A stretch of DNA of 51,691 nucleotides, taken from the sequence record OZ346160.1, one strand, 5' to 3'. Source of the DNA: a phage. The translations under genes were made by a program, and so were the position numbers. The notes beneath the pieces were generated by a model that saw only the letters and a program-made list of their open reading frames with translations, made no database searches and was not told where the DNA came from. Within the stretch, counting starts at the first letter, position 1, and each line of letters starts with the position of its first letter. Positions 1 to 51,691 of this stretch are shown here, piece by piece.

Positions 1-1569
1 ATGATCATATGGGAAGATTTGACGGCGGCGCAAAAGCGAGCCATTAAAGAAATCAGTGAGCATTCATTCGAAAAGATGATCAGAATCTGGTTCCAATTAT
101 TGCAGGGGCAGAAATTCCAGAGCAACTGGCATTTTAGCTTATTGTGCAGTGAGGTAGAGAAGATCATCAATGGAGAGTCGCAGAATGTGATTTTCAACAT
201 TACGCCAGGTAGCGGCAAGACTGAGATTTTCTCGATCCACATGTCACCCTACGCGTCATTGAAAAGCCGGAAAGTGAGAAACCTTAACCTTTCGTTTAGT
301 GATGGCCTTGTCCAGCAAAACAGCAACCGGATAAAGGAGATTATCGGTTCTCCTGAGTGGCAAGAGCTATGGCCTGGAAAACTGGCAAAGGCGAGCGCTA
401 AAGATCTGATAGTCACCGAAGGCGGCAAGGTTAAATTGCAAGTTAACTCACGTTCTATTGGCGGCCAGGTAACAGGTTTGCGTGGCGGCTATATGGATGA
501 TGGTTTTACTGGTATGCTGGTTCTTGACGATCCAGACAAGCCGGATGATATGCTTTCTAAGGTCAAGCGCGAGGCTATTCACATGCGGTTAAAAAACACA
601 GTGCGATCGCGTCGAATGAAAGACACCACGCCAATTGTTATGGTGCAACAGCGACTACACGTTAATGATTCCACCTGGTTCATGCTTAATGGCGGGATGG
701 GTGGTATTGAGTTTAAAGTCGTGAGCATTCCGGCGCTGGTTACGAAAGAATACCGCGAAACGCTTCCTGATTGGTTGAAGCCTGAATTTGATCGTGATGT
801 GCTGTCAAGTAAGCCAGTGATGATAGATGGCGTCGCTCATTATTCATTTTGGCCTGCGAAGGAAAGCGCGGAGGAGTTGCTTGCATTGCGCAATGCAGAT
901 CCTTACACGTTTGCCAGTCAATACCAACAGCAACCAATCGCGCTTGGCGGGAACGTGTTTAAAACAGAGTGGTTCCAGTATTACGGCAGCGGCGAAAAGT
1001 GCGCACTACCAAAACCGGATCGCTTTGAATACACATTTATTACTGGAGATACCGCGCAGAAGGCCGGAGAGCTTAACGACTATTCAGTTTTTTGTTATTG
1101 GGGGATGTATAAGAATCGCGTTTACTTCATTGATGGCATTCGCGGAAAGTGGGAAGCGCCGGATCTTGAATTAAATTTTATTGCCTTCGTTAACCAGTGC
1201 TGGAAGCGCAATAAGGAGTGTGGCAGCTTGCGACGTATCCACATTGAGGATAAGGCCAGCGGCACTGGTTTGATTCAGGGGGCCAAAAAGAAGATCCCGA
1301 TTGATATAAATCCCGTTCAGCGAAGCAATGACAAGGTAACGCGAGCAATGGACGCCGCGCCAGTGATGAGGGCCGGACGTGTGGCGCTGCCAGAAAATCA
1401 CCCCATGCTGCCTGAGATACTGGCAGAGGTTGCAGCATTCACTTTTGATGATTCTCATCCCCATGATGATATTGTCGATAATATAGTTGATGCTGTTAAC
1501 GTCGAAATGAACTTGGCAGATGATCCGGTGGCAAGGATGAAAAAGCTGGCTGGTCTACGCAATAAATAG
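1..1569 (+). CDS. terL: terminase large subunit
   Basis: 522-aa ORF beginning at base 1, directly upstream of portal gene; size and position fit a packaging ATPase/nuclease; family call from recall, no search. Confidence 0.75.
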   Translation: MIIWEDLTAAQKRAIKEISEHSFEKMIRIWFQLLQGQKFQSNWHFSLLCSEVEKIINGESQNVIFNITPGSGKTEIFSIHMSPYASLKSRKVRNLNLSFSDGLVQQNSNRIKEIIGSPEWQELWPGKLAKASAKDLIVTEGGKVKLQVNSRSIGGQVTGLRGGYMDDGFTGMLVLDDPDKPDDMLSKVKREAIHMRLKNTVRSRRMKDTTPIVMVQQRLHVNDSTWFMLNGGMGGIEFKVVSIPALVTKEYRETLPDWLKPEFDRDVLSSKPVMIDGVAHYSFWPAKESAEELLALRNADPYTFASQYQQQPIALGGNVFKTEWFQYYGSGEKCALPKPDRFEYTFITGDTAQKAGELNDYSVFCYWGMYKNRVYFIDGIRGKWEAPDLELNFIAFVNQCWKRNKECGSLRRIHIEDKASGTGLIQGAKKKIPIDINPVQRSNDKVTRAMDAAPVMRAGRVALPENHPMLPEILAEVAAFTFDDSHPHDDIVDNIVDAVNVEMNLADDPVARMKKLAGLRNK

Positions 1570-1595
1570 CACTAATTGCTAAAAAGTTATATAAT
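1565..1595 (+). promoter_or_regulatory. conserved intergenic cassette copy (variant AATAGCACTAATTGCTAAAAAG + TATAAT)
   Basis: Motif overlaps terL stop TAG; TATAAT at 1590..1595; followed by hairpin and T-run. Confidence 0.5.
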
Positions 1596-1596
1596 C

Positions 1597-1625
1597 AAGG
1601 CTGGATTTTTCCAGCCTTTTTTATT
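1597..1625 (+). terminator. rho-independent terminator/attenuator between terL and portal
   Basis: AAGGCTGG-attttt-CCAGCCTT followed by T-run. Confidence 0.55.
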
Positions 1626-1639
1626 ATGGAGATTTGACG

Positions 1640-2932
1640 ATGAGTGAAAAAACAAGGCTAGTTAAGGCCGATGGATACAACGAGATTTTCAAGGGCAGCA
1701 AGGGCAATGGGCGTGTGGAGTTGCCTTTCTTTATGCAAGGGTTCGAATACACCACGCACGCTGATTTTTACATTCGCGACGGCCTAGCAAAACGAATCAT
1801 CGACGTTGTTCCAGAAGAAATGGTGACGCCTGGATTTAATATTGACGGCGTGGAAGACGAGGAAAGTTTTAGATCTTTGTGGGATGAGAAGCGACTAAAC
1901 GATAAAATCATTGATGCGCTTTGCTGGTCGCGTCTTTTTGGTGGCGCTGCAATCGTGGCAATCGTTCAGGATGGCAGGGCATTAAAGTCACCTGTAGCGC
2001 CTGGTGCAATCCTTGAAGATGTTCGCGTTTACGATCGCTTTCAGGTTCGCGTAGAAAAGCGAGAAACCAATCCGCGCAAGGTGCGATATGGTGAGCCATT
2101 GATTTACACCATTACACCTGGTGCTGACCTGCCAGAATACCAGGTTCACTATTCGCGAGTCTGTATTATCGACGGTGAGCGGCTACCAAATCAGCGACGT
2201 CAGTCAAATGATGGTTGGGGTGAGTCGATCCTGAATAAGCGACTTGTTGAGGCCATTTGTGATTATAACTACTGCGAAAACTTAGCAACTCAATTGTTGC
2301 GACGTAAGCAACAGGCGGTATGGAAAGCTAAAGGTCTTGCTGATCTTTGTGATGATGATGATGGTGTTAACGCCGCACGTTTGCGCCTTGCTCAAGTTGA
2401 TGATGAGGGTGGAGTTGGCCGTGCGATCGGCATTGATGCGGAAGATGAGGAATATGATGTTTTAAATTCTGATATTTCCGGCGTCGATTCATTTCTGGAA
2501 AAGAAGATGGATCGCATTGTATCTCTTTCCGGTATCCATGAAATCATCCTCAAAAACAAGAACGTTGGCGGTGTTAGCGCGAGCCAAAACACGGCGCTTG
2601 AAACCTTCTACAAGCTGATCGACAGAAAGCGAAAGGAAGAATACAAACCAATCCTTGAATTTCTGATCCCGTTCCTGATTCAAGAACAAGAATGGAGTAT
2701 TCAGTTTGCGCCGTTAAGCGTTCCAAGCGAAAAGGACCAGGCCGAGATCTTGAACAAGAATATTGATTCTTTGAGCAAGGCTATTGACGGTCAATTCATG
2801 GATACAGAGGAGGCGCGCGACACATTGCGAGCCATTGCGCCTAACGTTAAACTAAAAGACGGCAATAACATTAAATTACCTGAGCAGGACGTAGAGCCGG
2901 AGCCAGGAGCAACCGAGGGTAGCAATCAATGA
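1640..2932 (+). CDS. portal protein
   Basis: 430-aa ORF after terL; GGAG RBS about 8 nt upstream of ATG at 1640 (track start 1634 is a TTG); stop overlaps next start (ATGA). Confidence 0.75.
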   Translation: MSEKTRLVKADGYNEIFKGSKGNGRVELPFFMQGFEYTTHADFYIRDGLAKRIIDVVPEEMVTPGFNIDGVEDEESFRSLWDEKRLNDKIIDALCWSRLFGGAAIVAIVQDGRALKSPVAPGAILEDVRVYDRFQVRVEKRETNPRKVRYGEPLIYTITPGADLPEYQVHYSRVCIIDGERLPNQRRQSNDGWGESILNKRLVEAICDYNYCENLATQLLRRKQQAVWKAKGLADLCDDDDGVNAARLRLAQVDDEGGVGRAIGIDAEDEEYDVLNSDISGVDSFLEKKMDRIVSLSGIHEIILKNKNVGGVSASQNTALETFYKLIDRKRKEEYKPILEFLIPFLIQEQEWSIQFAPLSVPSEKDQAEILNKNIDSLSKAIDGQFMDTEEARDTLRAIAPNVKLKDGNNIKLPEQDVEPEPGATEGSNQ

Positions 2933-3684
2933 TAGTGAAAGGCGTCGTTAAACAATGGCGCTTTCCTGAAGCAAGCGAGCGGCAATTGCGCCGCTCAATT
3001 CAGGAGGCGATAAGGGATCTTGTTGTGCTGATGCGCAGCAAAACAAAGGAAATGAAATTTGACGCGGACACCGAAGAAATCAACGCCGCAGAGGATGAGA
3101 TTAGTAGCTTCGCGTTAAAGCTAATAGCTGGCATCGCCGCATCACTTCCGGCTATCGGCCTTGCTGTTTATAAATTCAACGCAAAGCAATTTATTAACGT
3201 AGCGAAATCAACGGGAGGTAAGTCAAATTCCGCTGTTATCATTCTTATGGCTATTGGGGCCAATGCGAATGAGAGTTGGTATAGGACGCTATACGGTCAA
3301 TGGCATGACATGACGATCGCATCTCTTCAAAAGCTATTTGGAAACATCGTGTCTGACTGGTCAACCAATATTAGATCGGCAAACTTTCGCGGAATGAGAG
3401 ATAGTCAGGTTAATGAATTGGCTGGTAAGAGATTTGCAGTGTATAGCTCTTGGGGTAAGACAAGGGCTGAAAATATCATAGGCGCTTGGAATAGTAGACT
3501 CATGCGCCAGCGTCTTTATGATGCAAAAGTAACTCATTATTTTTGGCATGGTATGCTTGATGACAGAGAACGATTGCAGCATGTACAATGGGAGGGTAAG
3601 CGCATTGCGCTAGATTCTGAACATGATTTTCCTGGTGAGCCTTTCGGTTGTCGTTGTTGGGCCATACCAGATTGGAACAGTTAA
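2929..3684 (+). CDS. minor head / head morphogenesis protein
   Basis: 251 aa, translationally coupled to portal; position between portal and scaffold. Confidence 0.5.
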   Translation: MIVKGVVKQWRFPEASERQLRRSIQEAIRDLVVLMRSKTKEMKFDADTEEINAAEDEISSFALKLIAGIAASLPAIGLAVYKFNAKQFINVAKSTGGKSNSAVIILMAIGANANESWYRTLYGQWHDMTIASLQKLFGNIVSDWSTNIRSANFRGMRDSQVNELAGKRFAVYSSWGKTRAENIIGAWNSRLMRQRLYDAKVTHYFWHGMLDDRERLQHVQWEGKRIALDSEHDFPGEPFGCRCWAIPDWNS

Positions 3685-3694
3685 GAGGTGTTAA

Positions 3695-4810
3695 ATGAAG
3701 GCAAAACAAAGATTTGATAGCGCCAAAGTAAAGGCGCACTTTGATGATAACGGGTTTTTAGTTGATCGCCCTATCGTGGCGCGAATTGGTTTACAAGTCT
3801 ATCAGACTCCTTTCGGTGAGCGCAGAGAATTTCGTCCGGCGTCCGAAGTATTCAAGGCCGACTCGCTCGCCACCTTCGCAGGTAAGCCAGTCACGGTTGG
3901 TCACGTCACGGTAACGCCAGAAAACGCCGAAAAGGTTGTGGTTGGTTCTTGTGCTGGCGCTGGCGTGCCGAACGGGATCGGCGTAGAGGTTCCGTTAAGC
4001 ATTTACTCAAAACGAGCAATCGAAAGCGCGAAGAAGCGAGACACGGCGGAAATTTCAGTTGGTTATACATCGGTTGATATTGATAAACCAGGCTGGGGCA
4101 ATAATAAAACTGGTGAGTACGTTTTCGATGAGGATGTTAGCGAAGACTGGAAACCTGATTCTCCTGATTGGGTTAAGTTTGATGCAATCCAGACTGAAAT
4201 CAAGGTAAACCACATCGCGTTAGTTTTCCGAGGTCGAGCTGGCATTGCAAAATTAAACCTTGATAGCCAGCAAGATTTTCCGTATAGTGACGACGTTATT
4301 AACAACAAAGAGGATCAAATCATGACTGTAAAAATTAAACTGGATGGCGCTGTAGAGTTTGACGTGCCAAAAGCAGTTGCGGATCACATTGAATCACTGA
4401 AAGCTGATGCAAAAGCACAGAAAGAAAAGGCGGACGGCCTGGAAGCTGAGCGAGACGCACTGCAAACCAAAGTAGATGGCATTCAGGATCAGATTGATGC
4501 CGCAGTCAAGAAGGCCAAAGAAGATGCCGAGCAATATGCTCAATTAGTGGCAGACGCTAAAGAGTTAGGCATCAAGTGCGACGGCCTGGATGCGAAAGCA
4601 ATCAAGGTTGCATACATCAAAGAAGTTATGGGTAATGACGTTTCCGATAAAACTGATGCCTATATCGAAACAGCTTTCGACATCGCCAAAAACTCTGATA
4701 AAATGGCGGCGCAGCGTAAGAGCATTAAAGGTGACTCTTTCGCGAATGAAAAGCAGGATGACGCAGGTTCTAAGCTGAATCCTAACGCTCGTTTTGAGAA
4801 ACTGAAATAA
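3695..4810 (+). CDS. scaffolding protein (possible prohead protease-scaffold, DUF2213-like)
   Basis: 371 aa with globular N-terminal half and charged coiled-coil C-terminal half (KADAKAQKEKADGLEAERDALQTK); GAGGTG RBS; precedes decoration and capsid genes. Confidence 0.5.
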   Translation: MKAKQRFDSAKVKAHFDDNGFLVDRPIVARIGLQVYQTPFGERREFRPASEVFKADSLATFAGKPVTVGHVTVTPENAEKVVVGSCAGAGVPNGIGVEVPLSIYSKRAIESAKKRDTAEISVGYTSVDIDKPGWGNNKTGEYVFDEDVSEDWKPDSPDWVKFDAIQTEIKVNHIALVFRGRAGIAKLNLDSQQDFPYSDDVINNKEDQIMTVKIKLDGAVEFDVPKAVADHIESLKADAKAQKEKADGLEAERDALQTKVDGIQDQIDAAVKKAKEDAEQYAQLVADAKELGIKCDGLDAKAIKVAYIKEVMGNDVSDKTDAYIETAFDIAKNSDKMAAQRKSIKGDSFANEKQDDAGSKLNPNARFEKLK

Positions 4811-4822
4811 GGAGTAATTAAA

Positions 4823-5302
4823 ATGGCTAAAATTGGAGCAAGTTATTTTGACACTATGGCGATCGCACTACCTGGCATGGTTGCTGACACTTCTAAATAC
4901 AACATTGACGGCGCTTGCGTCGTTAGTGAAGGTGGAGAAATTCTTGTTGGTACTGCCGTGCAGGTTGTCGCAGTGCAAGCGGTTGAAGGTCATAAACTTA
5001 TTAAGCGCATGGAAACAGGAAAATATCCTTACGGTGTGGCAATTCGTTCTCACTGGCAAACTGTTAACTCTCAAGGACAGATGGTTTATGAAGAAGGAAG
5101 CGCAATCAACGTAATGACATCTGGCAGAGTTTGGATTCTTTCAAAGTCCAGCGCAGCACCAGTCTTCGGCACTGCGGTTAAACTTGATGTTGATGGTCAT
5201 GAAAAATCAGACGGCACAATCACTACTAACTGGACCTACGCTGGCGGATTTGTCAAATATAAAGATATTAATCTTGTAGAAGTTCAGTTGCAGCAACTGT
5301 AA
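4823..5302 (+). CDS. head decoration-like protein (DUF2190-like)
   Basis: 159 aa; paralogous to N-terminal 150 aa of next ORF (shared YNIDGACV, SHGRVW, AGGFVK motifs); AGGAG RBS; followed by terminator. Confidence 0.5.
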   Translation: MAKIGASYFDTMAIALPGMVADTSKYNIDGACVVSEGGEILVGTAVQVVAVQAVEGHKLIKRMETGKYPYGVAIRSHWQTVNSQGQMVYEEGSAINVMTSGRVWILSKSSAAPVFGTAVKLDVDGHEKSDGTITTNWTYAGGFVKYKDINLVEVQLQQL

Positions 5303-5317
5303 TTAGAGTTTAATATT

Positions 5318-5349
5318 GGGGCCATCCTTTTGGATGGTCCTTTTTTTTA
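5318..5349 (+). terminator. rho-independent terminator
   Basis: GGCCATCC-tttt-GGATGGTCC followed by T9. Confidence 0.6.
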
Positions 5350-5362
5350 TGGAGAAATTATT

Positions 5363-6376
5363 ATGGCTTATGAAAATTTAATGCTGAACTATGCATGTCC
5401 TGGCAATCTCTCTGATACTTCAACCTATAACATTGATGGCGCTTGTGTTGCTCAAGGTGATATTGAGTTTGGATCAGCGGTTCGGGTTGTCGGAATAGTG
5501 GATGGAATGAGGGTTGTGACGGCGCTTTCTGATGGTGAAACTCCTTACGGCATCGCTTTTCGTTCACAATATGAGCACCTGAGCGGTAAAATTCTCGACG
5601 GAGAGGTGTGTAACGTCGTTTCTCACGGTCGGGTGTGGGCGCTTACTTCTCTTAGTGAAGCCCCGAAATCATTCTCAAAACTAAAAATCGGTGTTGGAGG
5701 AGTAGTAACTGGCGTAGATGATTATGTTGGCTGGACCTTTGCTGGTGGCTTTGTTAAGCACGAAGACGGTCACATTATTGAGGTTCAGGTGAAGCAAAAT
5801 GCTCTCATCGTTCCACCCCCTCCGCCTCCTGTGGTGCTGGTAGAGTCTGCAACAATTAACACTGACAAGGAGAGTCCGCAGCCAAACAATGCTCCCGTAA
5901 AATGCAGTATCACAGTAGAGCCTGGCAACGCCACCGATAAAACTGGTGTTTGGTCTGTTGATGCTGTAAACATTGCGACTATTGATGCCGATACCGGTAT
6001 TCTAACTCCTGTTGGTGGTGATGCATTCGGTAGTGTAAACGTAAGTTGGACGGCTAACGATGCAAGCAAGACTAAGGCCACGATTGTTTATCAATTCGAA
6101 AAAGCTGTTGTTAGCGTCGCTAGTGCAACCGTAAGCCTTGAGAAAAATTCTGCAATTGTTGGTGAAACCGTTCAGGCGAGCGTTGTCGTTGCTCCAGAAG
6201 ATGCTACCAATAAATCCGGTTCTTGGTCTTTGTCAAGTGGTGATTTTGCATCTGTAGATCCTGGTACTGGACTAGTAACTACTATCGCCGCTGGCGAGGT
6301 TGATGTTATCTGGACCGCTGCTGATGGTTCTGGCGTTAAAGGTCAGCAAAGACTAACCATTACCGATCCTGAATAA
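5363..6376 (+). CDS. head decoration-like protein with poly-Pro linker and two Ig-like (Big_2-type) C-terminal domains
   Basis: Start taken at MAYENL (GGAG RBS 9 nt upstream); N-terminal domain paralogous to 4823..5302; PPPPPP linker; two similar repeats of about 90 aa rich in T/S/V. Confidence 0.5.
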   Translation: MAYENLMLNYACPGNLSDTSTYNIDGACVAQGDIEFGSAVRVVGIVDGMRVVTALSDGETPYGIAFRSQYEHLSGKILDGEVCNVVSHGRVWALTSLSEAPKSFSKLKIGVGGVVTGVDDYVGWTFAGGFVKHEDGHIIEVQVKQNALIVPPPPPPVVLVESATINTDKESPQPNNAPVKCSITVEPGNATDKTGVWSVDAVNIATIDADTGILTPVGGDAFGSVNVSWTANDASKTKATIVYQFEKAVVSVASATVSLEKNSAIVGETVQASVVVAPEDATNKSGSWSLSSGDFASVDPGTGLVTTIAAGEVDVIWTAADGSGVKGQQRLTITDPE

Positions 6377-6395
6377 CATAAAAACGCTTTGACGC

Positions 6396-6414
6396 TTTAA
6401 CAAAAAGTGCTATC
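6396..6414 (+). promoter_or_regulatory. conserved motif, inverted orientation, embedded in sigma70-like promoter upstream of major capsid gene
   Basis: TTTAACAAAAAGTGCTAT lies between TTGACG (6388..6393) and TATCAT (6410..6415), 16-nt spacer. Confidence 0.45.
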
Positions 6415-6457
6415 ATCTAGGCCGTTACATTTAACGGCCTTTTATGGAGGAAACAAA

Positions 6458-7429
6458 ATGGCTAAAAAATACGATGAATTAGATGCTACTATTGTAGCAA
6501 ATCATTTGCAGATTCAGGGTGTTAAGTCCGACGCTTCTGATATGGGTATTTGGACCGCTCAAGAGCTACACAAGATCCGCTCTAACGCATACGAGAAAGA
6601 GTATCCGGCAGGTTCCGCGCTTCGCGTATTCCCTGTAACAAACGAGCTTTCTGATACTGACAAGACTTTCGAATATCAGACTTTTGATAAGGTTGGCTAC
6701 GCGAAAATTATCGCCGACTACACCGATGATCTGCCAACTGTGGACGCGCTGATGACTTCTGAGTTTGGCAAAGTGTTCCGCCTGGGTAACGCTTATCTGA
6801 TCTCCATTGATGAGATTAAAGCAGGTCAGCGAACTGGCAAGAGCCTGTCAACTCGCAAGGCTAACGCTGCGCAAAATGCGCATGATCAGATGATTAACTT
6901 CCTGGTGTTCAAAGGTTCCAAGCCTCATAAGATCGTTTCCGTTTTCGATCATCCTAACCTTACGAAAATTGCATCCAAAGGCTGGATGAGCAATGACGGC
7001 AATACCAAGTTCCCACAGGTAGCAAGCGATGAACTGGAGGCTGCAATCGAAACGATCGAGGAAGTGACCAAAGGCCAGCACCGCGCGACCAACATCCTGA
7101 TCCCGCCGTCCATGCGTAAAGTCCTAACGGTTCGAATGGAAAATACCACTGAAAGTTATCTTGAATACTTTCAGAAGCAAAACGGCGGTATCACTATCGA
7201 CTCTATCGCAGAGCTTGAGGATATTGACGGCAAAGGTACGAAAGGTTGCTTGGTTTACGAAAAAGATCCAATGAACATGAGCATTGAGATTCCAGAAGCG
7301 TTTAACATGCTTCCGGCGCAGCCAAAAGACCTGCATTTCAAGGTTCCTTGCACTTCCAAGTGTACTGGCCTTACGATTTATCGTCCGTTTACGATGGTGC
7401 TTATTACTGGCTTGAAAAAAGCTGAGTAA
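6458..7429 (+). CDS. major capsid protein
   Basis: 323 aa from MAKKYDELD with GGAGG RBS; follows scaffold and decoration genes; strong terminator downstream. Confidence 0.7.
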   Translation: MAKKYDELDATIVANHLQIQGVKSDASDMGIWTAQELHKIRSNAYEKEYPAGSALRVFPVTNELSDTDKTFEYQTFDKVGYAKIIADYTDDLPTVDALMTSEFGKVFRLGNAYLISIDEIKAGQRTGKSLSTRKANAAQNAHDQMINFLVFKGSKPHKIVSVFDHPNLTKIASKGWMSNDGNTKFPQVASDELEAAIETIEEVTKGQHRATNILIPPSMRKVLTVRMENTTESYLEYFQKQNGGITIDSIAELEDIDGKGTKGCLVYEKDPMNMSIEIPEAFNMLPAQPKDLHFKVPCTSKCTGLTIYRPFTMVLITGLKKAE

Positions 7430-7440
7430 TTAGATAACAT

Positions 7441-7468
7441 GGGGAGCCTTAAGGGTTCCCCTTTTTTA
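7441..7468 (+). terminator. rho-independent terminator after major capsid gene
   Basis: GGGGAGCC-ttaa-GGGTTCCCC followed by TTTTTTA. Confidence 0.6.
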
Positions 7469-7485
7469 TTTATGGAGTACACAAA

Positions 7486-7752
7486 ATGAGCAAAAATTTA
7501 AAACTTAAAGTAACTGGCGTTTGCATGATTATTATGGACGGTAAGCGTTATCATCCTGGTGATGAAATTGAAATTGAATCTGAACGCATTAATGATTCCG
7601 CAGTTGAATACCTGATCGCTCGCGGTGATGTGGAAGTTAAAGACAATTCCGAAATTAACGAGCAAATCAAGGCGAAAGCGGAGAAGAAGCGCAAAAAAGA
7701 TCCTACCGAGGGTAAGAGCCGCAAAGAGCTAGAGGACGGCGGCGAATATTAA
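7486..7752 (+). CDS. hypothetical protein (head module)
   Basis: 88-aa ORF with GGAG RBS; lysine-rich C-terminus. Confidence 0.45.
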
Positions 7753-7798
7753 TAATTGGGGCGCTTATGCGCCCTTTGTCACATCTGGAGAAAACAAA

Positions 7799-8218
7799 AT
7801 GGTAGATGAATTTTACACAGACGCTGAAATCATGCAGCAAATCGTAAAGTTAGCGCCGCCAATGCAACAAGTTGATCCCGATTTAATTGTGGCATGGATT
7901 GAGCTTGCTAAAGAGTTTGTTTGCAAAAAGCGGTTTAAAAACTCATACCCGAAAGCGGTTGCGCTTTACACTCTTCACCTTATGACCTTAGACGGGGCAA
8001 TGAAACAGGAAGGTGAAAGCGTAGAAAGCTATTCCCGCCGCGTTGCCTCGTTCACTCTGACTGGTGAGTTTAGTCAGACGTTTGATCGAATTTCTTCCGA
8101 TACAAGCGGAAAGCAGATCCGACAAACTCCGTGGGGCAAAATGTACGAAGTGTTAAACCGTAAGCACGGTGGCGGCTTTGGCCTTGTGACTGGATTGCGC
8201 CGGAGATGCTGCCGATGA
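7799..8218 (+). CDS. head-tail connector / adaptor protein (putative)
   Basis: 139 aa; position between capsid and tail genes. Confidence 0.4.
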
Positions 8219-8586
8219 ACTACAATGAGATTGCAAGAATGGCTACGGCTGGGATTAACTTTTTCAGCGACGCTAACGGTATGTTTAAGTGCATCACGCA
8301 GCAGGGAGGGGTTGAGATTATCGGAGGAGAGGAAGTTACCAAGCCGGAGATTTCAGTGATGATAAAGGGGCTTGTTAGATCTCCGAGGACTAGAGAGGTT
8401 GACGGTGAAACAATCCGAGTAACCGACAAGTTGGGGATATTCACCAATGAAACTGAGATCAAAAATGGTTATCAGATTGAAATTGATGGCGAACGTTATG
8501 TTGTCGTTGAAGCAAGACCAGTCAGGCAGACTAACATCACGGCGGCTTATCGTCCGATATTAAGGAGGATTGCTGTGCATGGCTGA
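8206..8586 (+). CDS. head closure / head-tail joining protein (putative)
   Basis: 126 aa; overlaps neighbours in coupled arrangement. Confidence 0.4.
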
Positions 8587-9022
8587 TAATTATAAGATCA
8601 GGGAATTTCACGGTGATATAAGCAGGTGGATTGATTCAGTAAGCAGCGGCCTTGTTGATTGCGTTGAAATGTTCGCGACAAACGTCCACGAGGATCTTGT
8701 AAATCGCTCGCCAGTTGATACGGGCCGATATAAAGCCAACTGGCAGATAACAGCAAACAAGCCGCCGCTATATGCGCTCAACCAATACGATCGCGATGGT
8801 AGTAAAACCATTGCAGAAGGCAAGCGAGCAATATATGCAATCATGCGTGGCGGTGGCGCGGTGCGGTCAATCTATTTTTCAAACATGCTCATTTACGCCA
8901 ACGCGCTTGAATACGGTCATTCAAAACAAGCGCCGTCCGGCGTACTTGGAATCGTGGCGGTAAAGCTGCGATCTTATATGGCTAAGGCAATAAAGGATTC
9001 GAGGGCAAAAAATGCACTATGA
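8579..9022 (+). CDS. tail component, HK97 gp10-like (putative)
   Basis: Start taken at MADNYK; size and position typical. Confidence 0.4.
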   Translation: MADNYKIREFHGDISRWIDSVSSGLVDCVEMFATNVHEDLVNRSPVDTGRYKANWQITANKPPLYALNQYDRDGSKTIAEGKRAIYAIMRGGGAVRSIYFSNMLIYANALEYGHSKQAPSGVLGIVAVKLRSYMAKAIKDSRAKNAL

Positions 9023-9413
9023 TTTAATGTTGGCGGCAAGAAAGGCGCTGGCGGCTGAATATGAATCACGATTTAAGATAGCATATGAAAACGTTGATTT
9101 TGTGCCGCCTGGAGATGGTTCTATGTGGTTAAAATTTGACTACATGGAAGCAGACACGGATCGCATATCTCTTGATAGAAAATGTGTTTCTTATATCGGT
9201 TTGGTTCAGGTTGGAATTGTCATTCCTCCTGGCGGCGGCACTGATAAAGCGCGTTTGCTGGCTAAAGAGATTGCGAGATTTTTCTATGATGGTAGAATGA
9301 TTGAAACTGGCTATATTAGCGAGGGGGCAAACGTCCACACATTACTAAAAAGTGAAACAGGTTGGTTATTGCCGATCCGTTTCAGTGTTAGGCTTGATAC
9401 AAAGGAGGAATAA
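9012..9413 (+). CDS. tail terminator / tail completion protein (putative)
   Basis: 133 aa immediately upstream of major tail protein. Confidence 0.4.
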   Translation: MHYDLMLAARKALAAEYESRFKIAYENVDFVPPGDGSMWLKFDYMEADTDRISLDRKCVSYIGLVQVGIVIPPGGGTDKARLLAKEIARFFYDGRMIETGYISEGANVHTLLKSETGWLLPIRFSVRLDTKEE

Positions 9414-9415
9414 TC

Positions 9416-10078
9416 ATGCACTTGCCTAATGGTTCTCAAATTTTCATCGGCGTTAATATGGGTGAGCCTATTCAGGCTACGGCTATTTCAAATGCTGATG
9501 ATCCTGTTTTTACGACTGCAAACACTCAAAGCATCAAAAAAGGCGCTTATGTTCTTATTGAAACATCTTCCTGGGGCAAACTTGTTAGTCGCGTGCTTCG
9601 AGTTAAGGAGGTATCAGATGATGCAAGCGTTACTCTTGAGGGTGTAAGCACGAAAGACACCAATGTTTTTCCGGCTGGTTCTAATACAGCAACTTTCCGA
9701 GAGGTGAAATCTTGGGTAGAGATTCCTTGCGTACAGGATCTTGCGCAGGACGGCGGCGAACAACAGTATTACACTTATCAGTGTTTGGCTGATGACCAGG
9801 AGCAGCAGTTACCGACCTATAAGAGCGCCGTTTCTCTTACCTACACTTTCGCGCATGAATATGATAACCCGATTTATCCGATCTTGCGCGAGGCTGAGGA
9901 ATCCGGCGACGTAACCGCTTTGCGTATGTACGTTCCGAAAGCTAAAGAGATGCGTTGCTGGGCTGGCGTATTGTCCTTTAATGACATTCCGCAAACCACT
10001 ATGAACGAAATGGAAACTGTTTCCCTTTCCGTATCTCTGAAAGGTCGATTTACGTTCTTATCTTCCGACATCAATTAA
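9416..10078 (+). CDS. major tail protein
   Basis: 220 aa; AGGAGG RBS; followed by strong terminator; precedes chaperone and tape measure genes. Confidence 0.6.
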   Translation: MHLPNGSQIFIGVNMGEPIQATAISNADDPVFTTANTQSIKKGAYVLIETSSWGKLVSRVLRVKEVSDDASVTLEGVSTKDTNVFPAGSNTATFREVKSWVEIPCVQDLAQDGGEQQYYTYQCLADDQEQQLPTYKSAVSLTYTFAHEYDNPIYPILREAEESGDVTALRMYVPKAKEMRCWAGVLSFNDIPQTTMNEMETVSLSVSLKGRFTFLSSDIN

Positions 10079-10081
10079 AAC

Positions 10082-10106
10082 AAGGGGCGTTGCGCCCCTT
10101 TTTTCA
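10082..10106 (+). terminator. rho-independent terminator after major tail gene
   Basis: AAGGGGCG-ttg-CGCCCCTT followed by T6. Confidence 0.65.
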
Positions 10107-10145
10107 TTCCTGTAAAATCAATCTATCAAATAAATCAATTCCACT

Positions 10146-10164
10146 TTTAACAAAAAGTGCTATA
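10146..10164 (+). promoter_or_regulatory. conserved motif, inverted orientation, upstream of tail chaperone/tape measure operon
   Basis: TTTTAACAAAAAGTGCTAT immediately followed by AAGGAG RBS and ATG 10178. Confidence 0.45.
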
Positions 10165-10177
10165 AGGAGATCTTGAG

Positions 10178-10495
10178 ATGGCAAAGATGAAACTAACGTT
10201 AGGCCCACTGCCTGATTTTAAGCTACCTGTTTCTTTCGTGCTTCCAAATGGTGATGAGCAAGTTATTGTTTTTACCGTGCGCCACAAGAAGGCAAGCGAG
10301 ATTCACGAACGATACACGGCAGAAAAGCCGATGAGCGACGTAGAAATGATCACCTTCCTTGCTTCCGATTGGGATCTGGAAGATGAATTTAACGAGGAAA
10401 ACGTTGCTAAATTGCTGGATTATTACCCTTCTGCGTCATTATCGCTGACTGGTCATTATATGAAAGCACTTGCGGGGCAGCGGGTAAAAAACTAA
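10178..10495 (+). CDS. tail assembly chaperone (G-like)
   Basis: 105 aa immediately upstream of tape measure gene; ends at slippery A AAA AAC. Confidence 0.65.
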   Translation: MAKMKLTLGPLPDFKLPVSFVLPNGDEQVIVFTVRHKKASEIHERYTAEKPMSDVEMITFLASDWDLEDEFNEENVAKLLDYYPSASLSLTGHYMKALAGQRVKN

Positions 10496-10812
10496 AGCGG
10501 GCGGTTTACCTGTTTTACCTCAAGCCGCCAACTGACGCACAATTAGAGGCCGTCGGCCTATCCCGTTCAGACTACGAAGGGGAGGATCCGCCGGAGGTAA
10601 TTTTTGATGAATCAATGTTTCAATCTTGGGATCTGTTTTGCGCTATGCAGACGCAATGGAGATCGACTAGCGGCAGCGTGTATGGGTTCGACTATAACGT
10701 TTTGCCTATGCTTTTTGACATTTACAAGATTGAGGATCGGGAGATGGCGCTAAATGATTTGCGCATCATGGAACAAAAGGCGCTAGAAATGATTCATTCA
10801 AACAAAACATAA
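10178..10812 (+). CDS. tail assembly chaperone frameshift product (GT-like, -1 PRF)
   Basis: -1 frame is open from the slippery heptamer A_AAA_AAC (about 10486..10492) to the stop at 10810..10812; canonical arrangement upstream of tape measure. Confidence 0.5.
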
Positions 10813-10851
10813 GCGCCGCAAGGCGCTTTTTTAATATCTGGAGGTTTTAAA

Positions 10852-13533
10852 ATGGCTGAGAAATACGCTGGCCTAACGCTAGGCGTTGACGTGTCGCAGG
10901 TCAACAATGCTGTTAAATCATTGCAGCAATTCAAGAAGGCAAACGACGACGCAAAAAAAAGCGTTAATGAATTTGTTGATTCTGAGGTTGTGGCGCGACA
11001 GCAAGCTAAACAGTTTGCCGAAGAATTGGCGCGCCAGAAAGCAGAATTTAAGAAAATCCAGGAGTCAATTGATCCCACCGCGTCAAAGATGGATAAGCTG
11101 CGAAAGGCAGCGACACAGCTTGATGCGCTATGGAAAAAGGGTATTGTTCCTGATGAGACTTTTTTTGAGCTTGGGGCAATTCTTGAGACACAGCAAAACA
11201 AGCTGATCGCAACCAAAAAAGCGATGACAGAGGAAGGCCGCGCGGCGCTTGAGGAATCAAAGAACAAAGCGCGTGCAGCGGAAGAGGCTAAAAAATTCAT
11301 CCAGGCTTTGCGTGAGCAGGAAGAAGCAGCCGGAAAAAGCAAGTCTGAATTGCTGGAAATGAAAGCGGCACAGCTTGGAGTTAGCCAGGAGGCAGCACCT
11401 TACATCGCAAGACTGAAAGAGCAGGAAAAGCAGATCCAAAAACTTGGGATTTCTACAGGCCAATACAATCAAGCAATGAAGCTATTGCCAATGCAGATCA
11501 CAGACGTGGTGACTTCACTTGCTTCTGGTATGCCTGTTTGGTTGGTAGCAATCCAGCAGGGCGGACAGATTAAGGATTCTTTTGGTGGCGCATCCAATGC
11601 TTTAAAAGCGTTGCTATCTTTCCTTAATCCGGTAAACGTGGCGTTTGGCTTGCTTTCCGGCACGCTGGCAATTGCTGCATATAATGCCTACAAAACACAG
11701 ACAGAGTTTGAGGCAATTAAAAAAACCGTTCAGGAAACAACTGGCTTGACTGGTGATTTTGCCGAAAAGATTGCTACCGGAATACAGGAGCTTTCCGACA
11801 AGACAGGCGAAAGCGCAGAAGATCTGGCAAAGGCTTACATCACCACGAAAGACGGCGCGAGCGAGGCGATTAAAAAACTGGTTGACGTTGGCATGACTTA
11901 TGATGATGCAAAAAAGAAAGTCAACGAGTACAAAGGCGCGTCTAGCTTTGTCAGCTTGAATAACGAAATTGCAAACCACAAAAACAAAGTCCTTGAGTTG
12001 GGCGACTCGTGGTATGAAGTTTTGAAAGCGAAGCGTGATTACGCTTCCCCGTCCGGCGGCCTGTTAGGTAAAGAGCTTGGCTATGTTAATCCTATGCTTA
12101 AGTTTGCACTTAACACTTATGAAGACATTGGAAAGGTCGTAAAAGATGCGAATAAGGACATGGCTGAACGAGCGGAGAGAATCGACAAAGAAAACCTTGC
12201 CTTGAACAGAGTGAGAGCAGCGCAGGAGGCTTTAAACAAAGCCATTGAGGATCAGAAGGGCGTGGCGCGTTCGGCTGATGAAGAACTGAAAAAGCGCGCG
12301 GCTGAAAACGTGGAGTTCAGGCGCAAAGAGCTTGAGGAGATCAAGAAGCAGGAGCAGAAAAAGAAAGAGGCTAAAGGCGGAATAGTTCGCGGCCCAACTG
12401 AGCAGCTTGATAAAGAGTTGTACGTTTTAAAAGCGCAACTGGAAACGCTTAAAGAGCATCGCACTGTTAACGATGTTATTTCTCGCCAGCGTAAATCTTT
12501 ATGGAGTATCGAAAAGCAGATCGAGATCCTGGAGGATGCGCAGAGCAAGCGTAAATTGACCGGAGCGGAACAGGCGCTACTAAACGAGCAAAAAGCCGTT
12601 TTGGAAATGGCAAGGCAAAAGGCTGAATTAGGGGATCAGATTGTTTTGCAGGAGCGCAAAAACAAGCTGGAGCAAGATAGCATTAAGTTTATCCGTGAAA
12701 CGCAGGCGGCTATTGATGTGCTTGGCCTTAAGCAACTTGGCTACACTGAAAAGCAGATCGAGCGTGAGCTAGAGTTACGCAAGCTGCGCACCGACTACGA
12801 GGCGCAAGGAGGAAGCGTTAGCGATGAAGTTTTTCAGCAAATGGAGGAGAAACTTAAGCTGTATTATCAGACACAGGATGAGGTTCAAGGCAACTGGTTG
12901 GCAGGAGCAAAAAACGCATGGGAGGTGTTCGCGGAAGATGCAAACAATGCCTATGGCAATGTTCAGCAGATCGCAAGCGAGGCGTTAAACGGCCTTACAA
13001 ACCAATTAGCGAATTTTATCGCTACTGGCAAGGCAAACTTTAAAGACTTCTCGACGGCTATCATCAAAATGATTATTCAGATGATCACGAAAATGGTTGT
13101 CTTTAATGCGTTATCTGGCCTGATGGGTGGTCAAACCTGGACGATGGGGAGCTTGCTTAAGAACATTGGCGGATTTGCTGGCGGTGGATACACTGGCGAC
13201 GGCGGGAAGTATGAGCCAGCCGGAATTGTCCATAAAGGTGAATTTGTCATGACGAAGGAGGCGACGCAGCGTATCGGGGTAGGCAACTTGTACCGCATGA
13301 TGCGAGGCTATGCTAACGGCGGCGTTGTTGGTAGTTCCGGCTATACTGGCGGCGGCGCTGTCACTGGTGGAACACCTCAATTTAACATTGGTGGGATTGA
13401 TGTTAGCATCAATAACGGCAGCGATCCGAAGGGCATCGAAACTGGCGTTAAGATGATCTTTACTGATATGATTAAACGTTCCTGTATGCAGGGCGGGGAG
13501 GTTTACGAATTTGTTATGAGCAAGCGAGGTTGA
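10852..13533 (+). CDS. tail tape measure protein
   Basis: 893 aa, long coiled-coil N-terminal region, Gly-rich C-terminal region; largest tail gene after chaperone. Confidence 0.85.
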   Translation: MAEKYAGLTLGVDVSQVNNAVKSLQQFKKANDDAKKSVNEFVDSEVVARQQAKQFAEELARQKAEFKKIQESIDPTASKMDKLRKAATQLDALWKKGIVPDETFFELGAILETQQNKLIATKKAMTEEGRAALEESKNKARAAEEAKKFIQALREQEEAAGKSKSELLEMKAAQLGVSQEAAPYIARLKEQEKQIQKLGISTGQYNQAMKLLPMQITDVVTSLASGMPVWLVAIQQGGQIKDSFGGASNALKALLSFLNPVNVAFGLLSGTLAIAAYNAYKTQTEFEAIKKTVQETTGLTGDFAEKIATGIQELSDKTGESAEDLAKAYITTKDGASEAIKKLVDVGMTYDDAKKKVNEYKGASSFVSLNNEIANHKNKVLELGDSWYEVLKAKRDYASPSGGLLGKELGYVNPMLKFALNTYEDIGKVVKDANKDMAERAERIDKENLALNRVRAAQEALNKAIEDQKGVARSADEELKKRAAENVEFRRKELEEIKKQEQKKKEAKGGIVRGPTEQLDKELYVLKAQLETLKEHRTVNDVISRQRKSLWSIEKQIEILEDAQSKRKLTGAEQALLNEQKAVLEMARQKAELGDQIVLQERKNKLEQDSIKFIRETQAAIDVLGLKQLGYTEKQIERELELRKLRTDYEAQGGSVSDEVFQQMEEKLKLYYQTQDEVQGNWLAGAKNAWEVFAEDANNAYGNVQQIASEALNGLTNQLANFIATGKANFKDFSTAIIKMIIQMITKMVVFNALSGLMGGQTWTMGSLLKNIGGFAGGGYTGDGGKYEPAGIVHKGEFVMTKEATQRIGVGNLYRMMRGYANGGVVGSSGYTGGGAVTGGTPQFNIGGIDVSINNGSDPKGIETGVKMIFTDMIKRSCMQGGEVYEFVMSKRG

Positions 13534-13535
13534 TA

Positions 13536-13886
13536 ATGAAGCTGGATCAGTTTAAGTGGTGTACGCAGGTTCAGAACGGCGGCGGGTCCATGACGTCATC
13601 AAATAACGATCGAGAGATTGCATTCGGTAACGGATACACACAGGTAGCATCTGGAGGCTTTAACACAATCCGGCGAGAGTTTAGCATTGTTTACGCTGGG
13701 CTTGATTACAGAGATGTTGTCAAGTTCCTGAATGAGCACAGGCTAAAACCTTTCTTGTGGATCATGCCAGATGGAAGCCCTGGATTGTTTAGGGTGAAAA
13801 GCGGTAGCGTCGGGCTTACCCCATTGTCGCCAACCGTTCAGGAAGTAAAAGCCACTTTTACGGAACAATTTACATCAATGCAGTAA
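13536..13886 (+). CDS. distal tail protein (lambda M-like)
   Basis: About 116 aa immediately after tape measure; GAGG RBS; terminator follows. Confidence 0.55.
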   Translation: MKLDQFKWCTQVQNGGGSMTSSNNDREIAFGNGYTQVASGGFNTIRREFSIVYAGLDYRDVVKFLNEHRLKPFLWIMPDGSPGLFRVKSGSVGLTPLSPTVQEVKATFTEQFTSMQ

Positions 13887-13890
13887 TTTT

Positions 13891-13917
13891 AAAGCCGCCT
13901 TTGTGCGGCTTTTTTCT
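13891..13917 (+). terminator. rho-independent terminator
   Basis: AAGCCGC-ctttgt-GCGGCTT followed by TTTTTCTT. Confidence 0.55.
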
Positions 13918-13949
13918 TGATGTTACAATGAGCAAAAAGGAGGTAGAAA

Positions 13950-14711
13950 ATGGCTAATAAAGAATCAGGTAGAGTTGAATTTGAGAACTGCCTACAAAGT
14001 TTGTACCCAGGCGAAATTATAACGCTTGTAGAGATTGACGGGACGAAGTTCGGAGCAAATATTTACCGATTTCACAATGAAAACATCTCTTATACTGCCG
14101 AAGAATTAATGCAAGCGCAGCAAACTGGAATCTTGCCGCCGAAAGATATTATTTTCCAGGGTGAGGTTTACGGAGCGCGGCCTTTCGGTGTGAGCGGGAT
14201 TAACTTCACAAGTAACGGCAGGGCAGATAAGCCTCAGCTTATGGTGTCAAACCTTGACAGCAGGGTTAGCGCAATGATCAGAAATTACAATGGCATGATG
14301 CAAGCAAAAGTGACTTTCTGGATCACGGCAAAGGAATTTATCGGAGAAGGCGGGGCAATCAAAGATGGCGCTTACAGAAAATTGGTTTATTACATTGAGC
14401 GCCCAAGCCAGTATAATAGAGAGGTGGCGAAATTTGATCTGACATCGCCTTACGATATGGATGGAATCATGATACCGCCGCGCATCACTCAAAGCGTTTG
14501 CTATTGGGCGCAAAGGGGATGGTACAGGAGCGGAAAGGGTTGCTCTTATAACGGATCGGCAATGTTCGATAAAGACAATAAGCCAGTAACAGATCCATCA
14601 CAAGACTATTGCGCCGGAACTGTAACGGCTTGCAAATTGAGATTCGGTCAGAAAAACGAATTGGATTTCGGCGGCTGCGCGGTTGCTTCACTGCTACGGA
14701 GGAATCAATAA
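13950..14711 (+). CDS. minor tail protein (lambda L-like)
   Basis: 253 aa with C-terminal Cys cluster (CYWAQ..GKGCSYNG..CAGTVTAC..GGCAV); AGGAGG RBS. Confidence 0.65.
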   Translation: MANKESGRVEFENCLQSLYPGEIITLVEIDGTKFGANIYRFHNENISYTAEELMQAQQTGILPPKDIIFQGEVYGARPFGVSGINFTSNGRADKPQLMVSNLDSRVSAMIRNYNGMMQAKVTFWITAKEFIGEGGAIKDGAYRKLVYYIERPSQYNREVAKFDLTSPYDMDGIMIPPRITQSVCYWAQRGWYRSGKGCSYNGSAMFDKDNKPVTDPSQDYCAGTVTACKLRFGQKNELDFGGCAVASLLRRNQ

Positions 14712-15442
14712 TGATTAGTGCAAAAATTAAACTTGAAATAATGCAGCACGTTAAAGAGGAATACCCTAAAGAGGCTTGCGGCGTCATAACTCAAAAATCA
14801 CGGGTACAGAAATATCACCGCATAACCAACGTGCATGACGATCCAGAAAATCATTTTGAAATGGACGCCGTAGAATACGCTGAATCGCTCGACAAAGGCG
14901 AATTAATCGCGGTGGTGCATTCCCATTGCGGGGATGGTGCTAGTACGATACCGAGCGCGCACGACTCATGTATGTGCGATGAAATGGGTGTGTCGTGGAT
15001 TATAGTGTCATGGCCCGAAGGTGATATGAGAATTGTCGAGCCGCAGGAGAGGCCGCTTATCGGTCGCCCGTGGTCGCTTGGGTCGTTCGATTGCTGGGGT
15101 CTTATCATGGCGTGGCATAAACAGCACGGAGTAGTATTGAATGACTTCCGAAAGCCTTACGAGTGGTGGAAGTCAGAATATGGTGAAAATCTTTACCAAG
15201 ATAATTATTTGAAAGAGGGATTTGTTGAAACTAACGAGCCTCCAAAACCGGGTGATATGGTGATTATGCAACTATCATCTCCAGTCTGGAATCATGCGGG
15301 GATTTATTTGGGTAACAACCAGCTATTACATCATGCGTTTGGAAAGCTATCTCGCATCGACTTGTATTCTGGATGGTATCAGGAGCACACTGTAAAAATT
15401 TGTCGACATAAGGATCTGAAATATGACATTGAAAGTAATTAA
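14711..15442 (+). CDS. tail assembly protein (lambda K-like; JAB/MPN metalloprotease + NlpC/P60 domains)
   Basis: Start at MISAKI; JAMM-like motif HSHCGDGASTIPSAHD; C-terminal Cys/His region. Confidence 0.7.
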   Translation: MISAKIKLEIMQHVKEEYPKEACGVITQKSRVQKYHRITNVHDDPENHFEMDAVEYAESLDKGELIAVVHSHCGDGASTIPSAHDSCMCDEMGVSWIIVSWPEGDMRIVEPQERPLIGRPWSLGSFDCWGLIMAWHKQHGVVLNDFRKPYEWWKSEYGENLYQDNYLKEGFVETNEPPKPGDMVIMQLSSPVWNHAGIYLGNNQLLHHAFGKLSRIDLYSGWYQEHTVKICRHKDLKYDIESN

Positions 15443-16019
15443 GTTATCTGGTTCCCTGGGGCGTAGATTTGGCGTCTTTCACAAAATGGCGGTTGACTCA
15501 TACCCCGAAGCAATACGCGCATTATCTTCCCAGGTTGAAGGATTCAAAGACTACATGCAAAGCGAAGTAGGATCGCGAATGAAGTATGCTGTATTCGTTG
15601 ATGGAAAAAACGTTGGTCAGCATGATGAAAAATCATGGAAGTGCGCGCGAGAGGTTCGAATAGTTCCTGTTCCAACTGGTTCTAAGTCAGGCGGCCTGTT
15701 CAATGTTGTTTTTGGTGCTGTAATTATGGCTACTGCGTTCATTACTGGCGGTGCAAGCCTGGCGGCTATGGGCGCTTTTGCATCTTCCGCATTTATGATG
15801 GGTGGTGCTATCGCGCTTGGCGGTGTCATGCAAATGATCTCACCGCAGCAGGGAGGAATGAAACTGCAAAGCCAATCAGCGGAAAACAAGCCTTCTTACG
15901 CTTTCGGCGGTGCAGTAAATACCACGGCGGCAGGTTATCCGGTTCCGTTGCCATATGGATATAGGACAGTCGGCGGCGCGATCTGGTCGGCTGGCAGCTA
16001 CGCAGAGGACAAAGCATAA
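15423..16019 (+). CDS. tail assembly protein (lambda I-like)
   Basis: 198 aa, hydrophobic Gly/Ala-rich central segment; overlaps K-like gene. Confidence 0.6.
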   Translation: MTLKVIKLSGSLGRRFGVFHKMAVDSYPEAIRALSSQVEGFKDYMQSEVGSRMKYAVFVDGKNVGQHDEKSWKCAREVRIVPVPTGSKSGGLFNVVFGAVIMATAFITGGASLAAMGAFASSAFMMGGAIALGGVMQMISPQQGGMKLQSQSAENKPSYAFGGAVNTTAAGYPVPLPYGYRTVGGAIWSAGSYAEDKA

Positions 16020-16063
16020 ATAGCACAATATGTTAAAGCGAAAACGGATTTTCGCTTTACAAT
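16019..16063 (+). promoter_or_regulatory. degenerate cassette copy upstream of HNH endonuclease
   Basis: AATAGCACAATATGTTAAAGC overlapping I-like gene stop; hairpin GCGAAAA..TTTTCGC; TACAAT at 16058..16063 (motif positions 40-45). Confidence 0.45.
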
Positions 16064-16080
16064 TAATTAAGGAGGTGATC

Positions 16081-16557
16081 ATGTGGCGTGATATTTTTTA
16101 TTATAATGACGGTAAGTTATTTTGGGCTGTAGACGTAGGAAGAAGGATAAAGAAAGGAAGTGAGGCAGGAAGCGTAAGCAAAAGCAAGAAGAGTGGAGAA
16201 AGGGTTAGAATATCAATTGATGGAGAAAGATACTACAGGAGCAGGATAGTTTGGGAAATTCATAATGGAGAAATACCGCATGGAATGCAAGTTGATCACA
16301 TAGATCACAACACAATGAACGACAATATTTCAAACTTAAGACTTGTTAGAATGAGTGTTAACAACAAGAATAAGTCGCTTTACAGGAACAGCAAGACGGG
16401 AATTACTGGGGTAAACTTTAGTCGCGGAAAATGGATTGCAAGAGCAAAGATTGATGGTGTTAGGCATGAATTTTACTTTGATTCATTTCAGGATGCGGCA
16501 GAAAAGAGGATAGAGATTGAAGTTTTAAACAAATTCCACATAAACCACGGAAAGTAG
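16081..16557 (+). CDS. HNH homing endonuclease with AP2-like DNA-binding domain
   Basis: Start at MWRDIF with AAGGAGG RBS; HNH motif HGMQVDHIDHNTMNDNISNLRLV; AP2-like GITGVNFSRGKWIARAKIDG; A-rich codon usage differs from neighbours. Confidence 0.75.
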   Translation: MWRDIFYYNDGKLFWAVDVGRRIKKGSEAGSVSKSKKSGERVRISIDGERYYRSRIVWEIHNGEIPHGMQVDHIDHNTMNDNISNLRLVRMSVNNKNKSLYRNSKTGITGVNFSRGKWIARAKIDGVRHEFYFDSFQDAAEKRIEIEVLNKFHINHGK

Positions 16558-16561
16558 ATTT

Positions 16562-16586
16562 AACCAGCATTGCGCTGGTTTTTTTG
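16562..16586 (+). terminator. rho-independent terminator after HNH gene
   Basis: AACCAGC-attgc-GCTGGTT followed by T7. Confidence 0.55.
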
Positions 16587-16598
16587 TGCCTTTATAAT
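16570..16598 (+). promoter_or_regulatory. putative sigma70 promoter for J-like gene
   Basis: TTGCGC - 17 nt - TATAAT (16593..16598), overlapping the HNH terminator hairpin. Confidence 0.3.
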
Positions 16599-16634
16599 GT
16601 GCAAACCAAGAAACAGCACAAAGGGTTAAAAGTC

Positions 16635-19600
16635 ATGGCTAAATATATGATAAGCGGCAGTAAGGGCGGAAGCAAAAAGCCATACGTGCCAAAAGAGATG
16701 GAAGATAACCTGATCTCGATAAACAAGATTAAAGTTTTGCTGGCTGTATCTGATGGCGAGTGCGATCCAGATTTCACGTTGCGCGATCTTTATCTTGATG
16801 ATGTTCCGGTTATTGCCAGCGATGGCACTGTTAACTATGAGGGTGTAACGGCTGAATATAGACCGGGCACACAGACGCAAGATTACATCCAGGGGTTTAC
16901 TGACACATCAAGCGAGGTGACAGTTTCGCGAGATATTACAATAGACAATCCCTATATTATCTCTGTAACAAACAAAAATCTTTCTGCAATCAGAATCAAG
17001 ATTCTGATGCCAACTGGCATAAAGCAGGAGGATAACGGCGATCTGGTAGGTGTTAGTGTCACATATGCCGTTGATATGGCGGTTGATGGCGAATCTTACA
17101 AAGAAGTTTTGCTGGACACCATTAACGGTAAAACGAGAACAGGTTACGACCGCAGTCGCCGTATCGACTTGCCGAAGTTCAATGATCGCGTATTGTTCCG
17201 CGTTCGACGAGTTACGCCAGACAGCACATCTTCAAAGGTGACTGATAAAATCAAACTGCAAAGTTACGCTGAGGTTGTGGATGCAAAATTCCGTTATCCT
17301 CTGACTGGCCTTGTATTTGTAGAATTTGACAGCGAATTGTTTCCTACACAAATCCCTAACATTTCTATAAAAAAGAAATGGAAGATTATTAATGTGCCAA
17401 GCAACTATGATCCAATATCAAGAGAATATCATGGGTCATGGGATGGGACTTTTAAGAAAGCGTGGTCAAATAATCCTGCATGGGTTCTTTATGATCTGGT
17501 GACGAATCAGCGTTATGGACTTGACCAGCGAGAGTTAGGAATACAGATCGACAAGTGGAGCTTATACGAGGCAGGCGTTTACTGTGATCAGAAAGTTCCA
17601 GACGGTAAGGGCGGTACAGAGCCTCGCTACCTATGCGATGTGGTGATTCAGAATCAAGTTGAGGCTTATCAGCTAATCCGTGACATTTGCTCAATCTTTC
17701 GCGGAATGAGCTTTTGGAATGGTGAGAGCTTATCAATCGTGATTGATAAGCCGCGCGATCCATCATACGTGTTTACTAATGAAAACGTCATCAACGGTGA
17801 TTTTCAGTACACAACCGCAAGCGAAAAAAGCATGTACACGCAGTGTAACGTGACGTTTGACGACGAACAAAACATGTATCAGCAGGACGTAGAGGGGGTT
17901 TTTGATACTGAGGCGGCATTACGATTTGGATACAATCCAACAAGCATTACAGCGATCGGGTGTACACGCAGGAGCGAAGCGAATCGTCGCGGTCGGTGGG
18001 TTTTGAAAACAAACCTTAGAAGCACTACTGTAAACTTTGCTACCGGACTAGAGGGGATGATTCCATCAATAGGTGATGTGATTGCTATCGCTGATAATTT
18101 TCATAGCAGCAACCTAACGTTAAACCTATCGGGCCGAGTGATGGAAGTTTCAGGATTGCAGGTTTTCGTTCCGTTTAAGGTTGATGCTCGTCCTGGTGAT
18201 TTTATTATCATCAACAAGCCGGACGGCAAGCCAGTTAAGCGCACGATTTCAAAGGTGAGCGCAGACGGAAAAACCATTGAGTTAAATATTGGCTTTGGTT
18301 TTGATGTTAAGCCTGATACTGTTTTTGCGATTGACCGTACTGACCTTGCGTTGCAGCAATACGTTGTGACAACTATCAGCAAGGGTGATGATGAAAACGA
18401 GTTTACCTTTTCAATCACGGCTGTGGAGTACGATCCGAACAAATACGACGAGATTGATTACGGCGTAAACATTGATGACAGGCCAACTTCAATTGTTCAG
18501 CCTGACGTGATGGTAGCGCCTGAGAACGTGCAGATCTCATCTTATTCTCGCGTTGTGCAGGGTGTCAGCGTTGAAACTATGGTTGTGTCGTGGGAAAAAG
18601 TGCCTTATGCGTCACTGTATGAAATGCAATGGCGAAAGGGTGATGGTAACTGGCTGAATACGCCGCAGACCGCTAACAAAGAGATAGAGGTAGAAGGAAT
18701 TTATTCAGGCAACTACCAAGTAAGGGTGAGATCCGTTTCTGCAAGCGGTAACACTTCCCCGTGGTCAAAGATTGCAACCGCAACCCTGACAGGTAAAGTT
18801 GGCGAGCCAGGAGCGCCGATTAATCTTACAGCTTCTGATAATGAAGTTTTTGGCATTCGTGTCAAATGGGGTATGCCGGAAGGGTCAGGAGATACGGCTT
18901 ACATCGAGCTTCACCAATCGCCAGATGGAACGGTGGAAAACTCAAGTTTGCTTACGCTGATCCCGTATCCTCAATATGAGTATTGGCATGGCACGTTACC
19001 AGCTGGGCAAGTTGTATGGTATAGAATCCGTAGCGTTGACAGGATCGGCAATGTTTCCGGCTGGACTGACTTTGTTCGCGGCATGGCGTCAGATGATGTT
19101 GATTCTGTTTTAGGCGACATTCTGGACAAGATTTTTGATACCGAAGCTGGTCAAGAAATCAAAGAGAACGCCATAGACAGCGCCAACAAAATCAAAGACC
19201 AGGCGCAATCAATCATTCAGAACGCTTTGGCAAATGATTCTGATGTTAGAGTTATGAAAAAGGAGAATGGGAAACGGAAAGCTGAATTTAGGCAATCTAT
19301 ACAGATGATTGCTGATGAAACAGAAGCAAGGGTGACAGCGTTAACGCAATTAAAAGCAGAATTTGATGAGGAGATAACTAGCGAAGTAACAAGACTTGAT
19401 CAGGCGATCGCAACAGAATCAGAAACGCGAGCAACAGCTATAGAGGAATTAAAATCACAGATTGGTGATGATATACAGGGGCAGTTAACTAGAGTTGAGG
19501 AAGCGATTGCAAGCGAAACAGAGGCGCGCGTTTCTGCCGATACTGCATTAACGGCAAAGTTTGGTGATCTTGAGTCGGCACTTACTGAAAAACTTGATTC

Positions 19601-20060
19601 ATGGGCTGGCGTTGATGGAGTTGGCGCACAGTACGCAATGAAACTTGGATTGACATACAACGGGCAGAAGTACAGCGCTGGTATGGTGATGCAGCTTTCG
19701 CAGGGTTCATCCGGCCTTATTTCGCAGATTTTGTTTGATGCGAACAGGTTCGCTATCATGACAAGTTCGACTGGAGGGTCGTATACATTGCCTTTTGTGG
19801 TAGAAAATAACCAAGTTTTCATTAACAGTCTGTTAGTGAAAAGCGGATCAATCACAAACGCCATGATCGGTAACTTCATCCAATCAAACAATTACGTTTG
19901 GAATCAAACAGGATGGAGGCTGGATAAAAACGGCACGTTTGAAAATTATGGTTCTACTCCTGGAGAAGGGGCCATGAAAATGACAAACGAAACGATCAGC
20001 GTTAGGGATGTAAACGGAGTTTTGCGTGTTCAGATTGGTAGGCTGACTGGTACGTGGTAA
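16635..20060 (+). CDS. tail tip / host specificity protein (lambda J-like central fibre)
   Basis: 1141 aa from MAKYMISG; size, position after I-like gene, fibronectin III-like segments in middle. Confidence 0.8.
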   Translation: MAKYMISGSKGGSKKPYVPKEMEDNLISINKIKVLLAVSDGECDPDFTLRDLYLDDVPVIASDGTVNYEGVTAEYRPGTQTQDYIQGFTDTSSEVTVSRDITIDNPYIISVTNKNLSAIRIKILMPTGIKQEDNGDLVGVSVTYAVDMAVDGESYKEVLLDTINGKTRTGYDRSRRIDLPKFNDRVLFRVRRVTPDSTSSKVTDKIKLQSYAEVVDAKFRYPLTGLVFVEFDSELFPTQIPNISIKKKWKIINVPSNYDPISREYHGSWDGTFKKAWSNNPAWVLYDLVTNQRYGLDQRELGIQIDKWSLYEAGVYCDQKVPDGKGGTEPRYLCDVVIQNQVEAYQLIRDICSIFRGMSFWNGESLSIVIDKPRDPSYVFTNENVINGDFQYTTASEKSMYTQCNVTFDDEQNMYQQDVEGVFDTEAALRFGYNPTSITAIGCTRRSEANRRGRWVLKTNLRSTTVNFATGLEGMIPSIGDVIAIADNFHSSNLTLNLSGRVMEVSGLQVFVPFKVDARPGDFIIINKPDGKPVKRTISKVSADGKTIELNIGFGFDVKPDTVFAIDRTDLALQQYVVTTISKGDDENEFTFSITAVEYDPNKYDEIDYGVNIDDRPTSIVQPDVMVAPENVQISSYSRVVQGVSVETMVVSWEKVPYASLYEMQWRKGDGNWLNTPQTANKEIEVEGIYSGNYQVRVRSVSASGNTSPWSKIATATLTGKVGEPGAPINLTASDNEVFGIRVKWGMPEGSGDTAYIELHQSPDGTVENSSLLTLIPYPQYEYWHGTLPAGQVVWYRIRSVDRIGNVSGWTDFVRGMASDDVDSVLGDILDKIFDTEAGQEIKENAIDSANKIKDQAQSIIQNALANDSDVRVMKKENGKRKAEFRQSIQMIADETEARVTALTQLKAEFDEEITSEVTRLDQAIATESETRATAIEELKSQIGDDIQGQLTRVEEAIASETEARVSADTALTAKFGDLESALTEKLDSWAGVDGVGAQYAMKLGLTYNGQKYSAGMVMQLSQGSSGLISQILFDANRFAIMTSSTGGSYTLPFVVENNQVFINSLLVKSGSITNAMIGNFIQSNNYVWNQTGWRLDKNGTFENYGSTPGEGAMKMTNETISVRDVNGVLRVQIGRLTGTW

Positions 20061-20065
20061 AATCA

Positions 20066-20090
20066 AAGCGGGGCGCTTGCCCCGCATTTA
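20066..20090 (+). terminator. terminator-like hairpin after J-like gene
   Basis: GCGGGGCG-ctt-GCCCCGC with weak T-run. Confidence 0.4.
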
Positions 20091-20103
20091 TGGAGGTTTA
20101 ATA

Positions 20104-20409
20104 ATGGCTGAGTATGGAATTTCAACGTGGGATGCAAACGGTAATTATAATAACTATGGGATCAAACCTGTTTCAGTTGTTGGTGTTATAAGCCTTTCCG
20201 CTGGTCAGACAAGCGGATCGTGGAGTTTTAGCATTCCAAGTGGTTTTAAGGTTGGGTATGTTGTTTCACTTGATGAGGGCGCTAGAGGGGTTGGGAGGGA
20301 AATAGTGGCATCTGGAAACACAATAAGAATTAGTCCTACATCGTCAGTTGGTCCAAATAGGTATTCTTCCTCAAAGTGCGAGTTAGTTGTTTTTCTTGAG
20401 AGGGCTTAA
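20104..20409 (+). CDS. hypothetical tail-associated protein (MAEYG family)
   Basis: Start MAEYGISTWD with GGAGG RBS; N-terminus paralogous to next gene. Confidence 0.4.
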   Translation: MAEYGISTWDANGNYNNYGIKPVSVVGVISLSAGQTSGSWSFSIPSGFKVGYVVSLDEGARGVGREIVASGNTIRISPTSSVGPNRYSSSKCELVVFLERA

Positions 20410-20410
20410 A

Positions 20411-21049
20411 ATGGCTGAATATGGAGCAATGTTATCTTTACCAAATGGGAATCCATTTATCACACCAAAATCAACGCCATTTTGCTTATATGGCAAGTAC
20501 ACTTATTCATCTTCTGGCACTTCTGCCTATCATAGCGCAAGCGCAAATATACCATTAAATCAATCTTATCCATGTATGGCATTTATAAAAACAACAAACA
20601 CACAGCAGCCAACCGCATTAATAGCTTACAGGAACGGTGGCAACATTTATGTAAACGGAGGCAATCCATACGGGCAATCATTTACAATGACTGTTTATAT
20701 ATTTGCTATCTTCCCTCAAACTCTACCCAAATATGGTATGGCAATATGGGATGAAAGCGGAAAGTTGGTTTTAACTAATGAGAGCAGGGTACTAACAGAC
20801 CTTGTAACAATTGGTACTCCTGGATCTTCTGGTGGGACGAATATAGATCAGACATTGTCTGGTTCTTATGCTGTTTGCCCATCAAGGCTTGGTGCGGTTA
20901 TAGGTATGGGTGCGTCTGACATATACACATCGTGCAGGTATAATGGTTCAAGCACAAGGATAAGTGCGGCAAGGACAACTCCAGGAACAGGATCTATAAC
21001 AAACAACGGAAATTCAATAATTGCAATAAAGACTGATATTTACGACTAA
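20411..21049 (+). CDS. hypothetical tail-associated protein (MAEYG family)
   Basis: Start MAEYGAMLS; contains internal repeat of the MAEYG/WD..G motif (KYGMAIWDESGK); bidirectional terminator downstream. Confidence 0.45.
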   Translation: MAEYGAMLSLPNGNPFITPKSTPFCLYGKYTYSSSGTSAYHSASANIPLNQSYPCMAFIKTTNTQQPTALIAYRNGGNIYVNGGNPYGQSFTMTVYIFAIFPQTLPKYGMAIWDESGKLVLTNESRVLTDLVTIGTPGSSGGTNIDQTLSGSYAVCPSRLGAVIGMGASDIYTSCRYNGSSTRISAARTTPGTGSITNNGNSIIAIKTDIYD

Positions 21050-21051
21050 TT

Positions 21052-21083
21052 AAAAAAAGGGGCTTTTGCCCCTTTGTTTTTAT
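21052..21083. terminator. bidirectional terminator between convergent tail and lipoprotein genes
   Basis: A-run, GGGGC-tttt-GCCCC, T-run. Confidence 0.6.
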
Positions 21084-21311
21084 TTAAAGACTGCAATCAG
21101 CGTTTTTAAAGTTATCAATGCTTACCCACTGAAAATTAAATGGATAGCCAGCCTTAACAAGAGTGCGATCGCCAACTCGTTTTGCCCCAAAGATAGCAAC
21201 TGAATACTGCATTCCGCTATTTTCATAAATAGCCGTGCATTCACGTTTAGGCATATTTGCGCAACCAGTCAGCGCAACGGCTGCGATTAAAACGGCAATT
21301 AACTTTTTCAT
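21084..21311 (-). CDS. small lipoprotein, Cor-like superinfection exclusion candidate
   Basis: 75 aa; signal peptide with lipobox LTGC; convergent with tail genes, as for cor genes that follow tail fibre genes in T1/phi80-type phages; assignment by position and lipoprotein character only. Confidence 0.5.
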   Translation of the reverse strand: MKKLIAVLIAAVALTGCANMPKRECTAIYENSGMQYSVAIFGAKRVGDRTLVKAGYPFNFQWVSIDNFKNADCSL

Positions 21312-21340
21312 CTTTTCATCTCCTTTGTTGTTGTTGGTTC

Positions 21341-21385
21341 AACTATACACGATTTTAAGGCGCGCGTTTAGCAAAAAGTGCTACT
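21341..21385 (-). promoter_or_regulatory. cassette copy upstream of Cor-like lipoprotein gene
   Basis: Reverse-complement reads AGTAGCACTTTTTGCTAAACG followed by TATAGT about 39 nt downstream. Confidence 0.45.
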
Positions 21386-21489
21386 TGTTATTTTTTGTTT
21401 TCCGGTGTTATCGGATTTAAGACGGCGTAAATTTAGCGCAAATTTTAGCCAACATAAGAACAATAAATAATCAATAAAATAGATATATA

Positions 21490-21700
21490 CATATAAAATC
21501 AATAGTTTATTTATTTATGTATGTATATTTGTTTTTTCTTGTTGTCTGTGTTTCTTGTGGTTTTGGTTGTTTGTGGTGATTTTTCTTTCTGAGTATCTGT
21601 ATGTGCCATCATTCATGTGTATGTATATAATCCGGCGTATCTGAGAGAACAAGGGAACAAGAAAAATAACACATATTAATCATTGACTTACGTTTCAAAT
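21490..21700. repeat. AT/TG-rich regulatory region, paralogue A
   Basis: Shares TTATTTATTTAT(G)TATGTAT, T/G-rich TTGTNGT tracts and GGGAACAAGAAAAA with 42500..42770. Confidence 0.5.
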
Positions 21701-21753
21701 TTGTTTTCTTGCAATCTAAGAACGTTTAGAAAACAGAAAAAACAAAACAACTA

Positions 21754-21781
21754 TTGACTAAATCAACCAAATGGCTACAAT
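21754..21781 (+). promoter_or_regulatory. sigma70 promoter (recombination operon)
   Basis: TTGACT (21754..21759) - 16 nt - TACAAT (21776..21781); AAGGAG RBS and ATG 21812 follow. Confidence 0.6.
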
Positions 21782-21811
21782 GCACACACAAAGCAACAAG
21801 GAGCATCAAAG

Positions 21812-22867
21812 ATGAGTGATTTTAACGCCTACACTAGCGAAGAAATGAGCAATGAGCTTTATCATGATCCTAACGCGTGGACGGCTGAATACGTCAGCGG
21901 TTCCAGCTTGGCGGAGATTTACAGCACTTGCCCGGCGTACTGGAAGTACAAGCCTCGCCAGGAAACTAAGGCACTTGTTTTCGGTACGCAGTCGCATACC
22001 AATTTTGAAAGCAAGGAGTTATTCGAAAAAACATATCGCCGCGCACCGTCGCAGGATGACTTTAAAGATCTGATCGCAAGCCAAACGGCGTTGGCTTCAA
22101 AGCTGAAATCTTTTGGCCTGAAAGGCACGACGGGTAAGCAGTATCCAGAATTGCTGGAAATGCTGTACAAGTGCGGTGAGGATCTCAATGTATGGTGGCT
22201 TATCGAAATGATGGCAGAATGCCAGGCCGCAGCGGACGGAGTGCAGTTAATCGACGCGAAAGACTATGATGCCTGTGTAGCGATGCGGCGCGTACTTGAG
22301 GCAATACCTGAGCATAATGCTTGCATGAATAGCCCAACCGCGCAGCGTGAAATGTCAATATTCGGGATCATCAATGGCGTAAAAGTTAAAGTGCGTCTTG
22401 ATCACGTTGACGTAAACAAGGATGTAAAGGCCACAATCATTAACGGTTACGACGAAAAAGGCCGACCGATTTATGAAGAAGTCATCTATCCAGAAGCTGT
22501 GATTATCACTGACTATAAAACAACGGTTAGCGCAAATCCGGTTGACTTCCAGCGCCTGGCTTACAATCACGGCTATTATCTCAAAATGGCTTTGCAGCAT
22601 GATTTATTTAAAAAGGCGTATCCAGACGAGGAAAGGCCAGTAATTGTGAGATTGCTTGCTCAAGAGAAGAAAGAGCCTTACTTGCCGCTCGCATTCCGCA
22701 TGAACATTGAGCAATTGAAGATCGGGCGTATCCAGTACATGAGCGTGATCAACAAGTTCAACGTTTGCCAACAGTTAGATGAATGGCCTTCGTATGCAAA
22801 CGGGCAACCAGAAATTGATCTTGATACTCCTGATTGGGTGCGCGCTCAATTCAGGCAGTATCTGTGA
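21812..22867 (+). CDS. recombination exonuclease (PD-(D/E)xK, RecE/YqaJ-like)
   Basis: 351 aa; D-x-K nuclease motif VIITDYKTT; first gene after consensus sigma70 promoter; followed by annealing protein and SSB. Confidence 0.55.
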   Translation: MSDFNAYTSEEMSNELYHDPNAWTAEYVSGSSLAEIYSTCPAYWKYKPRQETKALVFGTQSHTNFESKELFEKTYRRAPSQDDFKDLIASQTALASKLKSFGLKGTTGKQYPELLEMLYKCGEDLNVWWLIEMMAECQAAADGVQLIDAKDYDACVAMRRVLEAIPEHNACMNSPTAQREMSIFGIINGVKVKVRLDHVDVNKDVKATIINGYDEKGRPIYEEVIYPEAVIITDYKTTVSANPVDFQRLAYNHGYYLKMALQHDLFKKAYPDEERPVIVRLLAQEKKEPYLPLAFRMNIEQLKIGRIQYMSVINKFNVCQQLDEWPSYANGQPEIDLDTPDWVRAQFRQYL

Positions 22868-22942
22868 CAAACTAAACAAATAGCTAAACTTTTATAATGG
22901 TTGGTGATATAATTCGCCAACCAGATAACGGGAGAATGAGAG

Positions 22943-23200
22943 ATGACAGATAAAGACAATGCCACATTATTGCATTTAGAACGATTCATTGATCGAGTAA
23001 CCATTGCAATGAAAGAATTTATTAAGCCGATGAACATTAAAGAGTCGGAAGAAATGAAGACTTACATCAAGGACGTGGTTGCATCCATTGACAACGTTAT
23101 CCTTGTTGCAACGATGAGCAAGGGAAACAAAGAGCGCGAGAGGTTGGTTGCTGAATCAACAGAAGAATTTATTAAAATGCTTGAAAGCGAGAAGGAATAA
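22943..23200 (+). CDS. hypothetical protein
   Basis: 85-aa ORF between exonuclease and Erf-like gene. Confidence 0.45.
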   Translation: MTDKDNATLLHLERFIDRVTIAMKEFIKPMNIKESEEMKTYIKDVVASIDNVILVATMSKGNKERERLVAESTEEFIKMLESEKE

Positions 23201-23857
<657 letters not shown>

Positions 23858-23860
23858 TAA

Positions 23861-23884
23861 ACGGGGCGCTTGCGCCCCTTTTGT
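23861..23884 (+). terminator. rho-independent terminator between Erf-like gene and ssb
   Basis: GGGGCGC-tt-GCGCCCC followed by TTTT. Confidence 0.55.
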
Positions 23885-23900
23885 CATAGGAGAAAACAAA

Positions 23901-24353
23901 ATGCACGTTATTACAGGTGAGATCAGAAAAGAGCCAAAAGTAAAGCAAATGCCTAACGGCAGCACGCTATATGTTGTTGAGCTTTCCGAGCGATACAAAG
24001 ACAGAGAAGGAAATTGGCAGTATACAAACTATGTGTTTTTCTTTAACGCGAAAACAGATGGCCTGAATGGTTGGTATGCTGAGGCGTTCCAGGTTGGTAA
24101 GGTTATTTCTGTTTCCTGCGATACCTTGCGGGTTGAAACGCGAGAATACAACGGAAAGATTTACAGCACCGTGCAGCCTGGCGGATTTGCAAACTTGCTA
24201 TTTAGCCAGCGAGGTGAAAGCCAGCAACAATATCAGCAGCGAACGCAAGGAGGCTGGGGGCAACCACAACAGCAACAGCAACAAAACCATCAACAGCAAC
24301 CACAGCAAAGCAATCAGCCTCCGATTGACTTTGACGACGACATACCCTTCTAA
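23901..24353 (+). CDS. ssb: single-stranded DNA-binding protein
   Basis: Start MHVITGEIRKEPK with GGAG RBS; OB-fold-like N-terminus, Gln/Gly/Pro-rich linker, acidic C-terminal tip DFDDDIPF typical of SSB. Confidence 0.8.
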   Translation: MHVITGEIRKEPKVKQMPNGSTLYVVELSERYKDREGNWQYTNYVFFFNAKTDGLNGWYAEAFQVGKVISVSCDTLRVETREYNGKIYSTVQPGGFANLLFSQRGESQQQYQQRTQGGWGQPQQQQQQNHQQQPQQSNQPPIDFDDDIPF

Positions 24354-24355
24354 TA

Positions 24356-24390
24356 ACAAAAATCCCCGCACAAGCGGGGATTTTTTTATT
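24356..24390. terminator. bidirectional terminator between ssb and tail fibre
   Basis: A-run, TCCCCGC-acaa-GCGGGGA, T7. Confidence 0.65.
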
Positions 24391-26596
24391 CTGTATCTGT
24401 TGGATTGTTGATTAATTTCGCTACCGCTTTTTTTAGATCCTCTATCTCTTTCTCCATTTTCTCAATTTTGTTTCCCATGTAGACCATAGCGCAAGCCATA
24501 TCAGCCATTATAACGTTATTGTCAAGAGCTAGTGTATCATCTGCTTTGTCAACCACAATCTGACGATCCACATATTCTTCACCTTCATCATTAACGCCTA
24601 TAACATCTGCAAAAATGTCCCCTCCAGGTATTAGCTTTACATATTCAGGATCTATTTTTAACAGATCCTGCGCTATCATCCCGAATCGCTGGATGTTGCT
24701 TCCATTGTATTTAAACATTGTCGGCAGCCACTGCATAACGCGATCATAGCTTTCCTTTCCATCTGTATAAATTATATCGTGCTTTAAATCTCTGTCAGAG
24801 TTAGCGGCCTTTTGAAAAATGAAATTTCCACTTGATGACCATGTGGTTATATCGTTTGATACTGGATTAAAATGGAAGTTACAGAAAAAATCATGATCAC
24901 CACGAAGCCTTAACGAGCAAAGAGGCCATGCATTATTACCTTGTGAGATAAGACCCCAAGTTGCACGAATCGGGTATCCACCAGTTGATTGTGTAGCCCA
25001 AGATAACCCAGGACACCAGCCGCCATCATTATTGGTTATAATTTCACCCCAAACAAGAGCATTACCCCAATAATTTGGATCGTCCCACCCCATTTGTTGA
25101 GTTTTTCCGGTGTATTGAGCAGAATGCGTTTTTCCGTCAGGGTAAAACTTGTGCATATAGCTTTGAACACCATGCTTATACAGTTCAATCCCAAAAGACT
25201 CAATTTGGGCAGCACCACCTCTGATCAAACCTGCGATAGCGTAATCATTATACCAGTGGTACTGGCTTAAACCAGTCCATGCGTTTATCTGTGGGTTCAC
25301 AACTGAAAAGAATCGTGACGGATTGTGATCATTTCCGTCAGCATAAAAACCCTCACCAGGAGCTAAAGCTACCTTTTTTGGACCAGTAAAATTACCATTT
25401 ACATCAAACTGATAATACTGTGATAACCCGTTGTGAAACACACCTATTGTATGCTTTCCTACGCCTACTTGAGTTTCAAAATAAGACTGAGAAGATCCAA
25501 TATCCTCACCTTGTGTATTCTTTAGTGTTGAATGGTATATACCTGCGTTTGCAGTAGTTGCATTTTCCGTTTCGTTTTCAACATTAAGACGCAAAAACTT
25601 TGGTGAATGTTTTTCGCCAAGTCCTATATTGTTTCTGATGCCATTTGCGTCAATAGCTCCAGTGCCACCAGAAGAAATAGCTAAAGGAACAGTTTCAAAT
25701 GACCCAGACCCTGATACGTCCCTCTGGAAAACAAGAAGACCATCATCTCTGATAACAAGCCTATATTCTCTATTTCTAGAGTACAAGATAGTATGCACGT
25801 AGTCCTGAAAAAATGAATCAATGCTAAGCGTCCGGCGAGCTTCATCAATGTCAGAAAGATATTTAAGGTTCTGATCCTTATGCACTAGATTTTCAGGATT
25901 TACCTGTTGCGCCCACTGGCGAGCTTCATCACGCGCAGTTTCAGCGCCAGCCTTTGCATTATTTGCCTCAACGGCATGATTGCCAGCAGTATCGCGCGCC
26001 AGTTCAGCCTGATCGCGAGCATCAAAAGCCTCCTGTTTAATAGCTTCCGTTTCTGCAATAGCAGAATCCTTTATCTGTTGCGTTTGAGTTTTGATTGCGT
26101 CAGTATCCGCTTTAATTTGATTTGACTCAGCGACAGCAGAATCCTTTATCTGTTGAGTGTCATTTTTTAATTGTTCAGTGGCTGCGCGATCTGTTGCTAC
26201 TTGTTGCGCAGATTCCTTAGCTTGATTCACCAGATCCTTTAAGCCATCCAAATCAAAATCTTTAAAAAACTCTATTGCTTCTGCAATTTCTGTTTCCTTG
26301 CTCTGGTAATAACGCAAAGTTTCCGCTACATCCTGCGCAAGCCCGTCAACCGTTAACGAGTCATGAAGCAAGATCAGGTAATTTGTCTTCTGGACTACCG
26401 CGCCGCCAGTAGTAATTGCGCGAATGCTTGTATCGCTAATCACTTCTGTGATCACAGCAGCTTGCAAAGGTTGAGTGAGAAAGAAAATGGTTGCACCTGG
26501 GCGAATCAATGTTAATTGCTCGCGCCATTTTGTGTCGTAACCAGTTACATAACCTTGAGCGTCCATAGACGCTTGGCCTTGTCTGTAAATCGCCAT
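24386..26596 (-). CDS. tail fibre protein with C-terminal intramolecular chaperone (S74-like autoproteolytic) domain
   Basis: Start MAIYRQ with AGGAGG RBS; coiled-coil repeats ([10 protein letters not shown] / [10 protein letters not shown]); C-terminal region has Ser/Lys pair in ANSDRDLK followed by about 120 aa. Confidence 0.7.
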
Positions 26597-26611
26597 TTGT
26601 AAAATCCTCCT

Positions 26612-26646
26612 AAATAGCACTTTTTGCTAATGACAATTCAGATAAT
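26612..26646 (+). promoter_or_regulatory. conserved motif copy adjacent to tail fibre start (inverted relative to that gene)
   Basis: AATAGCACTTTTTGCTAATGAC then GATAAT; on - strand the motif abuts AGGAGG RBS of the tail fibre gene. Confidence 0.4.
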
Positions 26647-26661
26647 AGCATTTTCAAATGC

Positions 26662-26688
26662 AAAAAAAAACCCCGCATAAGCGGGGCA
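26662..26688 (-). terminator. rho-independent terminator after primase (- strand)
   Basis: On - strand CCCCGC-ttat-GCGGGG followed by T9. Confidence 0.6.
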
Positions 26689-26702
26689 ATACTAGCGGAG
26701 TT

Positions 26703-27632
26703 TTATAGTAGTGATTCGGGCTTGTAGAGTTTTCTTTCTACGCCCTGTTTAAAATTATCGTCAACAGGCATCATTATGTCAAGACCTCTTTCCTCTGCCG
26801 CGATTATCACATCACGATCATCTTTCCGGCAGACTACTCGCATTCTTCTTTCTCCTTTATATCTATGCGCAACCATTTCAAGATTTGAAGGAGTAAAGCA
26901 AGCCCACACCTCTTGACCAGTTGATAAATGAACATGCTGGGAATCAACCCAATCAAGGCACAAATAGATCGTCTTATCTGTGCTACCTGTTTTAACAACA
27001 GATCCGCGCGTGTAGTCGCGAGCTAAAAACCAATCCTTTCCATCCTCATCAATGAAAAGCACGTTACACATTTCATCATCAAGCCCGTCATCATGCACCA
27101 AGTGACAAGGTAGCGCGTGAATGTATCGACCATCCTTGACGCCGCAATCATAATGACAACCTTCCGTCGGATATATCCCCTCATAAACGCTTAAAGGTGT
27201 GCGATCGAATTTTAATGTTTTTGCCATCACTTTTTCGCAGCATTCATGACTTGCCTGTTTCCCGAACGAGTAACCAGAAGAACGCGAAGCGCGTTTGTTT
27301 GCTCTGATCCTGTAATCCTGCGGCACTTTTCCGAGGAAGCGACCCAAAATATTGATGGCCTCGCTGTAAGGTTCGCCAGTTAATTTCATTAACCAACCGA
27401 TCCCCGTGTCGTTACCGCATACGTTGCAGATAGCGCCGCCGTCGCCCTCTTCATTTAGCTTATCAGTCCATCTAAAACGATCCTTGCCGCCGCAGTGTGG
27501 GCAAGGCTGATGCTTTTTGTTGAAAACATCGCTATGCAGTCCGCAAATGCTTTGTAGTGCTTCACGCCATAACCCCTTCATATATGGCAAAACATCTTCT
27601 TTCTGATAGGTCATAAAGTTTTCAGTATTCAT
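26703..27632 (-). CDS. DNA primase (zinc-finger type)
   Basis: Start MNTENF with GAGG RBS; Cys4 zinc motif CPHCGG..CNVCG near N-terminus; terminators on both sides; upstream of helicase region. Confidence 0.55.
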   Translation of the reverse strand: MNTENFMTYQKEDVLPYMKGLWREALQSICGLHSDVFNKKHQPCPHCGGKDRFRWTDKLNEEGDGGAICNVCGNDTGIGWLMKLTGEPYSEAINILGRFLGKVPQDYRIRANKRASRSSGYSFGKQASHECCEKVMAKTLKFDRTPLSVYEGIYPTEGCHYDCGVKDGRYIHALPCHLVHDDGLDDEMCNVLFIDEDGKDWFLARDYTRGSVVKTGSTDKTIYLCLDWVDSQHVHLSTGQEVWACFTPSNLEMVAHRYKGERRMRVVCRKDDRDVIIAAEERGLDIMMPVDDNFKQGVERKLYKPESLL

Positions 27633-27644
27633 GGCAAACCTCAA

Positions 27645-27680
27645 TAAAAAAGCCCAGCAAATATTATCATTTCGCTGGGC
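27645..27680 (-). terminator. terminator/attenuator between HTH gene and primase
   Basis: On - strand GCCCAGC-(15-nt loop)-GCTGGGC followed by TTTTTTATT. Confidence 0.45.
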
Positions 27681-27687
27681 CTTATCA

Positions 27688-28164
27688 TTAGCTATTCGTG
27701 CTGTTATCACCTTTGTAGAATCGTCCGCCTGGTTCGTAGTCTGAATTTTTGACTACGCGCAACATTTCGTATTTGTCGCAACGGGTAGTAAGAGGCTTGC
27801 CGTTAGAATCAAACCGCAGATCTGGACGACAAAACGAGGCGCGGTATCCTTTGCATCCATTATATTTGTAGTCGTTATGCACCTTTTGTGCTCCAGCGGC
27901 TGAAATCATACCACGCTTTCGCCACTGGTTAACGACTTGCTGAGATACGCGCAGACGTCGAGCCATAGCAGGAACACCGCCGTAATACTCGATCAGAATG
28001 TCAAGGCGAGATTTTAGGCTTGCTTTTACCTCATCTCGCAGGATAAGAAATCCGGTTCGGTGTTTTCGTGGCTTTTTGTCTTTACCTCGTCGCGTTCCGT
28101 TGTTACCGTTAATAGTGCGCTTGTCGATCTCACCCGTAGATACTGCAATTCGTGCATCTTTCAT
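27688..28164 (-). CDS. HTH DNA-binding protein (putative transcriptional regulator)
   Basis: 158 aa; HTH-like segment GGVPAMARRLRVSQQVVNQWRKRG; basic N-terminus; divergent from helicase gene. Confidence 0.45.
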   Translation of the reverse strand: MKDARIAVSTGEIDKRTINGNNGTRRGKDKKPRKHRTGFLILRDEVKASLKSRLDILIEYYGGVPAMARRLRVSQQVVNQWRKRGMISAAGAQKVHNDYKYNGCKGYRASFCRPDLRFDSNGKPLTTRCDKYEMLRVVKNSDYEPGGRFYKGDNSTNS

Positions 28165-28174
28165 CTAGTCACCT

Positions 28175-28219
28175 CATAGCATTTTTTGTTAAAACAGTTT
28201 ATTGTAATGAGTCTATTAT
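28175..28219 (+). promoter_or_regulatory. cassette copy upstream of helicase
   Basis: CATAGCATTTTTTGTTAAAAC; TATTAT at motif positions 40-45. Confidence 0.5.
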
Positions 28220-28251
28220 ATACTCCAAATGGCATTTTTTAAAGGTTTAAG

Positions 28252-30249
28252 ATGATTCCAAATATCGAAAAACAAATATCAGCGTTAGGCGAGGCAGTAA
28301 TAAAAAGCATCCAAGAGCGATTCACGGTTGGCAATATAGTGCCTTATCCTTATCAGTGCGTTGCGTATGCCGAGATCGCAAAGCGCATGAAAAACTATGA
28401 GCATCCTTTCTTCGTTAAGGCTTCTGTGTCGGCTGGCAAAACTTTGATGTTTGCGATGGTTGCTGCGCAATGCCGCAAAATGGGATTGAAAATGATGGTA
28501 CTTGCTCGCCAAGCTGAAATTGTTGATCAGGATTCGGAAGAGATCAGCAATCTTGGCGTGCCAAACTCAATCTATTGCGCCGGACTGAAAACAAAAAGCG
28601 CATACTTTCCGATCGTAGTCGGTTCTGAGGGCACTGTAGTAAACGGATTGTTTAAGTCGTTAGGTGATTATGTTCCGCACGTTATCGGTATTGATGAATG
28701 TCACCAGGTGGATTGGGAGGATCTCGCTGATGCGATAGAAAATAATGAATCTTACCAGCAGATGACCACTAAGAAGGATTTGCCTGTACTGATTGGAGAA
28801 GAACAGCAATTTGATTCCAATGGCGATCCAATGTTCGGAACAGGGCGCACACAGTACACCGTAATAATCATGGAAATGATGCGCAGGTGTCGCGAGGCAT
28901 ACGGGCACGAATTGCGAATATTCGGTATGACTGGATCTGAGTTTCGCGGCGTGGTTCCAATACTGGTTGAAGATAAGAACAAAAAGGGATTCTGGCGTGA
29001 GCAGGTGACTAACATAGACACAAACTACTTAATCAAATTCGGTTCGGTAGTGCCAACAAATTTCGGCGACGTAGGCGAGCTGGGGTATGACCTTTCAGAG
29101 TTCGAAGCCAGTAGCGAGGATGGCGTTTCAGACTTTGACGCTAAAACATTGCGCAAGATGGAAGAAAAAATCCATCAAGACGCAACAATGACACAGAAAA
29201 TCATGGCTAAAGTCCATGAGATATGCAAAGACAGGAACGGAGTTTTAGTTACATGCGCAGGGGAAAGACACTGCAAGGAGGCCGCCGCCGCACTGCCGCC
29301 AAGCGTTGAATACAGGATCATAACTGGCAAGACTGGAGATAATCAGCGTAAAGAGTGGCTGAGGGAGGCATACGAGGGAAAAGTAAAATACATCTTCCAG
29401 GTACAGGCGCTTACCACTGGCGTTAACGTTCCGTTTTGGGATACTTCTGTAATACTGAGAAAGATAGGATCTCTAACATTGCTTATCCAGCTTTTGGGGC
29501 GCGGTATGCGACTGCTTAAGCAATGGCACATTGAGCAGGGATTCAAGAAAAAAGACCATCTTGTATTGGATTTTGCCGGTACTATGGATGAGTTAGGGGA
29601 TTTGTATTTCGATCCAATCCTTGAGCAAGCGCAATTCCAAAAGAGATTTACAAACGGGAAAGAGCCTAAGACTTGTCCGATATGTGGAACGCTAAACAGC
29701 TTTTACGCTCGCCGATGTATGCACGTAGACGATAACGGGAAGAGATGCGAGCATTTTTGGACTTACAGAATTTGCGAGGACCAGGTAGATCCGAGAACGA
29801 AAAAGATAATCAAGCGCGGTTGCGGAACAAAAAACGACGTAGTGGCGAGAGTATGCCGTTGTTGCGATATTTCTCTTGTCGATCCTAACGAGAAGTTAAG
29901 CGGCAAGCACTACACCAAAAACGATTGGTGCAACGTTAAATCTTTCCGCGTTGATATGACGAAAAACCAGAAAGGAATTGTTTTTTGCTATGAGCTTGAG
30001 GCCAACGGCGACACGTTCAAGGCATACGAAAGATTTTTCCCTGAGTCAGAAAGCAACATTTGCCGGACGATATGGAGAAAAATAGCATTGCAGCACATAC
30101 CGGATCGCAAGATTGCTGGTATGGTGGCGAGCTATAGAAATGCGCGTAAAATAATGTCATACGCTCATCACATCATGCCTCCTGTACGCGTAACGCATCG
30201 CAAAAACGGCAAAGGTGAGGATAACATTGCAAAACGGGAGTTTGTTTAA
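28252..30249 (+). CDS. superfamily-2 DNA helicase with C-terminal zinc-ribbon region
   Basis: 665 aa; Walker A SVSAGKT; DECH box (GIDECHQ); motif VI-like LLGRGMR; C-terminal CPICG..C and CRCCD clusters. Confidence 0.75.
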   Translation: MIPNIEKQISALGEAVIKSIQERFTVGNIVPYPYQCVAYAEIAKRMKNYEHPFFVKASVSAGKTLMFAMVAAQCRKMGLKMMVLARQAEIVDQDSEEISNLGVPNSIYCAGLKTKSAYFPIVVGSEGTVVNGLFKSLGDYVPHVIGIDECHQVDWEDLADAIENNESYQQMTTKKDLPVLIGEEQQFDSNGDPMFGTGRTQYTVIIMEMMRRCREAYGHELRIFGMTGSEFRGVVPILVEDKNKKGFWREQVTNIDTNYLIKFGSVVPTNFGDVGELGYDLSEFEASSEDGVSDFDAKTLRKMEEKIHQDATMTQKIMAKVHEICKDRNGVLVTCAGERHCKEAAAALPPSVEYRIITGKTGDNQRKEWLREAYEGKVKYIFQVQALTTGVNVPFWDTSVILRKIGSLTLLIQLLGRGMRLLKQWHIEQGFKKKDHLVLDFAGTMDELGDLYFDPILEQAQFQKRFTNGKEPKTCPICGTLNSFYARRCMHVDDNGKRCEHFWTYRICEDQVDPRTKKIIKRGCGTKNDVVARVCRCCDISLVDPNEKLSGKHYTKNDWCNVKSFRVDMTKNQKGIVFCYELEANGDTFKAYERFFPESESNICRTIWRKIALQHIPDRKIAGMVASYRNARKIMSYAHHIMPPVRVTHRKNGKGEDNIAKREFV

Positions 30250-30668
30250 TGGCTATAACTGATAAAGGAGATTATCTTGAGTTTTACGAAAGGGATCCAA
30301 CCGACACGAGAAGGGAAGTTAATCACCAGATAGATAGTTTTCAGTGGTTGACTTATGCTCATCCTTATTTGCTGGCGTGGCATACGGTAAACGAGAATGA
30401 GAAGTCTAAAGCAACGGCGATGATTGATCAGCAGTCCGGCTTGGTTAAGGGAGTAAGCGATTTCATCATCCTGATTGGTTTAAACGGAAAATACCCCTTT
30501 GCAGCGATTGAGATCAAACGAGTGAATAAATCAGGCAAGGGGAAAGCATCACCAGTCAGCGATGAACAAAAGGCTTTTTTGCGTCGCGTTCGCAGCTTAG
30601 GAGGATTCGCTGCGGTAGCCTACGGATTCAATCAGTTTAAGTTGGCTATTGAATACATGCTTAAATAG
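30249..30668 (+). CDS. VRR-NUC family nuclease
   Basis: 139 aa; PD-(D/E)xK signature GVSDFIIL..AIEIKR; start overlaps helicase stop (TAATG). Confidence 0.55.
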   Translation: MAITDKGDYLEFYERDPTDTRREVNHQIDSFQWLTYAHPYLLAWHTVNENEKSKATAMIDQQSGLVKGVSDFIILIGLNGKYPFAAIEIKRVNKSGKGKASPVSDEQKAFLRRVRSLGGFAAVAYGFNQFKLAIEYMLK

Positions 30669-30708
30669 CACTTTTTGTTAAAACTGGCGCGATGGATTGC
30701 GCCATAAT
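30664..30708 (+). promoter_or_regulatory. cassette copy upstream of Dam methylase
   Basis: AATAGCACTTTTTGTTAAAAC overlapping upstream stop TAG; hairpin GGCGC..GCGCC; CATAAT at 30703..30708. Confidence 0.55.
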
Positions 30709-30748
30709 TCAATAACACGAGATGGCTTTTAATAGCGGAGAAATGAAA

Positions 30749-31474
30749 ATGGCTAAAGATATTTTAGATAAAGACACCCATGACGCATTCGTTAGCTTTG
30801 AGCAGTTGGAGAGAGAAACGTTTATAGGGAATGCCCTTGCAACTGGAGGCCATTACCAGGCAGTAAAGACAAATCAATATTATAAGGTAAGCGGAAACCG
30901 ATACGCTGGAAGCACTACGCCGGACGTTGTGCGAGATATGTGGAGCACGCCTCAAGAGATCGTGGAGTGGATGGAATCAGAATTTGGTGAATACGATCTC
31001 GATGCGGCAGCAAGCCAGGAAAACGCAGTTTGCGAGAAGTTCTATAGCAAGGAAACAAACTGCTTAAAGCGTTGGTGGGGTAGCAATAAGCACGTATGGC
31101 TTAACCCGCCGTACAGCAACCCAACTCCATTTATCAAGAAAGCAATTGAGCAAATGGAGCACAACAACCAAATTGATGTTTTGTTGCCAGCCGACAACTC
31201 TACAGCATGGTTTTATGAGGCGCAGAAAAACGCGGCTGAAATCATCTGGATCACTGGTGAGGTTTACGAAGAGGGTGGAGTAGAATACTCCCGCACCGGA
31301 AGAATTGCCTTTGTGTCTGGATTGACTGGTGAGCCTGTGCAGGGAAACAACAAGGGAAGCGTGATTTTTGTCATGCGCAAACTTAAAGAAGGCGAGGAGC
31401 AGAAAACGCGATACGTTAAGATCAGCGATATTTGCCCTTCTGTAACCGAACGTCGCGCACGCAAACGGAGCTAA
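30749..31474 (+). CDS. dam: DNA N6-adenine methyltransferase (phage Dam family)
   Basis: NPPY catalytic motif (HVWLNPPYSNP); start chosen at MAKDIL (GGAG 8 nt upstream; alternatives at 30722/30743). Confidence 0.7.
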   Translation: MAKDILDKDTHDAFVSFEQLERETFIGNALATGGHYQAVKTNQYYKVSGNRYAGSTTPDVVRDMWSTPQEIVEWMESEFGEYDLDAAASQENAVCEKFYSKETNCLKRWWGSNKHVWLNPPYSNPTPFIKKAIEQMEHNNQIDVLLPADNSTAWFYEAQKNAAEIIWITGEVYEEGGVEYSRTGRIAFVSGLTGEPVQGNNKGSVIFVMRKLKEGEEQKTRYVKISDICPSVTERRARKRS

Positions 31475-31478
31475 CACG

Positions 31479-31736
31479 ATGGAAAAAGAGAGAAGCGTTT
31501 ATTTAAATGAAACTGGCGAGTGGTTGTTATTTCGCGCTATGGTGTGCGATGCACTTGATAAAAACCCTAACGTGAAAAAGATGATTGATTGCGATCCGTG
31601 GGAATTTTCAAGCGCATTAGATATGAGCTTTGAGGAGACAAGAAAACTCCCGCTTGAAAAATGGCACGAACAAATCAGAAATGACATGCAAGAGTTTGTT
31701 GATTCGTGGAATTTTCAGCACGGAATGATCCACTAA
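31479..31736 (+). CDS. hypothetical protein
   Basis: 85-aa ORF; stop codon embedded in cassette motif. Confidence 0.45.
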   Translation: MEKERSVYLNETGEWLLFRAMVCDALDKNPNVKKMIDCDPWEFSSALDMSFEETRKLPLEKWHEQIRNDMQEFVDSWNFQHGMIH

Positions 31737-31779
31737 TAGCACTTTTTGTTAAAACGCCCGGCCTAGTGTCGGGCATAAT
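31735..31779 (+). promoter_or_regulatory. cassette copy
   Basis: Consensus motif overlapping stop; hairpin GCCCGG..CGGGC; CATAAT at 31774..31779. Confidence 0.55.
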
Positions 31780-31811
31780 TATTTCAACGAAGCAAACATG
31801 AGGAAATAAAA

Positions 31812-31991
31812 ATGGTGGTATTCGATAAACGCGCTTTTAATCTTGCTCAAGAAGTAGCAAAAGGTTCAGTAGAGGGCGGATCAAAGGAAGGATTCCAGTT
31901 TGATTGGGGAATCGCGATGTTCTTACTGAAAGTTGCATACGGTCACGCGCCAATTGAACAAGCGGAGGCATATTATAAGCATGAAGGTTGA
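31812..31991 (+). CDS. hypothetical small protein (59 aa, not in ORF track)
   Basis: ATG preceded by GAGGA; sits one cassette-to-ATG distance downstream of cassette 31735; hand-translated MVVFDKRAFNLAQEV... Confidence 0.35.
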   Translation: MVVFDKRAFNLAQEVAKGSVEGGSKEGFQFDWGIAMFLLKVAYGHAPIEQAEAYYKHEG

Positions 31992-32223
31992 GCAAGGAAG
32001 AGATGCGGTATGGAATCACGCTAAAGAATGCGGTATTGCCGACGATATAAAGAAGATCGCGCAATACTTTGATATTGCAGATGTGAGCATAATTAGCGGC
32101 GACAAGATGACTTTCCTCAAGGAAAGGCCGCGAAAAATGGTAAGAGTTCCAGCAGTTCCAACAAAAATTGATTTCAAAGAGGCAATGGCTAAAATCCGAG
32201 AGCCTCGCAAATATTATAAATGA
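31981..32223 (+). CDS. hypothetical protein
   Basis: Start MKVEQG overlapping previous stop; GGAGG 12 nt upstream. Confidence 0.4.
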   Translation: MKVEQGRDAVWNHAKECGIADDIKKIAQYFDIADVSIISGDKMTFLKERPRKMVRVPAVPTKIDFKEAMAKIREPRKYYK

Positions 32224-32317
32224 GGATAGTTATCATGTGGCGCTTGTTTGTTCTACCGTTACCCGTTATCATCGCTGTTACAGTTATGTACCATATAGTA
32301 ATGAGATAGGTAGCAGA

Positions 32318-33433
32318 ATGAAAAATGTAAAAATTACAGATGAGCAATTCAAGATCGAACGGGCGGCGGGTAAGACATATAAACAGATCGCTCAAGAGTA
32401 CGGGATGAATGTGAGAAGCGTCGAGCGTCGCGCTGCGCGTCTTGCAAAACAAGGACAGGTGTCAACCATTGGAGCGCCTGGTTTTGGTGTTCATGGTGAG
32501 TCAGTAATGACAGACAAAGAAGGCAATATAATCCTCAAGTGGACAAAAACCAGCAAGGACAAAGAGCAATTAGAAGCATTGATGCGCGCAGCAATGGAGG
32601 CGTTTAGCGAGGAAGTGCCGCGATTAGATCCAGTTCCATTGCAGGAGCGTAACTATAATGAAACGCTTTCATTGTATCCGATCTTTGACATGCACTTAGG
32701 AGCTATGGCACATAAGCACGAATGCGGAGAAAATTGGGATACAGCTACGGCTGAGCGCGTTATGAATAACTTTATCGACTATGCTTTGATGTGCGCACCG
32801 GACAGCGAAAAGGCTGTTATCCTGATTGGTGGCGATATGCTGCATAGCGACGGCCTGGAGGCGGTGACACCTGCAAGCGGTCACGTACTTGATCAAGATA
32901 GCCGATATGCAAAATTGGTTTACGTTGCAATCCGTGCAATGCGTCGCGCAATTAATAAAATGCTGTTAAAGCATAAACATGTTGAGGTGCAGATCGTAGA
33001 GGGGAATCACGACCAATCAGGAATGATTTGGCTACGCGCAGCAATGGCGGCAGCATATGAGAACGAGCCGCGCGTTTACGTTGATGTTTCTCCTCGCGTT
33101 GTTCACCACACGCAATACGGAAAAACTTTCCTTGCGTACCATCACGGGCACACAGTGCGCAAACCTGAGACTTTGCTAATGATGTGCGCGTCAGATTGGC
33201 GGGAGGACTTCGGAAACTCAAAAACGATGTATGCGCACGTAGGGCACTGGCATCACCAGACCGTGACAGAAACGTCGCTTGGCATCGTGGAAGTGCATAG
33301 CACCCTGGCGGCAAAAGACGCATACGCCGCGCGCGGTGGCTGGAGATCTCGACGCCGTGCGGCGGTTATCATTTACGACAAAGAGCATGGAGAAGTCGGG
33401 CGATTTGTTCACTATCCAGAAATGATGAATTGA
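32318..33433 (+). CDS. calcineurin-like metallophosphoesterase with N-terminal HTH domain
   Basis: Start MKNVKIT; HTH-like KTYKQIAQEYGMNVRSVERRAARL; phosphoesterase motifs DMH, GGDMLHSD, GNHD, HHGH, GHWHH. Confidence 0.65.
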   Translation: MKNVKITDEQFKIERAAGKTYKQIAQEYGMNVRSVERRAARLAKQGQVSTIGAPGFGVHGESVMTDKEGNIILKWTKTSKDKEQLEALMRAAMEAFSEEVPRLDPVPLQERNYNETLSLYPIFDMHLGAMAHKHECGENWDTATAERVMNNFIDYALMCAPDSEKAVILIGGDMLHSDGLEAVTPASGHVLDQDSRYAKLVYVAIRAMRRAINKMLLKHKHVEVQIVEGNHDQSGMIWLRAAMAAAYENEPRVYVDVSPRVVHHTQYGKTFLAYHHGHTVRKPETLLMMCASDWREDFGNSKTMYAHVGHWHHQTVTETSLGIVEVHSTLAAKDAYAARGGWRSRRRAAVIIYDKEHGEVGRFVHYPEMMN

Positions 33434-33480
33434 TGAATTTTTATTTAAATCAATGACAAATTAAATCAAAAACTTGCAAA

Positions 33481-33510
33481 GGGGCGGCGTTTGTCGCCTC
33501 TTTTTTTTGT
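33481..33510 (+). terminator. terminator-like element before lysis cassette
   Basis: GC-rich imperfect hairpin followed by T8. Confidence 0.4.
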
Positions 33511-33578
33511 TTAATTTTTTACCATGTGCGTTTATCATGCGGTCAATATATTGACTTTAATTAATATGGAGAATAAAA

Positions 33579-33794
33579 ATGAAAGATTTTATTAACGCAG
33601 CTACCGCCGGATCTGGCGGTTCATCTATCGCAAGCGCCGCTACAGGGCAGTTAACCATTGCTATTGCCAGTTTTGTTTTAATGGCTGCATTCGGTGCGTG
33701 GGGCGCTTACCTTCGCTGGCGTGATAGTAAAAAATTCCACGAGGCGATCGAAAAAGGTGATATTCAAAAAGCTATTGAGATCAGGGGCAAGTAA
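33579..33794 (+). CDS. holin (pinholin-like)
   Basis: 71 aa, Gly/Ala-rich hydrophobic segments, charged C-terminus; immediately upstream of SAR endolysin. Confidence 0.55.
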
Positions 33795-34285
33795 TGAGCA
33801 TAAAGAACAGGGTAGCGGCTGCGGCCTTTGGCGTTGCGGTTGCCTTGACTTCTCCACTTCTTGAAGAAATCGAAGGGGTAAGATACAAGCCATACAAAGA
33901 TATTGCGGGGGTATGGACGGTTTGCGCAGGAATCACCGGACCCGATGTTATCCTGGGGAAAACGTACACTAAAAAAGAGTGTGATGCTTTGTTGGCTAAG
34001 CATATCCAGGTTGCCAAAAAGGAAGTTGATAAGCAAGTTAAGGTTGACATTCCTGATAGTATGCGTGCAGCAATGTACTCATTCACTTACAATGCAGGTG
34101 TGGGAGCTTTCAGAAATTCAACAATGCTGAAACTCATCAACCAGGGGAAACTAAAAGATGCTTGCGATCAGCTTTATCGTTGGACGTATTACCACAACCC
34201 CAAAACAGGAAGGCGCGAGAAGTCTAAAGGCTTACTTAACAGGCGCAAGGTCGAATACAAATATTGCACAATGGATCTGAAATGA
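33794..34285 (+). CDS. SAR endolysin (T4-type lysozyme, GH24)
   Basis: Catalytic E-x8-D-x5-T triad ([16 protein letters not shown]); weakly hydrophobic Ala/Gly-rich N-terminal signal-arrest-release segment. Confidence 0.8.
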
Positions 34286-34677
34286 TGAAGAAATTTTTAC
34301 TTACACCAATCGCAATGGCGGTGATCTTGTCTGGATGTTCAAGCGTTACGCCACTGACCGGATTAATCGGCAGTAAGCCGGAAATCACAGCACAGGCTGG
34401 CGCGGAGAACGTGAAGCAGACAGTTGGCATTACAGCAAAGCAGGACGCCAGCACAAAACAGAAAACCACAATAAAGGAATCTTCGGTTGACAAGGTGGAT
34501 ACGTCCAGCAAGAAGGATTTCACAACATCAACCATTCAGGCCAATACCATCAAGGCAGAAAAAATTCAGGTCGTGCAGGGTAATAACGGCAGATGGTACG
34601 ATCCAATAATCATATGCGTGGTTGTGTTCATTGTGCTGATTTGTCTTTACTGGAGGGAAAAGAAAAAGGAGGCTTAA
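34282..34677 (+). CDS. unimolecular spanin (u-spanin)
   Basis: Start MMKKFLL; lipobox LSGCS at N-terminus and single C-terminal transmembrane segment ([16 protein letters not shown]); last gene of lysis cassette. Confidence 0.65.
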
Positions 34678-34693
34678 TGCCTCCTTTATTTTT
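34662..34693. terminator. bidirectional terminator after spanin gene
   Basis: AGGAGGC-ttaat-GCCTCCT followed by TTTATTTTTAT; spanin stop codon lies in loop. Confidence 0.6.
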
Positions 34694-34916
34694 ATGCGTC
34701 GGGCCACATATGAGTTTCGTTTGTTGGCTTGTTCGATTCGTCGTACTGCCTTACTTCAATGCTGCAAGTGTCGCCGTACAGTTCTGCAATCTTGCGCTCA
34801 TTTTCAACCGCCGATTGCTCACTCCATCCAAAATCCCTGTCGTAAATTGTCGGTATTTCAGCAGAAGATCCGTTGTCATGATTATATACGCGAACTACTA
34901 AAAACTTGCTGGACAT
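34692..34916 (-). CDS. hypothetical protein
   Basis: 74-aa ORF downstream of cassette 34953..34997 on - strand. Confidence 0.45.
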   Translation of the reverse strand: MSSKFLVVRVYNHDNGSSAEIPTIYDRDFGWSEQSAVENERKIAELYGDTCSIEVRQYDESNKPTNETHMWPDA

Positions 34917-34952
34917 AATTTTACCTTTTGGTTGTTTCGTTTCGATGAAACA

Positions 34953-34997
34953 AATATACCCGACACTAGGCCGGGCGTTTTAACAAAAAATGCTATT
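34953..34997 (-). promoter_or_regulatory. cassette copy (near-identical inverted copy of 31735..31779)
   Basis: Reverse-complement AATAGCATTTTTTGTTAAAACGCCCGGCCTAGTGTCGGGTATATT. Confidence 0.55.
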
Positions 34998-35113
34998 CCA
35001 TACGCTTTACCGTAACCAGTAATACACCATCATCATTGCATAAAACATGTTCAGTGGTGCTAAAAGCGCGCATATCTGAATAAAGTAGCGTAAGTAAAGC
35101 ATGAATAAAATCC

Positions 35114-35509
35114 TCATGTGATATTGAATTTACGGCGCAGTGCTTCAAGATCTTGTCTATTAGCTTTTGCCTGGAACAATTCATCATCGCCCATCTCCCC
35201 TATTCTCGCCATATCCCTGATCCAGTCGTTGCGCATACCATCCAGGCTATACAATTCGAATCCGAAAGGCCGCTTTGACGATCCTTTGGACCAGTATTTT
35301 CCGCAGACCCCATCTATATAACCAGCCGTCATCATTCTTGCGCAAAATTCCTTAGATGCAAGGCTGGCGAACATTCGCGGCGTAAGTCCGGCGGCCCGTG
35401 CGAGCCGCTCGCATTCTCTATGCTGATAGATAAATTTGGCTATGTGCTGCCTGTTAAACCAGTCGTATGACTCACACCATTTATACAGATCAAGCAAAAA
35501 CATAATCAT
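35114..35509 (-). CDS. hypothetical protein
   Basis: 131 aa, translationally coupled (ATGA) to upstream NTPase gene. Confidence 0.45.
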   Translation of the reverse strand: MIMFLLDLYKWCESYDWFNRQHIAKFIYQHRECERLARAAGLTPRMFASLASKEFCARMMTAGYIDGVCGKYWSKGSSKRPFGFELYSLDGMRNDWIRDMARIGEMGDDELFQAKANRQDLEALRRKFNIT

Positions 35510-37086
35510 CCCAGCAGTATTGGATTGACAAAAATAACACCATTAATAACACAAACATAATTTCTTTCTTCCAGCATTGGCAGCAAGTGCCCTTCTATCC
35601 TCTTCATTACTCCAGCCTGACCAACGAAAGGTTTTACCTTTCTCGCTGATTCGTACAGGGCGCGGATATTCAGAATCCCTTTATTAGCCTTGCCGTGTCT
35701 AGTGATCAATTCAATCAATTTACCCATTTCAGCATCATCACCAGCATAACCAGAAGCATTGGCGGCGCTAATGTATGTTTTGCTCAATTCCTGAAACATG
35801 ATCAGCGCCTCTTGCATTGTTTCCACGTCGATCTCTTTCGACTTCTGCGGGTATCCGGCAGGATTAAACCAGTTGCGGATAACATGCAGGACGGAAGCAA
35901 GCCTGATCACCTGTTTATCCATTTTACCCAGCGCACCGCGTAACATTGTATGAGAATACTTTCCGCCGTCTGCAAGATGCGGTTCCATATCCTGGCGAGC
36001 AATGTTGAGCACTCGCATAGCTGAACGGCTTATTTTCAGCGATATATTTGATTCGCTCATGATGTTATGCACCAATTGATAATATTGGGCCTTCAATTCA
36101 GGATCCACTGCCTCATAGGTAGAATCACCATTTTCATCAATGAATGAGCGACGGCCTAAGAATGATTCCTCACGGACCAACAAAAAGCGCTCACTCACAC
36201 CGATACCGCGCGATCCAGCGTCCATGATTCCGCTTATCGTTTCATCCTGGGCTATAACGCTCATACATCCAAGTGCGCGAAAACTCATGTTATTGTCAGC
36301 ATTAGCACGGGCAATTGATACGTGACCATTATCCCACGCCTTAAGCACTAGCTCACTGTTAGTCTTCCTTTCGCTATTGGCATAGGTCAAGCCTAACAGA
36401 CTGTTAATACTTGTTGCTTCGTCAGATATTACGGCAAAGTTACCTTGCTTGTTGTTGATTTTTGCCAAGCCTTCTGGAGTTGTATCTGAAACAGGGAAAG
36501 TTATATCACACATCTTTTCCAGCTTCTCCTCCAGATCCTCTTTTTCCTGGTATAGAGATTCCATATCAGCGCCTGATCTTTCGCTTTTCATCTCCTTTGC
36601 AAGACCTGCCAACTTTGCCTGTATTTTCTTTCTTTCCTTGCGGCGTTGCTCGTTGATCTTCTCAACTTCCGCAATCATCGGAGCAATAGCCATACTATTG
36701 ATCGCAGATTTACCAGTTGACGGCGGCTGGCTTGTAACGACGTAAAGCGCAGTCGGCTGATCGGTCCCGTGATAGTCAACCGTAAAGCGTCCAAGCATAG
36801 CGGCAGAAATGCAGCCGATAAAGTGCATGTAAGCCGATGATTCAGGGAATTGAACGGATCGCGCAATACTTCGTGATAACTTTCCGACAACATCAATATC
36901 ATTACCAAGAGAAATGACGGGGTAGCGATCGTGACCGCTATTTACATCCTTTACGTCGCCCCAAAAGCTGGACGACTGGCGATAGCCGTTAGCCTGAATT
37001 GATACGCGAACTGGCGAAAGGTTCTGGCTTTCAGCCATAGCGATTATTTGCTGTGGAGTTAATTTGTTCGTTTCTAATGAAAACAT
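35506..37086 (-). CDS. P-loop NTPase of unknown function (DUF3987-like)
   Basis: 526 aa; Walker A-like QPPSTGKS; AGGAG RBS; own cassette upstream. Confidence 0.55.
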   Translation of the reverse strand: MFSLETNKLTPQQIIAMAESQNLSPVRVSIQANGYRQSSSFWGDVKDVNSGHDRYPVISLGNDIDVVGKLSRSIARSVQFPESSAYMHFIGCISAAMLGRFTVDYHGTDQPTALYVVTSQPPSTGKSAINSMAIAPMIAEVEKINEQRRKERKKIQAKLAGLAKEMKSERSGADMESLYQEKEDLEEKLEKMCDITFPVSDTTPEGLAKINNKQGNFAVISDEATSINSLLGLTYANSERKTNSELVLKAWDNGHVSIARANADNNMSFRALGCMSVIAQDETISGIMDAGSRGIGVSERFLLVREESFLGRRSFIDENGDSTYEAVDPELKAQYYQLVHNIMSESNISLKISRSAMRVLNIARQDMEPHLADGGKYSHTMLRGALGKMDKQVIRLASVLHVIRNWFNPAGYPQKSKEIDVETMQEALIMFQELSKTYISAANASGYAGDDAEMGKLIELITRHGKANKGILNIRALYESARKVKPFVGQAGVMKRIEGHLLPMLEERNYVCVINGVIFVNPILLG

Positions 37087-37114
37087 TCGTTAGCTTCTCC
37101 TTTGTGGGCCGTAA

Positions 37115-37159
37115 ATTTTAACGGCCCAATACTACCCCGTTTTGTCAAAAAGTGCTATT
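37115..37159 (-). promoter_or_regulatory. cassette copy (TTGACA variant) upstream of P-loop NTPase gene
   Basis: AATAGCACTTTTTGACAAAAC; hairpin GGGCCG..CGGCCC; TAAAAT at positions 40-45. Confidence 0.5.
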
Positions 37160-37376
37160 TGATCCGCTCTATTGCAACCAGAAGTCGATCAGGCTGGCGG
37201 TCGCTGTAGCATTCTCCTGTAATCCCATCCTTAAACGTAAAGTAAAGCGCCTTATGATATGAAAAACCAATCAGCCAACCTACCGCCGTTTTTTTGATGG
37301 GCCTGACTATATCGCCAGGCTTGAAAGTCTTTGTGGTAGAATGCGTTACTTTGTAACGGTTTTCACTGTTTATCAC
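37155..37376 (-). CDS. hypothetical protein
   Basis: 73-aa ORF coupled to upstream gene; stop inside cassette motif. Confidence 0.45.
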   Translation of the reverse strand: MINSENRYKVTHSTTKTFKPGDIVRPIKKTAVGWLIGFSYHKALYFTFKDGITGECYSDRQPDRLLVAIERIK

Positions 37377-37759
37377 AGATATTTGCCCTCAAACAGATAA
37401 CAGCCGCCAGCAGAGAATCCGACCTCTTCACGGTACAGGTTCCAGCGATCGCCGCACTCATCAAAAACATAACCCGCAACGCTTCCAAGCGGTCGCCCTT
37501 TCTCGATCTGGTATCGCTTGCCCTGCTTAAAGTGCTTTTTGCACGGCATGTTATGATCTACAAACGTGCAAAGAACGGTTTTTGTGTTAATGGCGCGGTA
37601 ATCATCTCGGTTTGCTGGAAGCCAGCGGCTACCCTTAACAAGCGTCTTAACCTGGAACTCTTCCACCTCGATCACATCATCACTTCCTGCAATCTTCTGA
37701 TAAACCGTTTTAAAACGTCCTTTCATCAATACGTTGGTTTCATTACAGATAACATTCAT
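37373..37759 (-). CDS. hypothetical protein (Cys/His-containing)
   Basis: 128 aa; cassette 37789..37833 upstream. Confidence 0.5.
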   Translation of the reverse strand: MNVICNETNVLMKGRFKTVYQKIAGSDDVIEVEEFQVKTLVKGSRWLPANRDDYRAINTKTVLCTFVDHNMPCKKHFKQGKRYQIEKGRPLGSVAGYVFDECGDRWNLYREEVGFSAGGCYLFEGKYL

Positions 37760-37788
37760 GATCAGATCTCCTTTGTTTGTTCGGTGTG

Positions 37789-37833
37789 ATTATGCCAGGT
37801 TTTTACACCTGGCTTTTAACAAAAAGTGCTATT
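37789..37833 (-). promoter_or_regulatory. cassette copy
   Basis: Consensus motif overlapping methyltransferase stop; hairpin CCAGG..CCTGG; CATAAT at 40-45. Confidence 0.55.
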
Positions 37834-38539
37834 TTGAGTTTGACTCAAAGACGGCGCGAGCAAATCCGCGCGGAGTGAGGGAGCGGATCATCTTTGTGCG
37901 CGATGACTTACCGCCAGTTTTGGCCCAGCCTGGATTATCTTTGTCTTCCTCTTTCGGCAGGATTAAAGCGCGCGGAGGAATAACAAAGCCGTTGCCAGTC
38001 CAGAGGCACGTTTTCTTAAAATAGCGATCCCGTGCCGGAATAATATCAGGGAAGTCGGGATGTTTATCATCTTCCGGCAGATAGCCAGCGTAATCGCACG
38101 GATGGAACGTATAATCAGGCTTTCGCCATAACGTTGACAACTTGCCAACCGGATTTTCGATCATGTAAGGAACACCGAAATAATCAGCTATATCAGCCGC
38201 GATTCTGCAAGTGTCGGCGGCCTCATCCTGGAAAGATGGATTCTCAAGGCGTTTTTTGGCCCAATGGCGAGATCCGCTATTTGCAAGGTCGGTGCATGGT
38301 GGGAAGGCCATAATAAAATCAGGATTGCCCCACTCATTATTGATTGCCTTAACATAAAAAGCATCGTCAATCCAGACGTTAACGTATTCGATATTCTCAT
38401 GCTGTATGCGCACTGACTGGTAATCACCGTGATCGCCGCCGTCAGCATTAAAGCAAATGCACTTATAGCCATTATCAGCCCAATCTTTAACGGCTTTACC
38501 AGATCCATCAAATAGGGAGAATATTAAACCTTTATACAT
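37829..38539 (-). CDS. DNA (cytosine-5)-methyltransferase
   Basis: Start at MYKGLIFSLFDGSG (motif I FxGxG); PC motif FPPCTDLA (catalytic Cys); ENV motif MIENPVG. Confidence 0.75.
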   Translation of the reverse strand: MYKGLIFSLFDGSGKAVKDWADNGYKCICFNADGGDHGDYQSVRIQHENIEYVNVWIDDAFYVKAINNEWGNPDFIMAFPPCTDLANSGSRHWAKKRLENPSFQDEAADTCRIAADIADYFGVPYMIENPVGKLSTLWRKPDYTFHPCDYAGYLPEDDKHPDFPDIIPARDRYFKKTCLWTGNGFVIPPRALILPKEEDKDNPGWAKTGGKSSRTKMIRSLTPRGFARAVFESNSK

Positions 38540-38549
38540 CGTAATTACC

Positions 38550-38774
38550 TCAAAACGGAAAACAGCGCGCACAACCAGGATCGAAATCGCATCCACAATC
38601 ATTAACAATCATAGTGGGATCTGCAAATATTGCGCTTGATTCAAGATCCATATCCATATCACCTAAAGCCTCATCAAGAGTCTTAATTTTATATGCCACT
38701 TCAAGCGCCGCCTCTTTATTTAGTCCGGCATCTTCTGCCATTTGAAGGCGTTCAAAAAATCCGTCTTGACTCAT
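38550..38774 (-). CDS. hypothetical acidic protein
   Basis: 74-aa ORF; C-terminal Cys cluster CGCDFDPGCARC. Confidence 0.45.
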   Translation of the reverse strand: MSQDGFFERLQMAEDAGLNKEAALEVAYKIKTLDEALGDMDMDLESSAIFADPTMIVNDCGCDFDPGCARCFPF

Positions 38775-38887
38775 CGCATAATCTCCTTAATAACAACCAA
38801 GATAATAGCCAGGCCAGCAGCAGTAACCAAAAAGCCAGCCGCGCCAATAATCGAATAAAAAAAGAAATCAATAGCTTTATCCATCAT
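38771..38887 (-). CDS. small single-pass membrane protein (38 aa, not in ORF track)
   Basis: Hand-translated MMDKAIDFFFYSIIGAAGFLVTAAGLAIILVVIKEIMR; GAGGTG RBS; stop overlaps next start (ATGA); coordinates approximate. Confidence 0.35.
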   Translation of the reverse strand: MMDKAIDFFFYSIIGAAGFLVTAAGLAIILVVIKEIMR

Positions 38888-38904
38888 TTTTCACCTCATT
38901 TAAA

Positions 38905-38930
38905 AGGCGGCAAAACGCCGCCAGATTAAT
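38905..38930 (-). terminator. terminator-like hairpin (- strand)
   Basis: On - strand GGCGGCG-ttttg-CCGCC followed by TTTTAAAT. Confidence 0.35.
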
Positions 38931-39157
38931 TAAAGAGCGCGCCAACTTTGAATATAGAAAGCGTTTTCTTCCAGTAATTCTTTTACCTGATCTTTATTGT
39001 ATTTGCGCACCTTACCGCCTGGATGGATACCAATAAGATAGCCGCCTTTGCCCTCGGTGATAGTGATTTGGCTAATTCCGCAGGACTTATCAAGTTTTAC
39101 AGCCACGCGGTGATGAGCGTCAATAGTTGCCATAATGTTTAAAACTTTTGCTTTCAT
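38930..39157 (-). CDS. hypothetical protein
   Basis: 75-aa ORF with GAGGA RBS. Confidence 0.45.
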   Translation of the reverse strand: MKAKVLNIMATIDAHHRVAVKLDKSCGISQITITEGKGGYLIGIHPGGKVRKYNKDQVKELLEENAFYIQSWRAL

Positions 39158-39265
39158 TTAAATATCCTCAATTGAAATATGAATGACGTGGCGCTCTTTT
39201 TCCGTCGCCGCCGTAATGGTCATTTGCAACCGCCACCATCCAAGCGTTTTTGAAAATAAATAGCC

Positions 39266-39478
39266 TCATTTCTTATTTTTCAGCTTAAATTTATGACCTG
39301 GAACACCAGCGCCAATATACCCATCGTTGTATTCCATTAAATAAAGGTGAAGACCATTATCTGAAATTACATGAGGATCTTCTTTGAGATTTCCCATTAG
39401 TGGATATTCTTTTCCGCGCGTAAATTTCCAAATTGAGTTATAAGTTTCTACGCATTTAAGTTTTAATTGCTTTGCCAT
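39266..39478 (-). CDS. hypothetical protein
   Basis: 70-aa ORF from track. Confidence 0.45.
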   Translation of the reverse strand: MAKQLKLKCVETYNSIWKFTRGKEYPLMGNLKEDPHVISDNGLHLYLMEYNDGYIGAGVPGHKFKLKNKK

Positions 39479-39759
39479 TATGCGATCCCAGTTACGTTAA
39501 AACTTACAGCCCTTGTTGCGCTAAATACATAAGCATCAACAGCGCCGCCAAATACACGAATTTTACCCTGGCCGTACTGCGCATTCATATTTCGCCAAAC
39601 CGTTCTATTAGAGCAGAATGCGCTACCAGTCTTAATAAGCGTATCCATCTCTTTTCTTAGATCGCGATAGTCAAGCCAGAATCTAAAGGCGCGCTGTTTA
39701 ATTCGCGCCGCCTTGATTTTTTCTCTTGCGCTATTGAAATCATTCTTTTCGTATGCCAT
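39478..39759 (-). CDS. hypothetical protein
   Basis: 93-aa ORF, coupled to neighbours. Confidence 0.45.
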   Translation of the reverse strand: MAYEKNDFNSAREKIKAARIKQRAFRFWLDYRDLRKEMDTLIKTGSAFCSNRTVWRNMNAQYGQGKIRVFGGAVDAYVFSATRAVSFNVTGIA

Positions 39760-39956
39760 TAAATGATCTCCATGTATGTTTCAAAGCCATTTAACTTGAA
39801 CAGGCCGTTTTCACATTTGCGCACGTTCCAAGTTAGCCCTGAGTGGTACGCCTCCATATCATCAAGGTCAATGGTGATTTCAGCACCTTTCTTAAACAAA
39901 CCTTTTTCGTGAGACTTGTCACGCTGTACAACTTTAACATCAACTTGATTTTCCAT
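39759..39956 (-). CDS. hypothetical protein
   Basis: 65-aa ORF directly downstream of cassette 39988..40032 with GAGGA RBS. Confidence 0.45.
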   Translation of the reverse strand: MENQVDVKVVQRDKSHEKGLFKKGAEITIDLDDMEAYHSGLTWNVRKCENGLFKLNGFETYMEII

Positions 39957-39987
39957 TTTTAAATCCTCGTTCGTTGTCGATGCGCTT

Positions 39988-40032
39988 AATATACCAATCA
40001 GAGGCGCATCGGTTTTAACAAAAAGTGCTATT
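39988..40032 (-). promoter_or_regulatory. cassette copy
   Basis: Consensus motif; hairpin CGATGCGC..GCGCATCG with TATATT in loop. Confidence 0.5.
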
Positions 40033-40309
40033 CAACAACAGATCCAGTTAAAGAGATAAGCCGTCTTGTGATCTTTCGTCTACGATACTTACGCGCAACA
40101 ACCGGAAGATTTTCACCGCTTTGATGCCCAAAAGTGATCGGCAACTCTTCTCCTCCAGACATACCGAACTCAGTGTGTGTTGGTTTGTTCCGCCACCCCT
40201 GGATAAAGCCGAAACGGTCACGAGTTATGTACCTGTAGTTGTTAGGTAGGGGCAATTGTATCCCCTCAAAATCCACTGTGTCGGTGTAGCTGTAAAACTT
40301 AGAACTCAT
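40028..40309 (-). CDS. hypothetical protein
   Basis: Start taken at MSSKFYSY (track gives longer 40028..40360 ORF); the shorter start avoids overlap with the cassette-driven small ORF upstream. Confidence 0.4.
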   Translation of the reverse strand: MSSKFYSYTDTVDFEGIQLPLPNNYRYITRDRFGFIQGWRNKPTHTEFGMSGGEELPITFGHQSGENLPVVARKYRRRKITRRLISLTGSVVE

Positions 40310-40451
40310 AGTCAACAACTCCAAACTCGTTAACGATTTGCGCCTTGTAGAATCCGCCATTTTTCGCCAGGTTGTAACAAGCGGCTACGGTTTCAAATTC
40401 GCGCGCTTCCGGCTGGCTGTTTTCGTGTTCCCAGGTAATCAGAGTAACCAT
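40299..40451 (-). CDS. hypothetical small protein (50 aa, not in ORF track)
   Basis: Hand-translated MVTLITWEHENSQPEAREFE...; GAGGA RBS and leader nearly identical to cassette 40015 leader; coordinates approximate. Confidence 0.35.
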   Translation of the reverse strand: MVTLITWEHENSQPEAREFETVAACYNLAKNGGFYKAQIVNEFGVVDYEF

Positions 40452-40484
40452 TTTCAAATCCTCGCATTCGTTGTCGATGCGTGT

Positions 40485-40529
40485 AATGTACAGGAATACG
40501 AGGATTTAGTTTTAACAAAAAGTGCTATT
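40485..40529 (-). promoter_or_regulatory. cassette copy
   Basis: Consensus motif overlapping stop of 40529..40792; leader nearly identical to 39988..40032 copy. Confidence 0.5.
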
Positions 40530-40792
40530 TAGTCCAGGAATTCGATTTCACGCTCTCCAGTTAACGGATCCACAAGCCAGAATCCGAGCGCTTCGCCGTG
40601 AACACCGCCATAGAATCCAAGCGCAGTCAGATCTTCACCTTTAACGAATACCAGATTCCCGCTACGGCTTACGTGAGAAACGTTAACGATAACCGGAAAT
40701 GTGCGATCCTTAAATGCAGGCCGCAGGGCGTAACATCCGTTATTGAGCAAACGTGCTTTGCGCTTAACTGGAATAGGTGCATTAATTTTCAT
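40529..40792 (-). CDS. hypothetical protein
   Basis: 87-aa ORF with AAGGAG RBS. Confidence 0.45.
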   Translation of the reverse strand: MKINAPIPVKRKARLLNNGCYALRPAFKDRTFPVIVNVSHVSRSGNLVFVKGEDLTALGFYGGVHGEALGFWLVDPLTGEREIEFLD

Positions 40793-40799
40793 GGTTATT

Positions 40800-40880
40800 A
40801 CTCCTTATCGTAAAGATTTAAAGACGTATAGTTTATTGCGGTAACTATATATCCGCATTGTTATTTCTCGCAGTGCAATA
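40800..40880 (-). promoter_or_regulatory. degenerate cassette-like element
   Basis: ATTGCACTGCGAGAAATAACAATGC followed by hairpin GCGG..CCGC with TATATAGT in loop; upstream of gene 40529..40792. Confidence 0.3.
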
Positions 40881-41018
40881 TATTCCTTCCTGTTTTCCGG
40901 CAGACTGGCGAGCAATAACAGGCAGTATTTATAAGCGCGGTCAAGATTCCTTTCCGTGCCCCTGCAGTATCCCTTGTTGCGCCTGGAGCGGTACAGCCAT
41001 AACAATTTCTTTAACATT

Positions 41019-41228
41019 TCAGATACGCCCATACAGATCACAGACTTCATTGATAAAACAGCGTTGAGACTCTTTATCCTGCTTCTCAAACATCGCACGG
41101 CACTCATAGCGGTGATTATGCACGATGACAACAACCATATTTTCAGGCGCTGACGGGTGACGCGCGGAAGCATCGCAGATTGAAACATCCATACCCATCT
41201 CATGTGCTTTCTTGATCACATCCAACAT
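41019..41228 (-). CDS. hypothetical protein
   Basis: Start taken at MLDVIKK with AGGAG RBS (track 41019..41252). Confidence 0.4.
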   Translation of the reverse strand: MLDVIKKAHEMGMDVSICDASARHPSAPENMVVVIVHNHRYECRAMFEKQDKESQRCFINEVCDLYGRI

Positions 41229-41482
41229 TTTTTCTTCTCCTGCAATAAGCAAACATCATTGATAAAATCAGCGCGGCCCTTAATGTTGCTGATGTGGAAC
41301 GTCTTTTCAGCGTACAGGCCATCACCTTCAATCACGATCATTACGCGAGTCGGTTTATTCACGGGCGCACACGAAAAGAGTGGTCGCACCGGAAGAAATT
41401 TAGTAGCCACATCCAGGTTAGCCCTGGCGGCCCTGCAAAATGCCTCCGCCAGATCCAAATCATTTTCGGTAATCACCGCCAT
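41216..41482 (-). CDS. hypothetical protein
   Basis: 88-aa ORF; start overlaps upstream stop (TAATG). Confidence 0.45.
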   Translation of the reverse strand: MAVITENDLDLAEAFCRAARANLDVATKFLPVRPLFSCAPVNKPTRVMIVIEGDGLYAEKTFHISNIKGRADFINDVCLLQEKKKCWM

Positions 41483-41754
41483 TACTTCTTGATCTCCTCA
41501 CTGATAAATTTCAGCACCTGACGCAAGAAAACCTCGTTGTTGATAGTAGCTGGCAATTCTTCTTTCACTTCTTGCGGCAGATAGATATTGCCGTGCCAGG
41601 TCAAGCAATCGTAGTTGATACGATAAGAGCAAAGCCACTCGCAATCGTTATCTGCTTCCCAAATGCAGAGTTGCAGAACATCGCCAAAATCTTCAACAGT
41701 CAGATCCAGACCGTGACGCTTAGCGAAATTGAAAGTGGTTTTGCTGATGTTCAT
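41482..41754 (-). CDS. hypothetical protein
   Basis: 90-aa ORF downstream of cassette 41790..41834. Confidence 0.45.
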   Translation of the reverse strand: MNISKTTFNFAKRHGLDLTVEDFGDVLQLCIWEADNDCEWLCSYRINYDCLTWHGNIYLPQEVKEELPATINNEVFLRQVLKFISEEIKK

Positions 41755-41789
41755 TTACTATCTCCTGAGCGGTTCGTTTTGATGGGATA

Positions 41790-41834
41790 ACTATACCAGG
41801 TTATCCCGATCAGCTTTTAACAAAAAGTGCTATT
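41790..41834 (-). promoter_or_regulatory. cassette copy
   Basis: Consensus motif overlapping stop; hairpin GGGATAAC..GTTATCCC; TATAGT at 40-45. Confidence 0.55.
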
Positions 41835-42136
41835 TATTGTTTTGCGTGGCGCTCAATGTAAGCGCGGATAGTTTCAGCGGTGTCTTTCGCAGATCCAAAC
41901 GTGCCCTTTACATGGCGAGCGTCGCGGTAAGCCTGGAAGAATTTACGCGCGATATTTGCAAACATTGCACCAGTAACGCGAGCGTCGCCAAAATTTGTTT
42001 CAATGGCATTGCTGATGCCGTCCTGGAATTCATGCTCAGTCATGAACAGTTCAGCCATTTCTGCGGTTTCGAACAGGTCAGCCAGTGCTGCCATATTCTC
42101 GTGGTCTTTAGCGGTGAACAGGTTCATGTTAATCAT
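41834..42136 (-). CDS. hypothetical protein
   Basis: 100-aa ORF; first gene of - strand array, downstream of cassette 42177..42221. Confidence 0.5.
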   Translation of the reverse strand: MINMNLFTAKDHENMAALADLFETAEMAELFMTEHEFQDGISNAIETNFGDARVTGAMFANIARKFFQAYRDARHVKGTFGSAKDTAETIRAYIERHAKQ

Positions 42137-42176
42137 TGTTTGGTCCTCAGTAAGTGCGGTTCGTTTCGATGTGTGT

Positions 42177-42221
42177 AATGTACCCGATCAGGTGGCCTGA
42201 GTTTTAACAAAAAGTGCTATT
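42177..42221 (-). promoter_or_regulatory. cassette copy (first of - strand array)
   Basis: Consensus motif; TACATT at 40-45. Confidence 0.5.
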
Positions 42222-42251
42222 TGACGGTTATCGCCAGGATTGCGATCGAAA

Positions 42252-42339
42252 TAATCAAAAGCAATCATTCGTAATCAAATCACGTCAAAATGATGATTGC
42301 CTTTGCAAATTTGATGAGAAAAGTAATCACGCTTAATCA
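42252..42339. repeat. TAATCA iteron array with 10-bp periodicity
   Basis: TAATCA/CAATCA at 42252, 42262, 42272, inverted TGATTG at 42294, TAATCA at 42324 and 42334. Confidence 0.45.
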
Positions 42340-42499
42340 TTGGTTGCAGGGGAGATAGTGAAACCCTCCCCTCTTGCCTCACTTTTCCGCCTGGCTGTCA
42401 GTGGTTGTTATGTTACGTTCCCGCGTGTTCTTTTGTTGACCTTCCGCAAAATACGATAACAAAAAATAACAAACAATACCTATATAATACATTGAAAAA

Positions 42500-42770
42500 T
42501 AAGGATTATTTATTTATATGTATCTATATATTCTCTTTTGTTATCTTGGTTATTGTGGTATTTGGTGGGGGTATATAGTTTTTGTGTATCTATATGTGTG
42601 TATGGGTATGTAGGGGCATATATATCTATATGGCACTTTCCGCGAGAAAACTTCGATAACAAGCAATGATAACATTGATTTATAAGGAAAAATAACGCCC
42701 ATATTGTTATTGTGCCACCATATAAAATTGATAAAACACGCGGGAACAAGAAAAAACAGTTGACACATTA
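42500..42770. repeat. AT/TG-rich regulatory region, paralogue B
   Basis: Diverged direct repeat of 21490..21700; internal direct repeat TTCCGC..GATAACAA (about 42450..42680). Confidence 0.5.
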
Positions 42771-42788
42771 AATAGCATTATTGATAAT
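42760..42788 (+). promoter_or_regulatory. sigma70 promoter (start of + strand small-gene array)
   Basis: TTGACA (42760..42765) - 17 nt - GATAAT (42783..42788); AGGAGG RBS and ATG 42817 follow. Confidence 0.6.
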
Positions 42789-42816
42789 GCCCACACCTAA
42801 CAACCAGGAGGAAGAA

Positions 42817-43281
42817 ATGAGCGAGCAATCATTCACTGACACGCTGCGCCGTGCCGCTATTATGCTGGCTAATGGCGAGGAAGAGACGATCAAGATTCCT
42901 GACGCGTATTTGCAGGTCCACATGTTCGGCAAGAAGTCGGCAAGCAATCCGGCGGCCTACATTCGCCAGATCATGAGTCGAGTGCCAGAAGTCGCCGAGC
43001 GGGGGCGCGTATCCGTTACCCGTGGCGTTTACGGGCCGGAAGATGAAAACTTCGGTAGCACTTTCTACGAGGTAAGGATTGTTGAAGGCCGTCGCAAGGT
43101 TTACAACAAAGAGGCACTGGAAAGGGCAGTACGCCAGGCTAAGCGCAAGGTTGCAGAGGCGATCATTGATATGTCACCCAACCTGGCAAACTATGCGCCG
43201 GAAGAGTATGAAACATTATCAAAGGCCGTCGCTGACTTTCACGCGATGATCAAAAAAACTTTCCTGGAGGATGAGCAATGA
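42817..43281 (+). CDS. hypothetical protein
   Basis: Start MSEQSF with AGGAGG RBS; first gene after consensus sigma70 promoter. Confidence 0.5.
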   Translation: MSEQSFTDTLRRAAIMLANGEEETIKIPDAYLQVHMFGKKSASNPAAYIRQIMSRVPEVAERGRVSVTRGVYGPEDENFGSTFYEVRIVEGRRKVYNKEALERAVRQAKRKVAEAIIDMSPNLANYAPEEYETLSKAVADFHAMIKKTFLEDEQ

Positions 43282-43550
43282 AAAAGGCGTTAATCGGCGT
43301 TTTGGCGGCAATGGCATTCCTGACCGGATGCAAAGAAGATGGCGCGCATGTTGGCAATGTGCAGATGGCTAACCCTGGCGATGACTACAGCGTAAGGGAG
43401 CTATTCACCGCCGATGGTTGCACTGTTTACCGATTCTATGACGGTCGCACTGTTTACTTCACCAACTGCAAGGGCACTACTAGCTGGGAAGTGTCGAAAA
43501 GCAATGGCAAAGGCACGAAGACAGAACATATGACCGTCGAGACAAAATAG
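43278..43550 (+). CDS. small lipoprotein
   Basis: 90 aa; signal peptide with lipobox FLTGC; coupled (ATGA) to upstream gene. Confidence 0.55.
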   Translation: MKKALIGVLAAMAFLTGCKEDGAHVGNVQMANPGDDYSVRELFTADGCTVYRFYDGRTVYFTNCKGTTSWEVSKSNGKGTKTEHMTVETK

Positions 43551-43590
43551 CACTTTTTGTTAAAACGCCAGGCGCAAAGCCTGGCATAAT
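43546..43590 (+). promoter_or_regulatory. cassette copy
   Basis: Consensus motif overlapping stop; perfect hairpin GCCAGGC-gcaaa-GCCTGGC; CATAAT 43585..43590. Confidence 0.55.
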
Positions 43591-43622
43591 AGCCTCATCG
43601 AAACGAGATTGAGGAAACAAAA

Positions 43623-43808
43623 ATGGCACGTCGCATCACCAAAGACCTTAAAGTCCTGAACAAAGAAAACGTAGTTAAAATCCTGGTTATCTGGGGCTAC
43701 AACGAAGAAACAGCAAAGCAGAAGGTAGAGGCAGGTTATGACCTGGCTGTGAAAGCAATGCCAAACGACGACGCCAAAGGCATTGCAAACTATGTAGCTT
43801 TCTTTTAA
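43623..43808 (+). CDS. hypothetical protein
   Basis: 61-aa ORF about 75 nt downstream of cassette. Confidence 0.45.
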   Translation: MARRITKDLKVLNKENVVKILVIWGYNEETAKQKVEAGYDLAVKAMPNDDAKGIANYVAFF

Positions 43809-43823
43809 TTAGCAGGTGAATAA

Positions 43824-44009
43824 ATGAAAACGAAATTAGTCCATAAGTCAGAAATCAAGATCGGCGATACTGTGATTCACAACGGAGAGCTTAGAACGGT
43901 TGGCAAAGAGTCAATAAGCCACGATGAATTTATGGGGATCTTGTTGTTCGGTGACTCTTATCGTCTTGGTTACAAGATGGTTGAGCTTGTGGAAGAAGTG
44001 AAATTCTAA
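43824..44009 (+). CDS. hypothetical protein
   Basis: 61-aa ORF. Confidence 0.45.
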   Translation: MKTKLVHKSEIKIGDTVIHNGELRTVGKESISHDEFMGILLFGDSYRLGYKMVELVEEVKF

Positions 44010-44053
44010 ATAGCACTTTTTGTTAAAACTCAAAAACGATAACCAGGCATAAT
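44009..44053 (+). promoter_or_regulatory. cassette copy
   Basis: Consensus motif after stop TAA; CATAAT 44048..44053; hairpin GGGCG..CGCCC downstream. Confidence 0.5.
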
Positions 44054-44108
44054 AAATCACATAGGGCGGCACGGGGTCGCCCAGTTAAACCAATCAGGAG
44101 AAAGCACC

Positions 44109-45002
44109 ATGTTAAAACTTGCTGACATTAAATTCCCGATCACCTTCGAATCTCGCGGCATTGGTCATTACATTTTTACCGATGAAAAAACATGCCATAA
44201 GGTTGATATGAATAGCGACAAACTAAGCCCATCAACAATGGAGATTGAACACTTTATTGATGCACACAATACGCACTACCACGCCCTTAAAGACTATGGC
44301 TATGCAATGCCAGGCTACACATGTTTGCACTACAAGCCATATAAGGGCCAGGTGTTACCAGTGCGCTCACCGGAACGCGCAGAGATTCCGATGGTCCACA
44401 TGAAAACCTGCGACTACAAAAAGCTGTGGTGCTTAAGCGTGGATAATATCAAGTATCCGATCACGTTCCACACGACTGGTAAGTCAACGATTCGCTACAC
44501 ATCGCGCGACAATGGCGTTTATAGCGATGGCACGAAATCAGAGTTGAAAGTTGATTTCTTTGTCAACGGTCACAACAAATTCAATCCGCACAACGAAGAG
44601 GATAAAGTGTACTACGTGGAAGACATTACAAAACACTTGTTTGGAGAAACTCCATTCGGCGGCGGAAAGACGTCAATTCAAAAAATCATTGGCGAGGAGA
44701 TCCACAAAGCGGCTGCCGAAATGAAAGCGCCTGGAGGATGGCGTATTGATAAGAGCGCCTTTGCAAATCAAGAAATCGTAACGCAGGGCGCGATTGAAGA
44801 TATGCCAGTTGCAGCCACGCTAAAAGGAGTCCGGCTTGATGACGGCACCTGGTATGAATTAACGGCTACACCAAAGACGATCGAGATTCATGATGATGTT
44901 GTTATTCTCCTGCTTCACTATGGCGGCACTAAAAACCGGACTGTTGCGGGTGAGATCAGCATCAAGCGCGGAACGATGGTTAAGTGGAAGGTCAAAGTGT
45001 AA
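44109..45002 (+). CDS. hypothetical protein with internal tandem duplication
   Basis: 297 aa; repeated segment (LADIKFPITFESRG.. and VDNIKYPITFHTTG..). Confidence 0.5.
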   Translation: MLKLADIKFPITFESRGIGHYIFTDEKTCHKVDMNSDKLSPSTMEIEHFIDAHNTHYHALKDYGYAMPGYTCLHYKPYKGQVLPVRSPERAEIPMVHMKTCDYKKLWCLSVDNIKYPITFHTTGKSTIRYTSRDNGVYSDGTKSELKVDFFVNGHNKFNPHNEEDKVYYVEDITKHLFGETPFGGGKTSIQKIIGEEIHKAAAEMKAPGGWRIDKSAFANQEIVTQGAIEDMPVAATLKGVRLDDGTWYELTATPKTIEIHDDVVILLLHYGGTKNRTVAGEISIKRGTMVKWKVKV

Positions 45003-45045
45003 ATAGCACGAATTGTTAAAACTCAAATGTGGGGCCAGGTATAAT
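45002..45045 (+). promoter_or_regulatory. cassette copy (GAATTG variant)
   Basis: AATAGCACGAATTGTTAAAAC; hairpin GGGCC..GGCCC with TATAAT in loop (45040..45045). Confidence 0.5.
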
Positions 45046-45075
45046 GGCCCTACTTTCAACGAGAGGGGAAACGCG

Positions 45076-45303
45076 ATGGAAAGTTTAATCATCCAGAAAA
45101 AAATGAAGTGTGTCAGTGTAGCGCCAGGTTGCGGTTTTATGTTCACAGTGGGGCATATCTACTCCGCGCAGAAAATGAGAACATCAACCGGATCGTTTTA
45201 CGTCAATAACAATCAAGGATTCCGCATGTTCCTGAACGGTCAAAACGGCAACGAAATTTGCGCTTACGCAGACATTATCGCAACCTTTGAGGAAGTGAAA
45301 TAA
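45076..45303 (+). CDS. hypothetical protein (paralogue pair A)
   Basis: Start MESLII with RBS; C-terminal half similar to next gene (FLNGQNGNEI.. vs YLNGENGTEI..). Confidence 0.45.
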   Translation: MESLIIQKKMKCVSVAPGCGFMFTVGHIYSAQKMRTSTGSFYVNNNQGFRMFLNGQNGNEICAYADIIATFEEVK

Positions 45304-45539
45304 TGATCATCGAAAACAACTTTCTTTGCGTTAAGAGCAATCGACCATTCTTCACGCCTGGCAAGGTGTACCAGGGCAAGAAGGACACAAGAGATGGTCA
45401 CTCTTATCATGTTCACTGCAACAACGGATACAAGTTTTACCTTAACGGCGAGAATGGAACTGAGATTGTTGCTTTTGAAAACGTAGTTGCTGAGTTTGAG
45501 CAGCTTACAGACGCTGAATTTGAGGAAGTGAAAGAATGA
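45303..45539 (+). CDS. hypothetical protein (paralogue pair B)
   Basis: 78 aa; similar to preceding gene; coupled starts. Confidence 0.45.
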   Translation: MIIENNFLCVKSNRPFFTPGKVYQGKKDTRDGHSYHVHCNNGYKFYLNGENGTEIVAFENVVAEFEQLTDAEFEEVKE

Positions 45540-45721
45540 TTGTCTACGTTGTGCATGGTGATATTTACTACGACGGAGAATACTTTGAGGGAGCTTTCAG
45601 CGAATTTGATAAGGCAGAACAGCACGCTGAGACGCTTACGGATTGTTACGACGAAGTAACAATACGCGAGATAAAACTTGATGATCCAACATATGATGGC
45701 GACAAATGGAACGTAAAATGA
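45536..45721 (+). CDS. hypothetical acidic protein
   Basis: 61-aa ORF coupled to neighbours. Confidence 0.4.
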   Translation: MIVYVVHGDIYYDGEYFEGAFSEFDKAEQHAETLTDCYDEVTIREIKLDDPTYDGDKWNVK

Positions 45722-46428
45722 AAAAATACACTTTCGAACTGTGGGGCAAAAAGTACGAATTAATCACCAGCAAGCCGATTGTTATCGTTGACCTGGACGG
45801 CACATTATCGGACGGATCGCATCGTTTGCATTTGCTGCCAACTGAAAACTTGCACCTTACGGAATCGTGGCGCGAGTTTAACAGGGCCGCCGCCGGAGAT
45901 TCACCGATTAAAAGCACTATCGCGGTTATTAACGGTTTATGGGTGTCGGGATTTGCCATCGTCATCTTGACCGGACGCAGCGACGAGGTTCGCTATGAAA
46001 CCTGCAAATGGTTGAATGAGAACGGCGTGAAGTTTGACGAAATCATCATGCGCCGCCAGGAGGACAACCGAAAGGATACGGTTATTAAAGAAGAAGCCTT
46101 GCGCGCTATTGGCCTGGACAACATTGTTTGCGCCTTTGACGATTCGCCTAACGTGGTTAAGCACTTCCGCAGCTTGGGGATCACAACCTATCAGGTCACG
46201 GAATACGACAAGCCACACGCTCACATACAATCTCACGGCGTGGAATCAATCAAGATCACGAAGCGCGCCCGATTCGTCGGCAGCAAAGACAGCCTGGTCA
46301 ATGCCAGTTTTACCAGAGGAATAGCCTATGACGTTGTTTCTTATCATGACAAGAGTTTTATAGTTCATGATGATTCTGGATGCGCCTGGTCATTCAATCA
46401 TAGTGACGGCGATTTTGTTAATGCGTAA
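45718..46428 (+). CDS. HAD-superfamily phosphatase (polynucleotide 3'-phosphatase-like)
   Basis: Start MKKYTF; HAD motif I VIVDLDGTL near N-terminus. Confidence 0.6.
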   Translation: MKKYTFELWGKKYELITSKPIVIVDLDGTLSDGSHRLHLLPTENLHLTESWREFNRAAAGDSPIKSTIAVINGLWVSGFAIVILTGRSDEVRYETCKWLNENGVKFDEIIMRRQEDNRKDTVIKEEALRAIGLDNIVCAFDDSPNVVKHFRSLGITTYQVTEYDKPHAHIQSHGVESIKITKRARFVGSKDSLVNASFTRGIAYDVVSYHDKSFIVHDDSGCAWSFNHSDGDFVNA

Positions 46429-46471
46429 TAGCACTTTTTGTTAAAACATCTCAACGGGCTTGCGGTATAGT
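46427..46471 (+). promoter_or_regulatory. cassette copy
   Basis: Consensus motif after stop; hairpin GGGCTT..AAGCCC with TATAGT in loop (46466..46471). Confidence 0.5.
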
Positions 46472-46502
46472 AAGCCCATCAACAACAAACGAGGATTAAA
46501 TC

Positions 46503-46766
46503 ATGGCTAACAAGATCGAGTTTTTTAAAGCGGTAGACATTATTGATGGCGCGCCTAGCTTCTTTGCGATCCATTCTATTGACGGCAAGGATATTGGGTA
46601 CAACGTTATCCGTCGAGATGGAATATCAAAACTTAGTGACCTGGTAGGCCATATTGTGTCAATCGGGAAATGCGCATGGCCCGATTCGCCACGAGAGCCG
46701 CGCCGCCGCGACATGATTAATCCTGAATTGCTTTACACGCTGGTAGTAGAGGGAGAAAATAAATGA
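46503..46766 (+). CDS. hypothetical protein
   Basis: 87-aa ORF downstream of cassette. Confidence 0.45.
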   Translation: MANKIEFFKAVDIIDGAPSFFAIHSIDGKDIGYNVIRRDGISKLSDLVGHIVSIGKCAWPDSPREPRRRDMINPELLYTLVVEGENK

Positions 46767-46948
46767 TTTGGTTACTTGCTTTTTTGGTTGTTTTTCTTTA
46801 CATTTCAGGCTTGTTTACGTTCCGCGCGTTGGTGAAATATTCTGACGCGACAGACAAAGACGATAAAATCGTTCTCGCTTTCTGGTTTGTTTGGGTGTGG
46901 TTAGCAATTTACGAGATCATCAGAGACAAACAGAAATTTGAGTGGTGA
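46763..46948 (+). CDS. small membrane protein (two predicted TM segments)
   Basis: 61 aa, hydrophobic stretches LLAFLVVFLYISGLF and IVLAFWFVWVWLAIY. Confidence 0.4.
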   Translation: MIWLLAFLVVFLYISGLFTFRALVKYSDATDKDDKIVLAFWFVWVWLAIYEIIRDKQKFEW

Positions 46949-47158
46949 TTCTTGCTATGGCGCATTCATGCAGTGCGCCATGTTGAGAAAACCTAAAGGG
47001 GGAAATGATGCGTAACTTTGAAAAATCATTACCAAAAAGAAGCGTCGCGGATACGATGAGCATGTAGAGTTTGTGAACAAGCAACGCAAGAAGCGCAACG
47101 AAGACAAGAAGCGTGGGAAAAAATTTAATGCGATTTTTCGCTATGGAGATCATTAATC

Positions 47159-47749
47159 ATGAAACGAGACATTATCATCCTTAATGGGCCGCCAGGTTGC
47201 GGGAAGGACACTATTGCAGCTTACCTAACTGGCCATCGTTACCCTGCCGTCAAGGCGTCATTCAAACAGCCGATGTTCGATATTGCTTTTTCTATGCTGG
47301 GCGTGTACCGATACGATGAATTTATGGACCTGTACAACGACCGAGAGCAAAAAGAAAAGCCTCAAGTTATCTTGGGCGGCAAGTCACCTCGACAATTCAT
47401 GATCTGGATTAGCGAGGACGTAATGAAGCCAGTTTTTGGGGATCACTATTTCGGGCGTCGAATGGTTGAAGAGATTCACGAGATGTACCGAGATTTGGCG
47501 GTTGTGATCAGTGATGGCGGATTCCCCGAAGAAATCAAGCCGCTGGTTAAGGCAGGGCATGAAGTGCATATTTGCCGATTGCATCGCGACGGCTTCACGT
47601 TTGCTGGCGATTCGAGAGACTACATTGACCTGAGCGGTTATCACTATCGAATCCACCACTATGATTTCCACTTGCAGGACGGCAAGCCAGATCTGGCTGT
47701 AAACGAGATCGTCAATACGGTCAAATGGAAGCACACACAGATTAAATAG
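47159..47749 (+). CDS. P-loop nucleotide/polynucleotide kinase (putative)
   Basis: 196 aa; Walker A ILNGPPGCGKDT at N-terminus; same array as HAD phosphatase. Confidence 0.55.
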   Translation: MKRDIIILNGPPGCGKDTIAAYLTGHRYPAVKASFKQPMFDIAFSMLGVYRYDEFMDLYNDREQKEKPQVILGGKSPRQFMIWISEDVMKPVFGDHYFGRRMVEEIHEMYRDLAVVISDGGFPEEIKPLVKAGHEVHICRLHRDGFTFAGDSRDYIDLSGYHYRIHHYDFHLQDGKPDLAVNEIVNTVKWKHTQIK

Positions 47750-47789
47750 CACGAATTGCTAAACGCGGGGTTATCGGCCCCGCTATAAT
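47745..47789 (+). promoter_or_regulatory. cassette copy (GAATTGCTAAAC variant)
   Basis: Motif overlapping stop TAG; hairpin GCGGGG..CCCCGC; TATAAT 47784..47789. Confidence 0.55.
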
Positions 47790-47819
47790 GCTCACATCAA
47801 CAATCAAGAGGAAATCACA

Positions 47820-48200
47820 ATGGTTAACATTCGAAAAATCCGCGTCGGCACTAAATTCTTAGTTACTTACGCAATTCCAGATAGCGGAATGAAGAAGGGC
47901 CAGATTGTTAAGGTTGATAGCAAAAGGTTCGGAATCCCTGGTATCAATGGCTATCTAATCAATAGAGATCTTGGATTCGACGGCTTCGCTATCCGTGCGC
48001 TTGAGGGTATTGTTGCCACTCTTAAACGAATCACTAATCATCGCGGCTGCCCAATCAAGACGATTAAAGCGCCAGTAAATTACGGCAAACTGGATAATCG
48101 TCGAATCCGCCGCCTGGCGCGTAACGCGTTAAAATTCCGTGGCGTAGGCGATGATTTCTACTATGGATACAAGAGGATTGCGCGCAATGCTGGGAAATAA
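47820..48200 (+). CDS. hypothetical basic protein
   Basis: 126-aa ORF downstream of cassette. Confidence 0.45.
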   Translation: MVNIRKIRVGTKFLVTYAIPDSGMKKGQIVKVDSKRFGIPGINGYLINRDLGFDGFAIRALEGIVATLKRITNHRGCPIKTIKAPVNYGKLDNRRIRRLARNALKFRGVGDDFYYGYKRIARNAGK

Positions 48201-48299
48201 CAATAACGCAACGAATCCTAAGCCACCTTTTGATTTTCATTCCGCAATGATTGCGGTATTATCAATGCTACTTTTTCTTTATAGCATGAGGGCGCTACT

Positions 48300-48548
48300 A
48301 TGGTTTTTAACGCATTGAAACGAATGTTTAAGCCGGAATACCGGATCGTATTTTGCCGCGACTGTTCTACTTATCATGTGCAGCGACGCAGCTTAGGCGG
48401 CAATTGGCACTATGTTACAGACGACTTTTTCGGCATCATTGCCACTGAATTTAAGTATTACAGTGATGCTTATATGTACGTGAAGAAGCGCCACCGCTTA
48501 CGCAAGTGTCGTTTTTCCGTGCTGATTCACGTTAATGATTGTTACTGA
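48300..48548 (+). CDS. hypothetical protein (Cys-containing)
   Basis: 82-aa ORF. Confidence 0.4.
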   Translation: MVFNALKRMFKPEYRIVFCRDCSTYHVQRRSLGGNWHYVTDDFFGIIATEFKYYSDAYMYVKKRHRLRKCRFSVLIHVNDCY

Positions 48549-48738
48549 GGTGAAAATGAAAACTGGTATTATTATTCTTTTCCTGATCCTTTTCGGTAGC
48601 CATTTAACCATTAACTATGAGGGCATTATGGCCTTTTGGGGCAACTTGATGATTTTTGCCGCTGGTTCAATTACTGGCTACTCTGACGGGAAAAAGGACG
48701 GCGTTCGCAAGATGCTGATGGGACTTAAACAAAAATAA
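48535..48738 (+). CDS. small membrane protein
   Basis: 67 aa with hydrophobic segments; true start may be the internal MKTG. Confidence 0.35.
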   Translation: MIVTEVKMKTGIIILFLILFGSHLTINYEGIMAFWGNLMIFAAGSITGYSDGKKDGVRKMLMGLKQK

Positions 48739-48749
48739 GGGGATCTGAA

Positions 48750-49040
48750 ATGGCAAACAAAACTTACCGCAAACTACTGGTTAACGCTTTTGAAAACATC
48801 GCGCAGTCTAACAAGTGGAACGACTCTAAACACTCGCCAGTCACAATGAAGCGCGCCGGATTCAAAAATGCTCGTTCATGGGCGCGAGCTTTCGCAGCTT
48901 GCTATATGCCGGATGGTGGGCTAGGAACGATGAACGATTTTTTGATCAACATGATAGAGGAAGCGGCGCGAGAGGATCGACCGCTGACACAGCGAGATTT
49001 TGACGACTTCGCGCGCGATGAGCTTTACTATCTGAGCTAA
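48750..49040 (+). CDS. hypothetical protein
   Basis: 96-aa ORF; stop embedded in cassette motif. Confidence 0.45.
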   Translation: MANKTYRKLLVNAFENIAQSNKWNDSKHSPVTMKRAGFKNARSWARAFAACYMPDGGLGTMNDFLINMIEEAAREDRPLTQRDFDDFARDELYYLS

Positions 49041-49083
49041 TAGCACTTTTTGTTAAAACTTCCGCAAGGGCATTTGATAAAGT
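49039..49083 (+). promoter_or_regulatory. cassette copy
   Basis: Consensus motif after stop TAA; hairpin AAGGGCA..TGCCCTT with GATAAA in loop. Confidence 0.5.
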
Positions 49084-49115
49084 GCCCTTATTGAAGCGAA
49101 ACAGAGGAAAGCGCA

Positions 49116-49328
49116 ATGAAAATCAAAATCACCAAAATCGACACCATCAACGGCGACGGATCAATCACTCTTGAGCAATGCGGTTTGGTTGTTGGTGATG
49201 TGCTGGAGGTTGACGGTCATTTCAGCGACGGATCTTATTGTGTTATTGCGCCGCGTAACAGCGAGTTTATCAAGGCTGGCGACAATATTAGTGTTAACCA
49301 TGACGAATGCGAGGTAGTAGAAGAATGA
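49116..49328 (+). CDS. hypothetical protein
   Basis: 70-aa ORF downstream of cassette. Confidence 0.4.
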   Translation: MKIKITKIDTINGDGSITLEQCGLVVGDVLEVDGHFSDGSYCVIAPRNSEFIKAGDNISVNHDECEVVEE

Positions 49329-49588
49329 TCACGATTAACCTGTCAGAGCAGCAAGCGCGCATTATGTTAGCGGCCTTTGGCTGGCGAGATGATGACGGCA
49401 TCCAGGCAACGGTTAAAATTCCTGAGCAAGTGGCGCGTGAAGTTTTCAGCCAGCTAGAACACGCATTTGATCCTGCTGGGACTGAGCAAGCGGAAACTGC
49501 CGCATGGTTCGGAGAGAACGGATACAGAGATCAGCAAGTCGAAAACTGGAAGCGCATAAACGAGACTATGGAGGAATCAGGTTTATGA
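49325..49588 (+). CDS. hypothetical protein
   Basis: Start MITINL overlapping previous stop (ATGA). Confidence 0.4.
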   Translation: MITINLSEQQARIMLAAFGWRDDDGIQATVKIPEQVAREVFSQLEHAFDPAGTEQAETAAWFGENGYRDQQVENWKRINETMEESGL

Positions 49589-49899
49589 TTTACATTCACT
49601 ACTACCAAATCGGAACTAACGAGAACAAAAAAGAGCATCGTTTCATCCACGATGATTTGGACAAGGCAAAGGCCCAGCAACAGGTTTTAGGCGGCGTCAT
49701 TCAGGCTTTTGAGCCTGTAGAAGATATTGAGTACCGCGAGCATTTAAAAGATGTTGTTATTGATGAGATCTCTTGCTTGATTGATGATATGACAAATCAC
49801 GGCCCTGGTTCCCCGTGGGAAGACGCAGGATCTGTAACGTGGGACAAGGCCAAAATTAAGACGCTAAACAACTTTCGAGAGATTCTCGACGGTTTTTAA
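49585..49899 (+). CDS. hypothetical protein
   Basis: Start MIYIHYY with GAGGA RBS, coupled to previous gene. Confidence 0.4.
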   Translation: MIYIHYYQIGTNENKKEHRFIHDDLDKAKAQQQVLGGVIQAFEPVEDIEYREHLKDVVIDEISCLIDDMTNHGPGSPWEDAGSVTWDKAKIKTLNNFREILDGF

Positions 49900-49969
49900 T
49901 TAAAAACTCATAGCCGTTAGAGCGCCTCAATCGCATTCTAACGAGCTATTTTTCTGGTAAGGTGATTTA

Positions 49970-50098
49970 ATGGATGAGTACAAACAACCTTCGCAGTGGT
50001 GCAAAGAGAAGCAAGAAGAGGCACTGGAGCGCGGAGATGTGGAAGAAGCTATGAACTATTTCAAACTTGCGGAAGAATGGAAGGGGAGAGGATACTGA
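49970..50098 (+). CDS. hypothetical small protein (42 aa, not in ORF track)
   Basis: Hand-translated MDEYKQPSQWCKEKQEEALERGD...; AAGGTGA RBS; stop overlaps next start. Confidence 0.3.
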   Translation: MDEYKQPSQWCKEKQEEALERGDVEEAMNYFKLAEEWKGRGY

Positions 50099-50328
50099 TG
50101 TTCGGCATGAATGAGGCGCAATTCAACGCAGCTAAACGCCAGGCTAAAAAGTGCGGCGAGGCGATGAAAGCGGATGTGGAAAAGCGCGGGAAGTATGTTG
50201 ATGAAGTAATGAAGGGCATCATTGCAGAACACTACCAGCCAATCGCGCCAATGTTGACGATCACTCAATTCATTTGGCTGTGTGGTTACTTGCGCGGACG
50301 TTGGGGGAACGCTTTCGACAGGGAATGA
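50098..50328 (+). CDS. hypothetical protein
   Basis: Start MFGMNEAQ with GGGGAGAGG RBS (track 49996..50328). Confidence 0.4.
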   Translation: MFGMNEAQFNAAKRQAKKCGEAMKADVEKRGKYVDEVMKGIIAEHYQPIAPMLTITQFIWLCGYLRGRWGNAFDRE

Positions 50329-50489
50329 TTGACAACTCTTTCCTGATTGGTTAGCATGGCGTCGTTTACATAAGAGCGGCTTAGTCCGAACGCGTGACGC
50401 GATAGTCACACAACAACGGCGATATGCAGGAGGTTTTTGCATTGCAAAATAATCCGTAAGACGTATCGCCTTTTTAATGGGGATCCAAA

Positions 50490-50723
50490 ATGATTAAATA
50501 CAAATTAACCGTTTCTTTCCGTGATACCGTTATTCATCCTTTCCTCAAGAGCTTTGTTAAATGCTTTACGGTAGAAGTTACAGAGGATCAGCTAGACGGT
50601 GACGAAACTTGCATTTCTATCGGCAATGTTGCTTATCCGATTCACAACATTACCAGCATTAAGCGTGAGGTTGTCGCTGATGAATTACAAAGTAAAGATG
50701 ACGATCCGGCGAATGGGGCGTAA
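50490..50723 (+). CDS. hypothetical protein
   Basis: 77-aa ORF. Confidence 0.4.
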   Translation: MIKYKLTVSFRDTVIHPFLKSFVKCFTVEVTEDQLDGDETCISIGNVAYPIHNITSIKREVVADELQSKDDDPANGA

Positions 50724-50865
50724 TTGCCAATCATGCAAACAGGAATATGAATGCGTAGTTGATGCTCTTGATGAACTGGAAGCAGTAGCAAAAGCAAAAG
50801 AGCAATCGGGCGCTAATCCTGAAACACATCAATTTTCAATTAACCTTGTGAGGGCTTTACAATGA
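50680..50865 (+). CDS. hypothetical protein (Cys-containing)
   Basis: Start ambiguous (50680/50698/50713) within track ORF 50599..50865; overlaps previous gene. Confidence 0.3.
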   Translation: MNYKVKMTIRRMGRNCQSCKQEYECVVDALDELEAVAKAKEQSGANPETHQFSINLVRALQ

Positions 50866-51086
50866 TCGCATTATCTTTCTGCATTGGTTTTATCATGGCT
50901 ATCATTATCTTTTCCGTTGTCATGCGCTTTGCTTATAAGTTCGTGATTAATAAAGGTTGGTACGCTTCTGCCATCTGGAGCGAAAAACAAAAGAAATGGC
51001 TTGTCCGTGGTCAATACCTGATGATCGGTAGCAAGATCCTAAATTCCATTCGAGCCAAAGATGGGAAAGTAAAATATACAGCTTAA
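50862..51086 (+). CDS. small membrane protein
   Basis: 74 aa with N-terminal TM segment; strong terminator downstream. Confidence 0.4.
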   Translation: MIALSFCIGFIMAIIIFSVVMRFAYKFVINKGWYASAIWSEKQKKWLVRGQYLMIGSKILNSIRAKDGKVKYTA

Positions 51087-51118
51087 AAATCACCCGCCGC
51101 ACGGCGGGTTTTTTATTG
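51087..51118 (+). terminator. rho-independent terminator before terS promoter
   Basis: ACCCGCCG-cac-GGCGGGT followed by TTTTTTATT. Confidence 0.65.
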
Positions 51119-51127
51119 CCCGTTGTT

Positions 51128-51136
51128 TGGTATAAT
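51128..51136 (+). promoter_or_regulatory. extended -10 promoter upstream of terS
   Basis: TGgTATAAT immediately downstream of strong terminator, 30 nt upstream of ATG 51165. Confidence 0.45.
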
Positions 51137-51164
51137 CAGGCATCTAACCAAAGGAGGATTAACA

Positions 51165-51691
51165 ATGGCTAAAAACGTTGAGCCTGCTGTAAAGGCATTA
51201 AATTTCAAAGAGTTATATAATAAAACCTATGGCGATATTGTTACGCTAAACAACCGCCACAAGTACACGCCGGAACAGGTTTTTGATATGGCGATCCGCT
51301 ATTTTACGTGGGCCGAAGAGAATCACATCCAGGCGGCTGAAACAGCTTCCTTTCAGGGTGACGTGTACGAGAGCAGAGTTTACAAGCCTCGCGTTTTCAC
51401 GGTTAACGGATTCAGCTTGTATCTCGGCGTTACTGAGGCGGCTGTAAGCAAATGGCGTAAAGAGCCTGGATTCTGCGATGTGATGGAGTTTGTTGATAAA
51501 GTAATTTACGAGCAAAAATTCCAGCTTGCGGCAAATAACATGATTAACGCTGGATTTATCGGTAAAGAGATCGGAGTAGAGAAGCCAGCAACAGTGAGCG
51601 TTGAAGCGAGCGCGGCAGCTAATGCAAGCATTGACGCAGTAACTGCCGATGAGGTGAAAGAGGCTGTGATTGATATTCTGGAGCAACTTTA
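51165..51691 (+). CDS. terS: terminase small subunit (3'-partial in linear window; completes with base 1)
   Basis: ATG with AAGGAGG RBS; not in ORF track because no stop inside window; final TA plus base 1 A gives TAA overlapping terL ATG; precedes terL. Confidence 0.6.
   Translation, partial: MAKNVEPAVKALNFKELYNKTYGDIVTLNNRHKYTPEQVFDMAIRYFTWAEENHIQAAETASFQGDVYESRVYKPRVFTVNGFSLYLGVTEAAVSKWRKEPGFCDVMEFVDKVIYEQKFQLAANNMINAGFIGKEIGVEKPATVSVEASAAANASIDAVTADEVKEAVIDILEQL

What the first reader, a model, noticed from the sequence alone, without database searches (positions are those of the whole stretch)
31735..34997. Near-identical inverted cassette copies bracket the lysis module
Copies at 31735..31779 (+) and 34953..34997 (-) share motif and hairpin almost base for base (AATAGCA(C/T)TTTTTGTTAAAACGCCCGGCCTAGTGTCGGG), whereas other copies have unrelated hairpins. 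They flank about 3.2 kb holding three small genes, the HTH-metallophosphoesterase, pinholin, SAR endolysin, u-spanin and one - strand gene. This could mark a recent duplication or recombination, or a module exchanged by recombination between cassettes.
Basis: seen in the sequence. Interest (0 to 1): 0.5.

Follow-up and report, generated by a model that had tools for sequence, protein, structure and literature searches.

The report
Matching convergent promoter-terminator cassettes, T1-like phage
Two facing copies of a repeated regulatory cassette in a T1-like coliphage carry an identical hairpin, most likely because a short stretch was copied from one copy to the other; the 3.2 kb between them, which includes the lysis genes, is ordinary conserved backbone and not a mobile or invertible module.

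Summary
The arms 31735-31796 (+) and 34997-34936 (-) are 89% alike over 62 nt. Their 18-nt hairpin spacer is identical (18/18). The other 209 cassette pairs in the window average 5.1/18 and reach at most 11/18.

The window is a Warwickvirus (Drexlerviridae, T1-like). The cassette contains the published "21-nt intergenic repeat" of T1-like phages, whose function is still listed as unknown. Here the repeat is followed at exactly 18 nt by a -10-like hexamer, then a conserved leader, a ribosome-binding site and a start codon. A stem-loop usually lies in the spacer or across the -10. This is the architecture of the PeSL promoter/terminator cassettes of T4-like phages.

The two copies are convergent. 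Their hairpins are 13-14/18 alike in sister clades and identical only in part of this clade. The shared allele occurs at the left site only, the right site only, or both, in near-identical phages. The best explanation is a short (10-31 nt) left-to-right ectopic gene conversion followed by reassortment.

The 3.2 kb between the copies is collinear in every relative examined and is never inverted or exchanged as a unit. Mosaic patches do start at cassettes, but each covers only the adjacent small gene. Interest is modest.

The parts
31735..31755 (+). Left cassette: the 21-nt Drexlerviridae repeat (aATAGCACTTTTTGTTAAAAC). The TAA stop of upstream ORF85 (31734-31736) overlaps its start.
   Evidence: It matches the published consensus aaATAGCACnnnTTGnTAAAA (PMC11447400).
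31756..31774 (+). Left hairpin GCCCGGC-CTAGT-GTCGGGC. It has a 7-bp stem with one G.U pair and fills the N18 spacer. It is terminator-like, with the tail ATAATTATTT.
   Evidence: terminator-like scan; -13.0 kcal/mol; covariation. The T1 orthologue is annotated as a rho-independent terminator.
31774..31779 (+). A -10-like hexamer, CATAAT, exactly 18 nt after the repeat.
   Evidence: nAnnnT at this fixed distance in 17 of 21 cassettes.
31780..31811 (+). Conserved leader (TTTCAACGAAGCAAAC) and ribosome-binding site upstream of the ORF59 start codon at 31812.
   Evidence: family consensus c.cat..aaac.aa.
31812..31991 (+). ORF59 (phrog_2180, function unknown). It is a swappable allele; the patch 31760-31970 is only 59-65% identical to the otherwise 95-100% identical JLBYU01 and ityhuna.
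31981..33433 (+). ORF80, a 29-codon ORF, and the phosphoesterase / DNA repair exonuclease (32318-33433) with an N-terminal HTH. This is conserved backbone.
33478..33503 (+). Strong intrinsic-terminator-like hairpin between the phosphoesterase and holin genes.
   Evidence: It is annotated as a terminator in phage Sip.
33579..34677 (+). Lysis genes: holin 33579-33794, endolysin 33794-34285, spanin 34282-34677.
   Evidence: and the annotation of relatives.
34665..34687 (.). Bidirectional terminator (AAAGGAGGCTTAATGCCTCCTTT) at the point where the + and - strand transcription units converge.
   Evidence: It is annotated in Sip and T1.
34692..34916 (-). ORF74 (phrog_27210, function unknown), driven by the right cassette. 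This slot holds an unrelated gene in phiE31-2, L013 and L020.
34917..34958 (-). Right cassette: the -10-like TATATT (34958-34953), the leader TTTCATCGAAACGAAAC and the ribosome-binding site.
34958..34976 (-). Right hairpin GCCCGGC-CTAGT-GTCGGGT. Its spacer is identical to the left one. It is terminator-like, with the tail ATATTTGTTT.
34977..34997 (-). Right cassette: the 21-nt repeat (aATAGCATTTTTTGTTAAAAC). Its TAG is the stop codon of upstream ORF64 (34993-35187, -).

Best explanation
The two copies are convergent members of the family of about 21 regulatory cassettes that punctuate this T1-like (Warwickvirus) genome.

Each cassette has these parts, in order:
- the stop codon of the upstream gene;
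- the known 21-nt Drexlerviridae repeat, at about -51 to -31;
- an 18-nt spacer;
- a -10-like hexamer;
- a conserved leader, a ribosome-binding site and the start codon.
A GC-rich stem-loop usually lies in the spacer or across the -10.

Inferred function: the repeat plus the -10 is a promoter for the downstream gene. It has no sigma-70 -35 match, so it probably needs a factor that binds the repeat. The stem-loop, with the U-rich -10 region as its tail, attenuates or terminates transcripts arriving from upstream. This is the composite promoter/terminator logic of T4-type PeSLs.

The left cassette heads ORF59, ORF80 and the phosphoesterase gene. The right cassette heads ORF74 on the other strand. 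The two units meet at a bidirectional terminator (34665-34687).

The extra similarity of this pair has two layers. First, the left (L) and right (R) stem-loops belong to one hairpin lineage: they are 13/18 alike in Hanrivervirus and 14/18 alike in the swan01 clade. Second, in one Warwickvirus sublineage the left allele GCCCGGCCTAGTGTCGGG overwrote the right one. This was a short non-crossover ectopic conversion of at least 10 and at most 31 nt, because the C/T difference in the repeat and the CATAAT/TATATT difference in the -10 were both kept. Left and right alleles then reassorted among co-circulating phages through crossovers in the conserved cassette arms, probably using the phage's own RecE/Erf-type annealing system.

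Shown here: the anatomy, the covariation, the allele distribution and the positions of the breakpoints. Inferred: promoter activity, terminator activity, and the direction and mechanism of the conversion.
For: Anatomy: there are 21 copies, all followed by an ORF start. The -10-like nAnnnT lies at exactly N18 in 17 of 21 copies, and two more are offset by 1 nt. Neither copy is called as a sigma-70 promoter because neither has a -35 match.

Hairpins: 13 of 21 cassettes fold at -10 kcal/mol or better, against 24% of random 50-mers (Mann-Whitney p = 0.0013). The stems lie in the spacer or span the -10. Both L and R hairpins are flagged as terminator-like. In the T1 RefSeq record, 4 of 19 annotated rho-independent terminators are cassette hairpins directly after the repeat, and one of them is the L orthologue.

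Covariation across 17 distinct L/R variants: 96.6% of cells are paired, 3 of 7 pairs carry double compensatory changes, and a G.U pair is tolerated on the sense strand only.

Allele history:
- R outside Warwickvirus is [A/T]CCCGATCT[C/T]GTATCGGG, with single-base variants in L010 and L013.
- R in the swan01 clade is TCCCGACCTTGTGTCGGG, already L-like at positions 7, 10 and 13.
- R in the window equals L.
- L differs from Hanrivervirus L by 1 nt. R differs from swan01-type R by 3 nt, and all three changes are towards L.
- The allele occurs at L only in tunus and tonnikala, at R only in JLBYU38, EcoS-95 and L023, and at both in MikeNSara, Poky and the window.
- Of 36 phage records with the exact 31-mer, 20 have it twice and 16 once.

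Crossovers inside cassettes: JLBYU38 combines a swan01-type spacer with window-type ORF59, and tunus shows the reverse combination.

Genome-wide: 12 of 36 patch boundaries (vs JLBYU01) and 9 of 32 (vs tunus) lie within 30 nt of a cassette. Random placement gives 2.0 and 1.7, and 0 of 5000 permutations reached the observed counts. Three cassette-plus-gene units (497, 387 and 463 nt) are present here and absent from JLBYU01, each with its junction inside one hybrid cassette.

The relatives are annotated with exonuclease VIII, an Erf-like annealing protein and SSB. The PeSL architecture is described in PMC2839356.
Against: No transcript data exist for any of these phages in the searched literature, so promoter and terminator activity rest on sequence alone.

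The U-tracts after the hairpins are imperfect (ATAATTATTT and ATATTTGTTT). Eight of 21 cassettes lack a strong hairpin.

The factor that would replace -35 recognition is not identified.

The conversion direction rests on parsimony over about 20 genomes that recombine heavily. Positions 6 (A/G) and 10 (A) also vary independently in other backgrounds: NorthRox and Sip at L, L012 at R, and L013 at R. Some of the convergence could therefore be recurrent mutation.

The enrichment of breakpoints at cassettes was tested against random placement, not against intergenic regions that lack cassettes.
Confidence: 0.68

Rival explanations
1. Parallel point mutation under a shared constraint, with no physical exchange between the two sites. 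Both hairpins do the same job, for example as terminators of similar strength or as the target of one RNA-binding factor. Selection keeps them in a narrow sequence space, and in this clade they happened to reach the same sequence.
For: L (Hanrivervirus type) and R (swan01 type) were already 16/18 alike, so only a few steps are needed. Position 6 flips between A and G at both sites in different phages. The loop A at position 10 also appears in L013 R, on a different stem. The stem is clearly under structural selection.
Against: R needs three specific changes (positions 1, 6 and 10). One is in the loop and one is at a closing pair that is unpaired in the swan01 clade, so structure does not dictate either of them. 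All three land on the L state. The earlier Warwickvirus R changes at positions 7, 10 and 13 also all match L. Cassettes demonstrably recombine with each other in this genome.
Confidence: 0.15
2. Shared operator. The imperfect DNA palindrome GCCCGGC-N5-GTCGGGC in both promoters is the binding site of one dimeric regulator that co-regulates the two convergent units. Identity is maintained by selection on protein binding.
For: The R hairpin sequence, including much of its loop, is conserved from T1-like phages to Tlsvirus. L and R share CCCG..../....CGGG in all genera. Both sit between the repeat and the -10, where a repressor would block RNA polymerase.
Against: Double compensatory substitutions at three stem positions fit a folded strand better than a protein half-site, and so does a G.T pair that is tolerated on the sense strand only. 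Other cassettes carry unrelated hairpins at variable positions. T1 annotators called these hairpins terminators. No candidate regulator is linked to them.
Confidence: 0.1
3. One reading: the inverted copies are the ends of a 3.2-kb unit that moves, inverts, or is swapped as a whole between phages.
For: It is the longest inverted repeat in the window. A crossover between the arms would give a viable inversion, because each gene would still follow a cassette promoter. This last point is inference.
Against: The segment is collinear, in the same orientation, in all loci examined from six genera or groups. 110 records cover at least 80% of the 6-kb region in one place on one strand. The predicted inversion junction is absent from all 341 matching phage records. 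Identity to close relatives does not change at the two cassettes as a block; only gene-sized patches next to each cassette differ. Pfam finds no recombinase or transposase among the small ORFs and the phosphoesterase of the segment, and relatives annotate its remaining genes as holin, endolysin and spanin. The core module is present in 508 of 522 Drexlerviridae (PMC13164509).
Confidence: 0.03

Closest known systems
The 21-nt intergenic direct repeats of T1-like phages (TLS 'DR' elements; German, Kropinski, Misra et al. 2024, PMC11447400)
   Same: Same sequence: consensus aaATAGCACnnnTTGnTAAAA. [quoted passage not shown] The paper reports them in TLS, T1, Rtp and Rogue1. The two copies in this finding are members of this family.
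   Different: The paper treats the element as a 21-nt repeat of unknown function and offers stoperator, enhancer-site or UP-element ideas. Several features seen here are absent from the paper's transcription-elements section and from the other passages I searched (I did not read the whole text or its supplementary table): the fixed N18 distance to a -10-like hexamer, the conserved leader, the embedded stem-loops, the role as mosaic junctions, and sequence exchange between copies.
PeSL (promoter-early stem-loop) cassettes of T4-type phages (Arbiol et al. 2010, PMC2839356; Comeau et al. 2014, PMC4122927)
   Same: The layout is the same: upstream stop codon, A/T-rich segment, promoter, Shine-Dalgarno sequence and start codon, with a stem-loop (G-T pairs allowed) either between the upstream promoter element and the -10 or overlapping the -10. 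There are many copies per genome, mostly ahead of small genes of unknown function. Copies act as recombination points that create insertions, deletions and replacements between close relatives.
   Different: There is no sequence relationship, and the phage family is different (siphovirus, 50 kb). PeSLs carry consensus sigma-70 -35 and -10 boxes, whereas here the -35 position is occupied by a family-specific 21-nt motif with no -35 match. PeSL promoter and terminator activities and mini-circles were shown experimentally; nothing has been tested here. The present case also involves ectopic conversion between inverted copies, which the PeSL sections I read (abstracts and section 13) do not mention.
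Activator-dependent phage middle promoters (T4 MotA/AsiA type); this comparison rests on my own knowledge, not on a tool result
   Same: A host-type -10 is combined with a phage-specific box in place of the -35 element, repeated in front of many non-structural genes.
   Different: No MotA or AsiA homologue was looked for or found. The motif is longer (about 20 nt, -51 to -31) and partly palindromic (TAGCA-N5-TG[C/T]TA). Dependence on a phage protein is untested.
Concerted evolution by ectopic gene conversion between dispersed repeats (general mechanism; own knowledge)
   Same: A short non-crossover transfer makes two dispersed, inverted repeats identical while their flanks stay distinct.
   Different: The tract is very short (10-31 nt). 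It lies between homology arms of only about 13-20 nt, which suggests a single-strand-annealing recombinase or template switching rather than RecA-type conversion.

Membership tests
Drexlerviridae 21-nt intergenic repeat (TLS DR family) | Matches the consensus aaATAGCACnnnTTGnTAAAA | tested here: met
   L has 0 mismatches and R has 1 mismatch to ATAGCACTTTTTGTTAAAAC. The consensus is from PMC11447400.
Drexlerviridae 21-nt intergenic repeat (TLS DR family) | Intergenic, oriented with the downstream gene, about 76 nt upstream of its start codon | tested here: met
   L repeat start 31736 to ATG 31812 is 76 nt. R repeat start 34996 to ATG 34916 is 80 nt. Both point towards the gene they precede.
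Drexlerviridae 21-nt intergenic repeat (TLS DR family) | Host genome is a T1-like phage | tested here: met
   98-99% identical to Warwickvirus phages MikeNSara, tiwna and tonijn.
PeSL-type composite promoter/terminator cassette | Consensus sigma-70 -35 and -10 boxes | tested here: not met
   The -10-like hexamer is present (CATAAT, TATATT). The hexamer 17-18 nt upstream (TAAAAC) matches TTGACA at only 2 of 6 positions. The promoter scan calls neither copy. It therefore works like a PeSL but is not filed as one.
PeSL-type composite promoter/terminator cassette | Stem-loop between the upstream element and the -10, or overlapping the -10 | tested here: met
   the stem lies in the spacer in 5 cassettes, including L and R, and spans the -10 in about 8 others. 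Covariation supports the L/R stem.
PeSL-type composite promoter/terminator cassette | Begins at the upstream stop codon and ends at the SD and start codon of the next gene | tested here: met
   The ORF85 TAA stop overlaps the start of the L repeat. The ORF64 TAG stop is the TAG of the R repeat. An RBS and ATG follow both.
PeSL-type composite promoter/terminator cassette | Copies are junctions of indels and replacements between close relatives | tested here: met
   (12/36 and 9/32 boundaries at cassettes against about 2 expected). (three cassette-to-cassette indels). (ORF59 and ORF74 slots).
PeSL-type composite promoter/terminator cassette | Demonstrated promoter and terminator activity; mini-circle formation | not testable with these tools
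   This needs reporter assays, transcript end mapping, and PCR or long reads on lysates.
Intrinsic (rho-independent) terminator | GC-rich stem-loop directly followed by a U-rich tract | tested here: inconclusive
   Both hairpins pass the consensus scan (7 pairs, 5-6 G-C pairs, at least 5 T in 8), and the T1 orthologue is annotated as a terminator. However, the T-tracts are interrupted and activity is untested.
Invertible DNA segment (Gin/Hin/Cin type) or transposable element with terminal inverted repeats | Site-specific recombinase or transposase associated with the repeats | tested here: not met
   The seven proteins submitted (ORF59, ORF80, phosphoesterase, ORF74 and the flanking ORF85, ORF64 and a 131-aa ORF) give no recombinase or transposase Pfam hit; holin, endolysin and spanin were not scanned and are identified from relatives' annotation. 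The PHROG hits are unknown function or DNA repair exonuclease.
Invertible DNA segment (Gin/Hin/Cin type) or transposable element with terminal inverted repeats | Both orientations, or presence/absence of the whole unit, among relatives | tested here: not met
   Only one orientation is seen. The inversion junction is absent from 341 matching records.

The most novel reading that the evidence does not exclude
The "21-nt repeats of unknown function" of T1-like phages may be the upstream half of a second, independently evolved PeSL-like system. In this reading they are composite promoter/terminator cassettes of about 62-75 nt. The promoter uses a family-specific, partly palindromic box in place of a -35 element, presumably read by a still unidentified phage or host factor. 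The cassettes would also be the main substrates for gene gain, loss and replacement in Drexlerviridae, and they would exchange sequence with each other ectopically, even between inverted copies 3 kb apart. The identical pair in this finding would be a caught-in-the-act example.
Probability: 0.5. Interest if true: 0.5.

Novelty: new member of a known kind. Interest (0 to 1): 0.35.

Why it matters
As a finding about the lysis module it matters little. The module is ordinary and stable.

As a window on the cassettes it has some value. A 2024 paper on phage TLS lists the function of the 21-nt repeats of T1-like phages as an open question. The anatomy found here gives a concrete, testable answer: a promoter/terminator cassette that doubles as a recombination linker. 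The supporting features are:
- the fixed N18 distance to a -10-like hexamer;
- embedded stem-loops that covary;
- overlap with terminators already annotated in T1;
- breakpoints and precise indels at the cassettes;
- transfer of a hairpin allele between two sites.

If confirmed, this would improve annotation of promoters and terminators in several hundred Drexlerviridae genomes. It would explain their fine-scale mosaicism, and it would point to natural insertion sites for engineering these phages.

Tried and rejected
- Mobile or invertible 3.2-kb module: rejected.
- Duplication of a larger gene-containing unit: rejected. Similarity ends after 62 nt, and ORF59 and ORF74 are unrelated.
- Canonical sigma-70 promoter using TTGTTA as the -35: rejected. 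That spacer would be 22 nt, and the scan does not call it.
- Extended -10 (TGnTAAAAC) inside the repeat: rejected. The hexamer lacks the final T, no conserved element lies 17 nt upstream of it, and this reading would not explain the conserved hexamer at N18.
- Sigma-54 promoter: considered from memory because TAGCAC-N3-TTGC resembles TGGCAC-N5-TTGC. Rejected because the spacing is 2 nt too short and GG is replaced by AG.
- Known RNA family or tRNA: none in the window.
- Literature search for the motif string, for Drexlerviridae promoters or transcription start sites, and for PeSL in T1-like phages: nothing beyond the TLS paper.
- Candidate binder of the repeat: not resolved. The phosphoesterase N-terminus has only a sub-threshold Sigma70_r4_2 hit (E = 0.002). 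The 158-aa Cro/YdaS-like regulator (27688-28164, - strand) is a candidate only by annotation.
- A resemblance of TAGCA-N5-TGCTA to the E. coli Lrp consensus YAGHAWATTWTDCTR is recalled from memory and was not tested.
- One Python call was an aborted stub, and two others failed on a file path and a division by zero. They were rerun.

Full report
**What the window is**

The 6-kb region around the finding is 98-99% identical to Escherichia phages MikeNSara, NorthRox, Sip, tiwna and tonijn, which are Drexlerviridae of subfamily Tempevirinae and genus Warwickvirus. The window is therefore a T1-like virulent siphovirus genome of about 51.7 kb.

**Checking the observation**

They are 42/45 identical over the stated coordinates and share an exact 31-mer. 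The repeat finder lists them as the longest inverted repeat in the window: 62 nt, 89% identity, 3139 nt apart.

A pattern search finds 21 copies of the motif ATAGCACTTTTTGTTAAAAC with at most 4 mismatches, on both strands. Each is followed by an 18-nt variable spacer. For this pair the spacers are 18/18 identical. Over all 210 pairs the mean is 5.1 (sd 2.3), and the next best pair scores 11/18. Over 62 nt the pair scores 55 against a next best of 48.

The listed gene content is also right. One correction applies. A strong terminator-like hairpin at 33478-33503 lies between the phosphoesterase gene and the holin gene. The left cassette therefore heads ORF59, ORF80 and the phosphoesterase gene, not the lysis genes as such.

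**What the cassette is**

The motif is already in the literature. A 2024 reannotation of phage TLS describes 18 intergenic 21-nt repeats with consensus aaATAGCACnnnTTGnTAAAA. They lie in the direction of transcription, about 76 nt upstream of start codons, and are also present in T1, Rtp and Rogue1. Their function is listed among the open questions for T1-like phages, with stoperators, enhancer sites and UP elements offered as ideas (PMC11447400).

In this window the repeat is only the first part of a longer unit.
- A -10-like hexamer (nAnnnT) follows at exactly 18 nt in 17 of 21 copies, and two more are offset by one base.
- After the hexamer comes a conserved leader (about CATCGAAACGAA), then a ribosome-binding site and an ATG.
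- No acceptable -35 hexamer lies 16-18 nt upstream of the -10, and the sigma-70 scan calls neither copy.
- If these are promoters, the repeat (about -51 to -31) must substitute for -35 recognition.
- The core of the repeat is a 15-bp near-palindrome, TAGCA-N5-TG[C/T]TA, which suggests a dimeric DNA-binding protein. I could not identify that protein.

**The hairpins**

Thirteen of the 21 cassettes fold at -10 kcal/mol or better within 50 nt of the end of the repeat, against 24% of random 50-mers from the window (p = 0.0013). The stem lies either inside the N18 spacer, as in L and R, or spans the -10.

Both L and R hairpins pass a consensus terminator scan. They have 7-bp stems and the tails ATAATTATTT and ATATTTGTTT, so the -10 region doubles as the U-rich tail.

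In the T1 reference record, 4 of the 19 annotated rho-independent terminators lie immediately after the 20-nt motif. One of them (39998-40024) is the orthologue of the L hairpin.

Across 17 distinct L/R hairpin variants collected from relatives, 96.6% of cells pair. Three of the seven stem pairs carry double compensatory substitutions (G-C/A-U, C-G/A-U, C-G/U-A). One pair alternates between A-U and G.U, which works only on the sense strand. The stem-loop is therefore under selection as a folded sense-strand structure, most simply as RNA.

**Closest analogue**

This layout is what Arbiol et al. describe for the PeSL cassettes of T4-type phages: upstream stop codon, A/T-rich box, promoter elements, a stem-loop between or across them with G-T pairs allowed, then a Shine-Dalgarno sequence and a start codon. 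In that system the promoter and terminator activities and recombination between copies were shown experimentally (PMC2839356; PMC4122927). No paper in the searched library links PeSLs with T1-like phages.

**The pair in its setting**

The two copies face each other.
- L drives + strand genes from 31812.
- R drives the 74-aa gene from 34916 on the - strand.
- The two units meet at a bidirectional terminator, 34665-34687, which overlaps the spanin stop codon.
- The upstream stop codons are embedded in the repeats: the TAA of ORF85 at L, and the TAG of ORF64 at R.

**Is the 3.2-kb segment a unit of exchange or inversion?**

It is not.
- Gene order and orientation are the same in Warwickvirus, Hanrivervirus, Changchunvirus, Tlsvirus, a Klebsiella phage and T1.
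- 110 phage records cover at least 80% of the 6-kb region in one collinear place.
- A synthetic query for the junction an inversion would create (ORF85, cassette, ORF74) has no single-place match covering at least 80% in any of 341 matching records.
- A published pangenome finds the exonuclease-holin-endolysin-spanin module in 508 of 522 Drexlerviridae (PMC13164509).
- Sliding identity against JLBYU01 and ityhuna, which are about 95-96% identical overall, stays at 91-100% through the segment. The exceptions are one patch at about 31760-31970 (59-65%), covering the L spacer and ORF59, and a dip to 87-88% in ORF74.

**How the pair became identical**

Orthologous cassettes from 20 genomes and viral contigs show the following.

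| Site and clade | Hairpin spacer |
|---|---|
| R in T1-like, Hanrivervirus, Changchunvirus and Tlsvirus | [A/T]CCCGATCT[C/T]GTATCGGG (single-base variants in L010 and L013) |
| L in Hanrivervirus | GCCCGGCCTTGTGTCGGG (13/18 to its own R) |
| R in the Warwickvirus swan01 clade | TCCCGACCTTGTGTCGGG |
| L and R in the window's clade | GCCCGGCCTAGTGTCGGG |

The swan01-clade R differs from the family-wide R at positions 7, 10 and 13, and all three changes are towards the L state. In that clade L and R are 14/18 alike. The window's shared allele is one change away from Hanrivervirus L and three changes away from swan01-type R, all three again towards L.

The neighbouring differences were kept: ATAGCAC vs ATAGCAT in the repeat, and CATAAT vs TATATT in the -10. 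The transferred tract is therefore between 10 and 31 nt.

The shared allele is polymorphic among phages that are otherwise 96-99% identical.
- L only: tunus and tonnikala.
- R only: JLBYU38, EcoS-95 and IMG/VR contig L023.
- Both: MikeNSara, Poky and the window.
- One-base variants: NorthRox, Sip, EC167 and L012.

Of the 36 phage records holding the exact 31-mer, 20 hold it twice and 16 once. Spacer and downstream gene also reassort. JLBYU38 combines a swan01-type L spacer with window-type ORF59, and tunus shows the opposite combination. Crossovers therefore occur inside the cassette on both sides of the hairpin.

The most economical reading is repeated short-tract L-to-R ectopic conversion, followed by homologous reassortment at each site. 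Relatives are annotated with an exonuclease VIII (RecE-like), an Erf-like annealing protein and SSB. Such a system would suit exchange across homology this short, but this step is inference.

**Cassettes as recombination points across the genome**

Divergent patches were defined as stretches below 80% identity in 40-nt windows. Against JLBYU01, 12 of 36 patch boundaries lie within 30 nt of a cassette. Against tunus, 9 of 32 do. Random placement gives 2.0 and 1.7, and 0 of 5000 permutations reach the observed counts.

Three patches are bounded on both sides by neighbouring cassettes in the same orientation. Each is a precise cassette-plus-gene unit present in the window and absent from JLBYU01, with the junction inside a single hybrid cassette:

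| Window coordinates | Unit length |
|---|---|
| 40032-40528 | 497 nt |
| 41835-42220 | 387 nt |
| 43566-44010 | 463 nt |

The slot after R holds an unrelated gene in phiE31-2 and two IMG/VR contigs. It is bounded by the cassette leader and the bidirectional terminator. It does not apply to this inverted pair.

One caveat applies to the permutation test. The null model was random placement, not intergenic regions lacking cassettes.

**Rival explanations**

- Parallel mutation under a shared structural constraint cannot be excluded, because positions 6 and 10 also vary elsewhere. It requires three coincident changes towards L, on top of three earlier ones.
- A shared protein operator fits the covariation and the strand-specific G.T pair less well.
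- The mobile or invertible module reading is contradicted by all the comparative data.

**Verdict**

It reflects concerted evolution between two convergent members of a known repeat family, not a mobile lysis module. The wider lead is worth a modest follow-up: the T1-like "21-nt repeats" look like the promoter half of PeSL-like promoter/terminator cassettes that also serve as recombination linkers. Promoter and terminator activity, the factor that reads the repeat, and the conversion mechanism all remain untested.

Noticed in passing
window 40032-40528, 41835-42220, 43566-44010: Three cassette-plus-small-gene units (497, 387 and 463 nt) are present here and precisely absent from phage JLBYU01. 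In JLBYU01 a single hybrid cassette marks each junction, which indicates gain or loss by recombination between neighbouring cassettes in the same orientation.
   Followed up: yes
window 34692-34918, both strands: Two mirror ORFs of 74 aa each occupy the same stretch on opposite strands. The - strand one matches phrog_27210 and has the cassette, RBS and ATG upstream. Some GenBank records (for example EC167) annotate the + strand one instead, which is probably a mis-annotation.
   Followed up: partly
window 27688-28251: A 158-aa Cro/YdaS-like HTH protein (phrog_2856, 'transcriptional regulator') lies on the - strand. It is preceded by the best sigma-70-like promoter of the 28-38 kb region (TTTAAA-17-TATAAT, 28243-28215), which is divergent from cassette 28176 (+). 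It is a candidate early regulator that might read the 21-nt repeat, but this was not tested.
   Followed up: partly
window 32318-32460 (N-terminus of the phosphoesterase): The DNA repair exonuclease / metallophosphoesterase carries an N-terminal helix-turn-helix with a weak, sub-threshold resemblance to sigma-70 region 4 (Pfam Sigma70_r4_2, E = 0.002). Its annotated start codon differs between relatives (371, 398 or 421 aa).
   Followed up: partly
all 21 cassettes, e.g. window 31737-31751: The core of the 21-nt repeat is a 15-bp near-palindrome, TAGCA-N5-TG[C/T]TA, and it is perfect in the GAA/TAA variants. From memory it resembles the E. coli Lrp consensus YAGHAWATTWTDCTR. This suggests a dimeric protein binds it.
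   Followed up: no
cassettes at window 40528 and 40031 (- strand): In some cassettes the spacer upstream of the -10 is complementary to sequence downstream of it. At 40528, AAATCCTCG pairs with CGAGGATTT at the ribosome-binding site. At 40031, CGATGCGC pairs with GCGCATCG. Read-through transcripts from upstream, but not transcripts started at the cassette, could therefore have an occluded RBS.
   Followed up: no
relatives EC167, BEK12A/BEK26, mar001J1 (between ORF80 and the phosphoesterase gene); tonnikala (next to the R slot); T1 (after the exonuclease gene): HNH homing-endonuclease genes are inserted at different points of this region in different relatives. Repair after endonuclease cutting could contribute to the local conversion tracts.
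   Followed up: no
window 26031-26179: Two adjacent 74-nt direct repeats (70% identical) lie inside the 744-aa tail-fibre-like gene (24386-26620, - strand). They correspond to a repeated coiled-coil segment (…IKDSA…).
   Followed up: no
L and R loops, window 31763-31767 and 34969-34965: The derived T-to-A change shared by both hairpins creates the palindrome CTAG in the loop. The same change appears independently in the R hairpin of IMG/VR contig L013, on a different stem. It is unexplained whether this loop sequence is selected.
   Followed up: no

What the first reader, a model, noticed from the sequence alone, without database searches (positions are those of the whole stretch)
32318..33433. 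Calcineurin-like metallophosphoesterase fused to an N-terminal HTH domain
All five phosphoesterase signature motifs are present (DMH, GDMLHSD, GNHD, HHGH, GHWHH) behind a helix-turn-helix resembling sigma region 4. A DNA-binding phosphoesterase just upstream of the lysis genes could be a nuclease (Mre11/SbcD-like), a protein phosphatase, or an enzyme degrading nucleotide second messengers of host immunity.
Basis: partly seen in the sequence, partly recalled or inferred. Interest (0 to 1): 0.6.

Follow-up and report, generated by a model that had tools for sequence, protein, structure and literature searches.

The report
Phage DNA-binding metallophosphoesterase, probable nuclease
This is a real gene of a T1-like coliphage, already annotated in thousands of phage genomes, that joins a DNA-binding helix-turn-helix to an Mre11/SbcD-like metal-dependent phosphodiesterase; it is most likely a DNA nuclease, but nobody has tested what it does.

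Summary
Window 32318-33433 (+) is a 371-aa ORF. It has an N-terminal three-helix HTH, a beta-hairpin/helix linker and a complete metallophosphoesterase (MPE) core, and it lies one terminator upstream of holin/endolysin/spanin.

The window is a Drexlerviridae (Warwickvirus) genome. The protein is 100% identical to the Escherichia phage MikeNSara "DNA repair exonuclease", is the counterpart of phage T1 gene 16, and belongs to PHROG 704.

The family is very large (2,042 phage records; 4,617 50%-identity clusters). Its metal-binding residues are invariant, so it is an active enzyme. No experimental study of it turned up in my searches.

Fold searches put the core nearest the nuclease MPEs (SbcD, Mre11, PolD DP1) and far from lambda-type protein phosphatases. 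It lacks the Mre11 capping domain and has no Rad50/SbcC partner.

Gene neighbours are DNA-metabolism genes. In several lineages a HAD phosphatase and a dNMP kinase follow it directly.

The closest functional analogue is T5 A1, a predicted metallophosphatase that degrades host DNA. A1-like proteins have the same HTH...MPE layout, but homology is only suggestive.

Best reading: a stand-alone, DNA-tethered nuclease. The protein-phosphatase reading is disfavoured, and the second-messenger reading has no support.

The parts
32318..33433 (+). CDS of the HTH-metallophosphoesterase protein (371 aa; counterpart of phage T1 gene 16; PHROG 704)
   Evidence: ORF list and sequence. phrog_704 at E=6.6e-149 over the full length. 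99% nt and 100% aa identity to MikeNSara CDS0042. T1 ST16 sits at the same position in the T1 genome.
32339..32452 (+). N-terminal three-helix helix-turn-helix (aa 8-45), basic (pI 10.2 for aa 1-50)
   Evidence: AF2 helices at 8-16, 21-28 and 32-44. Sub-threshold Pfam HTH hits. The family profile hits GerE, DesR and VraR HTHs in the PDB. HTH hits are spread across 96 members. pI.
32483..32611 (+). Family-specific beta-hairpin plus helix (aa 56-98) holding the near-invariant G69 and W75. It is present even in relatives that lack the HTH.
   Evidence: AF2 strands 56-65 and 71-80 and helix 82-98. Conservation. The HTH-less Campylobacter phage F358 homologue starts at this element.
32663..33430 (+). 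Metallophosphoesterase catalytic core (aa 116-371). The protein ends with the core, so there is no capping domain.
32687..32695 (+). MPE motif I, D124-M-H126
   Evidence: D124 and H126 invariant.
32831..32851 (+). MPE motif II, G172-D-M-L-H176-S-D178
   Evidence: D173 invariant; H176 and D178 at least 90% conserved.
33002..33013 (+). MPE motif III, G229-N-H-D232, followed by the family-specific S/G-x-x-W238-L
   Evidence: The same 'E-[GS]-NHD-x-x-x-x-WL' string occurs in T5 A1-like proteins.
33140..33151 (+). MPE motif IV, H275-H276-G-H278
   Evidence: H276 invariant.
33242..33256 (+). MPE motif V, G309-H310-W-H312-H
   Evidence: H312 invariant; H310 at 95%.
33478..33513 (+). Intrinsic terminator (11-bp stem plus T-run) between this gene and the holin
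   Evidence: T1 has an annotated terminator at the equivalent place.
31735..31796 (+). Left arm of a 62-nt inverted repeat that contains a terminator hairpin. Together with the right arm it brackets the block of small ORFs, this gene and the lysis cassette.
34936..34997 (-). Right arm of the same 62-nt inverted repeat (terminator for the leftward operon)
45706..46428 (+). HAD_PNKP-type phosphatase. It is unlinked here, but its orthologue lies directly downstream of the HTH-MPE gene in Klebsiella T1-like, Jersey/K1G-like and other phages. Partnership is inferred only.
   Evidence: Pfam HAD_PNKP at E=8.8e-21. 60% identity to the neighbour cluster. Adjacency. phrog_415.
47159..47749 (+). dNMP-kinase-like P-loop protein. 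Its orthologue is the second gene downstream of the HTH-MPE gene in the same lineages. Partnership is inferred only.
   Evidence: 42% identity to the neighbour cluster, which is phrog_139 'deoxynucleoside monophosphate kinase' at E=1e-46. Adjacency.

Best explanation
The gene encodes an active two-metal phosphodiesterase of the nuclease branch of the calcineurin-like (MPE) superfamily. A basic N-terminal HTH holds it on DNA. Unlike Mre11/SbcD it works alone, with no capping domain and no Rad50/SbcC ATPase.

The most likely job is to cut or trim DNA during lytic growth. Two targets fit. One is the host chromosome, with the resulting nucleotides salvaged through the phage HAD phosphatase and dNMP kinase, as T5 A1 and T4 gp46/47 do. 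The other is ends and intermediates of phage replication and recombination.

Shown here: the gene is real, it has the MPE fold, its active site is invariant, it carries an HTH, its nearest structural neighbours are nucleases, and its neighbours are DNA- and nucleotide-metabolism genes.

Inferred, not shown: that the substrate is DNA, that the host chromosome is the target, and when the gene is expressed.
For: 1. Active enzyme. All metal ligands are invariant in 142 diverse relatives and in 96 others.

3. Profile comparisons. T4 gp47 gives 35.6% over 182 columns. A T5 A1-like profile gives 82% full-length and 36-65% for the MPE core alone. E. coli SbcD gives 2.7% and lambda NinI 0.6%.

4. HTH. 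It is seen in most members and is of varied Pfam type.

5. Gene context.
- In T1-like phages the gene follows helicase, VRR-NUC and Dam.
- In E. coli prophages it lies between a Lin1244_N replication protein and DnaB.
- In a Campylobacter phage it is next to DNA ligase and a Holliday-junction resolvase.
- In one contig it lies downstream of DNA polymerase A and an ssDNA-binding protein.
- In at least three lineages it is followed directly by a HAD phosphatase and a dNMP kinase.

6. Precedents for stand-alone phage MPEs that destroy host DNA.
- T5 A1 is necessary and sufficient for host DNA degradation (bioRxiv 10.64898/2026.04.02.716235).
- Mycobacteriophage gp48 has the same kind of role (PMC12287305).
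Against: No biochemical or genetic data for this family turned up in my literature searches.

The family also occurs in temperate, lambda-like prophages, where wholesale destruction of host DNA is not expected.

Gene neighbourhoods vary across the 154 loci in which the gene could be located. HNH endonuclease, endolysin and a small 73-aa protein rank as high as, or above, the HAD phosphatase and kinase.

In this window the HAD phosphatase and the kinase lie 12-14 kb away.

Homology to T5 A1 is not established. HMM-to-sequence scores are at most 17 bits, and PHROG 1745 and PHROG 704 do not cross-hit.
Confidence: 0.5

Rival explanations
1. It is a replication or recombination accessory rather than a host-DNA destroyer. 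In this reading it is a DP1- or Mre11-like exonuclease that trims primers, flaps, hairpins or ends for the phage replisome or for the RecE/Erf pathway, recruited to a phage DNA site by the HTH.
Against: The gene is not linked to replication genes in Jersey/K1G-like or Casjensviridae phages. No conserved partner emerged across the 154 loci in which it could be located. The HTH type is not conserved, which argues against one specific DNA site.
Confidence: 0.2
2. It is a transcription factor for late or lysis genes, in which the MPE domain acts as a sensor or effector.
For: It has an N-terminal HTH that resembles sigma region 4 or LuxR/GerE. It recurs next to lysis genes or just upstream of the Q antiterminator. 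In this window it lies in a block bracketed by identical terminators, together with the lysis cassette.
Against: An invariant catalytic centre is not needed for a regulator. HTH-less members exist. A strong terminator separates it from the holin. Its position varies between lineages.
Confidence: 0.08
3. It is a small-molecule phosphodiesterase that destroys nucleotide immune signals such as cyclic oligonucleotides, cNMPs or ADPR derivatives, or other nucleotides. That would make it an anti-defence enzyme.
Against: A DNA-binding domain has no obvious role in that activity. There is no PADLOC hit. The searched literature holds no MPE-type anti-signalling enzyme; the known ones are 2H, MBL and RyR-domain enzymes or sponges. 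The gene neighbours are DNA and nucleotide-salvage genes rather than anti-defence islands.
Confidence: 0.08
4. It is a nucleic-acid end-healing enzyme (2',3'-cyclic or 3'-phosphodiesterase) that works with the PNKP-type HAD phosphatase and a kinase. This would resemble the MPE domain of bacterial Pnkp (comparison from memory, not tested here).
For: A HAD_PNKP phosphatase (phrog_415 'polynucleotide kinase') and a P-loop kinase lie immediately downstream in several lineages.
Against: The kinase matches dNMP kinases (phrog_139, E=1e-46), not polynucleotide kinases. No ligase is annotated in the window's near-identical relative. Fold neighbours favour Mre11, SbcD and DP1.
Confidence: 0.07
5. It is a Ser/Thr/Tyr protein phosphatase like lambda NinI.
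For: It belongs to the same superfamily. In some lambda-like contigs it occupies NinI's position immediately upstream of Q.
Confidence: 0.04

Closest known systems
PHROG 704 'DNA repair exonuclease' / phage T1 gene 16 product / 'putative phosphoesterase' of Drexlerviridae (called 'oxidoreductase' in Jerseyvirus records)
   Same: It is the same protein family over the full length (E=6.6e-149). Identical or near-identical proteins are already in GenBank. The genome position is the same as in T1.
   Different: Nothing differs. All the names are homology-based guesses, and no experimental characterisation turned up.
Mre11 / SbcD / T4 gp47 nuclease subunits
   Different: It has no C-terminal capping domain, because the protein ends with the core. 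No Rad50/SbcC/gp46 partner is present in the window. It has an extra N-terminal HTH and beta-hairpin. The sequence-profile link to E. coli SbcD is negligible.
Phage T5 A1 (PHROG 1745), a predicted metallophosphatase that is necessary and sufficient for host DNA degradation
   Same: A1-like proteins also have an N-terminal HTH of the same type (hhalign 97% for the N-terminal segments). They have a C-terminal MPE with the shared string E-[GS]-NHD-x4-WL and collinear motifs. T5 also encodes a dNMP phosphatase (Dmp) next to A1.
   Different: A1-like proteins carry an extra domain of about 230 aa between the HTH and the MPE. The two PHROGs do not cross-hit. MPE-only hhalign gives 36-65%, and HMM scores are at most 17 bits. 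Homology is therefore suggestive only. T5 A1 also acts with a separate DNA-binding protein, A2, in second-step DNA transfer, a process for which nothing here indicates a T1-like equivalent.
Mycobacteriophage cluster A metallophosphoesterase (A10ZJ24 gp48 / Bxb1 gp47)
   Same: It is a stand-alone phage MPE with five motifs, reported to have phosphodiesterase activity and to break host genomic DNA (PMC12287305).
   Different: It is about 255 aa with motif I at residue 10, so it has no HTH or hairpin. hhalign gives only 10%.
Archaeal PolD small subunit DP1 (3'-5' proofreading exonuclease)
   Different: The window encodes no PolD large subunit and no phage polymerase. The N-terminal region is an HTH plus hairpin, not DP1's N-terminal domains.
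Lambda NinI (lambda protein phosphatase)
   Same: It belongs to the MPE superfamily. In some lambda-like contigs the gene takes NinI's slot just before Q.
   Different: It lacks the PPP signature motifs. hhalign gives 0.6%, and structural similarity is low.

Membership tests
Calcineurin-like metallophosphoesterase superfamily | Five ordered motifs: D-x-H, G-D, G-N-H-[DE], H, G-H-x-H | tested here: met
   All five are present at aa 124-126, 172-178, 229-232, 275-278 and 309-313. They are invariant or near-invariant in 142 relatives.
Calcineurin-like metallophosphoesterase superfamily | Beta-alpha-beta-alpha-beta sandwich fold | tested here: met
Calcineurin-like metallophosphoesterase superfamily | Pfam PF00149 gathering score | tested here: not met
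   16.8 bits against a cut-off of 21.5, E=0.0098. Only 19 of 96 members hit PF00149 at E<=0.01. This divergent clade has no Pfam model of its own.
PHROG 704 | Full-length match to the family profile | tested here: met
   E=6.6e-149, aa 5-370 against profile positions 3-389 of 390.
Mre11/SbcD nucleases | Nuclease-domain fold as the closest structural neighbour | tested here: met
Mre11/SbcD nucleases | C-terminal capping domain | tested here: not met
Mre11/SbcD nucleases | Rad50/SbcC-type ATPase partner encoded alongside | tested here: not met
   No such gene appears in the annotation of the 99%-identical genome, which covers all but its last ~760 bases, or among the large replication proteins scanned with Pfam. 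None lies next to relatives.
Mre11/SbcD nucleases | Significant sequence-profile similarity | tested here: inconclusive
   The family profile against the PDB finds T. maritima SbcD at E=0.95. hhalign gives 2.7% to E. coli SbcD and 35.6% to T4 gp47.
T5 A1-like proteins (PHROG 1745) | N-terminal HTH followed by a C-terminal MPE | tested here: met
   A1-like proteins from viral contigs carry N-terminal HTHs that match this family's HTH. The MPE motifs are collinear.
T5 A1-like proteins (PHROG 1745) | Conserved middle domain of about 230 aa (QNNT...NILPTA...YTTG...NYIQxKAGQKA) | tested here: not met
   This domain is absent here. Only a 54-aa hairpin/helix lies between the HTH and the MPE.
T5 A1-like proteins (PHROG 1745) | Profile match | tested here: inconclusive
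   The query gets no phrog_1745 hit, and T5 A1 gets no phrog_704 hit. hhalign gives 82% full-length, mainly from the HTH, and 36-65% for the MPE alone. HMM scores are 14-17 bits, against at most 9 for control MPEs.
PPP protein phosphatases (lambda NinI type) | GDxHG, GDxVDRG and GNHE signatures | tested here: not met
Sigma-70 region 4 (PF08281) | Pfam gathering score | tested here: not met
   18.3 bits against 25.7. Relatives hit many different HTH families instead. This is a generic three-helix HTH, not a sigma factor.
PolD DP1 / polymerase B-subunits | Association with a cognate polymerase catalytic subunit | tested here: not met
   No DNA polymerase is annotated in the near-identical genome.
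Class III cyclic-nucleotide phosphodiesterases (CpdA/Rv0805) | Specific family membership or cNMP hydrolysis | not testable with these tools

The most novel reading that the evidence does not exclude
The PHROG 704 HTH-MPE proteins and the T5 A1-like proteins would form one ancient family of DNA-tethered, partner-independent nucleases. Thousands of unrelated tailed phages, including temperate ones, would use them to dismantle or process host DNA and so supply nucleotide salvage. Phage T1 gene 16 would then be the long-sought T1 host-DNA-degradation function.
Probability: 0.25. Interest if true: 0.6.

Novelty: new member of a known kind. Interest (0 to 1): 0.33.

Why it matters
The gene itself is ordinary in the sense that databases already hold and name it. 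Even so, the family is one of the more common conserved phage enzymes with no tested function. It occurs in about 4% of deposited phage genomes and in more than 4,600 clusters at 50% identity.

If it is a stand-alone, HTH-guided nuclease related in function to T5 A1, it would give a simple genetic handle on host-DNA breakdown and nucleotide recycling in T1-like, Jersey-like, Klebsiella and many marine phages. That matters for transduction risk in phage therapy. It also matters for defence systems that sense degraded host DNA, such as Metis, which detects m6dAMP.

Tried and rejected
- Sequence searches of the PDB, with the single protein and with the family profile, gave only weak HTH hits and SbcD at E=0.95.
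- NCBIfam gave only a 29-residue sub-threshold PdeM match. PADLOC gave nothing.
- The AlphaFold-database Foldseek library was not available.
- The 142-sequence alignment was too divergent to seed search for related loci, so the closer alignment A2 was used instead.
- Literature searches for Drexlerviridae or T1 phosphoesterase function, escape mutants in SECphi phages, T1 host-DNA degradation and MPE-type anti-CBASS enzymes found no study of this family.
- I tested whether T5 Dmp is the same HAD family as the phosphatase that neighbours this gene. There is only a DxDGT-region match (35% over 48 aa), and Dmp has no Pfam hit, so this stays a hint.
- I tested whether A1-like genes outside T5-like phages sit next to HAD or dNMP-kinase genes. 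Only 2 of about 80 contigs showed this.
- The minus-strand ORF at 32952-33323, inside the gene, is treated as spurious, because the conserved plus-strand frame covers it.

Full report
WHAT IS THERE

The window is an essentially complete genome of a T1-like siphophage (Drexlerviridae, Tempevirinae, Warwickvirus). The target region is 99% identical in DNA to Escherichia phage MikeNSara and 97-98% identical to tiwna, tonnikala and others.

The plus-strand ORF runs from ATG 32318 to the stop at 33431-33433 and encodes 371 aa. The protein is 100% identical to the MikeNSara product annotated 'DNA repair exonuclease'. It is the positional and sequence counterpart of phage T1 gene 16. Other records call it 'putative phosphoesterase', 'hypothetical protein' or, in Jersey-like phages, 'oxidoreductase'.

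It matches PHROG 704 end to end (E=6.6e-149). It falls below every curated Pfam and NCBIfam threshold and has no sequence relative among solved structures.

An exhaustive HMMER search found 4,617 cluster representatives at 50% identity with E<=1e-3, and 1,052 with E<=1e-30. tblastn found the gene in 2,042 of 50,697 deposited phage genomes.

In an alignment of 142 representatives, each 31-57% identical to the query, D124, H126, D173, T184, N230, H231, H276 and H312 are invariant. H176, D178, D232, H278 and H310 are at least 90% conserved. An enzyme with a working two-metal centre is therefore under selection.

STRUCTURE

AlphaFold2 on a 96-sequence alignment gave mean pLDDT 86. The model has three parts:
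- a three-helix HTH (helices at 8-16, 21-28 and 32-44);
- a beta-hairpin plus helix (56-98) carrying the near-invariant G69 and W75;
- an MPE core from 116 to the C-terminus.

The HTH segment is basic, with pI 10.2. Across members it hits many different HTH models: HTH_1 in 29 of 96, HTH_50 in 20 and Sigma70_r4_2 in 19. It is best described as a generic DNA-binding HTH, not a sigma domain.

Some relatives lack the HTH and begin at the hairpin, for example the 317-aa protein of Campylobacter phage F358.

WHICH KIND OF MPE

Profile comparisons agree:

| Target | hhalign probability |
|---|---|
| T4 gp47 (182 columns) | 35.6% |
| Bxb1 gp47 | 10% |
| E. coli SbcD | 2.7% |
| Lambda NinI | 0.6% |

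So the core belongs with the nuclease-type MPEs, although the margin over small-molecule phosphodiesterases is modest.

It is not an Mre11/SbcD orthologue. The chain ends with the catalytic core, so there is no capping domain. Neither the window nor related loci encode a Rad50/SbcC-like partner.

GENE CONTEXT

In this window the gene order is SF2 helicase, VRR-NUC nuclease, Dam methylase and an 85-aa ORF, then a terminator. Next come two small ORFs (plus a possible 29-aa third), this gene, another terminator, and then holin, endolysin and spanin. T1 has the same layout, including terminators on both sides.

A 62-nt inverted repeat, 89% complementary and with an exact 18-nt core, contains a terminator hairpin. 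Its arms at 31735-31796 and 34936-34997 bracket the block of small ORFs, this gene, the lysis cassette and a small minus-strand ORF at 34692-34916 just inside the right arm. This suggests the block is insulated from the convergent flanking operons.

Elsewhere the gene appears in these settings:
- in E. coli prophages, between a Lin1244_N (DnaD-like) replication protein, or an inserted antirepressor, and DnaB;
- in several lambda-like contigs, directly upstream of the Q antiterminator, which is lambda NinI's slot;
- in one contig, downstream of DNA polymerase A and an ssDNA-binding protein;
- in a Campylobacter myophage, next to DNA ligase and a Holliday-junction resolvase;
- in Casjensviridae and some Vibrio phages, beside lysis genes.

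The clearest functional link among the neighbours, though not the most frequent one, is a HAD_PNKP-type phosphatase (phrog_415) followed by a dNMP kinase (phrog_139). They lie immediately downstream in Klebsiella T1-like, Jersey/K1G-like and at least one further lineage. This window carries orthologues of both, 60% and 42% identical, at 45706-46428 and 47159-47749.

The neighbourhood is otherwise variable. HNH endonuclease, endolysin and a small 73-aa protein rank as high as, or above, that pair.

CLOSEST FUNCTIONAL PRECEDENTS

T5 A1 is a predicted metallophosphatase. Its authors describe it as sharing structural features with double-strand-break-repair nucleases and polymerase proofreading subunits, and as the sole factor necessary and sufficient for host DNA degradation (bioRxiv 10.64898/2026.04.02.716235).

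I collected 86 A1-like proteins from viral contigs. They turn out to have an N-terminal HTH of the same type as this family. They also have a C-terminal MPE whose motif III region (E-S-N-H-D-x4-W-L) resembles the family's E-G-N-H-D-x4-W-L, and all five motifs are collinear.

hhalign gives 82% (E=1e-5) for the full-length profiles. Most of that comes from the HTH (97% for the N-terminal segments alone). The MPE cores alone give 36-65%. HMM-to-sequence scores are 14-17 bits, against at most 9 for control MPEs.

A1-like proteins also carry a middle domain of about 230 aa that is absent here, and the two PHROGs do not cross-hit. I therefore treat T5 A1 as the best analogue and a possible distant homologue, not as the same family.

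A second precedent is the mycobacteriophage cluster A MPE (gp48). It has phosphodiesterase activity and is reported to break host DNA (PMC12287305). T4 gp46/47 is likewise annotated as required for recombination and host-DNA degradation.

MOST LIKELY MECHANISM

The HTH docks the enzyme on duplex DNA. The two-metal centre (D124/H126, D173, N230/H231, H276, H310/H312) hydrolyses phosphodiester bonds. The enzyme needs no ATPase clamp.

The products would either feed the phage dNMP kinase and HAD phosphatase for nucleotide salvage, or be processed ends for replication and recombination.

The enzyme class and the DNA association are supported by data here. The substrate, the target (host or phage DNA) and the timing are inferences. 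From memory only, T1 is known to degrade host DNA, and a 'gene 2.5' was implicated genetically. I could not verify this or map it to gene 16.

RIVALS

The rival readings are:
- a replication or recombination accessory exonuclease (plausible, and it overlaps the main reading);
- a late-gene regulator (argued against by the invariant active site and the HTH-less members);
- a nucleotide-signal phosphodiesterase (no positive evidence);
- an end-healing enzyme working with the HAD phosphatase and kinase (the kinase looks like a dNMP kinase, and there is no ligase);
- a protein phosphatase (signatures absent, poor structural rank).

VERDICT

This is a real and correctly described feature, but it is already catalogued. 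It is a member of a very common, experimentally untouched phage MPE clade. Interest is modest. It would rise if the family proves to be a general A1-like host-DNA nuclease.

Noticed in passing
window 31735-31796 (+) and 34936-34997 (-): A 62-nt inverted repeat, 89% complementary, has an exact 18-nt core GCCCGGCCTAGTGTCGGG (0.01 copies expected by chance). Each arm is a terminator-like hairpin at the 3' end of an operon that reads inward. Together the arms bracket the 3.1-kb block of small ORFs, the HTH-MPE gene, the lysis cassette and a small minus-strand ORF. This may mark a separately regulated transcription unit.
   Followed up: partly
window 32220-32309 (+): A 29-codon, very hydrophobic ORF (MRIVIMWRLFVLPLPVIIAVTVMYHIVMR) lies between the upstream 80-aa ORF and the target gene. 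It is annotated as a CDS in MikeNSara. It could be a small membrane peptide or an annotation artefact.
   Followed up: no
window 32237 versus 32318: Start-codon disagreement between records. tiwna and cluster representative P0001 use an upstream GTG (398 aa). MikeNSara and most homologues (371-376 aa) start at the ATG at 32318, which the PHROG alignment supports.
   Followed up: yes
window 45706-46428 and 47159-47749: A HAD_PNKP-type phosphatase, annotated 'polynucleotide kinase' although it has no kinase domain, and a dNMP-kinase-like protein. In other phage lineages these two genes lie immediately downstream of the HTH-MPE gene. The phosphatase shares only a DxDGT-region similarity with T5 Dmp. 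A phage dNMP phosphatase could in principle blunt defences that sense m6dAMP, such as Metis, but that is speculation.
   Followed up: partly
window 30722-31474 (+) and 37829-38608 (-): There are two DNA methyltransferase genes in one 51-kb genome. The first is a Dam-family enzyme by Pfam. The second is known only from the 'DNA methyltransferase' annotation of the corresponding gene in MikeNSara and tiwna.
   Followed up: no
Database records hit: T1-like sequences are deposited under unlikely hosts. Fifteen 'Campylobacter phage' records appear in the DNA search, and A14b shows 92% protein identity. There is also 'Streptococcus phage MBBL140' (77%) and an 'Acinetobacter baumannii' protein that belongs to the Jersey-like group. 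These are probably contamination or mislabelling.
   Followed up: no
Loci L130-L135 and L140-L219 (T5 A1-like proteins): T5 A1 relatives are not confined to T5-like phages. At least 274 viral contigs, ranging from a few kb (fragments) to about 300 kb, encode them. Most of those examined start with one or two HTH motifs, a feature I did not see mentioned in the passages of the T5 A1 preprint I read.
   Followed up: partly
window 35506-37086 (-): The 526-aa protein annotated 'DNA helicase' matches only DUF3987 (E=5.9e-44) in Pfam. The 'helicase' label is therefore not supported by a recognised helicase domain in this scan.
   Followed up: no

Follow-up and report, generated by a model that had tools for sequence, protein, structure and literature searches.

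Gene order and flanking signals

The window analysed here is the whole 51,691-nucleotide stretch of phage sequence record OZ346160.1. On its plus strand, the ORF call finds three co-directional, overlapping ORFs with bounds 33579-33794, 33794-34285 and 34282-34677, exactly reproducing the boundaries that the original prediction had given for three lysis genes. The overlaps are read from the sequence as TAATG at the holin/endolysin junction and ATGA at the endolysin/spanin junction. The first ORF (33579..33794, +) is a holin gene of the T1 gp13 family, coding for a putative pinholin of 71 amino acids; this assignment draws on phrog_2877, identity to T1 and the annotation in near-identical phages. 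The second (33794..34285, +) is assigned as a SAR endolysin gene of the GH24 / T4-lysozyme family and R21 type, with a product of 163 amino acids (PF00959, phrog_7, 3HDE). Finally, the third (34282..34677, +) is read as a unimolecular spanin (u-spanin) gene of the T1 gp11 family, from phrog_1804, the identity to T1 gp11 and the 'u-spanin' annotation in PeterMerian. Its 131 amino acids are counted from the ATG that overlaps the endolysin stop codon.

All three genes have profile matches far beyond chance, at 3.8e-32, 5.4e-55 and 5.3e-47 in PHROG, in gene order, and for the endolysin also at 7.3e-39 in Pfam. The gene structure, the motifs and the homology to T1 gp13/gp12/gp11 and to R21 are all evident.

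In terms of signals upstream, a Shine-Dalgarno sequence, GGAG, is read directly at 33568..33571 (+), 7 nt 5' of the holin ATG. The 145-bp spacer between the DNA-repair exonuclease and holin genes (33434-33578) is non-coding, with no ORF. It holds a terminator-like hairpin at 33478..33513 (+), in which the hairpin itself (33478-33503) has an 11-pair stem with 6 GC pairs and is followed by TTTTTGTTTA. A promoter scan gave 3 sites against a shuffled expectation of 3.1, and the sole one 5' of the holin gene, TTGACT-18-AAAAAT, overlaps the start codon. Since this sole promoter-like site is no better than the shuffled expectation, no promoter is assigned.

As for the exonuclease gene, its mechanically called ORF (32168-33433, +) begins at a TTG and encodes 421 amino acids. 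The tonijn homologue is annotated at 1197 nt, or about 398 amino acids, and the true start is probably an internal ATG (MKNVKITDEQ...).

A second terminator-like hairpin lies over the spanin stop codon, at 34665..34695 on both strands (hairpin 34665-34687), with a 9-pair stem, 5 GC pairs and T-runs on both strands. Directly downstream of the cassette there is a convergent ORF of 74 amino acids (34692-34916, -), which matches phrog_27210, of unknown function. The bidirectional hairpin at 34665-34687 is common to this ORF and to the spanin gene.

Across its full 1.4 kb, the region has a nucleotide identity of 97.7-99.1% to NorthRox, tonijn, tiwna, PeterMerian/Bas05 and about 60 other phages. Two of them, tonijn and PeterMerian, are placed in the genus Warwickvirus (Drexlerviridae, Tempevirinae), and their records carry the same three genes, named holin, endolysin and either Rz-like spanin or u-spanin, the last label being that of PeterMerian. 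Compared with the Warwickvirus phages (NorthRox, tonijn, tiwna, PeterMerian/Bas05), the gene boundaries are identical and there are a few point differences, none of them structural. The neighbours are also the same in these near-identical Warwickvirus genomes, with the DNA-repair exonuclease upstream and a helicase downstream on the other strand. The T1-like assignment proposed earlier holds, with the exact placement being Warwickvirus in the Tempevirinae and not Tunavirus.

At the level of the family, 508 out of 522 Drexlerviridae have the exonuclease-holin-endolysin-spanin module (PMC13164509). A standalone SH3 (DUF7244) gene, accessory to the lysis module, is described between exonuclease and holin mainly in Tunavirinae, Braunvirinae and Rogunavirinae (PMC13164509). 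A T1-type lysis cassette, at about 75-78% nucleotide identity, is also found in 15 unannotated 'Campylobacter phage' records with C. jejuni as host (for example MG065665.1, MG065638.1, MG065680.1 and MG065636.1). Given their Drexlerviridae-like sequence, this host label looks doubtful.

The holin and its reading as a pinholin

The phrog_2877 holin profile matches the first gene product end to end, over residues 1-71 (3.8e-32), and the protein is 55% identical to the T1 holin (gp13). All of its 26 database homologues (26/26) carry PF27028. Scanned against NCBIfam and against a Pfam set that lacks PF27028, the holin and the spanin gave sub-threshold noise (DUF3262, RIFIN and spanin2_3, the latter scoring 23.9 bits against a cut-off of 80).

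Three regions can be recognised along the protein. Residues 4-23 (33588..33647, +) form a weakly hydrophobic segment, a candidate SAR-like TMD1, composed to 80% of Gly, Ala, Ser and Thr. Its KD(19) of 0.70 compares with 0.64 for TMD1 of S21 68. The segment is well conserved, and the residues kept include A8, T9, G13, G14, A20 and Q24. Next, residues 25-45 (33651..33713, +) are a confident transmembrane helix with a KD(19) of 1.89, an AF2 pLDDT of 74-87 and a conserved FGxWGAY motif; F38, G39, G42, A43 and Y44 are invariant in the family. Lastly, the charged C-terminal tail (33714..33791, +) has a net charge of +3, with residues counted from the translation, and is predicted to be cytoplasmic from the positive-inside rule. 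The gene has a single start codon and the dual-start antiholin motif is absent from it, so there is no dual-start antiholin.

The AF2 model of the holin, built with 26 sequences, is one continuous helix over residues 2-58 with no hairpin, and its first 20 residues have low confidence (pLDDT around 53). About two residues, Gly23-Gln24, part the two hydrophobic segments, which leaves little room for a hairpin turn between them. The N-terminal segment, with its KD of 0.70, falls far under the normal TM hydropathy threshold, and one TMD is confidently predicted.

The original prediction called this protein a pinholin. What speaks for this claim is the fit to the published family labels and to the pairing with a SAR endolysin: the holin gene adjoins and overlaps that of an R21-type SAR endolysin, and such pairing is a pinholin trait. 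The T1-type holin family is labelled pinholin in the literature (PMC6139136, PMC11447400, PMC13164509), and specifically class II pinholin with two TMDs (PMC11447400, PMC6139136). Against it, the holin shows no likeness to S21 68 at the sequence level, and a second TMD is not confidently predicted. With hhalign and an 11-sequence family profile, no sequence similarity to S21 68 was detected (probability 0.4%, E 0.16); the S21 68 sequence used in this comparison is 100% identical to the phage 21 record. We found no experimental test of a T1-family holin as a pinholin in the literature. Because of the absent S21 68 similarity, the two-residue gap and the single helix in AF2, the word pinholin is here an architectural and contextual reading, which suggests itself from the architecture, the SAR endolysin pairing and the literature annotation of the holin family.

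Any holin that depolarises the membrane can trigger SAR endolysins, as in the phage 21 and P1 systems. The pairing could therefore also occur with a holin that is not an S21-type pinholin, either a single-pass protein (N-out, C-in) or a canonical large-hole holin that is paired with a SAR endolysin by chance. We regard this as rather unlikely. In its favour, TM-like hydropathy is reached only by residues 25-45, the segments are parted only by Gly23-Gln24, AF2 gives a single continuous helix with residues 1-20 at low confidence, and the S21 68 similarity is absent. Against it, the hydropathy of the N-terminal segment matches that of TMD1 in S21 68, and its strongly conserved Gly/Ala/Ser/Thr content, the size of the protein (71 vs 68 amino acids) and the comparable charged tail all favour the S21-type pinholin, as does the published class II label with two TMDs.

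A further possibility is that the T1-family holin represents a mechanistically distinct class of pinholin, unrelated in sequence to S21 68. The conserved N-terminal segment abuts the single true TMD without a loop, and therefore it might never insert as a hairpin. In such a class, the holin would cross the membrane once, N-out and C-in, and the segment might serve in the periplasm for regulation or oligomerisation. We put this forward only tentatively and give it a rather low probability. The question of the pinholin concerns the whole T1 holin family and not this sequence alone.

The endolysin and the spanin

The second gene product matches Phage_lysozyme in Pfam (PF00959, 7.3e-39) and the endolysin family phrog_7 in PHROG (5.4e-55), and is 65% identical to T1 gp12. 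Its best solved relatives are the phage 21 R21 structures 3HDE/3HDF (8.7e-48). The 3HDE alignment begins at residue 2 of the endolysin, so it takes in the N-terminal segment as well. The catalytic triad E27-x8-D36-x5-T42 (33872..33919, +) was matched by regex, as expected from the T4-lysozyme E-8-D-5-T triad named in the original prediction, and it aligns to the LEGV...YKDI.GVWT stretch of R21.

A putative SAR segment is found at residues 7-23 (33812..33862, +), after MSIKNR, and aligns to the SAR region of R21. It has 17 uncharged residues, 53% of them Gly, Ala, Ser or Thr, and its KD(17) is 2.01 vs 2.29 for the R21 equivalent. The earlier description of this segment as Gly/Ala-rich needs a correction: with 6 Ala and 1 Gly, it is Ala-rich and not Gly/Ala-rich, and its presence and its alignment to R21 are upheld. 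The cysteines of the endolysin are located only at positions 44, 63, 133 and 158, and the SAR segment has none, unlike the disulfide-caged P1 Lyz type.

The homology to R21 supports the reading of this enzyme as a SAR endolysin, by which the segment would stay uncleaved and be released upon loss of the PMF. A conventional cleavable Sec signal peptide, with the enzyme being secreted, would be the alternative. The N-terminus does have a positive n-region (K4, R6) and a short hydrophobic core, and A15-V16-A17/L18 (AVA|L) fits the -3/-1 rule and might in theory be cut by signal peptidase I. The segment aligns, however, with the R21 SAR domain, which itself bears AxA motifs (AIAIA|S) and is regarded as uncleaved in structure entries and in the literature. 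In addition, the catalytic Glu is only 4 residues beyond the segment, and an active muramidase secreted constitutively would lyse cells prematurely. A Drexlerviridae relative acts as a class II SAR endolysin in Sec-dependent lysis (bioRxiv 10.64898/2026.09.09.750462). Taken with these points, a cleavable signal peptide is very unlikely and the SAR endolysin is the reading that we keep.

As for the third gene, it matches the Rz-like spanin family phrog_1804 at 5.3e-47. The protein is 46% identical to T1 gp11, as read from a T1 record, over 126/131 residues (E 5e-37). This exceeds the gp11 family threshold of Kongari et al. 2018, which asks for 40% identity or more across 40% or more of the length (PMC6139136). 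The homology to T1 gp11 supports the reading of the gene as a u-spanin.

A lipoprotein signal peptide with Cys19 is encoded at 34282..34338 (+), where the lipobox LSGC is followed by Ser-Ser; it was identified by regex and manual check, not by LipoP. The residue after Cys19 is Ser and not Asp, the latter being the one for inner-membrane retention. At the other end, a transmembrane segment spans P108-W124 (34603..34653, +) with a KD(19) of 2.43 and is followed by the tail REKKKEA. AF2 places a helix at residues 108-130, with pLDDT up to 90. The lipobox, by regex and manual check, and the C-terminal TM segment, by Kyte-Doolittle and AF2, are thus both found within 34282..34677, and the lipoprotein signal (LSGCS) and TM segment that had been proposed do occur in one chain. 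The proposed u-spanin architecture as in T1 is likewise borne out, with the same LSGC lipobox in gp11. Besides Cys19, the spanin has just two cysteines, C112 and C121, which lie within the TMD, and none that is periplasmic.

These features are widespread among 120 spanin homologues. The lipobox is LSGC or ISGC in 116/120 and LPGC in 3/120, with a fragment making up the remaining 1/120. A strongly hydrophobic C-terminal segment is present in 116/120 and a positive tail in nearly all, and a periplasmic Cys occurs in only 1/120. In the alignment, the periplasmic domain is kept in sequence and the TMD is kept only in hydrophobicity.

The most conserved part of the periplasmic domain lies at 34531-34575 (residues 84-98) and consists of three five-residue units, TIQAN / TIKAE / KIQVV, in which I85, A87, I90 and A92 are invariant. 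The T1 gp11 equivalent is TIQAN / TVNAE / SITVT.

The periplasmic domain of the gp11 family is described as dominated by beta-strands (PMC6139136). The AF2 model obtained here, from a 36-sequence alignment, has only the signal-peptide and C-terminal helices; the periplasmic residues 30-100 have pLDDT <50 and no strands, so the beta-rich gp11 architecture is not reproduced. Alternating hydrophobic patterns are visible in the periplasmic sequence.

T1 gp11, whose wild-type lipobox is LSGC, complements a lambda RzRz1 lysis defect (PMC6139136). The same study reports u-spanins without a periplasmic Cys and gp11-family members in pinholin/SAR-endolysin cassettes (PMC6139136).

An embedded or separate o-spanin/i-spanin pair was considered and rejected; the other lipobox ORFs in the window are only Cor and an unrelated lipoprotein of 90 amino acids. 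The Cor homologue (21084-21311, -) is a lipoprotein of 75 amino acids that begins with MKKLIAVLIAAVALTGC... and matches phrog_1119 (superinfection exclusion) at 1.8e-28. The 90-residue lipoprotein (43278-43550, +) begins with MKKALIGVLAAMAFLTGCKED..., matches phrog_6360, of unknown function, at 1.6e-08, and is without a C-terminal TMD.

It is extremely improbable that the third gene encodes an ordinary lipoprotein, such as a superinfection-exclusion factor resembling Cor, instead of a spanin: a weak PHROG match to Cor (phrog_1119, 1.6e-05) is limited to residues 2-60 and several GenBank records name the homologue merely 'lipoprotein', but the spanin family match is far stronger (5.3e-47), the identity of 46% is to an experimentally validated protein, T1 gp11 (PMC6139136), the C-terminal TMD is conserved in the homologues, the start overlaps the endolysin stop (ATGA), and the real Cor homologue sits elsewhere, at 21084-21311 (-), with phrog_1119 at 1.8e-28. 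The weak Cor match of the spanin signal peptide likely stems from that Cor homologue.

Proposed lysis pathway and comparison with known systems

Genes for a holin, a SAR endolysin and a u-spanin are all present (3.8e-32, 5.4e-55 and 5.3e-47), in line with the complete lysis pathway proposed originally. We are highly confident that the cassette is the late lysis module of a T1-like siphophage (Drexlerviridae, Tempevirinae, Warwickvirus) for three-step Gram-negative lysis; a holin, a membrane-tethered lysozyme and a single-chain spanin are the usual set with which phages of the T1 type lyse E. coli.

In the first step, the 71-amino-acid holin would build up in the inner membrane and, at the programmed time, oligomerise via residues 25-45 and collapse the proton motive force. 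It most likely makes small 'pinholes', with the Gly/Ala/Ser/Thr-rich N-terminal segment probably serving as the releasable TMD1 of S21 68 does. In the prototype S21 68, the pinholes are heptameric channels of about 2 nm, too small to let a cytoplasmic endolysin out.

In the second step, the GH24 muramidase, exported by Sec, would be kept inactive on the periplasmic side of the inner membrane, tethered by a SAR segment that stays uncleaved. Depolarisation would free this segment from the bilayer, and the enzyme may then refold in the manner of R21; with no Cys in the SAR segment, disulfide caging would play no part. The E27/D36/T42 site would then cleave the peptidoglycan.

In the third step, the u-spanin would receive its lipid at Cys19 and be directed to the outer membrane. 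With its C-terminal helix remaining in the inner membrane and its lipidated end in the outer one, a single chain would cross the murein meshwork and so bridge the periplasm. After murein breakdown, the u-spanin may collapse or oligomerise and disrupt the outer membrane, probably through fusion of the two membranes. We infer the pinhole size, the retention of the SAR segment uncleaved and its release on loss of the PMF, the lipidation and the membrane fusion from T1 gp11, R21 and S21 68.

The analysis confirms the cassette as real and the original interpretation as essentially correct, with low interest. It is already known, being annotated as such in near-identical published genomes and described in the literature. 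Its significance beyond correct annotation is small: it shows the window to be a genome of the Drexlerviridae (Warwickvirus) that carries the holin / SAR-endolysin / u-spanin module standard in the family.

Compared with phage 21, R21 is a clear homologue of the endolysin (8.7e-48), including the SAR segment and the E-D-T triad, and there is no SAR Cys in either. The stretch from the SAR segment to the catalytic Glu is longer in R21, by 6 residues. S21 68 and the holin share an architecture of around 70 amino acids in which the N-terminal segment is weak, the TMD strong and the tail basic. The holin differs from S21 68 in sequence, with no similarity to it, and it also lacks a dual-start antiholin motif and has next to no loop between its two segments. 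The spanin of phage 21 is a two-component Rz/Rz1 and not a u-spanin.

In terms of function, lambda Rz/Rz1 does the same job as the spanin, linking the inner and outer membranes and disrupting the outer membrane after murein degradation. In contrast to Rz/Rz1, one polypeptide here has both the lipoprotein signal and the TMD, and there is no o-spanin frame, whether embedded or overlapping. Its periplasmic domain is free of Cys and is predicted to have no helices. When Kongari et al. compared u-spanins with o-spanins, they saw no similarity (PMC6139136).

A last comparison is with the lysis cassette of T1. The two phages differ in subfamily, with Tempevirinae here and Tunavirinae for T1. They also differ to the left of the holin, where in T1 the exonuclease is followed by a homing endonuclease and a small ORF, and in this phage by only the 145-bp spacer with its terminator-like hairpin. 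In T1, the standalone SH3/DUF7244 gene is placed downstream of the HNH nuclease (PMC13164509). The order, the orientation and the left neighbour (exonuclease/phosphoesterase) of T1 genes 13, 12 and 11 are the same as in this cassette. The lengths here and in T1 are 71 and 71 amino acids for the holin, 163 and 162 for the endolysin, and 131 and 133 for the spanin, with identities of 55%, 65% and 46%. T1 gp11 and the spanin described here have an identical LSGC lipobox, are both free of periplasmic Cys and both end in ...KKEA.

What the first reader, a model, noticed from the sequence alone, without database searches (positions are those of the whole stretch)
34692..51086. About 45 small cassette-driven genes of unknown function form two long early arrays
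The - strand array 34692..42136 and + strand array 42817..51086 consist mostly of 50-130-aa ORFs, tightly coupled, each group preceded by a cassette copy. Such arrays in virulent phages are enriched for host-takeover and anti-defence proteins. Notable members: tandem paralogues 45076..45539, an internally duplicated 297-aa protein (44109..45002), and Cys-cluster proteins (38550..38774, 48300..48548).
Basis: inference. Interest (0 to 1): 0.55.

Follow-up and report, generated by a model that had tools for sequence, protein, structure and literature searches.

The report
Swappable small-gene arrays, T1-like phage
The two arrays are real: they are the accessory, probably early, arms of a T1-like coliphage genome, about 47 mostly tiny genes grouped behind a repeated promoter-plus-hairpin cassette at which several gene blocks have been gained, lost or swapped, but what most of the genes do, anti-defence included, is still unproven.

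Summary
The window is a complete Warwickvirus genome (Drexlerviridae, T1-like), about 97% identical to NorthRox, FritzSarasin/Bas04 and SECphi27. There are 22 genes on the minus strand (34692-42136) and 25 on the plus strand (42817-51086), median 76 aa. Differences from relatives pile up at third codon positions (488/363/2095), so the ORFs are real genes. Thirteen of about 17 transcription groups start with an ~80-nt cassette: ATAGCAC...TAAAAC box, 18-nt spacer, -10, CATCGAAACGA leader, SD.

The box is already published as the TLS/T1 21-nt repeat. What I add is that the cassette behaves like the PeSL (promoter-early stem-loop) elements of RB49/phi1. It carries a stem-loop in the same positions, shares their -10-to-ATG leader, flanks blocks that differ between close relatives, and M2 is 65% identical to phi1 ORF194.

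P6/P7 are paralogues (36% identity), and their model best matches Gp54, the CapRel trigger, of which M9 is a true homologue. P5's duplication is partial. M15's four cysteines are invariant; P15's are not. Five genes have recognisable functions. No protein matches a known anti-defence family, and restriction-site depletion can explain the restriction resistance reported for close relative Bas04. The anti-defence reading is therefore plausible but untested. Interest is moderate.

The parts
34692..42136 (-). Leftward array, 22 genes M22..M1. Includes M19 helicase 35506-37086, M16 Dcm-like methyltransferase 37829-38539, M9 Gp54 homologue 39759-39956.
42817..51086 (+). Rightward array, 25 genes P1..P25. 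Includes P9 PNK-type phosphatase 45706-46428 and P12 dNMP kinase 47159-47749.
42137..42221 (-). Cassette heading M1 (box 42201-42221). Its -10-to-ATG part matches the phi1 PeSL at 33 of 49 positions.
41755..41834 (-). Cassette heading M2-M6, with a hairpin across the -10.
40452..40529 (-). Cassette heading M7-M8.
39957..40032 (-). Cassette heading M9-M13. It is the equivalent of the 75-nt intergenic cassette upstream of Bas11 gene 54.
37760..37833 (-). Cassette heading M17-M18, with a hairpin in the spacer.
37087..37159 (-). Cassette heading M19 (helicase), M20 and M21.
34917..34997 (-). Cassette heading M22. Its spacer hairpin plus T-rich tail also scores as terminator-like.
43546..43622 (+). 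Cassette heading P3-P4 (hairpin z -5.8).
44009..44108 (+). Cassette heading P5 alone.
45002..45075 (+). Cassette of the GAA type (box middle GAA instead of TTT) heading P6-P9.
46427..46502 (+). Cassette heading P10-P12. It is duplicated around an extra ~300-nt module in JLBYU26 (L002).
47745..47819 (+). Degenerate GAA-type cassette heading P13-P17. The stop codon of P12 lies inside TAAATAGCAC.
49039..49115 (+). Cassette heading P18-P20.
42760..42788 (+). Near-consensus sigma-70 promoter (TTGACA-17-GATAAT) for P1-P2. There is no cassette here.
41834..42136 (-). M1, 100 aa. This one-gene unit lies between two cassettes and is absent from all 8 close relatives examined.
41482..41754 (-). M2, 90 aa, 65% identical to ORF194 of the T4-like phage phi1.
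40028..40451 (-). M7 (DUF7170) and M8. This cassette-bounded module is absent in L006 and L009 and replaced by a different module in L001 and L007.
39759..39956 (-). M9, a PF25180 Gp54-family protein, 54% identical to PDB 9axb.
39266..39478 (-). M11, 70 aa, a possible distant paralogue of P6/P7 (hhalign E 6e-4, probability 29%).
38550..38774 (-). M15, 74 aa, acidic, with an invariant C-x-C-x5-C-x2-C cluster. In the matches whose annotation was shown it usually abuts the methyltransferase gene.
44109..45002 (+). P5, 297 aa: a phrog_7116 core (residues 109-297) plus an extra N-terminal copy of its first ~55-aa module.
45076..45539 (+). P6 and P7, tandem paralogues. The P7 model is a six-strand small beta-barrel whose best match is Gp54.
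48300..48548 (+). P15, 82 aa, basic. Its cysteines are not conserved in homologues.
43278..43550 (+). P2, 90 aa, with a lipoprotein signal (LTGC lipobox) and a sub-threshold DUF4884 match.
34665..34687 (.). Bidirectional terminator-like hairpin closing the leftward array against the lysis genes.
51092..51109 (+). Terminator-like hairpin closing the rightward array, upstream of the terminase small subunit gene.

Best explanation
The region is the pair of divergently transcribed accessory arms of a Warwickvirus (T1-like) genome. Its 47 genes are packed into about 17 short operons. Thirteen of these start with a composite regulatory cassette of ~75-100 nt: the 21-nt box AATAGCACTTTTTGTTAAAAC, an 18-nt spacer, a -10 hexamer (YATAAT-like), a conserved transcribed leader CATCGAAACGA, and a Shine-Dalgarno sequence.

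The cassette acts as a promoter read by the host RNA polymerase without phage factors. Its GC-rich stem-loop, which lies in the spacer, across the -10 or just downstream, probably attenuates or stabilises read-through transcripts. That role is inferred.

Because the cassette is repeated in direct orientation, it also provides patches of homology at which cassette-plus-gene modules are deleted, inserted and exchanged. This is the behaviour described for PeSL elements of T4-like phages RB49 and phi1. A second mode of change is gene-precise deletion at the 7-8-nt stop/start junction TAATGGC.

The cargo falls into two classes. A conserved minority serves DNA and nucleotide metabolism: helicase, Dcm-like methyltransferase with its Cys-cluster partner M15, PNK-type phosphatase and dNMP kinase. 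The majority are small, dispensable, patchily distributed proteins drawn from a pool shared with unrelated coliphages. Their most likely role is host interaction, meaning takeover, counter-defence or superinfection exclusion. That part is inference.
For: Identity of the genome.

Promoter function:
- The -10 lies at a fixed 18 nt from the box (17 in one copy). The box starts 73-100 nt upstream of the ATG.
- In Bas11 the 75-nt gap upstream of gene 54 is entirely this cassette.
- Zhang et al. isolated CapRel escape mutants 'immediately upstream' of gene 54. These lowered Gp54 expression from the native promoter cloned in pBR322, in uninfected cells (PMC11578894).

Stem-loops: 12 of 13 array cassettes fold with z between -2 and -5.8. 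The positions match those described for PeSLs (PMC2839356).

Shared leader with phi1 PeSLs:
- The phi1 and window sequences align from the -10 to the ATG.
- The match is 33/49 ungapped, against a background mean of 12.7 and a 99.99th percentile of 25. The two best hits in the whole window are both cassettes.

Module exchange:
- The M1 unit is absent from all 8 relatives, where the two flanking cassettes collapse into one with a 67-nt overlap.
- M7-M8 are absent in L006 and L009, and L001 and L007 carry a 649-nt stretch there that does not align to the window, bounded by cassettes on both sides.
- JLBYU26 (L002) carries an extra ~300-nt module between two copies of the 46427 cassette.
- Ten of 32 breakpoints lie in cassettes.
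- The M1 unit occurs at 99.7% identity only in the records of three other phages (tunus, SLUR29, XY3), and at 77% in 23 more distant records, Rogue1-like phages among them.

Shared gene pool: M2 is 65% identical to phi1 ORF194, which lies inside the ORF190-195 PeSL mini-circle cluster. M7 is 62% identical to ORFs of ~165-kb coliphages.

Real genes: third-position excess in substitutions.

Dispensability: deletions covering gene 54 and neighbouring genes are viable in Bas11.

Against: - The -35 region is not canonical. TTGTTA lies 22 nt from the -10 and TTAAAA 19 nt, so what the ATAGCAC box does is unresolved (PMC11447400).
- The enrichment of breakpoints in cassettes (p 3.6e-5) uses a uniform null. 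If viable indels can only end at gene boundaries, cassettes hold 13 of ~47 boundaries (28%) and 10 of 32 breakpoints (31%), which is no enrichment. The case for recombination at cassettes therefore rests on the three two-sided events.
- No transcript maps or time courses exist for any T1-like phage in the library searched.
- No function was obtained for about 40 proteins.
- The Gp54 fold match is a small beta-barrel with 9% identity and no profile signal.
- Terminator activity of the stem-loops and mini-circle formation were not tested.
Confidence: 0.65

Rival explanations
1. The ATAGCAC box is mainly a binding site for a phage or host regulator (operator, 'stoperator' or activator site) that times expression. 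The cassettes are then temporal control elements, and their role in gene exchange is incidental.
For: - The box is far more conserved than a -35 or UP element needs to be, and it lacks a canonical -35 at 17 nt.
- The TLS authors raise stoperator, enhancer and UP-element readings (PMC11447400).
- The 5' half of the box (AAATAGCA) sits inside the spacer of the only consensus sigma-70 promoter, at 42760-42788, a position suited to repression.
- Box variants with TTT, GAA or A-rich middles exist.
Against: - The Bas11 cassette drives detectable expression from a plasmid in uninfected cells, so no phage factor is required for basal activity.
- No DNA-binding regulator was recognised among the array proteins.
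Confidence: 0.3
2. The small genes mainly support replication, nucleotide supply and shut-off of the host, which is classical early-gene housekeeping, rather than counter-defence. Their variability reflects relaxed need, not an arms race.
For: - The recognisable members are a helicase, a methyltransferase, a PNK-type phosphatase and a dNMP kinase.
- T1 and TLS degrade host DNA by unidentified early products (PMC11447400).
- Many small genes are near-invariant in all 8 relatives, for example M17, M18, M20, P14 and P22.
- Restriction-site depletion already accounts for escape from restriction.
- No anti-defence homology was found.
Against: - Patchy presence of M1, P6-P8, M7-M8 and P1-P2 among phages about 97% identical.
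- Sharing of ORFs with unrelated phages of the same hosts.
- Gp54 is dispensable in the laboratory yet is sensed by a defence protein.
Confidence: 0.3
3. The resemblance to PeSLs is convergence. Any strong early promoter followed by a good leader will look similar, and indels end in cassettes only because those are the tolerated intergenic sites.
For: - Under a null restricted to gene boundaries there is no enrichment (28% against 31%).
- The upstream halves differ: an AT-rich tract plus TTGACA in phi1 against the ATAGCAC box here.
- Other deletions use 7-8-nt junction microhomology, not cassettes.
Against: - The leader identity (CATCGAAACGAGAT, then CACTTA..CAAACAATG) goes beyond -10 and SD requirements.
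- Three events have cassettes on both flanks, collapsing in one phage or the other to overlapping copies of 20-69 nt.
- An ORF from the very phi1 mini-circle cluster is present here.
Confidence: 0.25

Closest known systems
PeSL (promoter-early stem-loop) cassettes of T4-like phages RB49, phi1, PST and nt-1 (Arbiol et al. 2010, PMC2839356; Comeau et al. 2014, PMC4122927)
   Same: - A repeated intergenic promoter, stem-loop and SD unit that begins at the stop codon of the upstream gene.
- Stem-loops between -35 and -10, across the -10 or just downstream.
- Concentration in regions full of small non-essential ORFs.
- Modules bounded by two copies differ between close relatives.
- The -10-to-ATG leader is nearly the same sequence, and at least two ORFs (M2, M7) are shared with large T4-like coliphages, M2 with phi1 itself.
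   Different: - The host phage is a 51.7-kb T1-like siphovirus, not a T4-like myovirus.
- The upstream half is the ATAGCAC...TAAAAC box with no canonical -35, instead of an AT-rich tract plus TTGACA.
- Copies also precede replication and recombination genes.
- Terminator activity and mini-circles are untested here.
The 21-nt direct repeat aaATAGCACnnnTTGnTAAAA of phage TLS, also noted in T1, Rtp and Rogue1 (PMC11447400)
   Same: Same box, same orientation with transcription, and the same ~76-nt distance to start codons (73-100 nt here). The variant classes are also the same, with TTT, GAA or A-rich middles.
   Different: That paper left the function open (stoperator, enhancer or UP element). 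It did not describe the -10, leader and stem-loop as one unit, nor a role in module exchange.
Gp54 of phage Bas11, a trigger of the CapRel-SJ46 defence protein (Zhang et al. 2024, PMC11578894; PDB 9axb)
   Different: M9 has V7 and A25 where Bas11 Gp54 has A7 and I25. In Bas11 Gp54 the substitutions A7V and I25V each largely abolish triggering, and the SECphi27, Bas5, Bas8 and Bas10 homologues do not trigger. P6/P7 show no sequence relationship to Gp54. The natural function of Gp54 is unknown.
Early accessory regions of other virulent coliphages (T7 class I genes, T5 pre-early genes, T4 hyperplastic regions)
   Same: Dense runs of small, mostly dispensable genes read by the host polymerase. In those phages they include host-takeover and anti-defence proteins. 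This comparison rests on general knowledge, not on a test made here.
   Different: No member here has a demonstrated takeover or anti-defence activity, and the timing of expression has not been measured.

Membership tests
PeSL-type regulatory cassette | Repeated intergenic motif containing sigma-70-type promoter elements followed by an SD and a start codon | tested here: met
   A -10 hexamer lies at a fixed distance from the box, followed by an SD and ATG, in 13 array copies. A -35 consensus is absent, so the promoter part is atypical. Promoter activity is supported by the Bas11 data.
PeSL-type regulatory cassette | Stable stem-loop within or next to the promoter (spacer, over the -10, or downstream) | tested here: met
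   12 of 13 array cassettes, z -2.0 to -5.8 against shuffles. The positions match those listed in PMC2839356.
PeSL-type regulatory cassette | Insertions, deletions and replacements between close relatives are bounded by the motif | tested here: inconclusive
   Three two-sided events with cassettes on both flanks, and 10 of 32 breakpoints in cassettes. The enrichment vanishes under a null restricted to gene boundaries, and other deletions use junction microhomology.
PeSL-type regulatory cassette | Stem-loop terminates or attenuates upstream transcription; mini-circles form by recombination between copies | not testable with these tools
   Needs transcript mapping and inverse PCR on infected cells.
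PeSL-type regulatory cassette | Sequence homology to the RB49/phi1 elements | tested here: inconclusive
   The -10-to-ATG segment matches at 33/49 and 30/49 ungapped for two cassettes, and CATCGAAACGA is shared. The upstream half is unrelated.
TLS/T1 21-nt direct repeat | Consensus aaATAGCACnnnTTGnTAAAA, intergenic, co-oriented with transcription, ~76 nt upstream of start codons | tested here: met
   17 matches at up to 3 mismatches. All array copies are co-oriented and 73-100 nt from the ATG. The consensus is quoted from PMC11447400.
Gp54 family (PF25180) - M9 | Full-length match above the Pfam gathering score and similarity to the solved Gp54 | tested here: met
   125.1 bits against a cut-off of 27, profile positions 1-65 of 65. 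E 5.9e-17 to 9axb; 54% identity to Bas11 Gp54.
CapRel-SJ46 trigger (functional subset of Gp54) | A7 and I25, which are needed for activation by Bas11 Gp54 | tested here: not met
   M9 has V7 and A25 (alignment). In Bas11 Gp54 the A7V and I25V substitutions each largely abolish activation.
Gp54-like fold - P6/P7 | Structural superposition on the Gp54 beta-barrel | tested here: met
Known anti-defence proteins (those with solved structures or curated models) | Detectable sequence similarity to a characterised inhibitor | tested here: not met
   No hit for 42 small proteins against PDB sequences, none in NCBIfam and none of that kind in Pfam. A fold test was possible for P7 only.
C5-cytosine methyltransferase - M16 | Family profile match plus motif I (FxGxG) and motif IV (PC) | tested here: inconclusive
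   phrog_757 'DNA methyltransferase' at E 8.5e-85. LFDGSG and FPPC are visible in the sequence. No Pfam match at E up to 0.1.

The most novel reading that the evidence does not exclude
The Warwickvirus cassettes are true homologues of the RB49/phi1 PeSLs. Together they would form a cross-family exchange system in which promoter-leader-ORF modules move between T1-like siphoviruses and T4-like myoviruses that infect the same hosts. The arrays would then hold an expanded family of Gp54-fold small beta-barrels (M9, P6, P7, perhaps M11) that act as inhibitors or decoys of host immunity.
Probability: 0.3. Interest if true: 0.65.

Novelty: new member of a known kind. Interest (0 to 1): 0.4.

Why it matters
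T1-like phages are common, widely used in current phage-defence research (SECphi27, the BASEL phages) and candidates for therapy, yet more than half of their genes have no known role. If these genes sit in promoter-bounded, swappable modules, that gives a concrete rule for where accessory genes enter and leave these genomes. It also gives a natural unit for deletion and transplant screens: one cassette plus its genes. Finally it offers a short list of the most mobile modules (M1, M7-M8, P6-P8, P1-P2) as first candidates for counter-defence tests. The shared leader with PeSLs of T4-like phages hints that unrelated virulent phages draw on one pool of small genes.

Tried and rejected
- **P5 structure.** AlphaFold2 on a 20-sequence alignment (85-95% identity) gave pLDDT 39 and was unusable. 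A profile of 19 diverse family members found nothing in the PDB.
- **Homologue searches.** P5 returned only near-identical sequences in the 120 listed. P7 returned 7 clusters and P1 returned 2, so no deep alignments could be built. The two multi-repeat hits P0148 and P0154 look like translated repetitive DNA and were ignored.
- **Related loci.** The search for related loci with P1 gave only 2 loci, so I used annotated GenBank relatives instead.
- **Family libraries.** Pfam gave only DUFs apart from Gp54, the helicase and the phosphatase. PHROGs were almost all 'unknown function'. NCBIfam and PADLOC gave no hits. A PDB sequence search of 42 concatenated small proteins found nothing.
- **RNA.** Rfam and tRNA scans were empty.
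- **Literature.** I found no transcriptome of a T1-like phage and no follow-up on why Bas04 and Bas05 resist restriction. SECphi27 Gp77, the RAZR trigger, is the recombination protein outside the arrays and is not relevant here.
- **Rejected as evidence.** The Bas04 restriction-resistance phenotype does not argue for anti-restriction genes, because the genome is strongly depleted of the relevant sites.
- **Rejected readings.** M15 is not an N-terminal fragment of the methyltransferase, since motif I lies at the start of M16. The 132-aa reading of M5 looks out of frame; the 70-aa form matches the relatives.

Full report
**What the window is.** The region 34692-51086 matches 380 phage records. 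The best are Warwickvirus members (Drexlerviridae, Tempevirinae) at 96-98% identity over 82-96% of its length: NorthRox, MikeNSara, vB_EcoS-95, tonijn, FritzSarasin/Bas04 and SECphi27. The window starts at the terminase large-subunit ATG and ends in the small-subunit gene, so it is a whole 51.7-kb T1-like genome. The finding covers its last third.

**Checking the observation.** Median length is 76 aa. 36 genes are 50-130 aa, 4 are shorter, and 7 are longer than 130 aa.

These are real genes. Over 8 close relatives, substitutions fall 488/363/2095 on codon positions 1/2/3. The pattern holds for individual tiny genes, for example P3 1/1/35, P18 1/0/33 and P21 0/0/16.

Intergenic distances fall into two groups. 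29 of 45 are at most 15 nt or overlapping. 12 are 68-79 nt and one is 99 nt. Apart from the 70-nt P20-P21 gap, these gaps are the cassettes.

**The cassette.** The box AATAGCACTTTTTGTTAAAAC occurs 17 times at up to 3 mismatches, against 0.01 expected. Read in context, each array copy has the same layout: box, 18 nt (17 in one copy), a -10-like hexamer (CATAAT, TATAAT, TATAGT, TACATT), about 7 nt, CATCGAAACGA or a close variant, then GAGG/AGGAG and the ATG. The box starts 73-100 nt upstream of the ATG.

Thirteen groups in the arrays begin this way. Four do not:
- P1-P2 use the only near-consensus sigma-70 promoter, TTGACA-17-GATAAT at 42760-42788.
- P23-P25 follow TTGACA-17-TAGCAT.
- P21-P22 and M14-M16 have no box.

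Nine further copies lie outside the arrays. They include copies upstream of the portal gene, upstream of a 665-aa ORF and upstream of the 250-aa ORF at 30722-31474, which I take to be the counterpart of SECphi27's recombination protein Gp77. The box is therefore not a marker of these arrays alone.

**What is already published.** The reannotation of phage TLS describes exactly this 21-nt repeat (aaATAGCACnnnTTGnTAAAA). It reports 18 intergenic copies, about 76 nt upstream of start codons, also seen in T1, Rtp and Rogue1. It leaves the function open: stoperator, enhancer site or UP element (PMC11447400).

Functional evidence comes from Zhang et al. 2024. Bas11 mutants that escape CapRel-SJ46 include two with changes 'immediately upstream' of gene 54. 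These lower Gp54 expression from the native promoter cloned in pBR322 (PMC11578894). I fetched that locus. The 75-nt gap between bas11_0055 and bas11_0054 is nothing but this cassette. The cassette is therefore a promoter that works with host polymerase alone. Its -35 region is atypical (TTAAAA at 19 nt, TTGTTA at 22 nt), so the precise role of the box remains open.

**Stem-loops and the PeSL parallel.** Twelve of the 13 array cassettes contain a GC-rich stem-loop, with z -2.0 to -5.8 against shuffles. It sits in the spacer (37813, 43546, 47745, 34977), across the -10 (40012, 41814, 45002, 46427, 49039) or just downstream (37139, 44009). These are the positions listed for the promoter-early stem-loops (PeSLs) of the T4-like phages RB49 and phi1. 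Those elements are sigma-70-type early promoters joined to stem-loops that terminate transcription. They are concentrated in hyperplastic regions full of small non-essential ORFs, and they mediate modular shuffling and mini-circle formation (PMC2839356; PMC4122927).

**Module exchange.** I aligned the window to 8 Warwickvirus relatives.
- The M1 unit (320 nt) is missing from all 8. The subject sequence overlaps by 67 nt at the junction, so two cassettes collapse into one.
- The M7-M8 unit (477 nt) is missing in brachmannus (L006) and KMB46 (L009), with a 20-nt cassette overlap. In FritzSarasin (L001) and SECphi27 (L007) a 649-nt stretch that does not align to the window lies there, flanked by cassettes.
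- JLBYU26 (L002) carries an extra ~300-nt unit between two copies of the 46427 cassette.
- The P6-P8 block is replaced in most relatives. Its left edge is at the 45002 cassette.

Ten of 32 distinct breakpoints lie in the 6.9% of sequence occupied by cassettes (p 3.6e-5). That null is generous. If indels can only end at gene boundaries, cassettes make up 13 of ~47 boundaries (28%) and hold 31% of breakpoints, which is no enrichment.

Other deletions (M10, M11) are gene-precise and use the 7-8-nt junction TAATGGC. The case for cassette recombination therefore rests on the three two-sided events.

The M1 unit occurs at 99.7% identity only in the records of tunus, SLUR29 and XY3. It occurs at 77% in 23 more distant records, Rogue1-like phages among them.

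**A shared pool with T4-like phages.** M2 has 65%-identical homologues in phi1 and other ~165-kb coliphages, and 51-53% homologues in ~145-150-kb coliphages, one of them annotated by similarity to phi92 gp242. The phi1 homologue is ORF194. It lies in the ORF190-195 cluster in which Arbiol et al. demonstrated PeSL mini-circles. M7 (DUF7170) has 62%-identical homologues in ~165-kb coliphages.

The phi1 PeSLs upstream of ORF190, 194 and 198 read TTGACA-17-TAnAAT-ACACCCATCGAAACGAGATACCACTTAGGAGAATCAAACAATG. From the -10 to the ATG this is the window's cassette (alignment). The M1 cassette matches at 33/49 ungapped and the P3 cassette at 30/49. The background mean is 12.7 and the 99.99th percentile is 25. 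These are the two best matches in the whole window. The upstream halves are unrelated. Homology of the downstream half is likely but not proven.

**Gene content.**
- *Recognisable genes:* M19 DUF3987 / phrog 'DNA helicase', M16 phrog 'DNA methyltransferase' (motifs FDGSG and PPC visible, no Pfam hit), P9 HAD_PNKP phosphatase, P12 dNMP kinase, and M9 PF25180 'phage antiviral trigger protein Gp54'.
- *DUF families only:* M7, P1, P3, P8, P19 and P25. P2 has a lipobox.
- *Likely membrane proteins:* M14, P11, P14, P16 and P25 have a membrane-span-like segment.
- *No known relatives:* 42 small proteins have no relative among PDB sequences, and no NCBIfam or PADLOC match.

M9 is 54% identical to Bas11 Gp54. 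It carries V7 and A25 where Bas11 has A7 and I25. A7V and I25V each largely abolish CapRel activation by Bas11 Gp54, and the homologues from SECphi27, Bas5, Bas8 and Bas10 are not triggers. M9 is therefore probably not sensed by that CapRel allele. Gp54 is dispensable, and its own function is unknown.

- *P5.* The family is small, 43 clusters at 50% identity. Most members are ~175 aa and correspond to residues 109-297. P5 and P0146 carry an extra N-terminal copy of the first ~55-aa module (MLxLxDIxYPITF...EYFIxxHN). The duplication is real but partial. The structure prediction failed.
- *M15.* It is acidic (16 D+E against 5 K+R). Its four cysteines are invariant in Webervirus and Tlsvirus homologues. 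In several matches whose annotation was shown, the gene abuts or overlaps the methyltransferase gene, down to 44% identity in Klebsiella phage Alina. It may be a partner or regulator of the methyltransferase, or a DNA mimic. That is untested.
- *P15.* Its cysteines are not conserved.

**The anti-defence reading.**
- *For it:* the genes are dispensable, patchily distributed and shared with unrelated phages of the same hosts, and there is a Gp54 family member plus two Gp54-fold paralogues.
- *Against it, or neutral:* there is no homology to any characterised inhibitor.

The one phenotype that looked supportive is that Bas04, 97% identical to the window, is 'highly resistant' to restriction systems that cripple most Drexlerviridae, for 'unknown' reasons (PMC8594841). 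Site depletion has a simpler claim on that result:

| Site | Observed | Expected |
|---|---|---|
| EcoKI | 0 | 6.3 |
| EcoRV | 0 | 10.5 |
| EcoRI | 2 | 20.9 |
| HindIII | 0 | 23.6 |
| PstI | 1 | 11.6 |
| EcoP1I | 24 | 51 |

'Early' timing is also an inference. It rests on the host-polymerase promoters, the PeSL analogy and the gene content. No T1-like transcriptome was found.

**Verdict.** The thing itself is known: the region is annotated in dozens of genomes, and the repeat is published. What appears to be new is the recognition that the repeat is one part of a PeSL-like promoter, stem-loop and leader cassette. That cassette bounds exchangeable gene modules in a T1-like siphovirus, and it shares its leader and some cargo with the original PeSL phages. 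The Gp54-like fold of P6/P7 also appears to be new. I file this as a new member of a known kind, of moderate interest. The functions of about 40 proteins remain open.

Noticed in passing
window 42222-42816: The ~600-nt divergent gap between the arrays is AT-rich and has no convincing ORF. It carries GATAACAA/TTGTTATC motifs in both orientations, three copies of (T/A)GTATCTATAT, and a 24-nt imperfect inverted repeat (42406-42429 with 42735-42758). It could be an origin or a regulatory region. Its right part, together with P1, has no high-identity match in L001, L002, L007 and L009.
   Followed up: partly
window 42760-42788: The spacer of the only near-consensus sigma-70 promoter contains AAATAGCA, the 5' half of the cassette box. 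If the box binds a regulator, this promoter would be repressed where the cassettes are activated.
   Followed up: no
whole window: Restriction sites are strongly depleted (EcoKI 0, EcoRV 0, HindIII 0, PstI 1, EcoRI 2). CCWGG is 2.3-fold over-represented (126 against 54) and GATC 1.7-fold (310 against 187), in a phage that encodes a Dcm-like methyltransferase.
   Followed up: partly
window 1565, 6394(-), 10144(-), 16019, 21365(-), 26613, 28175, 30664, 31735: Cassette-box copies lie outside the arrays. Those at 28175, 30664 and 31735 have the full promoter layout, upstream of genes in the replication and recombination part of the genome. The 1565 copy (A-rich variant) is followed by a terminator-like hairpin upstream of the portal gene and has a different geometry.
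   Followed up: partly
window 46949-47158: Relative to 8 relatives the window lacks 197-240 nt between P11 and P12, which is one or two small genes. A 20-codon ORF with a strong SD remains at about 47006.
   Followed up: partly
window 34993-35187 and 35114-35509: M21 overlaps M20 by 74 nt in another frame, yet M21 shows a coding-like substitution pattern (3/1/15). This is either a true overlapping gene pair or a shorter M21 (35007-35102, as annotated in NorthRox).
   Followed up: no
window 49900-49969: The 70-nt gap upstream of P21 has the length of a cassette and a hairpin (GTTAGA...TCTAAC) but no ATAGCAC box and no clear -10. It may be a decayed cassette or a plain terminator.
   Followed up: no
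GenBank records matched: About 20 records named 'Campylobacter phage', with Campylobacter jejuni as host (e.g. MG065687 A136), match this E. coli Warwickvirus at up to ~97% protein identity. The host labels are probably wrong or the samples contaminated.
   Followed up: no
window 37829-38539: M16, the Dcm-like methyltransferase, matches phrog_757 strongly (E 8.5e-85) but no Pfam model at E up to 0.1, although C5-methyltransferase motifs I and IV are visible. It looks like a divergent subfamily.
   Followed up: no
window 39474-39482 and 39750-39758: Gene-precise deletions of M10 or M11 in relatives end at the repeated stop/start junction TAATGGC. This microhomology route of gene loss is distinct from cassette recombination.
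   Followed up: partly

What the first reader, a model, noticed from the sequence alone, without database searches (positions are those of the whole stretch)
35506..37086. Large P-loop NTPase of unknown function under its own cassette
The 526-aa protein has a Walker A-like QPPSTGKS but no recognisable helicase motif series. It is the largest gene in the - strand array, translationally coupled to a 131-aa ORF, and driven by the TTGACA-variant cassette. Candidates are a replication initiator or loader, or an anti-defence ATPase.
Basis: partly seen in the sequence, partly recalled or inferred. Interest (0 to 1): 0.5.

Follow-up and report, generated by a model that had tools for sequence, protein, structure and literature searches.

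The report
T1-like phage MCM-fold (DUF3987) helicase
The 526-residue protein is the DUF3987-family, MCM-like ring-helicase ATPase that every T1-like phage carries, most likely to unwind its DNA during replication; it is already annotated as a helicase in hundreds of phage genomes, so the finding is real but ordinary.

The parts
35506..37086 (-). Gene for the 526-aa DUF3987-family AAA+ (MCM-fold, SF6-type) helicase, including its stop codon
36796..37086 (-). N-terminal helical region (aa 1-97). Residues 1-60 are specific to this lineage and occupy the position where relatives carry fused primase, PriCT or DnaB-N modules
   Evidence: AF2 helices 11-41 and 66-97; lowest conservation of any region; homology in fused relatives starts at about residue 60-70
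36706..36729 (-). Deviant Walker A / P-loop, Q120-PPSTGKS-127 (K126 invariant)
   Evidence: Invariant in A1; K126 invariant in the 40-sequence A2 alignment; follows predicted strand 115-119
36502..36705 (-). Long antiparallel helical hairpin (aa 128-195) that extends the helix after the P-loop; a family-wide insertion
   Evidence: AF2 helices 126-168 and 172-191; Walker A Lys to Walker B Glu distance is 82-106 aa in all 40 diverse members; sequence-variable, 14 K/R and 15 D/E; it causes spurious coiled-coil hits
36418..36438 (-). Walker B strand and acidic pair, F217-AVISDE-223 (E223 invariant; D222 is Ala in some members)
   Evidence: predicted strand 217-221
36271..36330 (-). Predicted beta-hairpin before strand 4 (aa 253-272) with invariant R260; candidate pre-sensor-1 DNA-contacting hairpin (inferred)
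   Evidence: AF2 strands 255-258 and 267-270; R260 invariant in A2
36241..36270 (-). Strand 4 and sensor-1 region, G273-CMSVIAQDE-282 (A279 and Q280 in >=90% of sequences)
   Evidence: the sensor-1 assignment is inferred from topology
36184..36201 (-). G296-VSERF-301: invariant G296 and R300 immediately before strand 5. This is the topological position of the MCM 'SRF' arginine finger (inferred)
35872..36102 (-). Alpha-helical lid domain (aa 329-405) with R383-GxxGK388; K388 invariant, candidate sensor 2
35509..35826 (-). C-terminal helical bundle plus winged-helix domain (aa 421-526)
35114..35509 (-). 131-aa ORF overlapping the helicase stop (ATGA); a winged-helix protein restricted to T1-like phages; function unknown, possibly a DNA-binding or adaptor partner
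34993..35187 (-). 64-aa ORF, the last gene of the same cassette-to-cassette unit; overlaps the 131-aa ORF by 74 nt
   Evidence: (PHROG 9539, E=1.6e-25); a similar overlap occurs in L004
37087..37161 (-). Upstream cassette: box aaATAGCACTTTTTGACAAAA (37140-37160; TTGACA 37143-37148; its TAG 37155-37157 is the stop codon of the upstream 73-aa ORF), hairpin GGGCCGT/ACGGCCC (37121-37127 / 37106-37112), -10-like TAAAAT (37115-37120) and SD AAGGAG (37097-37102)
   Evidence: the repeat family was described for phage TLS/T1 in PMC11447400
26703..27710 (-). Inferred working partner: a primase with a T7-gp4-type zinc ribbon that matches only the primase half of a primase-helicase profile
   Evidence: Pfam Zn_Ribbon_Prim E=4.8e-15; PHROG 510 positions 6-316 of 667; the functional link is inferred from fusions and neighbourhoods of homologues

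Best explanation
The gene encodes the phage's own ring-forming AAA+ helicase of the DUF3987 family, which has an MCM-like fold (helicase superfamily 6). It is transcribed early from the leftward array. I propose that it assembles into a hexamer whose ATP sites lie between subunits. The P-loop K126 and Walker B E223 would come from one subunit and R300 from its neighbour. ATP hydrolysis would drive a beta-hairpin carrying R260 along single-stranded DNA in the central channel, unwinding the phage duplex at the fork. The phage encodes a T7-type primase without a helicase domain, an SSB and recombination proteins, but no DNA polymerase. The helicase is therefore inferred to be the organising core of a hybrid replisome: phage helicase and primase plus host Pol III holoenzyme. 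The C-terminal winged helix, the lineage-specific N-terminal domain and the long helical hairpin after Walker A are candidate surfaces for DNA or origin binding and for docking the primase. Shown here: family membership, fold, motif conservation, genomic associations. Shown elsewhere for a family member: ATP-dependent 5'->3' unwinding and primase binding. Inferred: hexamer formation, the roles of individual residues, the replicative role in T1-like phages, polarity and partners.
Against: No T1-family member has been tested biochemically or genetically in any paper I could find. The gene lies about 5-13 kb from the primase, SF2 helicase, SSB and recombination genes, among small early ORFs of unknown function. 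The T1/TLS literature names the SF2 protein as 'the' helicase and does not discuss this gene. Walker A is deviant (Q in place of the first G), and the Walker B Asp is Ala in some members. I could not reproduce the MCM link at sequence level: there is no PF00493 hit in any of 40 members, no PDB hit with the family profile, and hhalign against a verified SsoMCM core gave probability <=1.6%. Hexamer formation, polarity and partner contacts were not tested. Residue roles are assigned from predicted topology, not from a residue-level superposition.
Confidence: 0.75

Rival explanations
1. Initiator-helicase. The protein is not only the fork helicase but also the origin-recognition and self-loading factor, like the SaPI Rep, SCCmec Cch, P4 alpha or papillomavirus E1 proteins. 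It would bind a phage origin through its C-terminal winged helix, possibly with the co-translated 131-aa winged-helix protein as specificity subunit. It would then melt the DNA and assemble around it without a separate loader. This refines the best explanation rather than excluding it.
Against: No origin has been mapped, and no iterons flank the gene itself. WH domains also mediate protein contacts, as the MCM WH does. The 131-aa partner is missing next to distant homologues, so it is not part of the core mechanism. T1-like phages encode Erf, a RecE-like exonuclease and SSB, so recombination-dependent initiation without an origin binder is possible. AgaPH unwound tailed and forked substrates but not blunt DNA.
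Confidence: 0.3
2. Accessory translocase. Host DnaB or the phage SF2 helicase is the main fork helicase, and the DUF3987 protein acts in fork restart, recombination-dependent replication, concatemer processing or repair.
Against: Fusions are to primase modules and to the DnaB N-terminal (primase-binding) domain, not to recombination domains. A primase gene is immediately adjacent in L003. The phage primase lacks the helicase half that T7-type primases normally use. The family member N4 dns is reported to be essential for replication. SF2 plus VRR-NUC is a more typical repair and remodelling pair.
Confidence: 0.15
3. Helicase loader or hijacker. The ATPase does not unwind DNA itself but recruits or loads host DnaB onto phage DNA, as lambda P or DnaC do.
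For: It is an AAA+ ATPase in a phage that depends on the host polymerase.
Against: There is no similarity to the DnaC/IstB, lambda P or gp59 families in Pfam, PHROG or NCBIfam. The fold matches the MCM/PS-II-insert clade, not the DnaA/DnaC initiator clade. A family member unwinds DNA by itself. A predicted pore-type beta-hairpin with an invariant Arg is present.
Confidence: 0.04
4. Anti-defence ATPase that counteracts a host immune system rather than acting in replication.
For: The gene lies in an early array of small, poorly conserved ORFs, the kind of region where anti-defence genes are often found. FritzSarasin-type phages are unusually resistant to RM systems, which the authors attribute to methyltransferases (PMC8594841).
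Against: It is a core gene across Drexlerviridae and beyond: 926 records and 2,593 clusters at 50% identity. It has conserved catalytic motifs and replication-module synteny. There is no defence-related hit in PADLOC apart from a coiled-coil artefact at E=0.012. Papers on Drexlerviridae-defence interactions do not implicate it.
Confidence: 0.02

Closest known systems
AgaPH, the PriCT-DUF3987 helicase of a Seonamhaeicola mobile element (NAR 2025, PMC11724360)
   Same: Same Pfam family (DUF3987), with conserved Walker A and B motifs. PriCT-2-DUF3987 fusions of that architecture are direct homologues of the window protein (P0224, E=1.5e-37). Both are associated with a primase and both have a small C-terminal domain.
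   Different: AgaPH has an N-terminal PriCT domain and partners an AEP primase-polymerase on an integrative element. The phage protein has a different small helical N-terminus, and the genome's primase is DnaG/T7-gp4-type and unlinked. AgaPH's activities (oligomer, 5'->3' unwinding, ATP/dATP use) are measured; none has been measured here.
Phage N4 dns protein and other phage DUF3987 proteins classed as SF6 replicative helicases (Kazlauskas et al. 2016, PMC4889955)
   Same: Same family and the same predicted role and layout (AAA+ core plus C-terminal wHTH). The association with DnaG or AEP primases is reproduced here in fusions and neighbourhoods.
   Different: N4 dns carries a C-terminal AEP primase domain, whereas the T1-like protein is a stand-alone helicase module. 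Essentiality is reported for N4 dns only.
Archaeal and eukaryotic MCM (Pfam PF00493, SF6)
   Different: No sequence-level membership. There is no N-terminal OB-fold/zinc collar domain, because the N-terminus is a small helical region. A roughly 65-residue helical hairpin follows the Walker A helix, which MCM lacks. No helix-2 insert is evident in the short helix 204-214. MCM runs 3'->5', whereas the one tested DUF3987 protein runs 5'->3'.
Staphylococcal self-loading helicases Cch (DUF927) and SaPI Rep/PriRep (PMC9371898); Bacillus cereus prophage BcMCM (PMC2715239)
   Different: They belong to different families (DUF927; SF3 for Rep1 and PriRep5). They have measured 3'->5' polarity and demonstrated iteron binding and self-loading. 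None of this is known for the T1-like protein.
T7 gp4 / DnaB-type SF4 helicases (functional analogue only)
   Same: The proposed job is the same: a hexameric fork helicase coupled to a zinc-ribbon/TOPRIM primase. The window's primase matches the primase half of such fusions, and one homologue even carries the DnaB N-terminal domain.
   Different: The fold is unrelated (RecA versus AAA+), and there is no DnaB_C or gp4 helicase-domain hit.

Membership tests
DUF3987 (Pfam PF13148) helicase family | Sequence matches the family HMM above the curated gathering score | tested here: met
   151.2 bits against a cut-off of 27, E=5.9e-44; residues 81-430 cover profile positions 3-350 of 364. All 40 aligned relatives also match.
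DUF3987 (Pfam PF13148) helicase family | Conserved Walker A (GxxxxGK[ST] with variation) and Walker B acidic residue | tested here: met
   QPPSTGKS with K126 invariant, and ISDE with E223 invariant, in 40 diverse sequences.
DUF3987 (Pfam PF13148) helicase family | [quoted passage not shown] | tested here: met
DUF3987 (Pfam PF13148) helicase family | Genetic association with a DnaG or AEP primase (fusion or adjacent gene) | tested here: inconclusive
   Met in homologues: fusions in P0156 and P0224 and an adjacent primase in L003. In this window the primase gene is about 8 kb away.
DUF3987 (Pfam PF13148) helicase family | ATP-dependent DNA unwinding by an oligomer | not testable with these tools
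   Shown only for AgaPH (PMC11724360).
MCM family proper (Pfam PF00493) | Sequence matches the MCM HMM or solved MCM sequences | tested here: not met
   No PF00493 hit at E<=1 in any of 40 members. No PDB hit by phmmer or by the family profile. hhalign against a verified SsoMCM core gave probability <=1.6%. A published HHsearch link (98%) exists for another family member.
MCM family proper (Pfam PF00493) | AAA+ core of the pre-sensor-II-insert clade with a pre-sensor-1 beta-hairpin | tested here: met
MCM family proper (Pfam PF00493) | N-terminal OB-fold/zinc-binding collar domain | tested here: not met
   Residues 1-97 are predicted to be all-helical and there is no Cys/His cluster.
MCM family proper (Pfam PF00493) | Helix-2 insert | tested here: inconclusive
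   Helix 204-214 between strand 2 and Walker B is short and uninterrupted in the model. No coordinates were available for a superposition.
MCM family proper (Pfam PF00493) | 3'->5' translocation polarity | not testable with these tools
   The only DUF3987 measurement is 5'->3'.
SF1/SF2 helicases | Tandem RecA-like domains with motifs I-VI (DEAD / ResIII / Helicase_C) | tested here: not met
   No such Pfam hit for this protein. The neighbouring 665-aa protein (28252-30249) does have them.
DnaB/T7 gp4 SF4 helicases | RecA-fold DnaB_C helicase domain | tested here: not met
   No hit; the fold search returns AAA+ proteins, not RecA-fold helicases.
Helicase loaders (DnaC/IstB, lambda P, T4 gp59) | Match to a loader family profile or to the initiator-clade AAA+ fold | tested here: not met
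   No hit in Pfam, PHROGs or NCBIfam. Orc and Cdc6 hits cover only about 80-100 residues of the lid and WH.
Known defence or anti-defence components | Match to a defence-system protein model | tested here: not met
   PADLOC gave only a coiled-coil match to JetC at E=0.012. No dedicated anti-defence library was available.

The most novel reading that the evidence does not exclude
The T1-like DUF3987 protein is an MCM-fold ring helicase that works the 'bacterial' way. It would travel 5'->3' on the lagging strand, as AgaPH does, while holding a T7-type primase and recruiting E. coli Pol III. It would load itself at an origin with help from its co-translated winged-helix partner, and it would use the family-specific helical hairpin after Walker A as the docking arm. 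That would be an archaeal/eukaryotic-type motor with reversed polarity at the centre of a bacterial-type replisome, in a phage that is easy to manipulate genetically, from a family with no solved structure.
Probability: 0.25. Interest if true: 0.55.

Novelty: already known. Interest (0 to 1): 0.2.

Why it matters
For genome annotation it matters little. The gene is a known core gene of T1-like phages, already labelled a helicase, and its family has a published functional prediction and one biochemical validation. The value lies in what remains open.

- No DUF3987 member has a structure that I could detect by sequence in the PDB.
- The only polarity measurement (5'->3') is opposite to every other MCM-fold helicase.
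- The family-wide helical hairpin after Walker A has no assigned role.
- T1-like phages are easy E. coli models that combine this helicase with a helicase-less T7-type primase and the host polymerase.

They would therefore be a convenient system for asking how an MCM-like motor is loaded and coupled to a bacterial replisome. The result also corrects inconsistent database labels: 'hypothetical protein', 'NADPH-flavin oxidoreductase', and 'YdbL' for the partner.

Tried and rejected
- Direct and profile sequence searches of the PDB gave no relative, only coiled-coil noise from the helical hairpin.
- NCBIfam gave no hit.
- Sequence-level link to MCM: a permissive Pfam scan of 40 members gave only DUF3987. 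I ran no further search on building an MCM profile, because the fold evidence was already decisive.
- Model coordinates are not exposed. I therefore could not check pore-loop geometry, the helix-2 insert or trans-acting residues, and could not model a hexamer or complexes.
- Literature searches for defence-escape mutations in Drexlerviridae helicases, for T1 replication genetics and for host dna-gene dependence returned nothing about this gene. Three searches failed on term length.
- The anti-defence idea was rejected for lack of any PADLOC hit and because the gene is a core, replication-linked gene.
- The loader idea was rejected on fold clade and family biochemistry.
- TTGACA as a canonical -35 was rejected. 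The spacing to the -10-like hexamer is 22 nt in this copy and in 14 of the other 18. The spelling is fixed only within near-identical Warwickvirus genomes, and the 50%-identity relative has TTGCTA at the same place.
- The 'YdbL' label for the partner was rejected, because Pfam gives no support.
Full report
**Observation.** It is far longer than chance allows. The longest stop-free run in 100 shuffles of the window is 258 codons, with a mean of 167. QPPSTGKS lies at residues 120-127. It is the largest ORF of the leftward array between about 34.7 and 42.1 kb. Its TGA overlaps the ATG of a 131-aa ORF as ATGA. A second ATG 2 nt after the stop is the start used by many homologues. Upstream lies a repeat cassette whose box reads ATAGCACTTTTTGACAAAA.

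**What the window is.** The region is 98-99% identical to Warwickvirus phages of the family Drexlerviridae, the T1-like phages, such as Sip, atuna and FritzSarasin/Bas04. In those records the gene is labelled 'putative helicase' or 'DNA helicase'. A tblastn search finds it in 926 deposited phage genomes, once at 100% identity (phage Kalemo). Labels range from 'DNA helicase' and 'replicative DNA helicase' to 'hypothetical protein', plus one obviously wrong 'NADPH-flavin oxidoreductase'.

**Family.** Pfam DUF3987 (PF13148) matches at E=5.9e-44 over residues 81-430, and PHROG 2373 'DNA helicase' matches over the full length at E=3.6e-244. An exhaustive phmmer search of 1.84 billion cluster representatives found 2,593 clusters at E<=1e-3. 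Most are stand-alone proteins of about 520 aa. Some are 600-970 aa with the DUF3987 module at the C-terminus. In those I scanned, the N-terminal additions are a DnaG CHC2 zinc finger (P0156), a PriCT-2 domain (P0224) or the DnaB N-terminal domain (P0194). All three are replisome or primase modules.

**Motifs.** In 25 homologues (36-88% identity) and in 40 more diverse ones (24-71%), the conserved positions are those of an AAA+ ATPase:

- the P-loop Q120-PPSxGKS-127, with K126 invariant;
- F217-xxIS(D/A)E-223, with E223 invariant (D222 is Ala in some members);
- R260;
- A279 and Q280 at the end of the next strand;
- G296-xSER-F301, with G296 and R300 invariant;
- R383-GxxGK388, with K388 invariant.

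So a helicase motif series is present.

**Structure.** An AlphaFold2 model built on the 25-sequence alignment is confident (mean pLDDT 86.5, pTM 0.84). It shows the following, in order:

- a small helical N-terminal region (residues 11-97);
- strand 115-119 leading into the P-loop;
- a very long helix 126-168 that folds back as helix 172-191;
- the Walker B strand 217-221;
- a beta-hairpin (255-258 / 267-270) carrying R260;
- strand 273-279;
- R300 directly before strand 301-305;
- a helical lid (329-405);
- a helical bundle and a winged helix (421-526).

Two differences from MCM are clear from the model. There is no OB-fold/zinc N-terminal collar. There is a helical hairpin of about 65 residues directly after the Walker A helix. 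The hairpin is family-wide: the distance from the Walker A Lys to the Walker B Glu is 82-106 residues in all 40 diverse members, while the hairpin sequence is poorly conserved.

My equivalences (R300 as the arginine finger, Q280 as sensor 1, R260 as the pore hairpin, K388 as sensor 2) are inferred from conservation and predicted topology.

**Sequence-level link to MCM.** I could not reproduce it. None of the following gave a link:

- phmmer of the protein against the PDB;
- the family profile against the PDB;
- a permissive Pfam scan of 40 members;

The relationship therefore rests on the fold searches here and on the published 98% HHsearch probability for another family member (PMC4889955). 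By the same sequence searches, no family member appears to have a solved structure.

**Genomic context.** In this genome the primase (26703-27710, -) has a T7-gp4-type zinc ribbon. It matches only positions 6-316 of a 667-position primase-helicase PHROG, so it is a primase without its usual helicase half. The only other helicase is an SF2 (ResIII/Helicase_C) protein followed by a VRR-NUC nuclease. A RecE-like exonuclease, Erf and SSB are also present. T1 and TLS are reported to lack a DNA polymerase and to use the host enzyme (PMC11447400). In distant homologues (36-39% identity) the DUF3987 gene heads a replication module:

- in L003: DUF3987, a DnaG-zinc-ribbon primase 4 bp downstream, an SF2 helicase and a RecE-like exonuclease;
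- in L002: DUF3987, an SF2 helicase, an exonuclease, AAA_24 and SSB.

The window encodes counterparts of most of these partners (primase, SF2 helicase, RecE-like exonuclease, SSB), but they lie about 5-13 kb away from the gene.

**The cassette.** The box ATAGCACnnnTTGnnAAAA occurs 19 times in the window, against 0.06 expected. It is the 21-nt direct repeat already described for phage TLS, and noted for T1, Rtp and Rogue1. Its function is unknown; the authors suggested a stoperator, an enhancer site or an UP-like element (PMC11447400). My additional observations are these.

- Sixteen of 19 copies have a -10-like hexamer (TAnnnT or CATAAT), 15 of them exactly 22 nt after the TTGnnA and one at 21 nt. 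The spacer usually forms a hairpin whose sequence differs between copies.
- In 16 of 19 copies the stop codon of the upstream gene is the TAG inside the box or a TAA abutting it. The next start codon follows mostly 72-80 nt after the box start.
- The helicase copy is the only one spelling TTGACA. A 22-nt spacing is too long for a sigma-70 -35 element, and the consensus scan finds no promoter there.
- The TTGACA spelling is fixed only in near-identical Warwickvirus genomes. A relative at 50% identity has TTGCTA, a hairpin and TATTAT in the same arrangement.

So 'a cassette precedes the gene' is confirmed. 'The cassette is a promoter' is plausible but untested. 'TTGACA makes it special' is not supported.

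**Mechanism.** The best-supported reading is that this is the phage's own hexameric AAA+ helicase, acting as the fork helicase of a hybrid replisome: phage helicase, phage primase and SSB, with host Pol III. Several points carry this inference:

- the family, fold and motifs;
- the fusions to primase-related and DnaB-N modules;
- the replication-module synteny of homologues;
- the helicase-less primase in this genome;
- the literature, which includes a family-level prediction, the reported essentiality of the N4 dns protein (PMC4889955), and direct 5'->3', Walker A/B-dependent unwinding and primase binding by AgaPH (PMC11724360).

Confidence is 0.75. A refinement, that the protein is also a self-loading initiator using its WH and perhaps the WH partner, as SaPI Rep and Cch do (PMC9371898), is plausible at 0.3. 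An AT-rich repeat-bearing region at 42.2-42.8 kb is a candidate site, but nothing here tests it. An accessory recombination or restart role is less likely (0.15). A loader role (0.04) and an anti-defence role (0.02; no PADLOC hit) have essentially no support.

**Comparison with what is known.** The protein is a member of DUF3987, with all the testable defining features met. It works like MCM-type helicases and shares their fold, but it is not a member of MCM proper. It has no HMM match, no N-terminal collar and no evident helix-2 insert, and it has an extra helical hairpin. It is a functional analogue, not a relative, of DnaB and T7 gp4.

**Novelty and score.** The gene, its family assignment and its predicted function are all already in the literature and the databases, so I rate it 'already known' with interest 0.2. 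The remaining interest lies in the family's unknown structure, in the reported polarity being opposite to other MCM-fold helicases, in the unexplained helical hairpin, and in how such a motor is loaded and coupled to a bacterial polymerase. All of these could be tested in T1-like phages.

Noticed in passing
window, 19 sites: 1566, 28176, 30665, 31736, 43547, 44010, 45003, 46428, 47746, 49040 (+); 42220, 41833, 40528, 40031, 37832, 37158, 34996, 10163, 6413 (-): The T1-family 21-nt repeat (ATAGCACnnnTTGnnAAAA; published for TLS) is part of a precise inter-gene module. In 16/19 copies the upstream gene's stop codon is the TAG inside the box or a TAA abutting it. In 16/19 a -10-like hexamer follows TTGnnA (22 nt later in 15 copies, 21 nt in one). 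The spacer usually holds a hairpin of differing sequence, and the next ATG comes about 72-80 nt after the box start. The 22-nt spacing rules out TTGnnA as a normal -35. The design recalls the T4-type promoter/stem-loop (PeSL) shuffling cassettes; that comparison is from memory and was not checked.
   Followed up: partly
window 42230-42780: An AT-rich non-coding region of about 550 bp lies between the divergent early arrays. It holds three copies of TGTATCTATAT and at least four GATAACAA/TTGTTATC motifs in both orientations, plus the only canonical sigma-70 promoter match of the region (TTGACA-17-GATAAT at 42760-42788, +). It is a candidate origin or operator cluster.
   Followed up: partly
window 34993-35187 and 35114-35509 (-); L004 6583-6960 and 6902-7123: The 131-aa and 64-aa ORFs overlap by 74 nt in different frames, and a similar 59-nt overlap is kept in a relative whose helicase is only 50% identical. 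The overlapping tail of the 131-aa protein has low model confidence (pLDDT 57-70).
   Followed up: no
window 26703-27710 (-): The phage primase has a T7-gp4-type zinc ribbon and matches only the first half (positions 6-316 of 667) of a primase-helicase PHROG. It is therefore a primase that has lost, or never had, the attached SF4 helicase.
   Followed up: partly
window 28252-30249 and 30249-30668 (+): An SF2 helicase (ResIII/Helicase_C) is immediately followed by a VRR-NUC nuclease. The same SF2 helicase sits next to the DUF3987 gene in distant phages (L002, L003). This SF2 protein is the one the T1/TLS literature calls 'the helicase'.
   Followed up: partly
GenBank records OL539443.1, MN850620.1 and others: Annotation noise. 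The helicase is labelled 'NADPH-flavin oxidoreductase' in phage Brooksby. The 131-aa partner is labelled 'YdbL' in many records without any Pfam support, and a neighbouring small ORF is labelled 'phosphoglucomutase/phosphomannomutase' in the JLBYU phages.
   Followed up: no
search results: About 20 records named Campylobacter phage (host Campylobacter jejuni) carry this T1-like region at 60-80% DNA identity. That is unexpected for an enterobacterial phage lineage and may reflect mislabelled hosts or contaminating coliphages.
   Followed up: no
window 10163 and 6413 (-): Two copies of the repeat box lie antisense to the rightward late structural genes. They have no upstream ORF and poorer -10-like hexamers. 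They could be antisense promoters or decayed copies.
   Followed up: no
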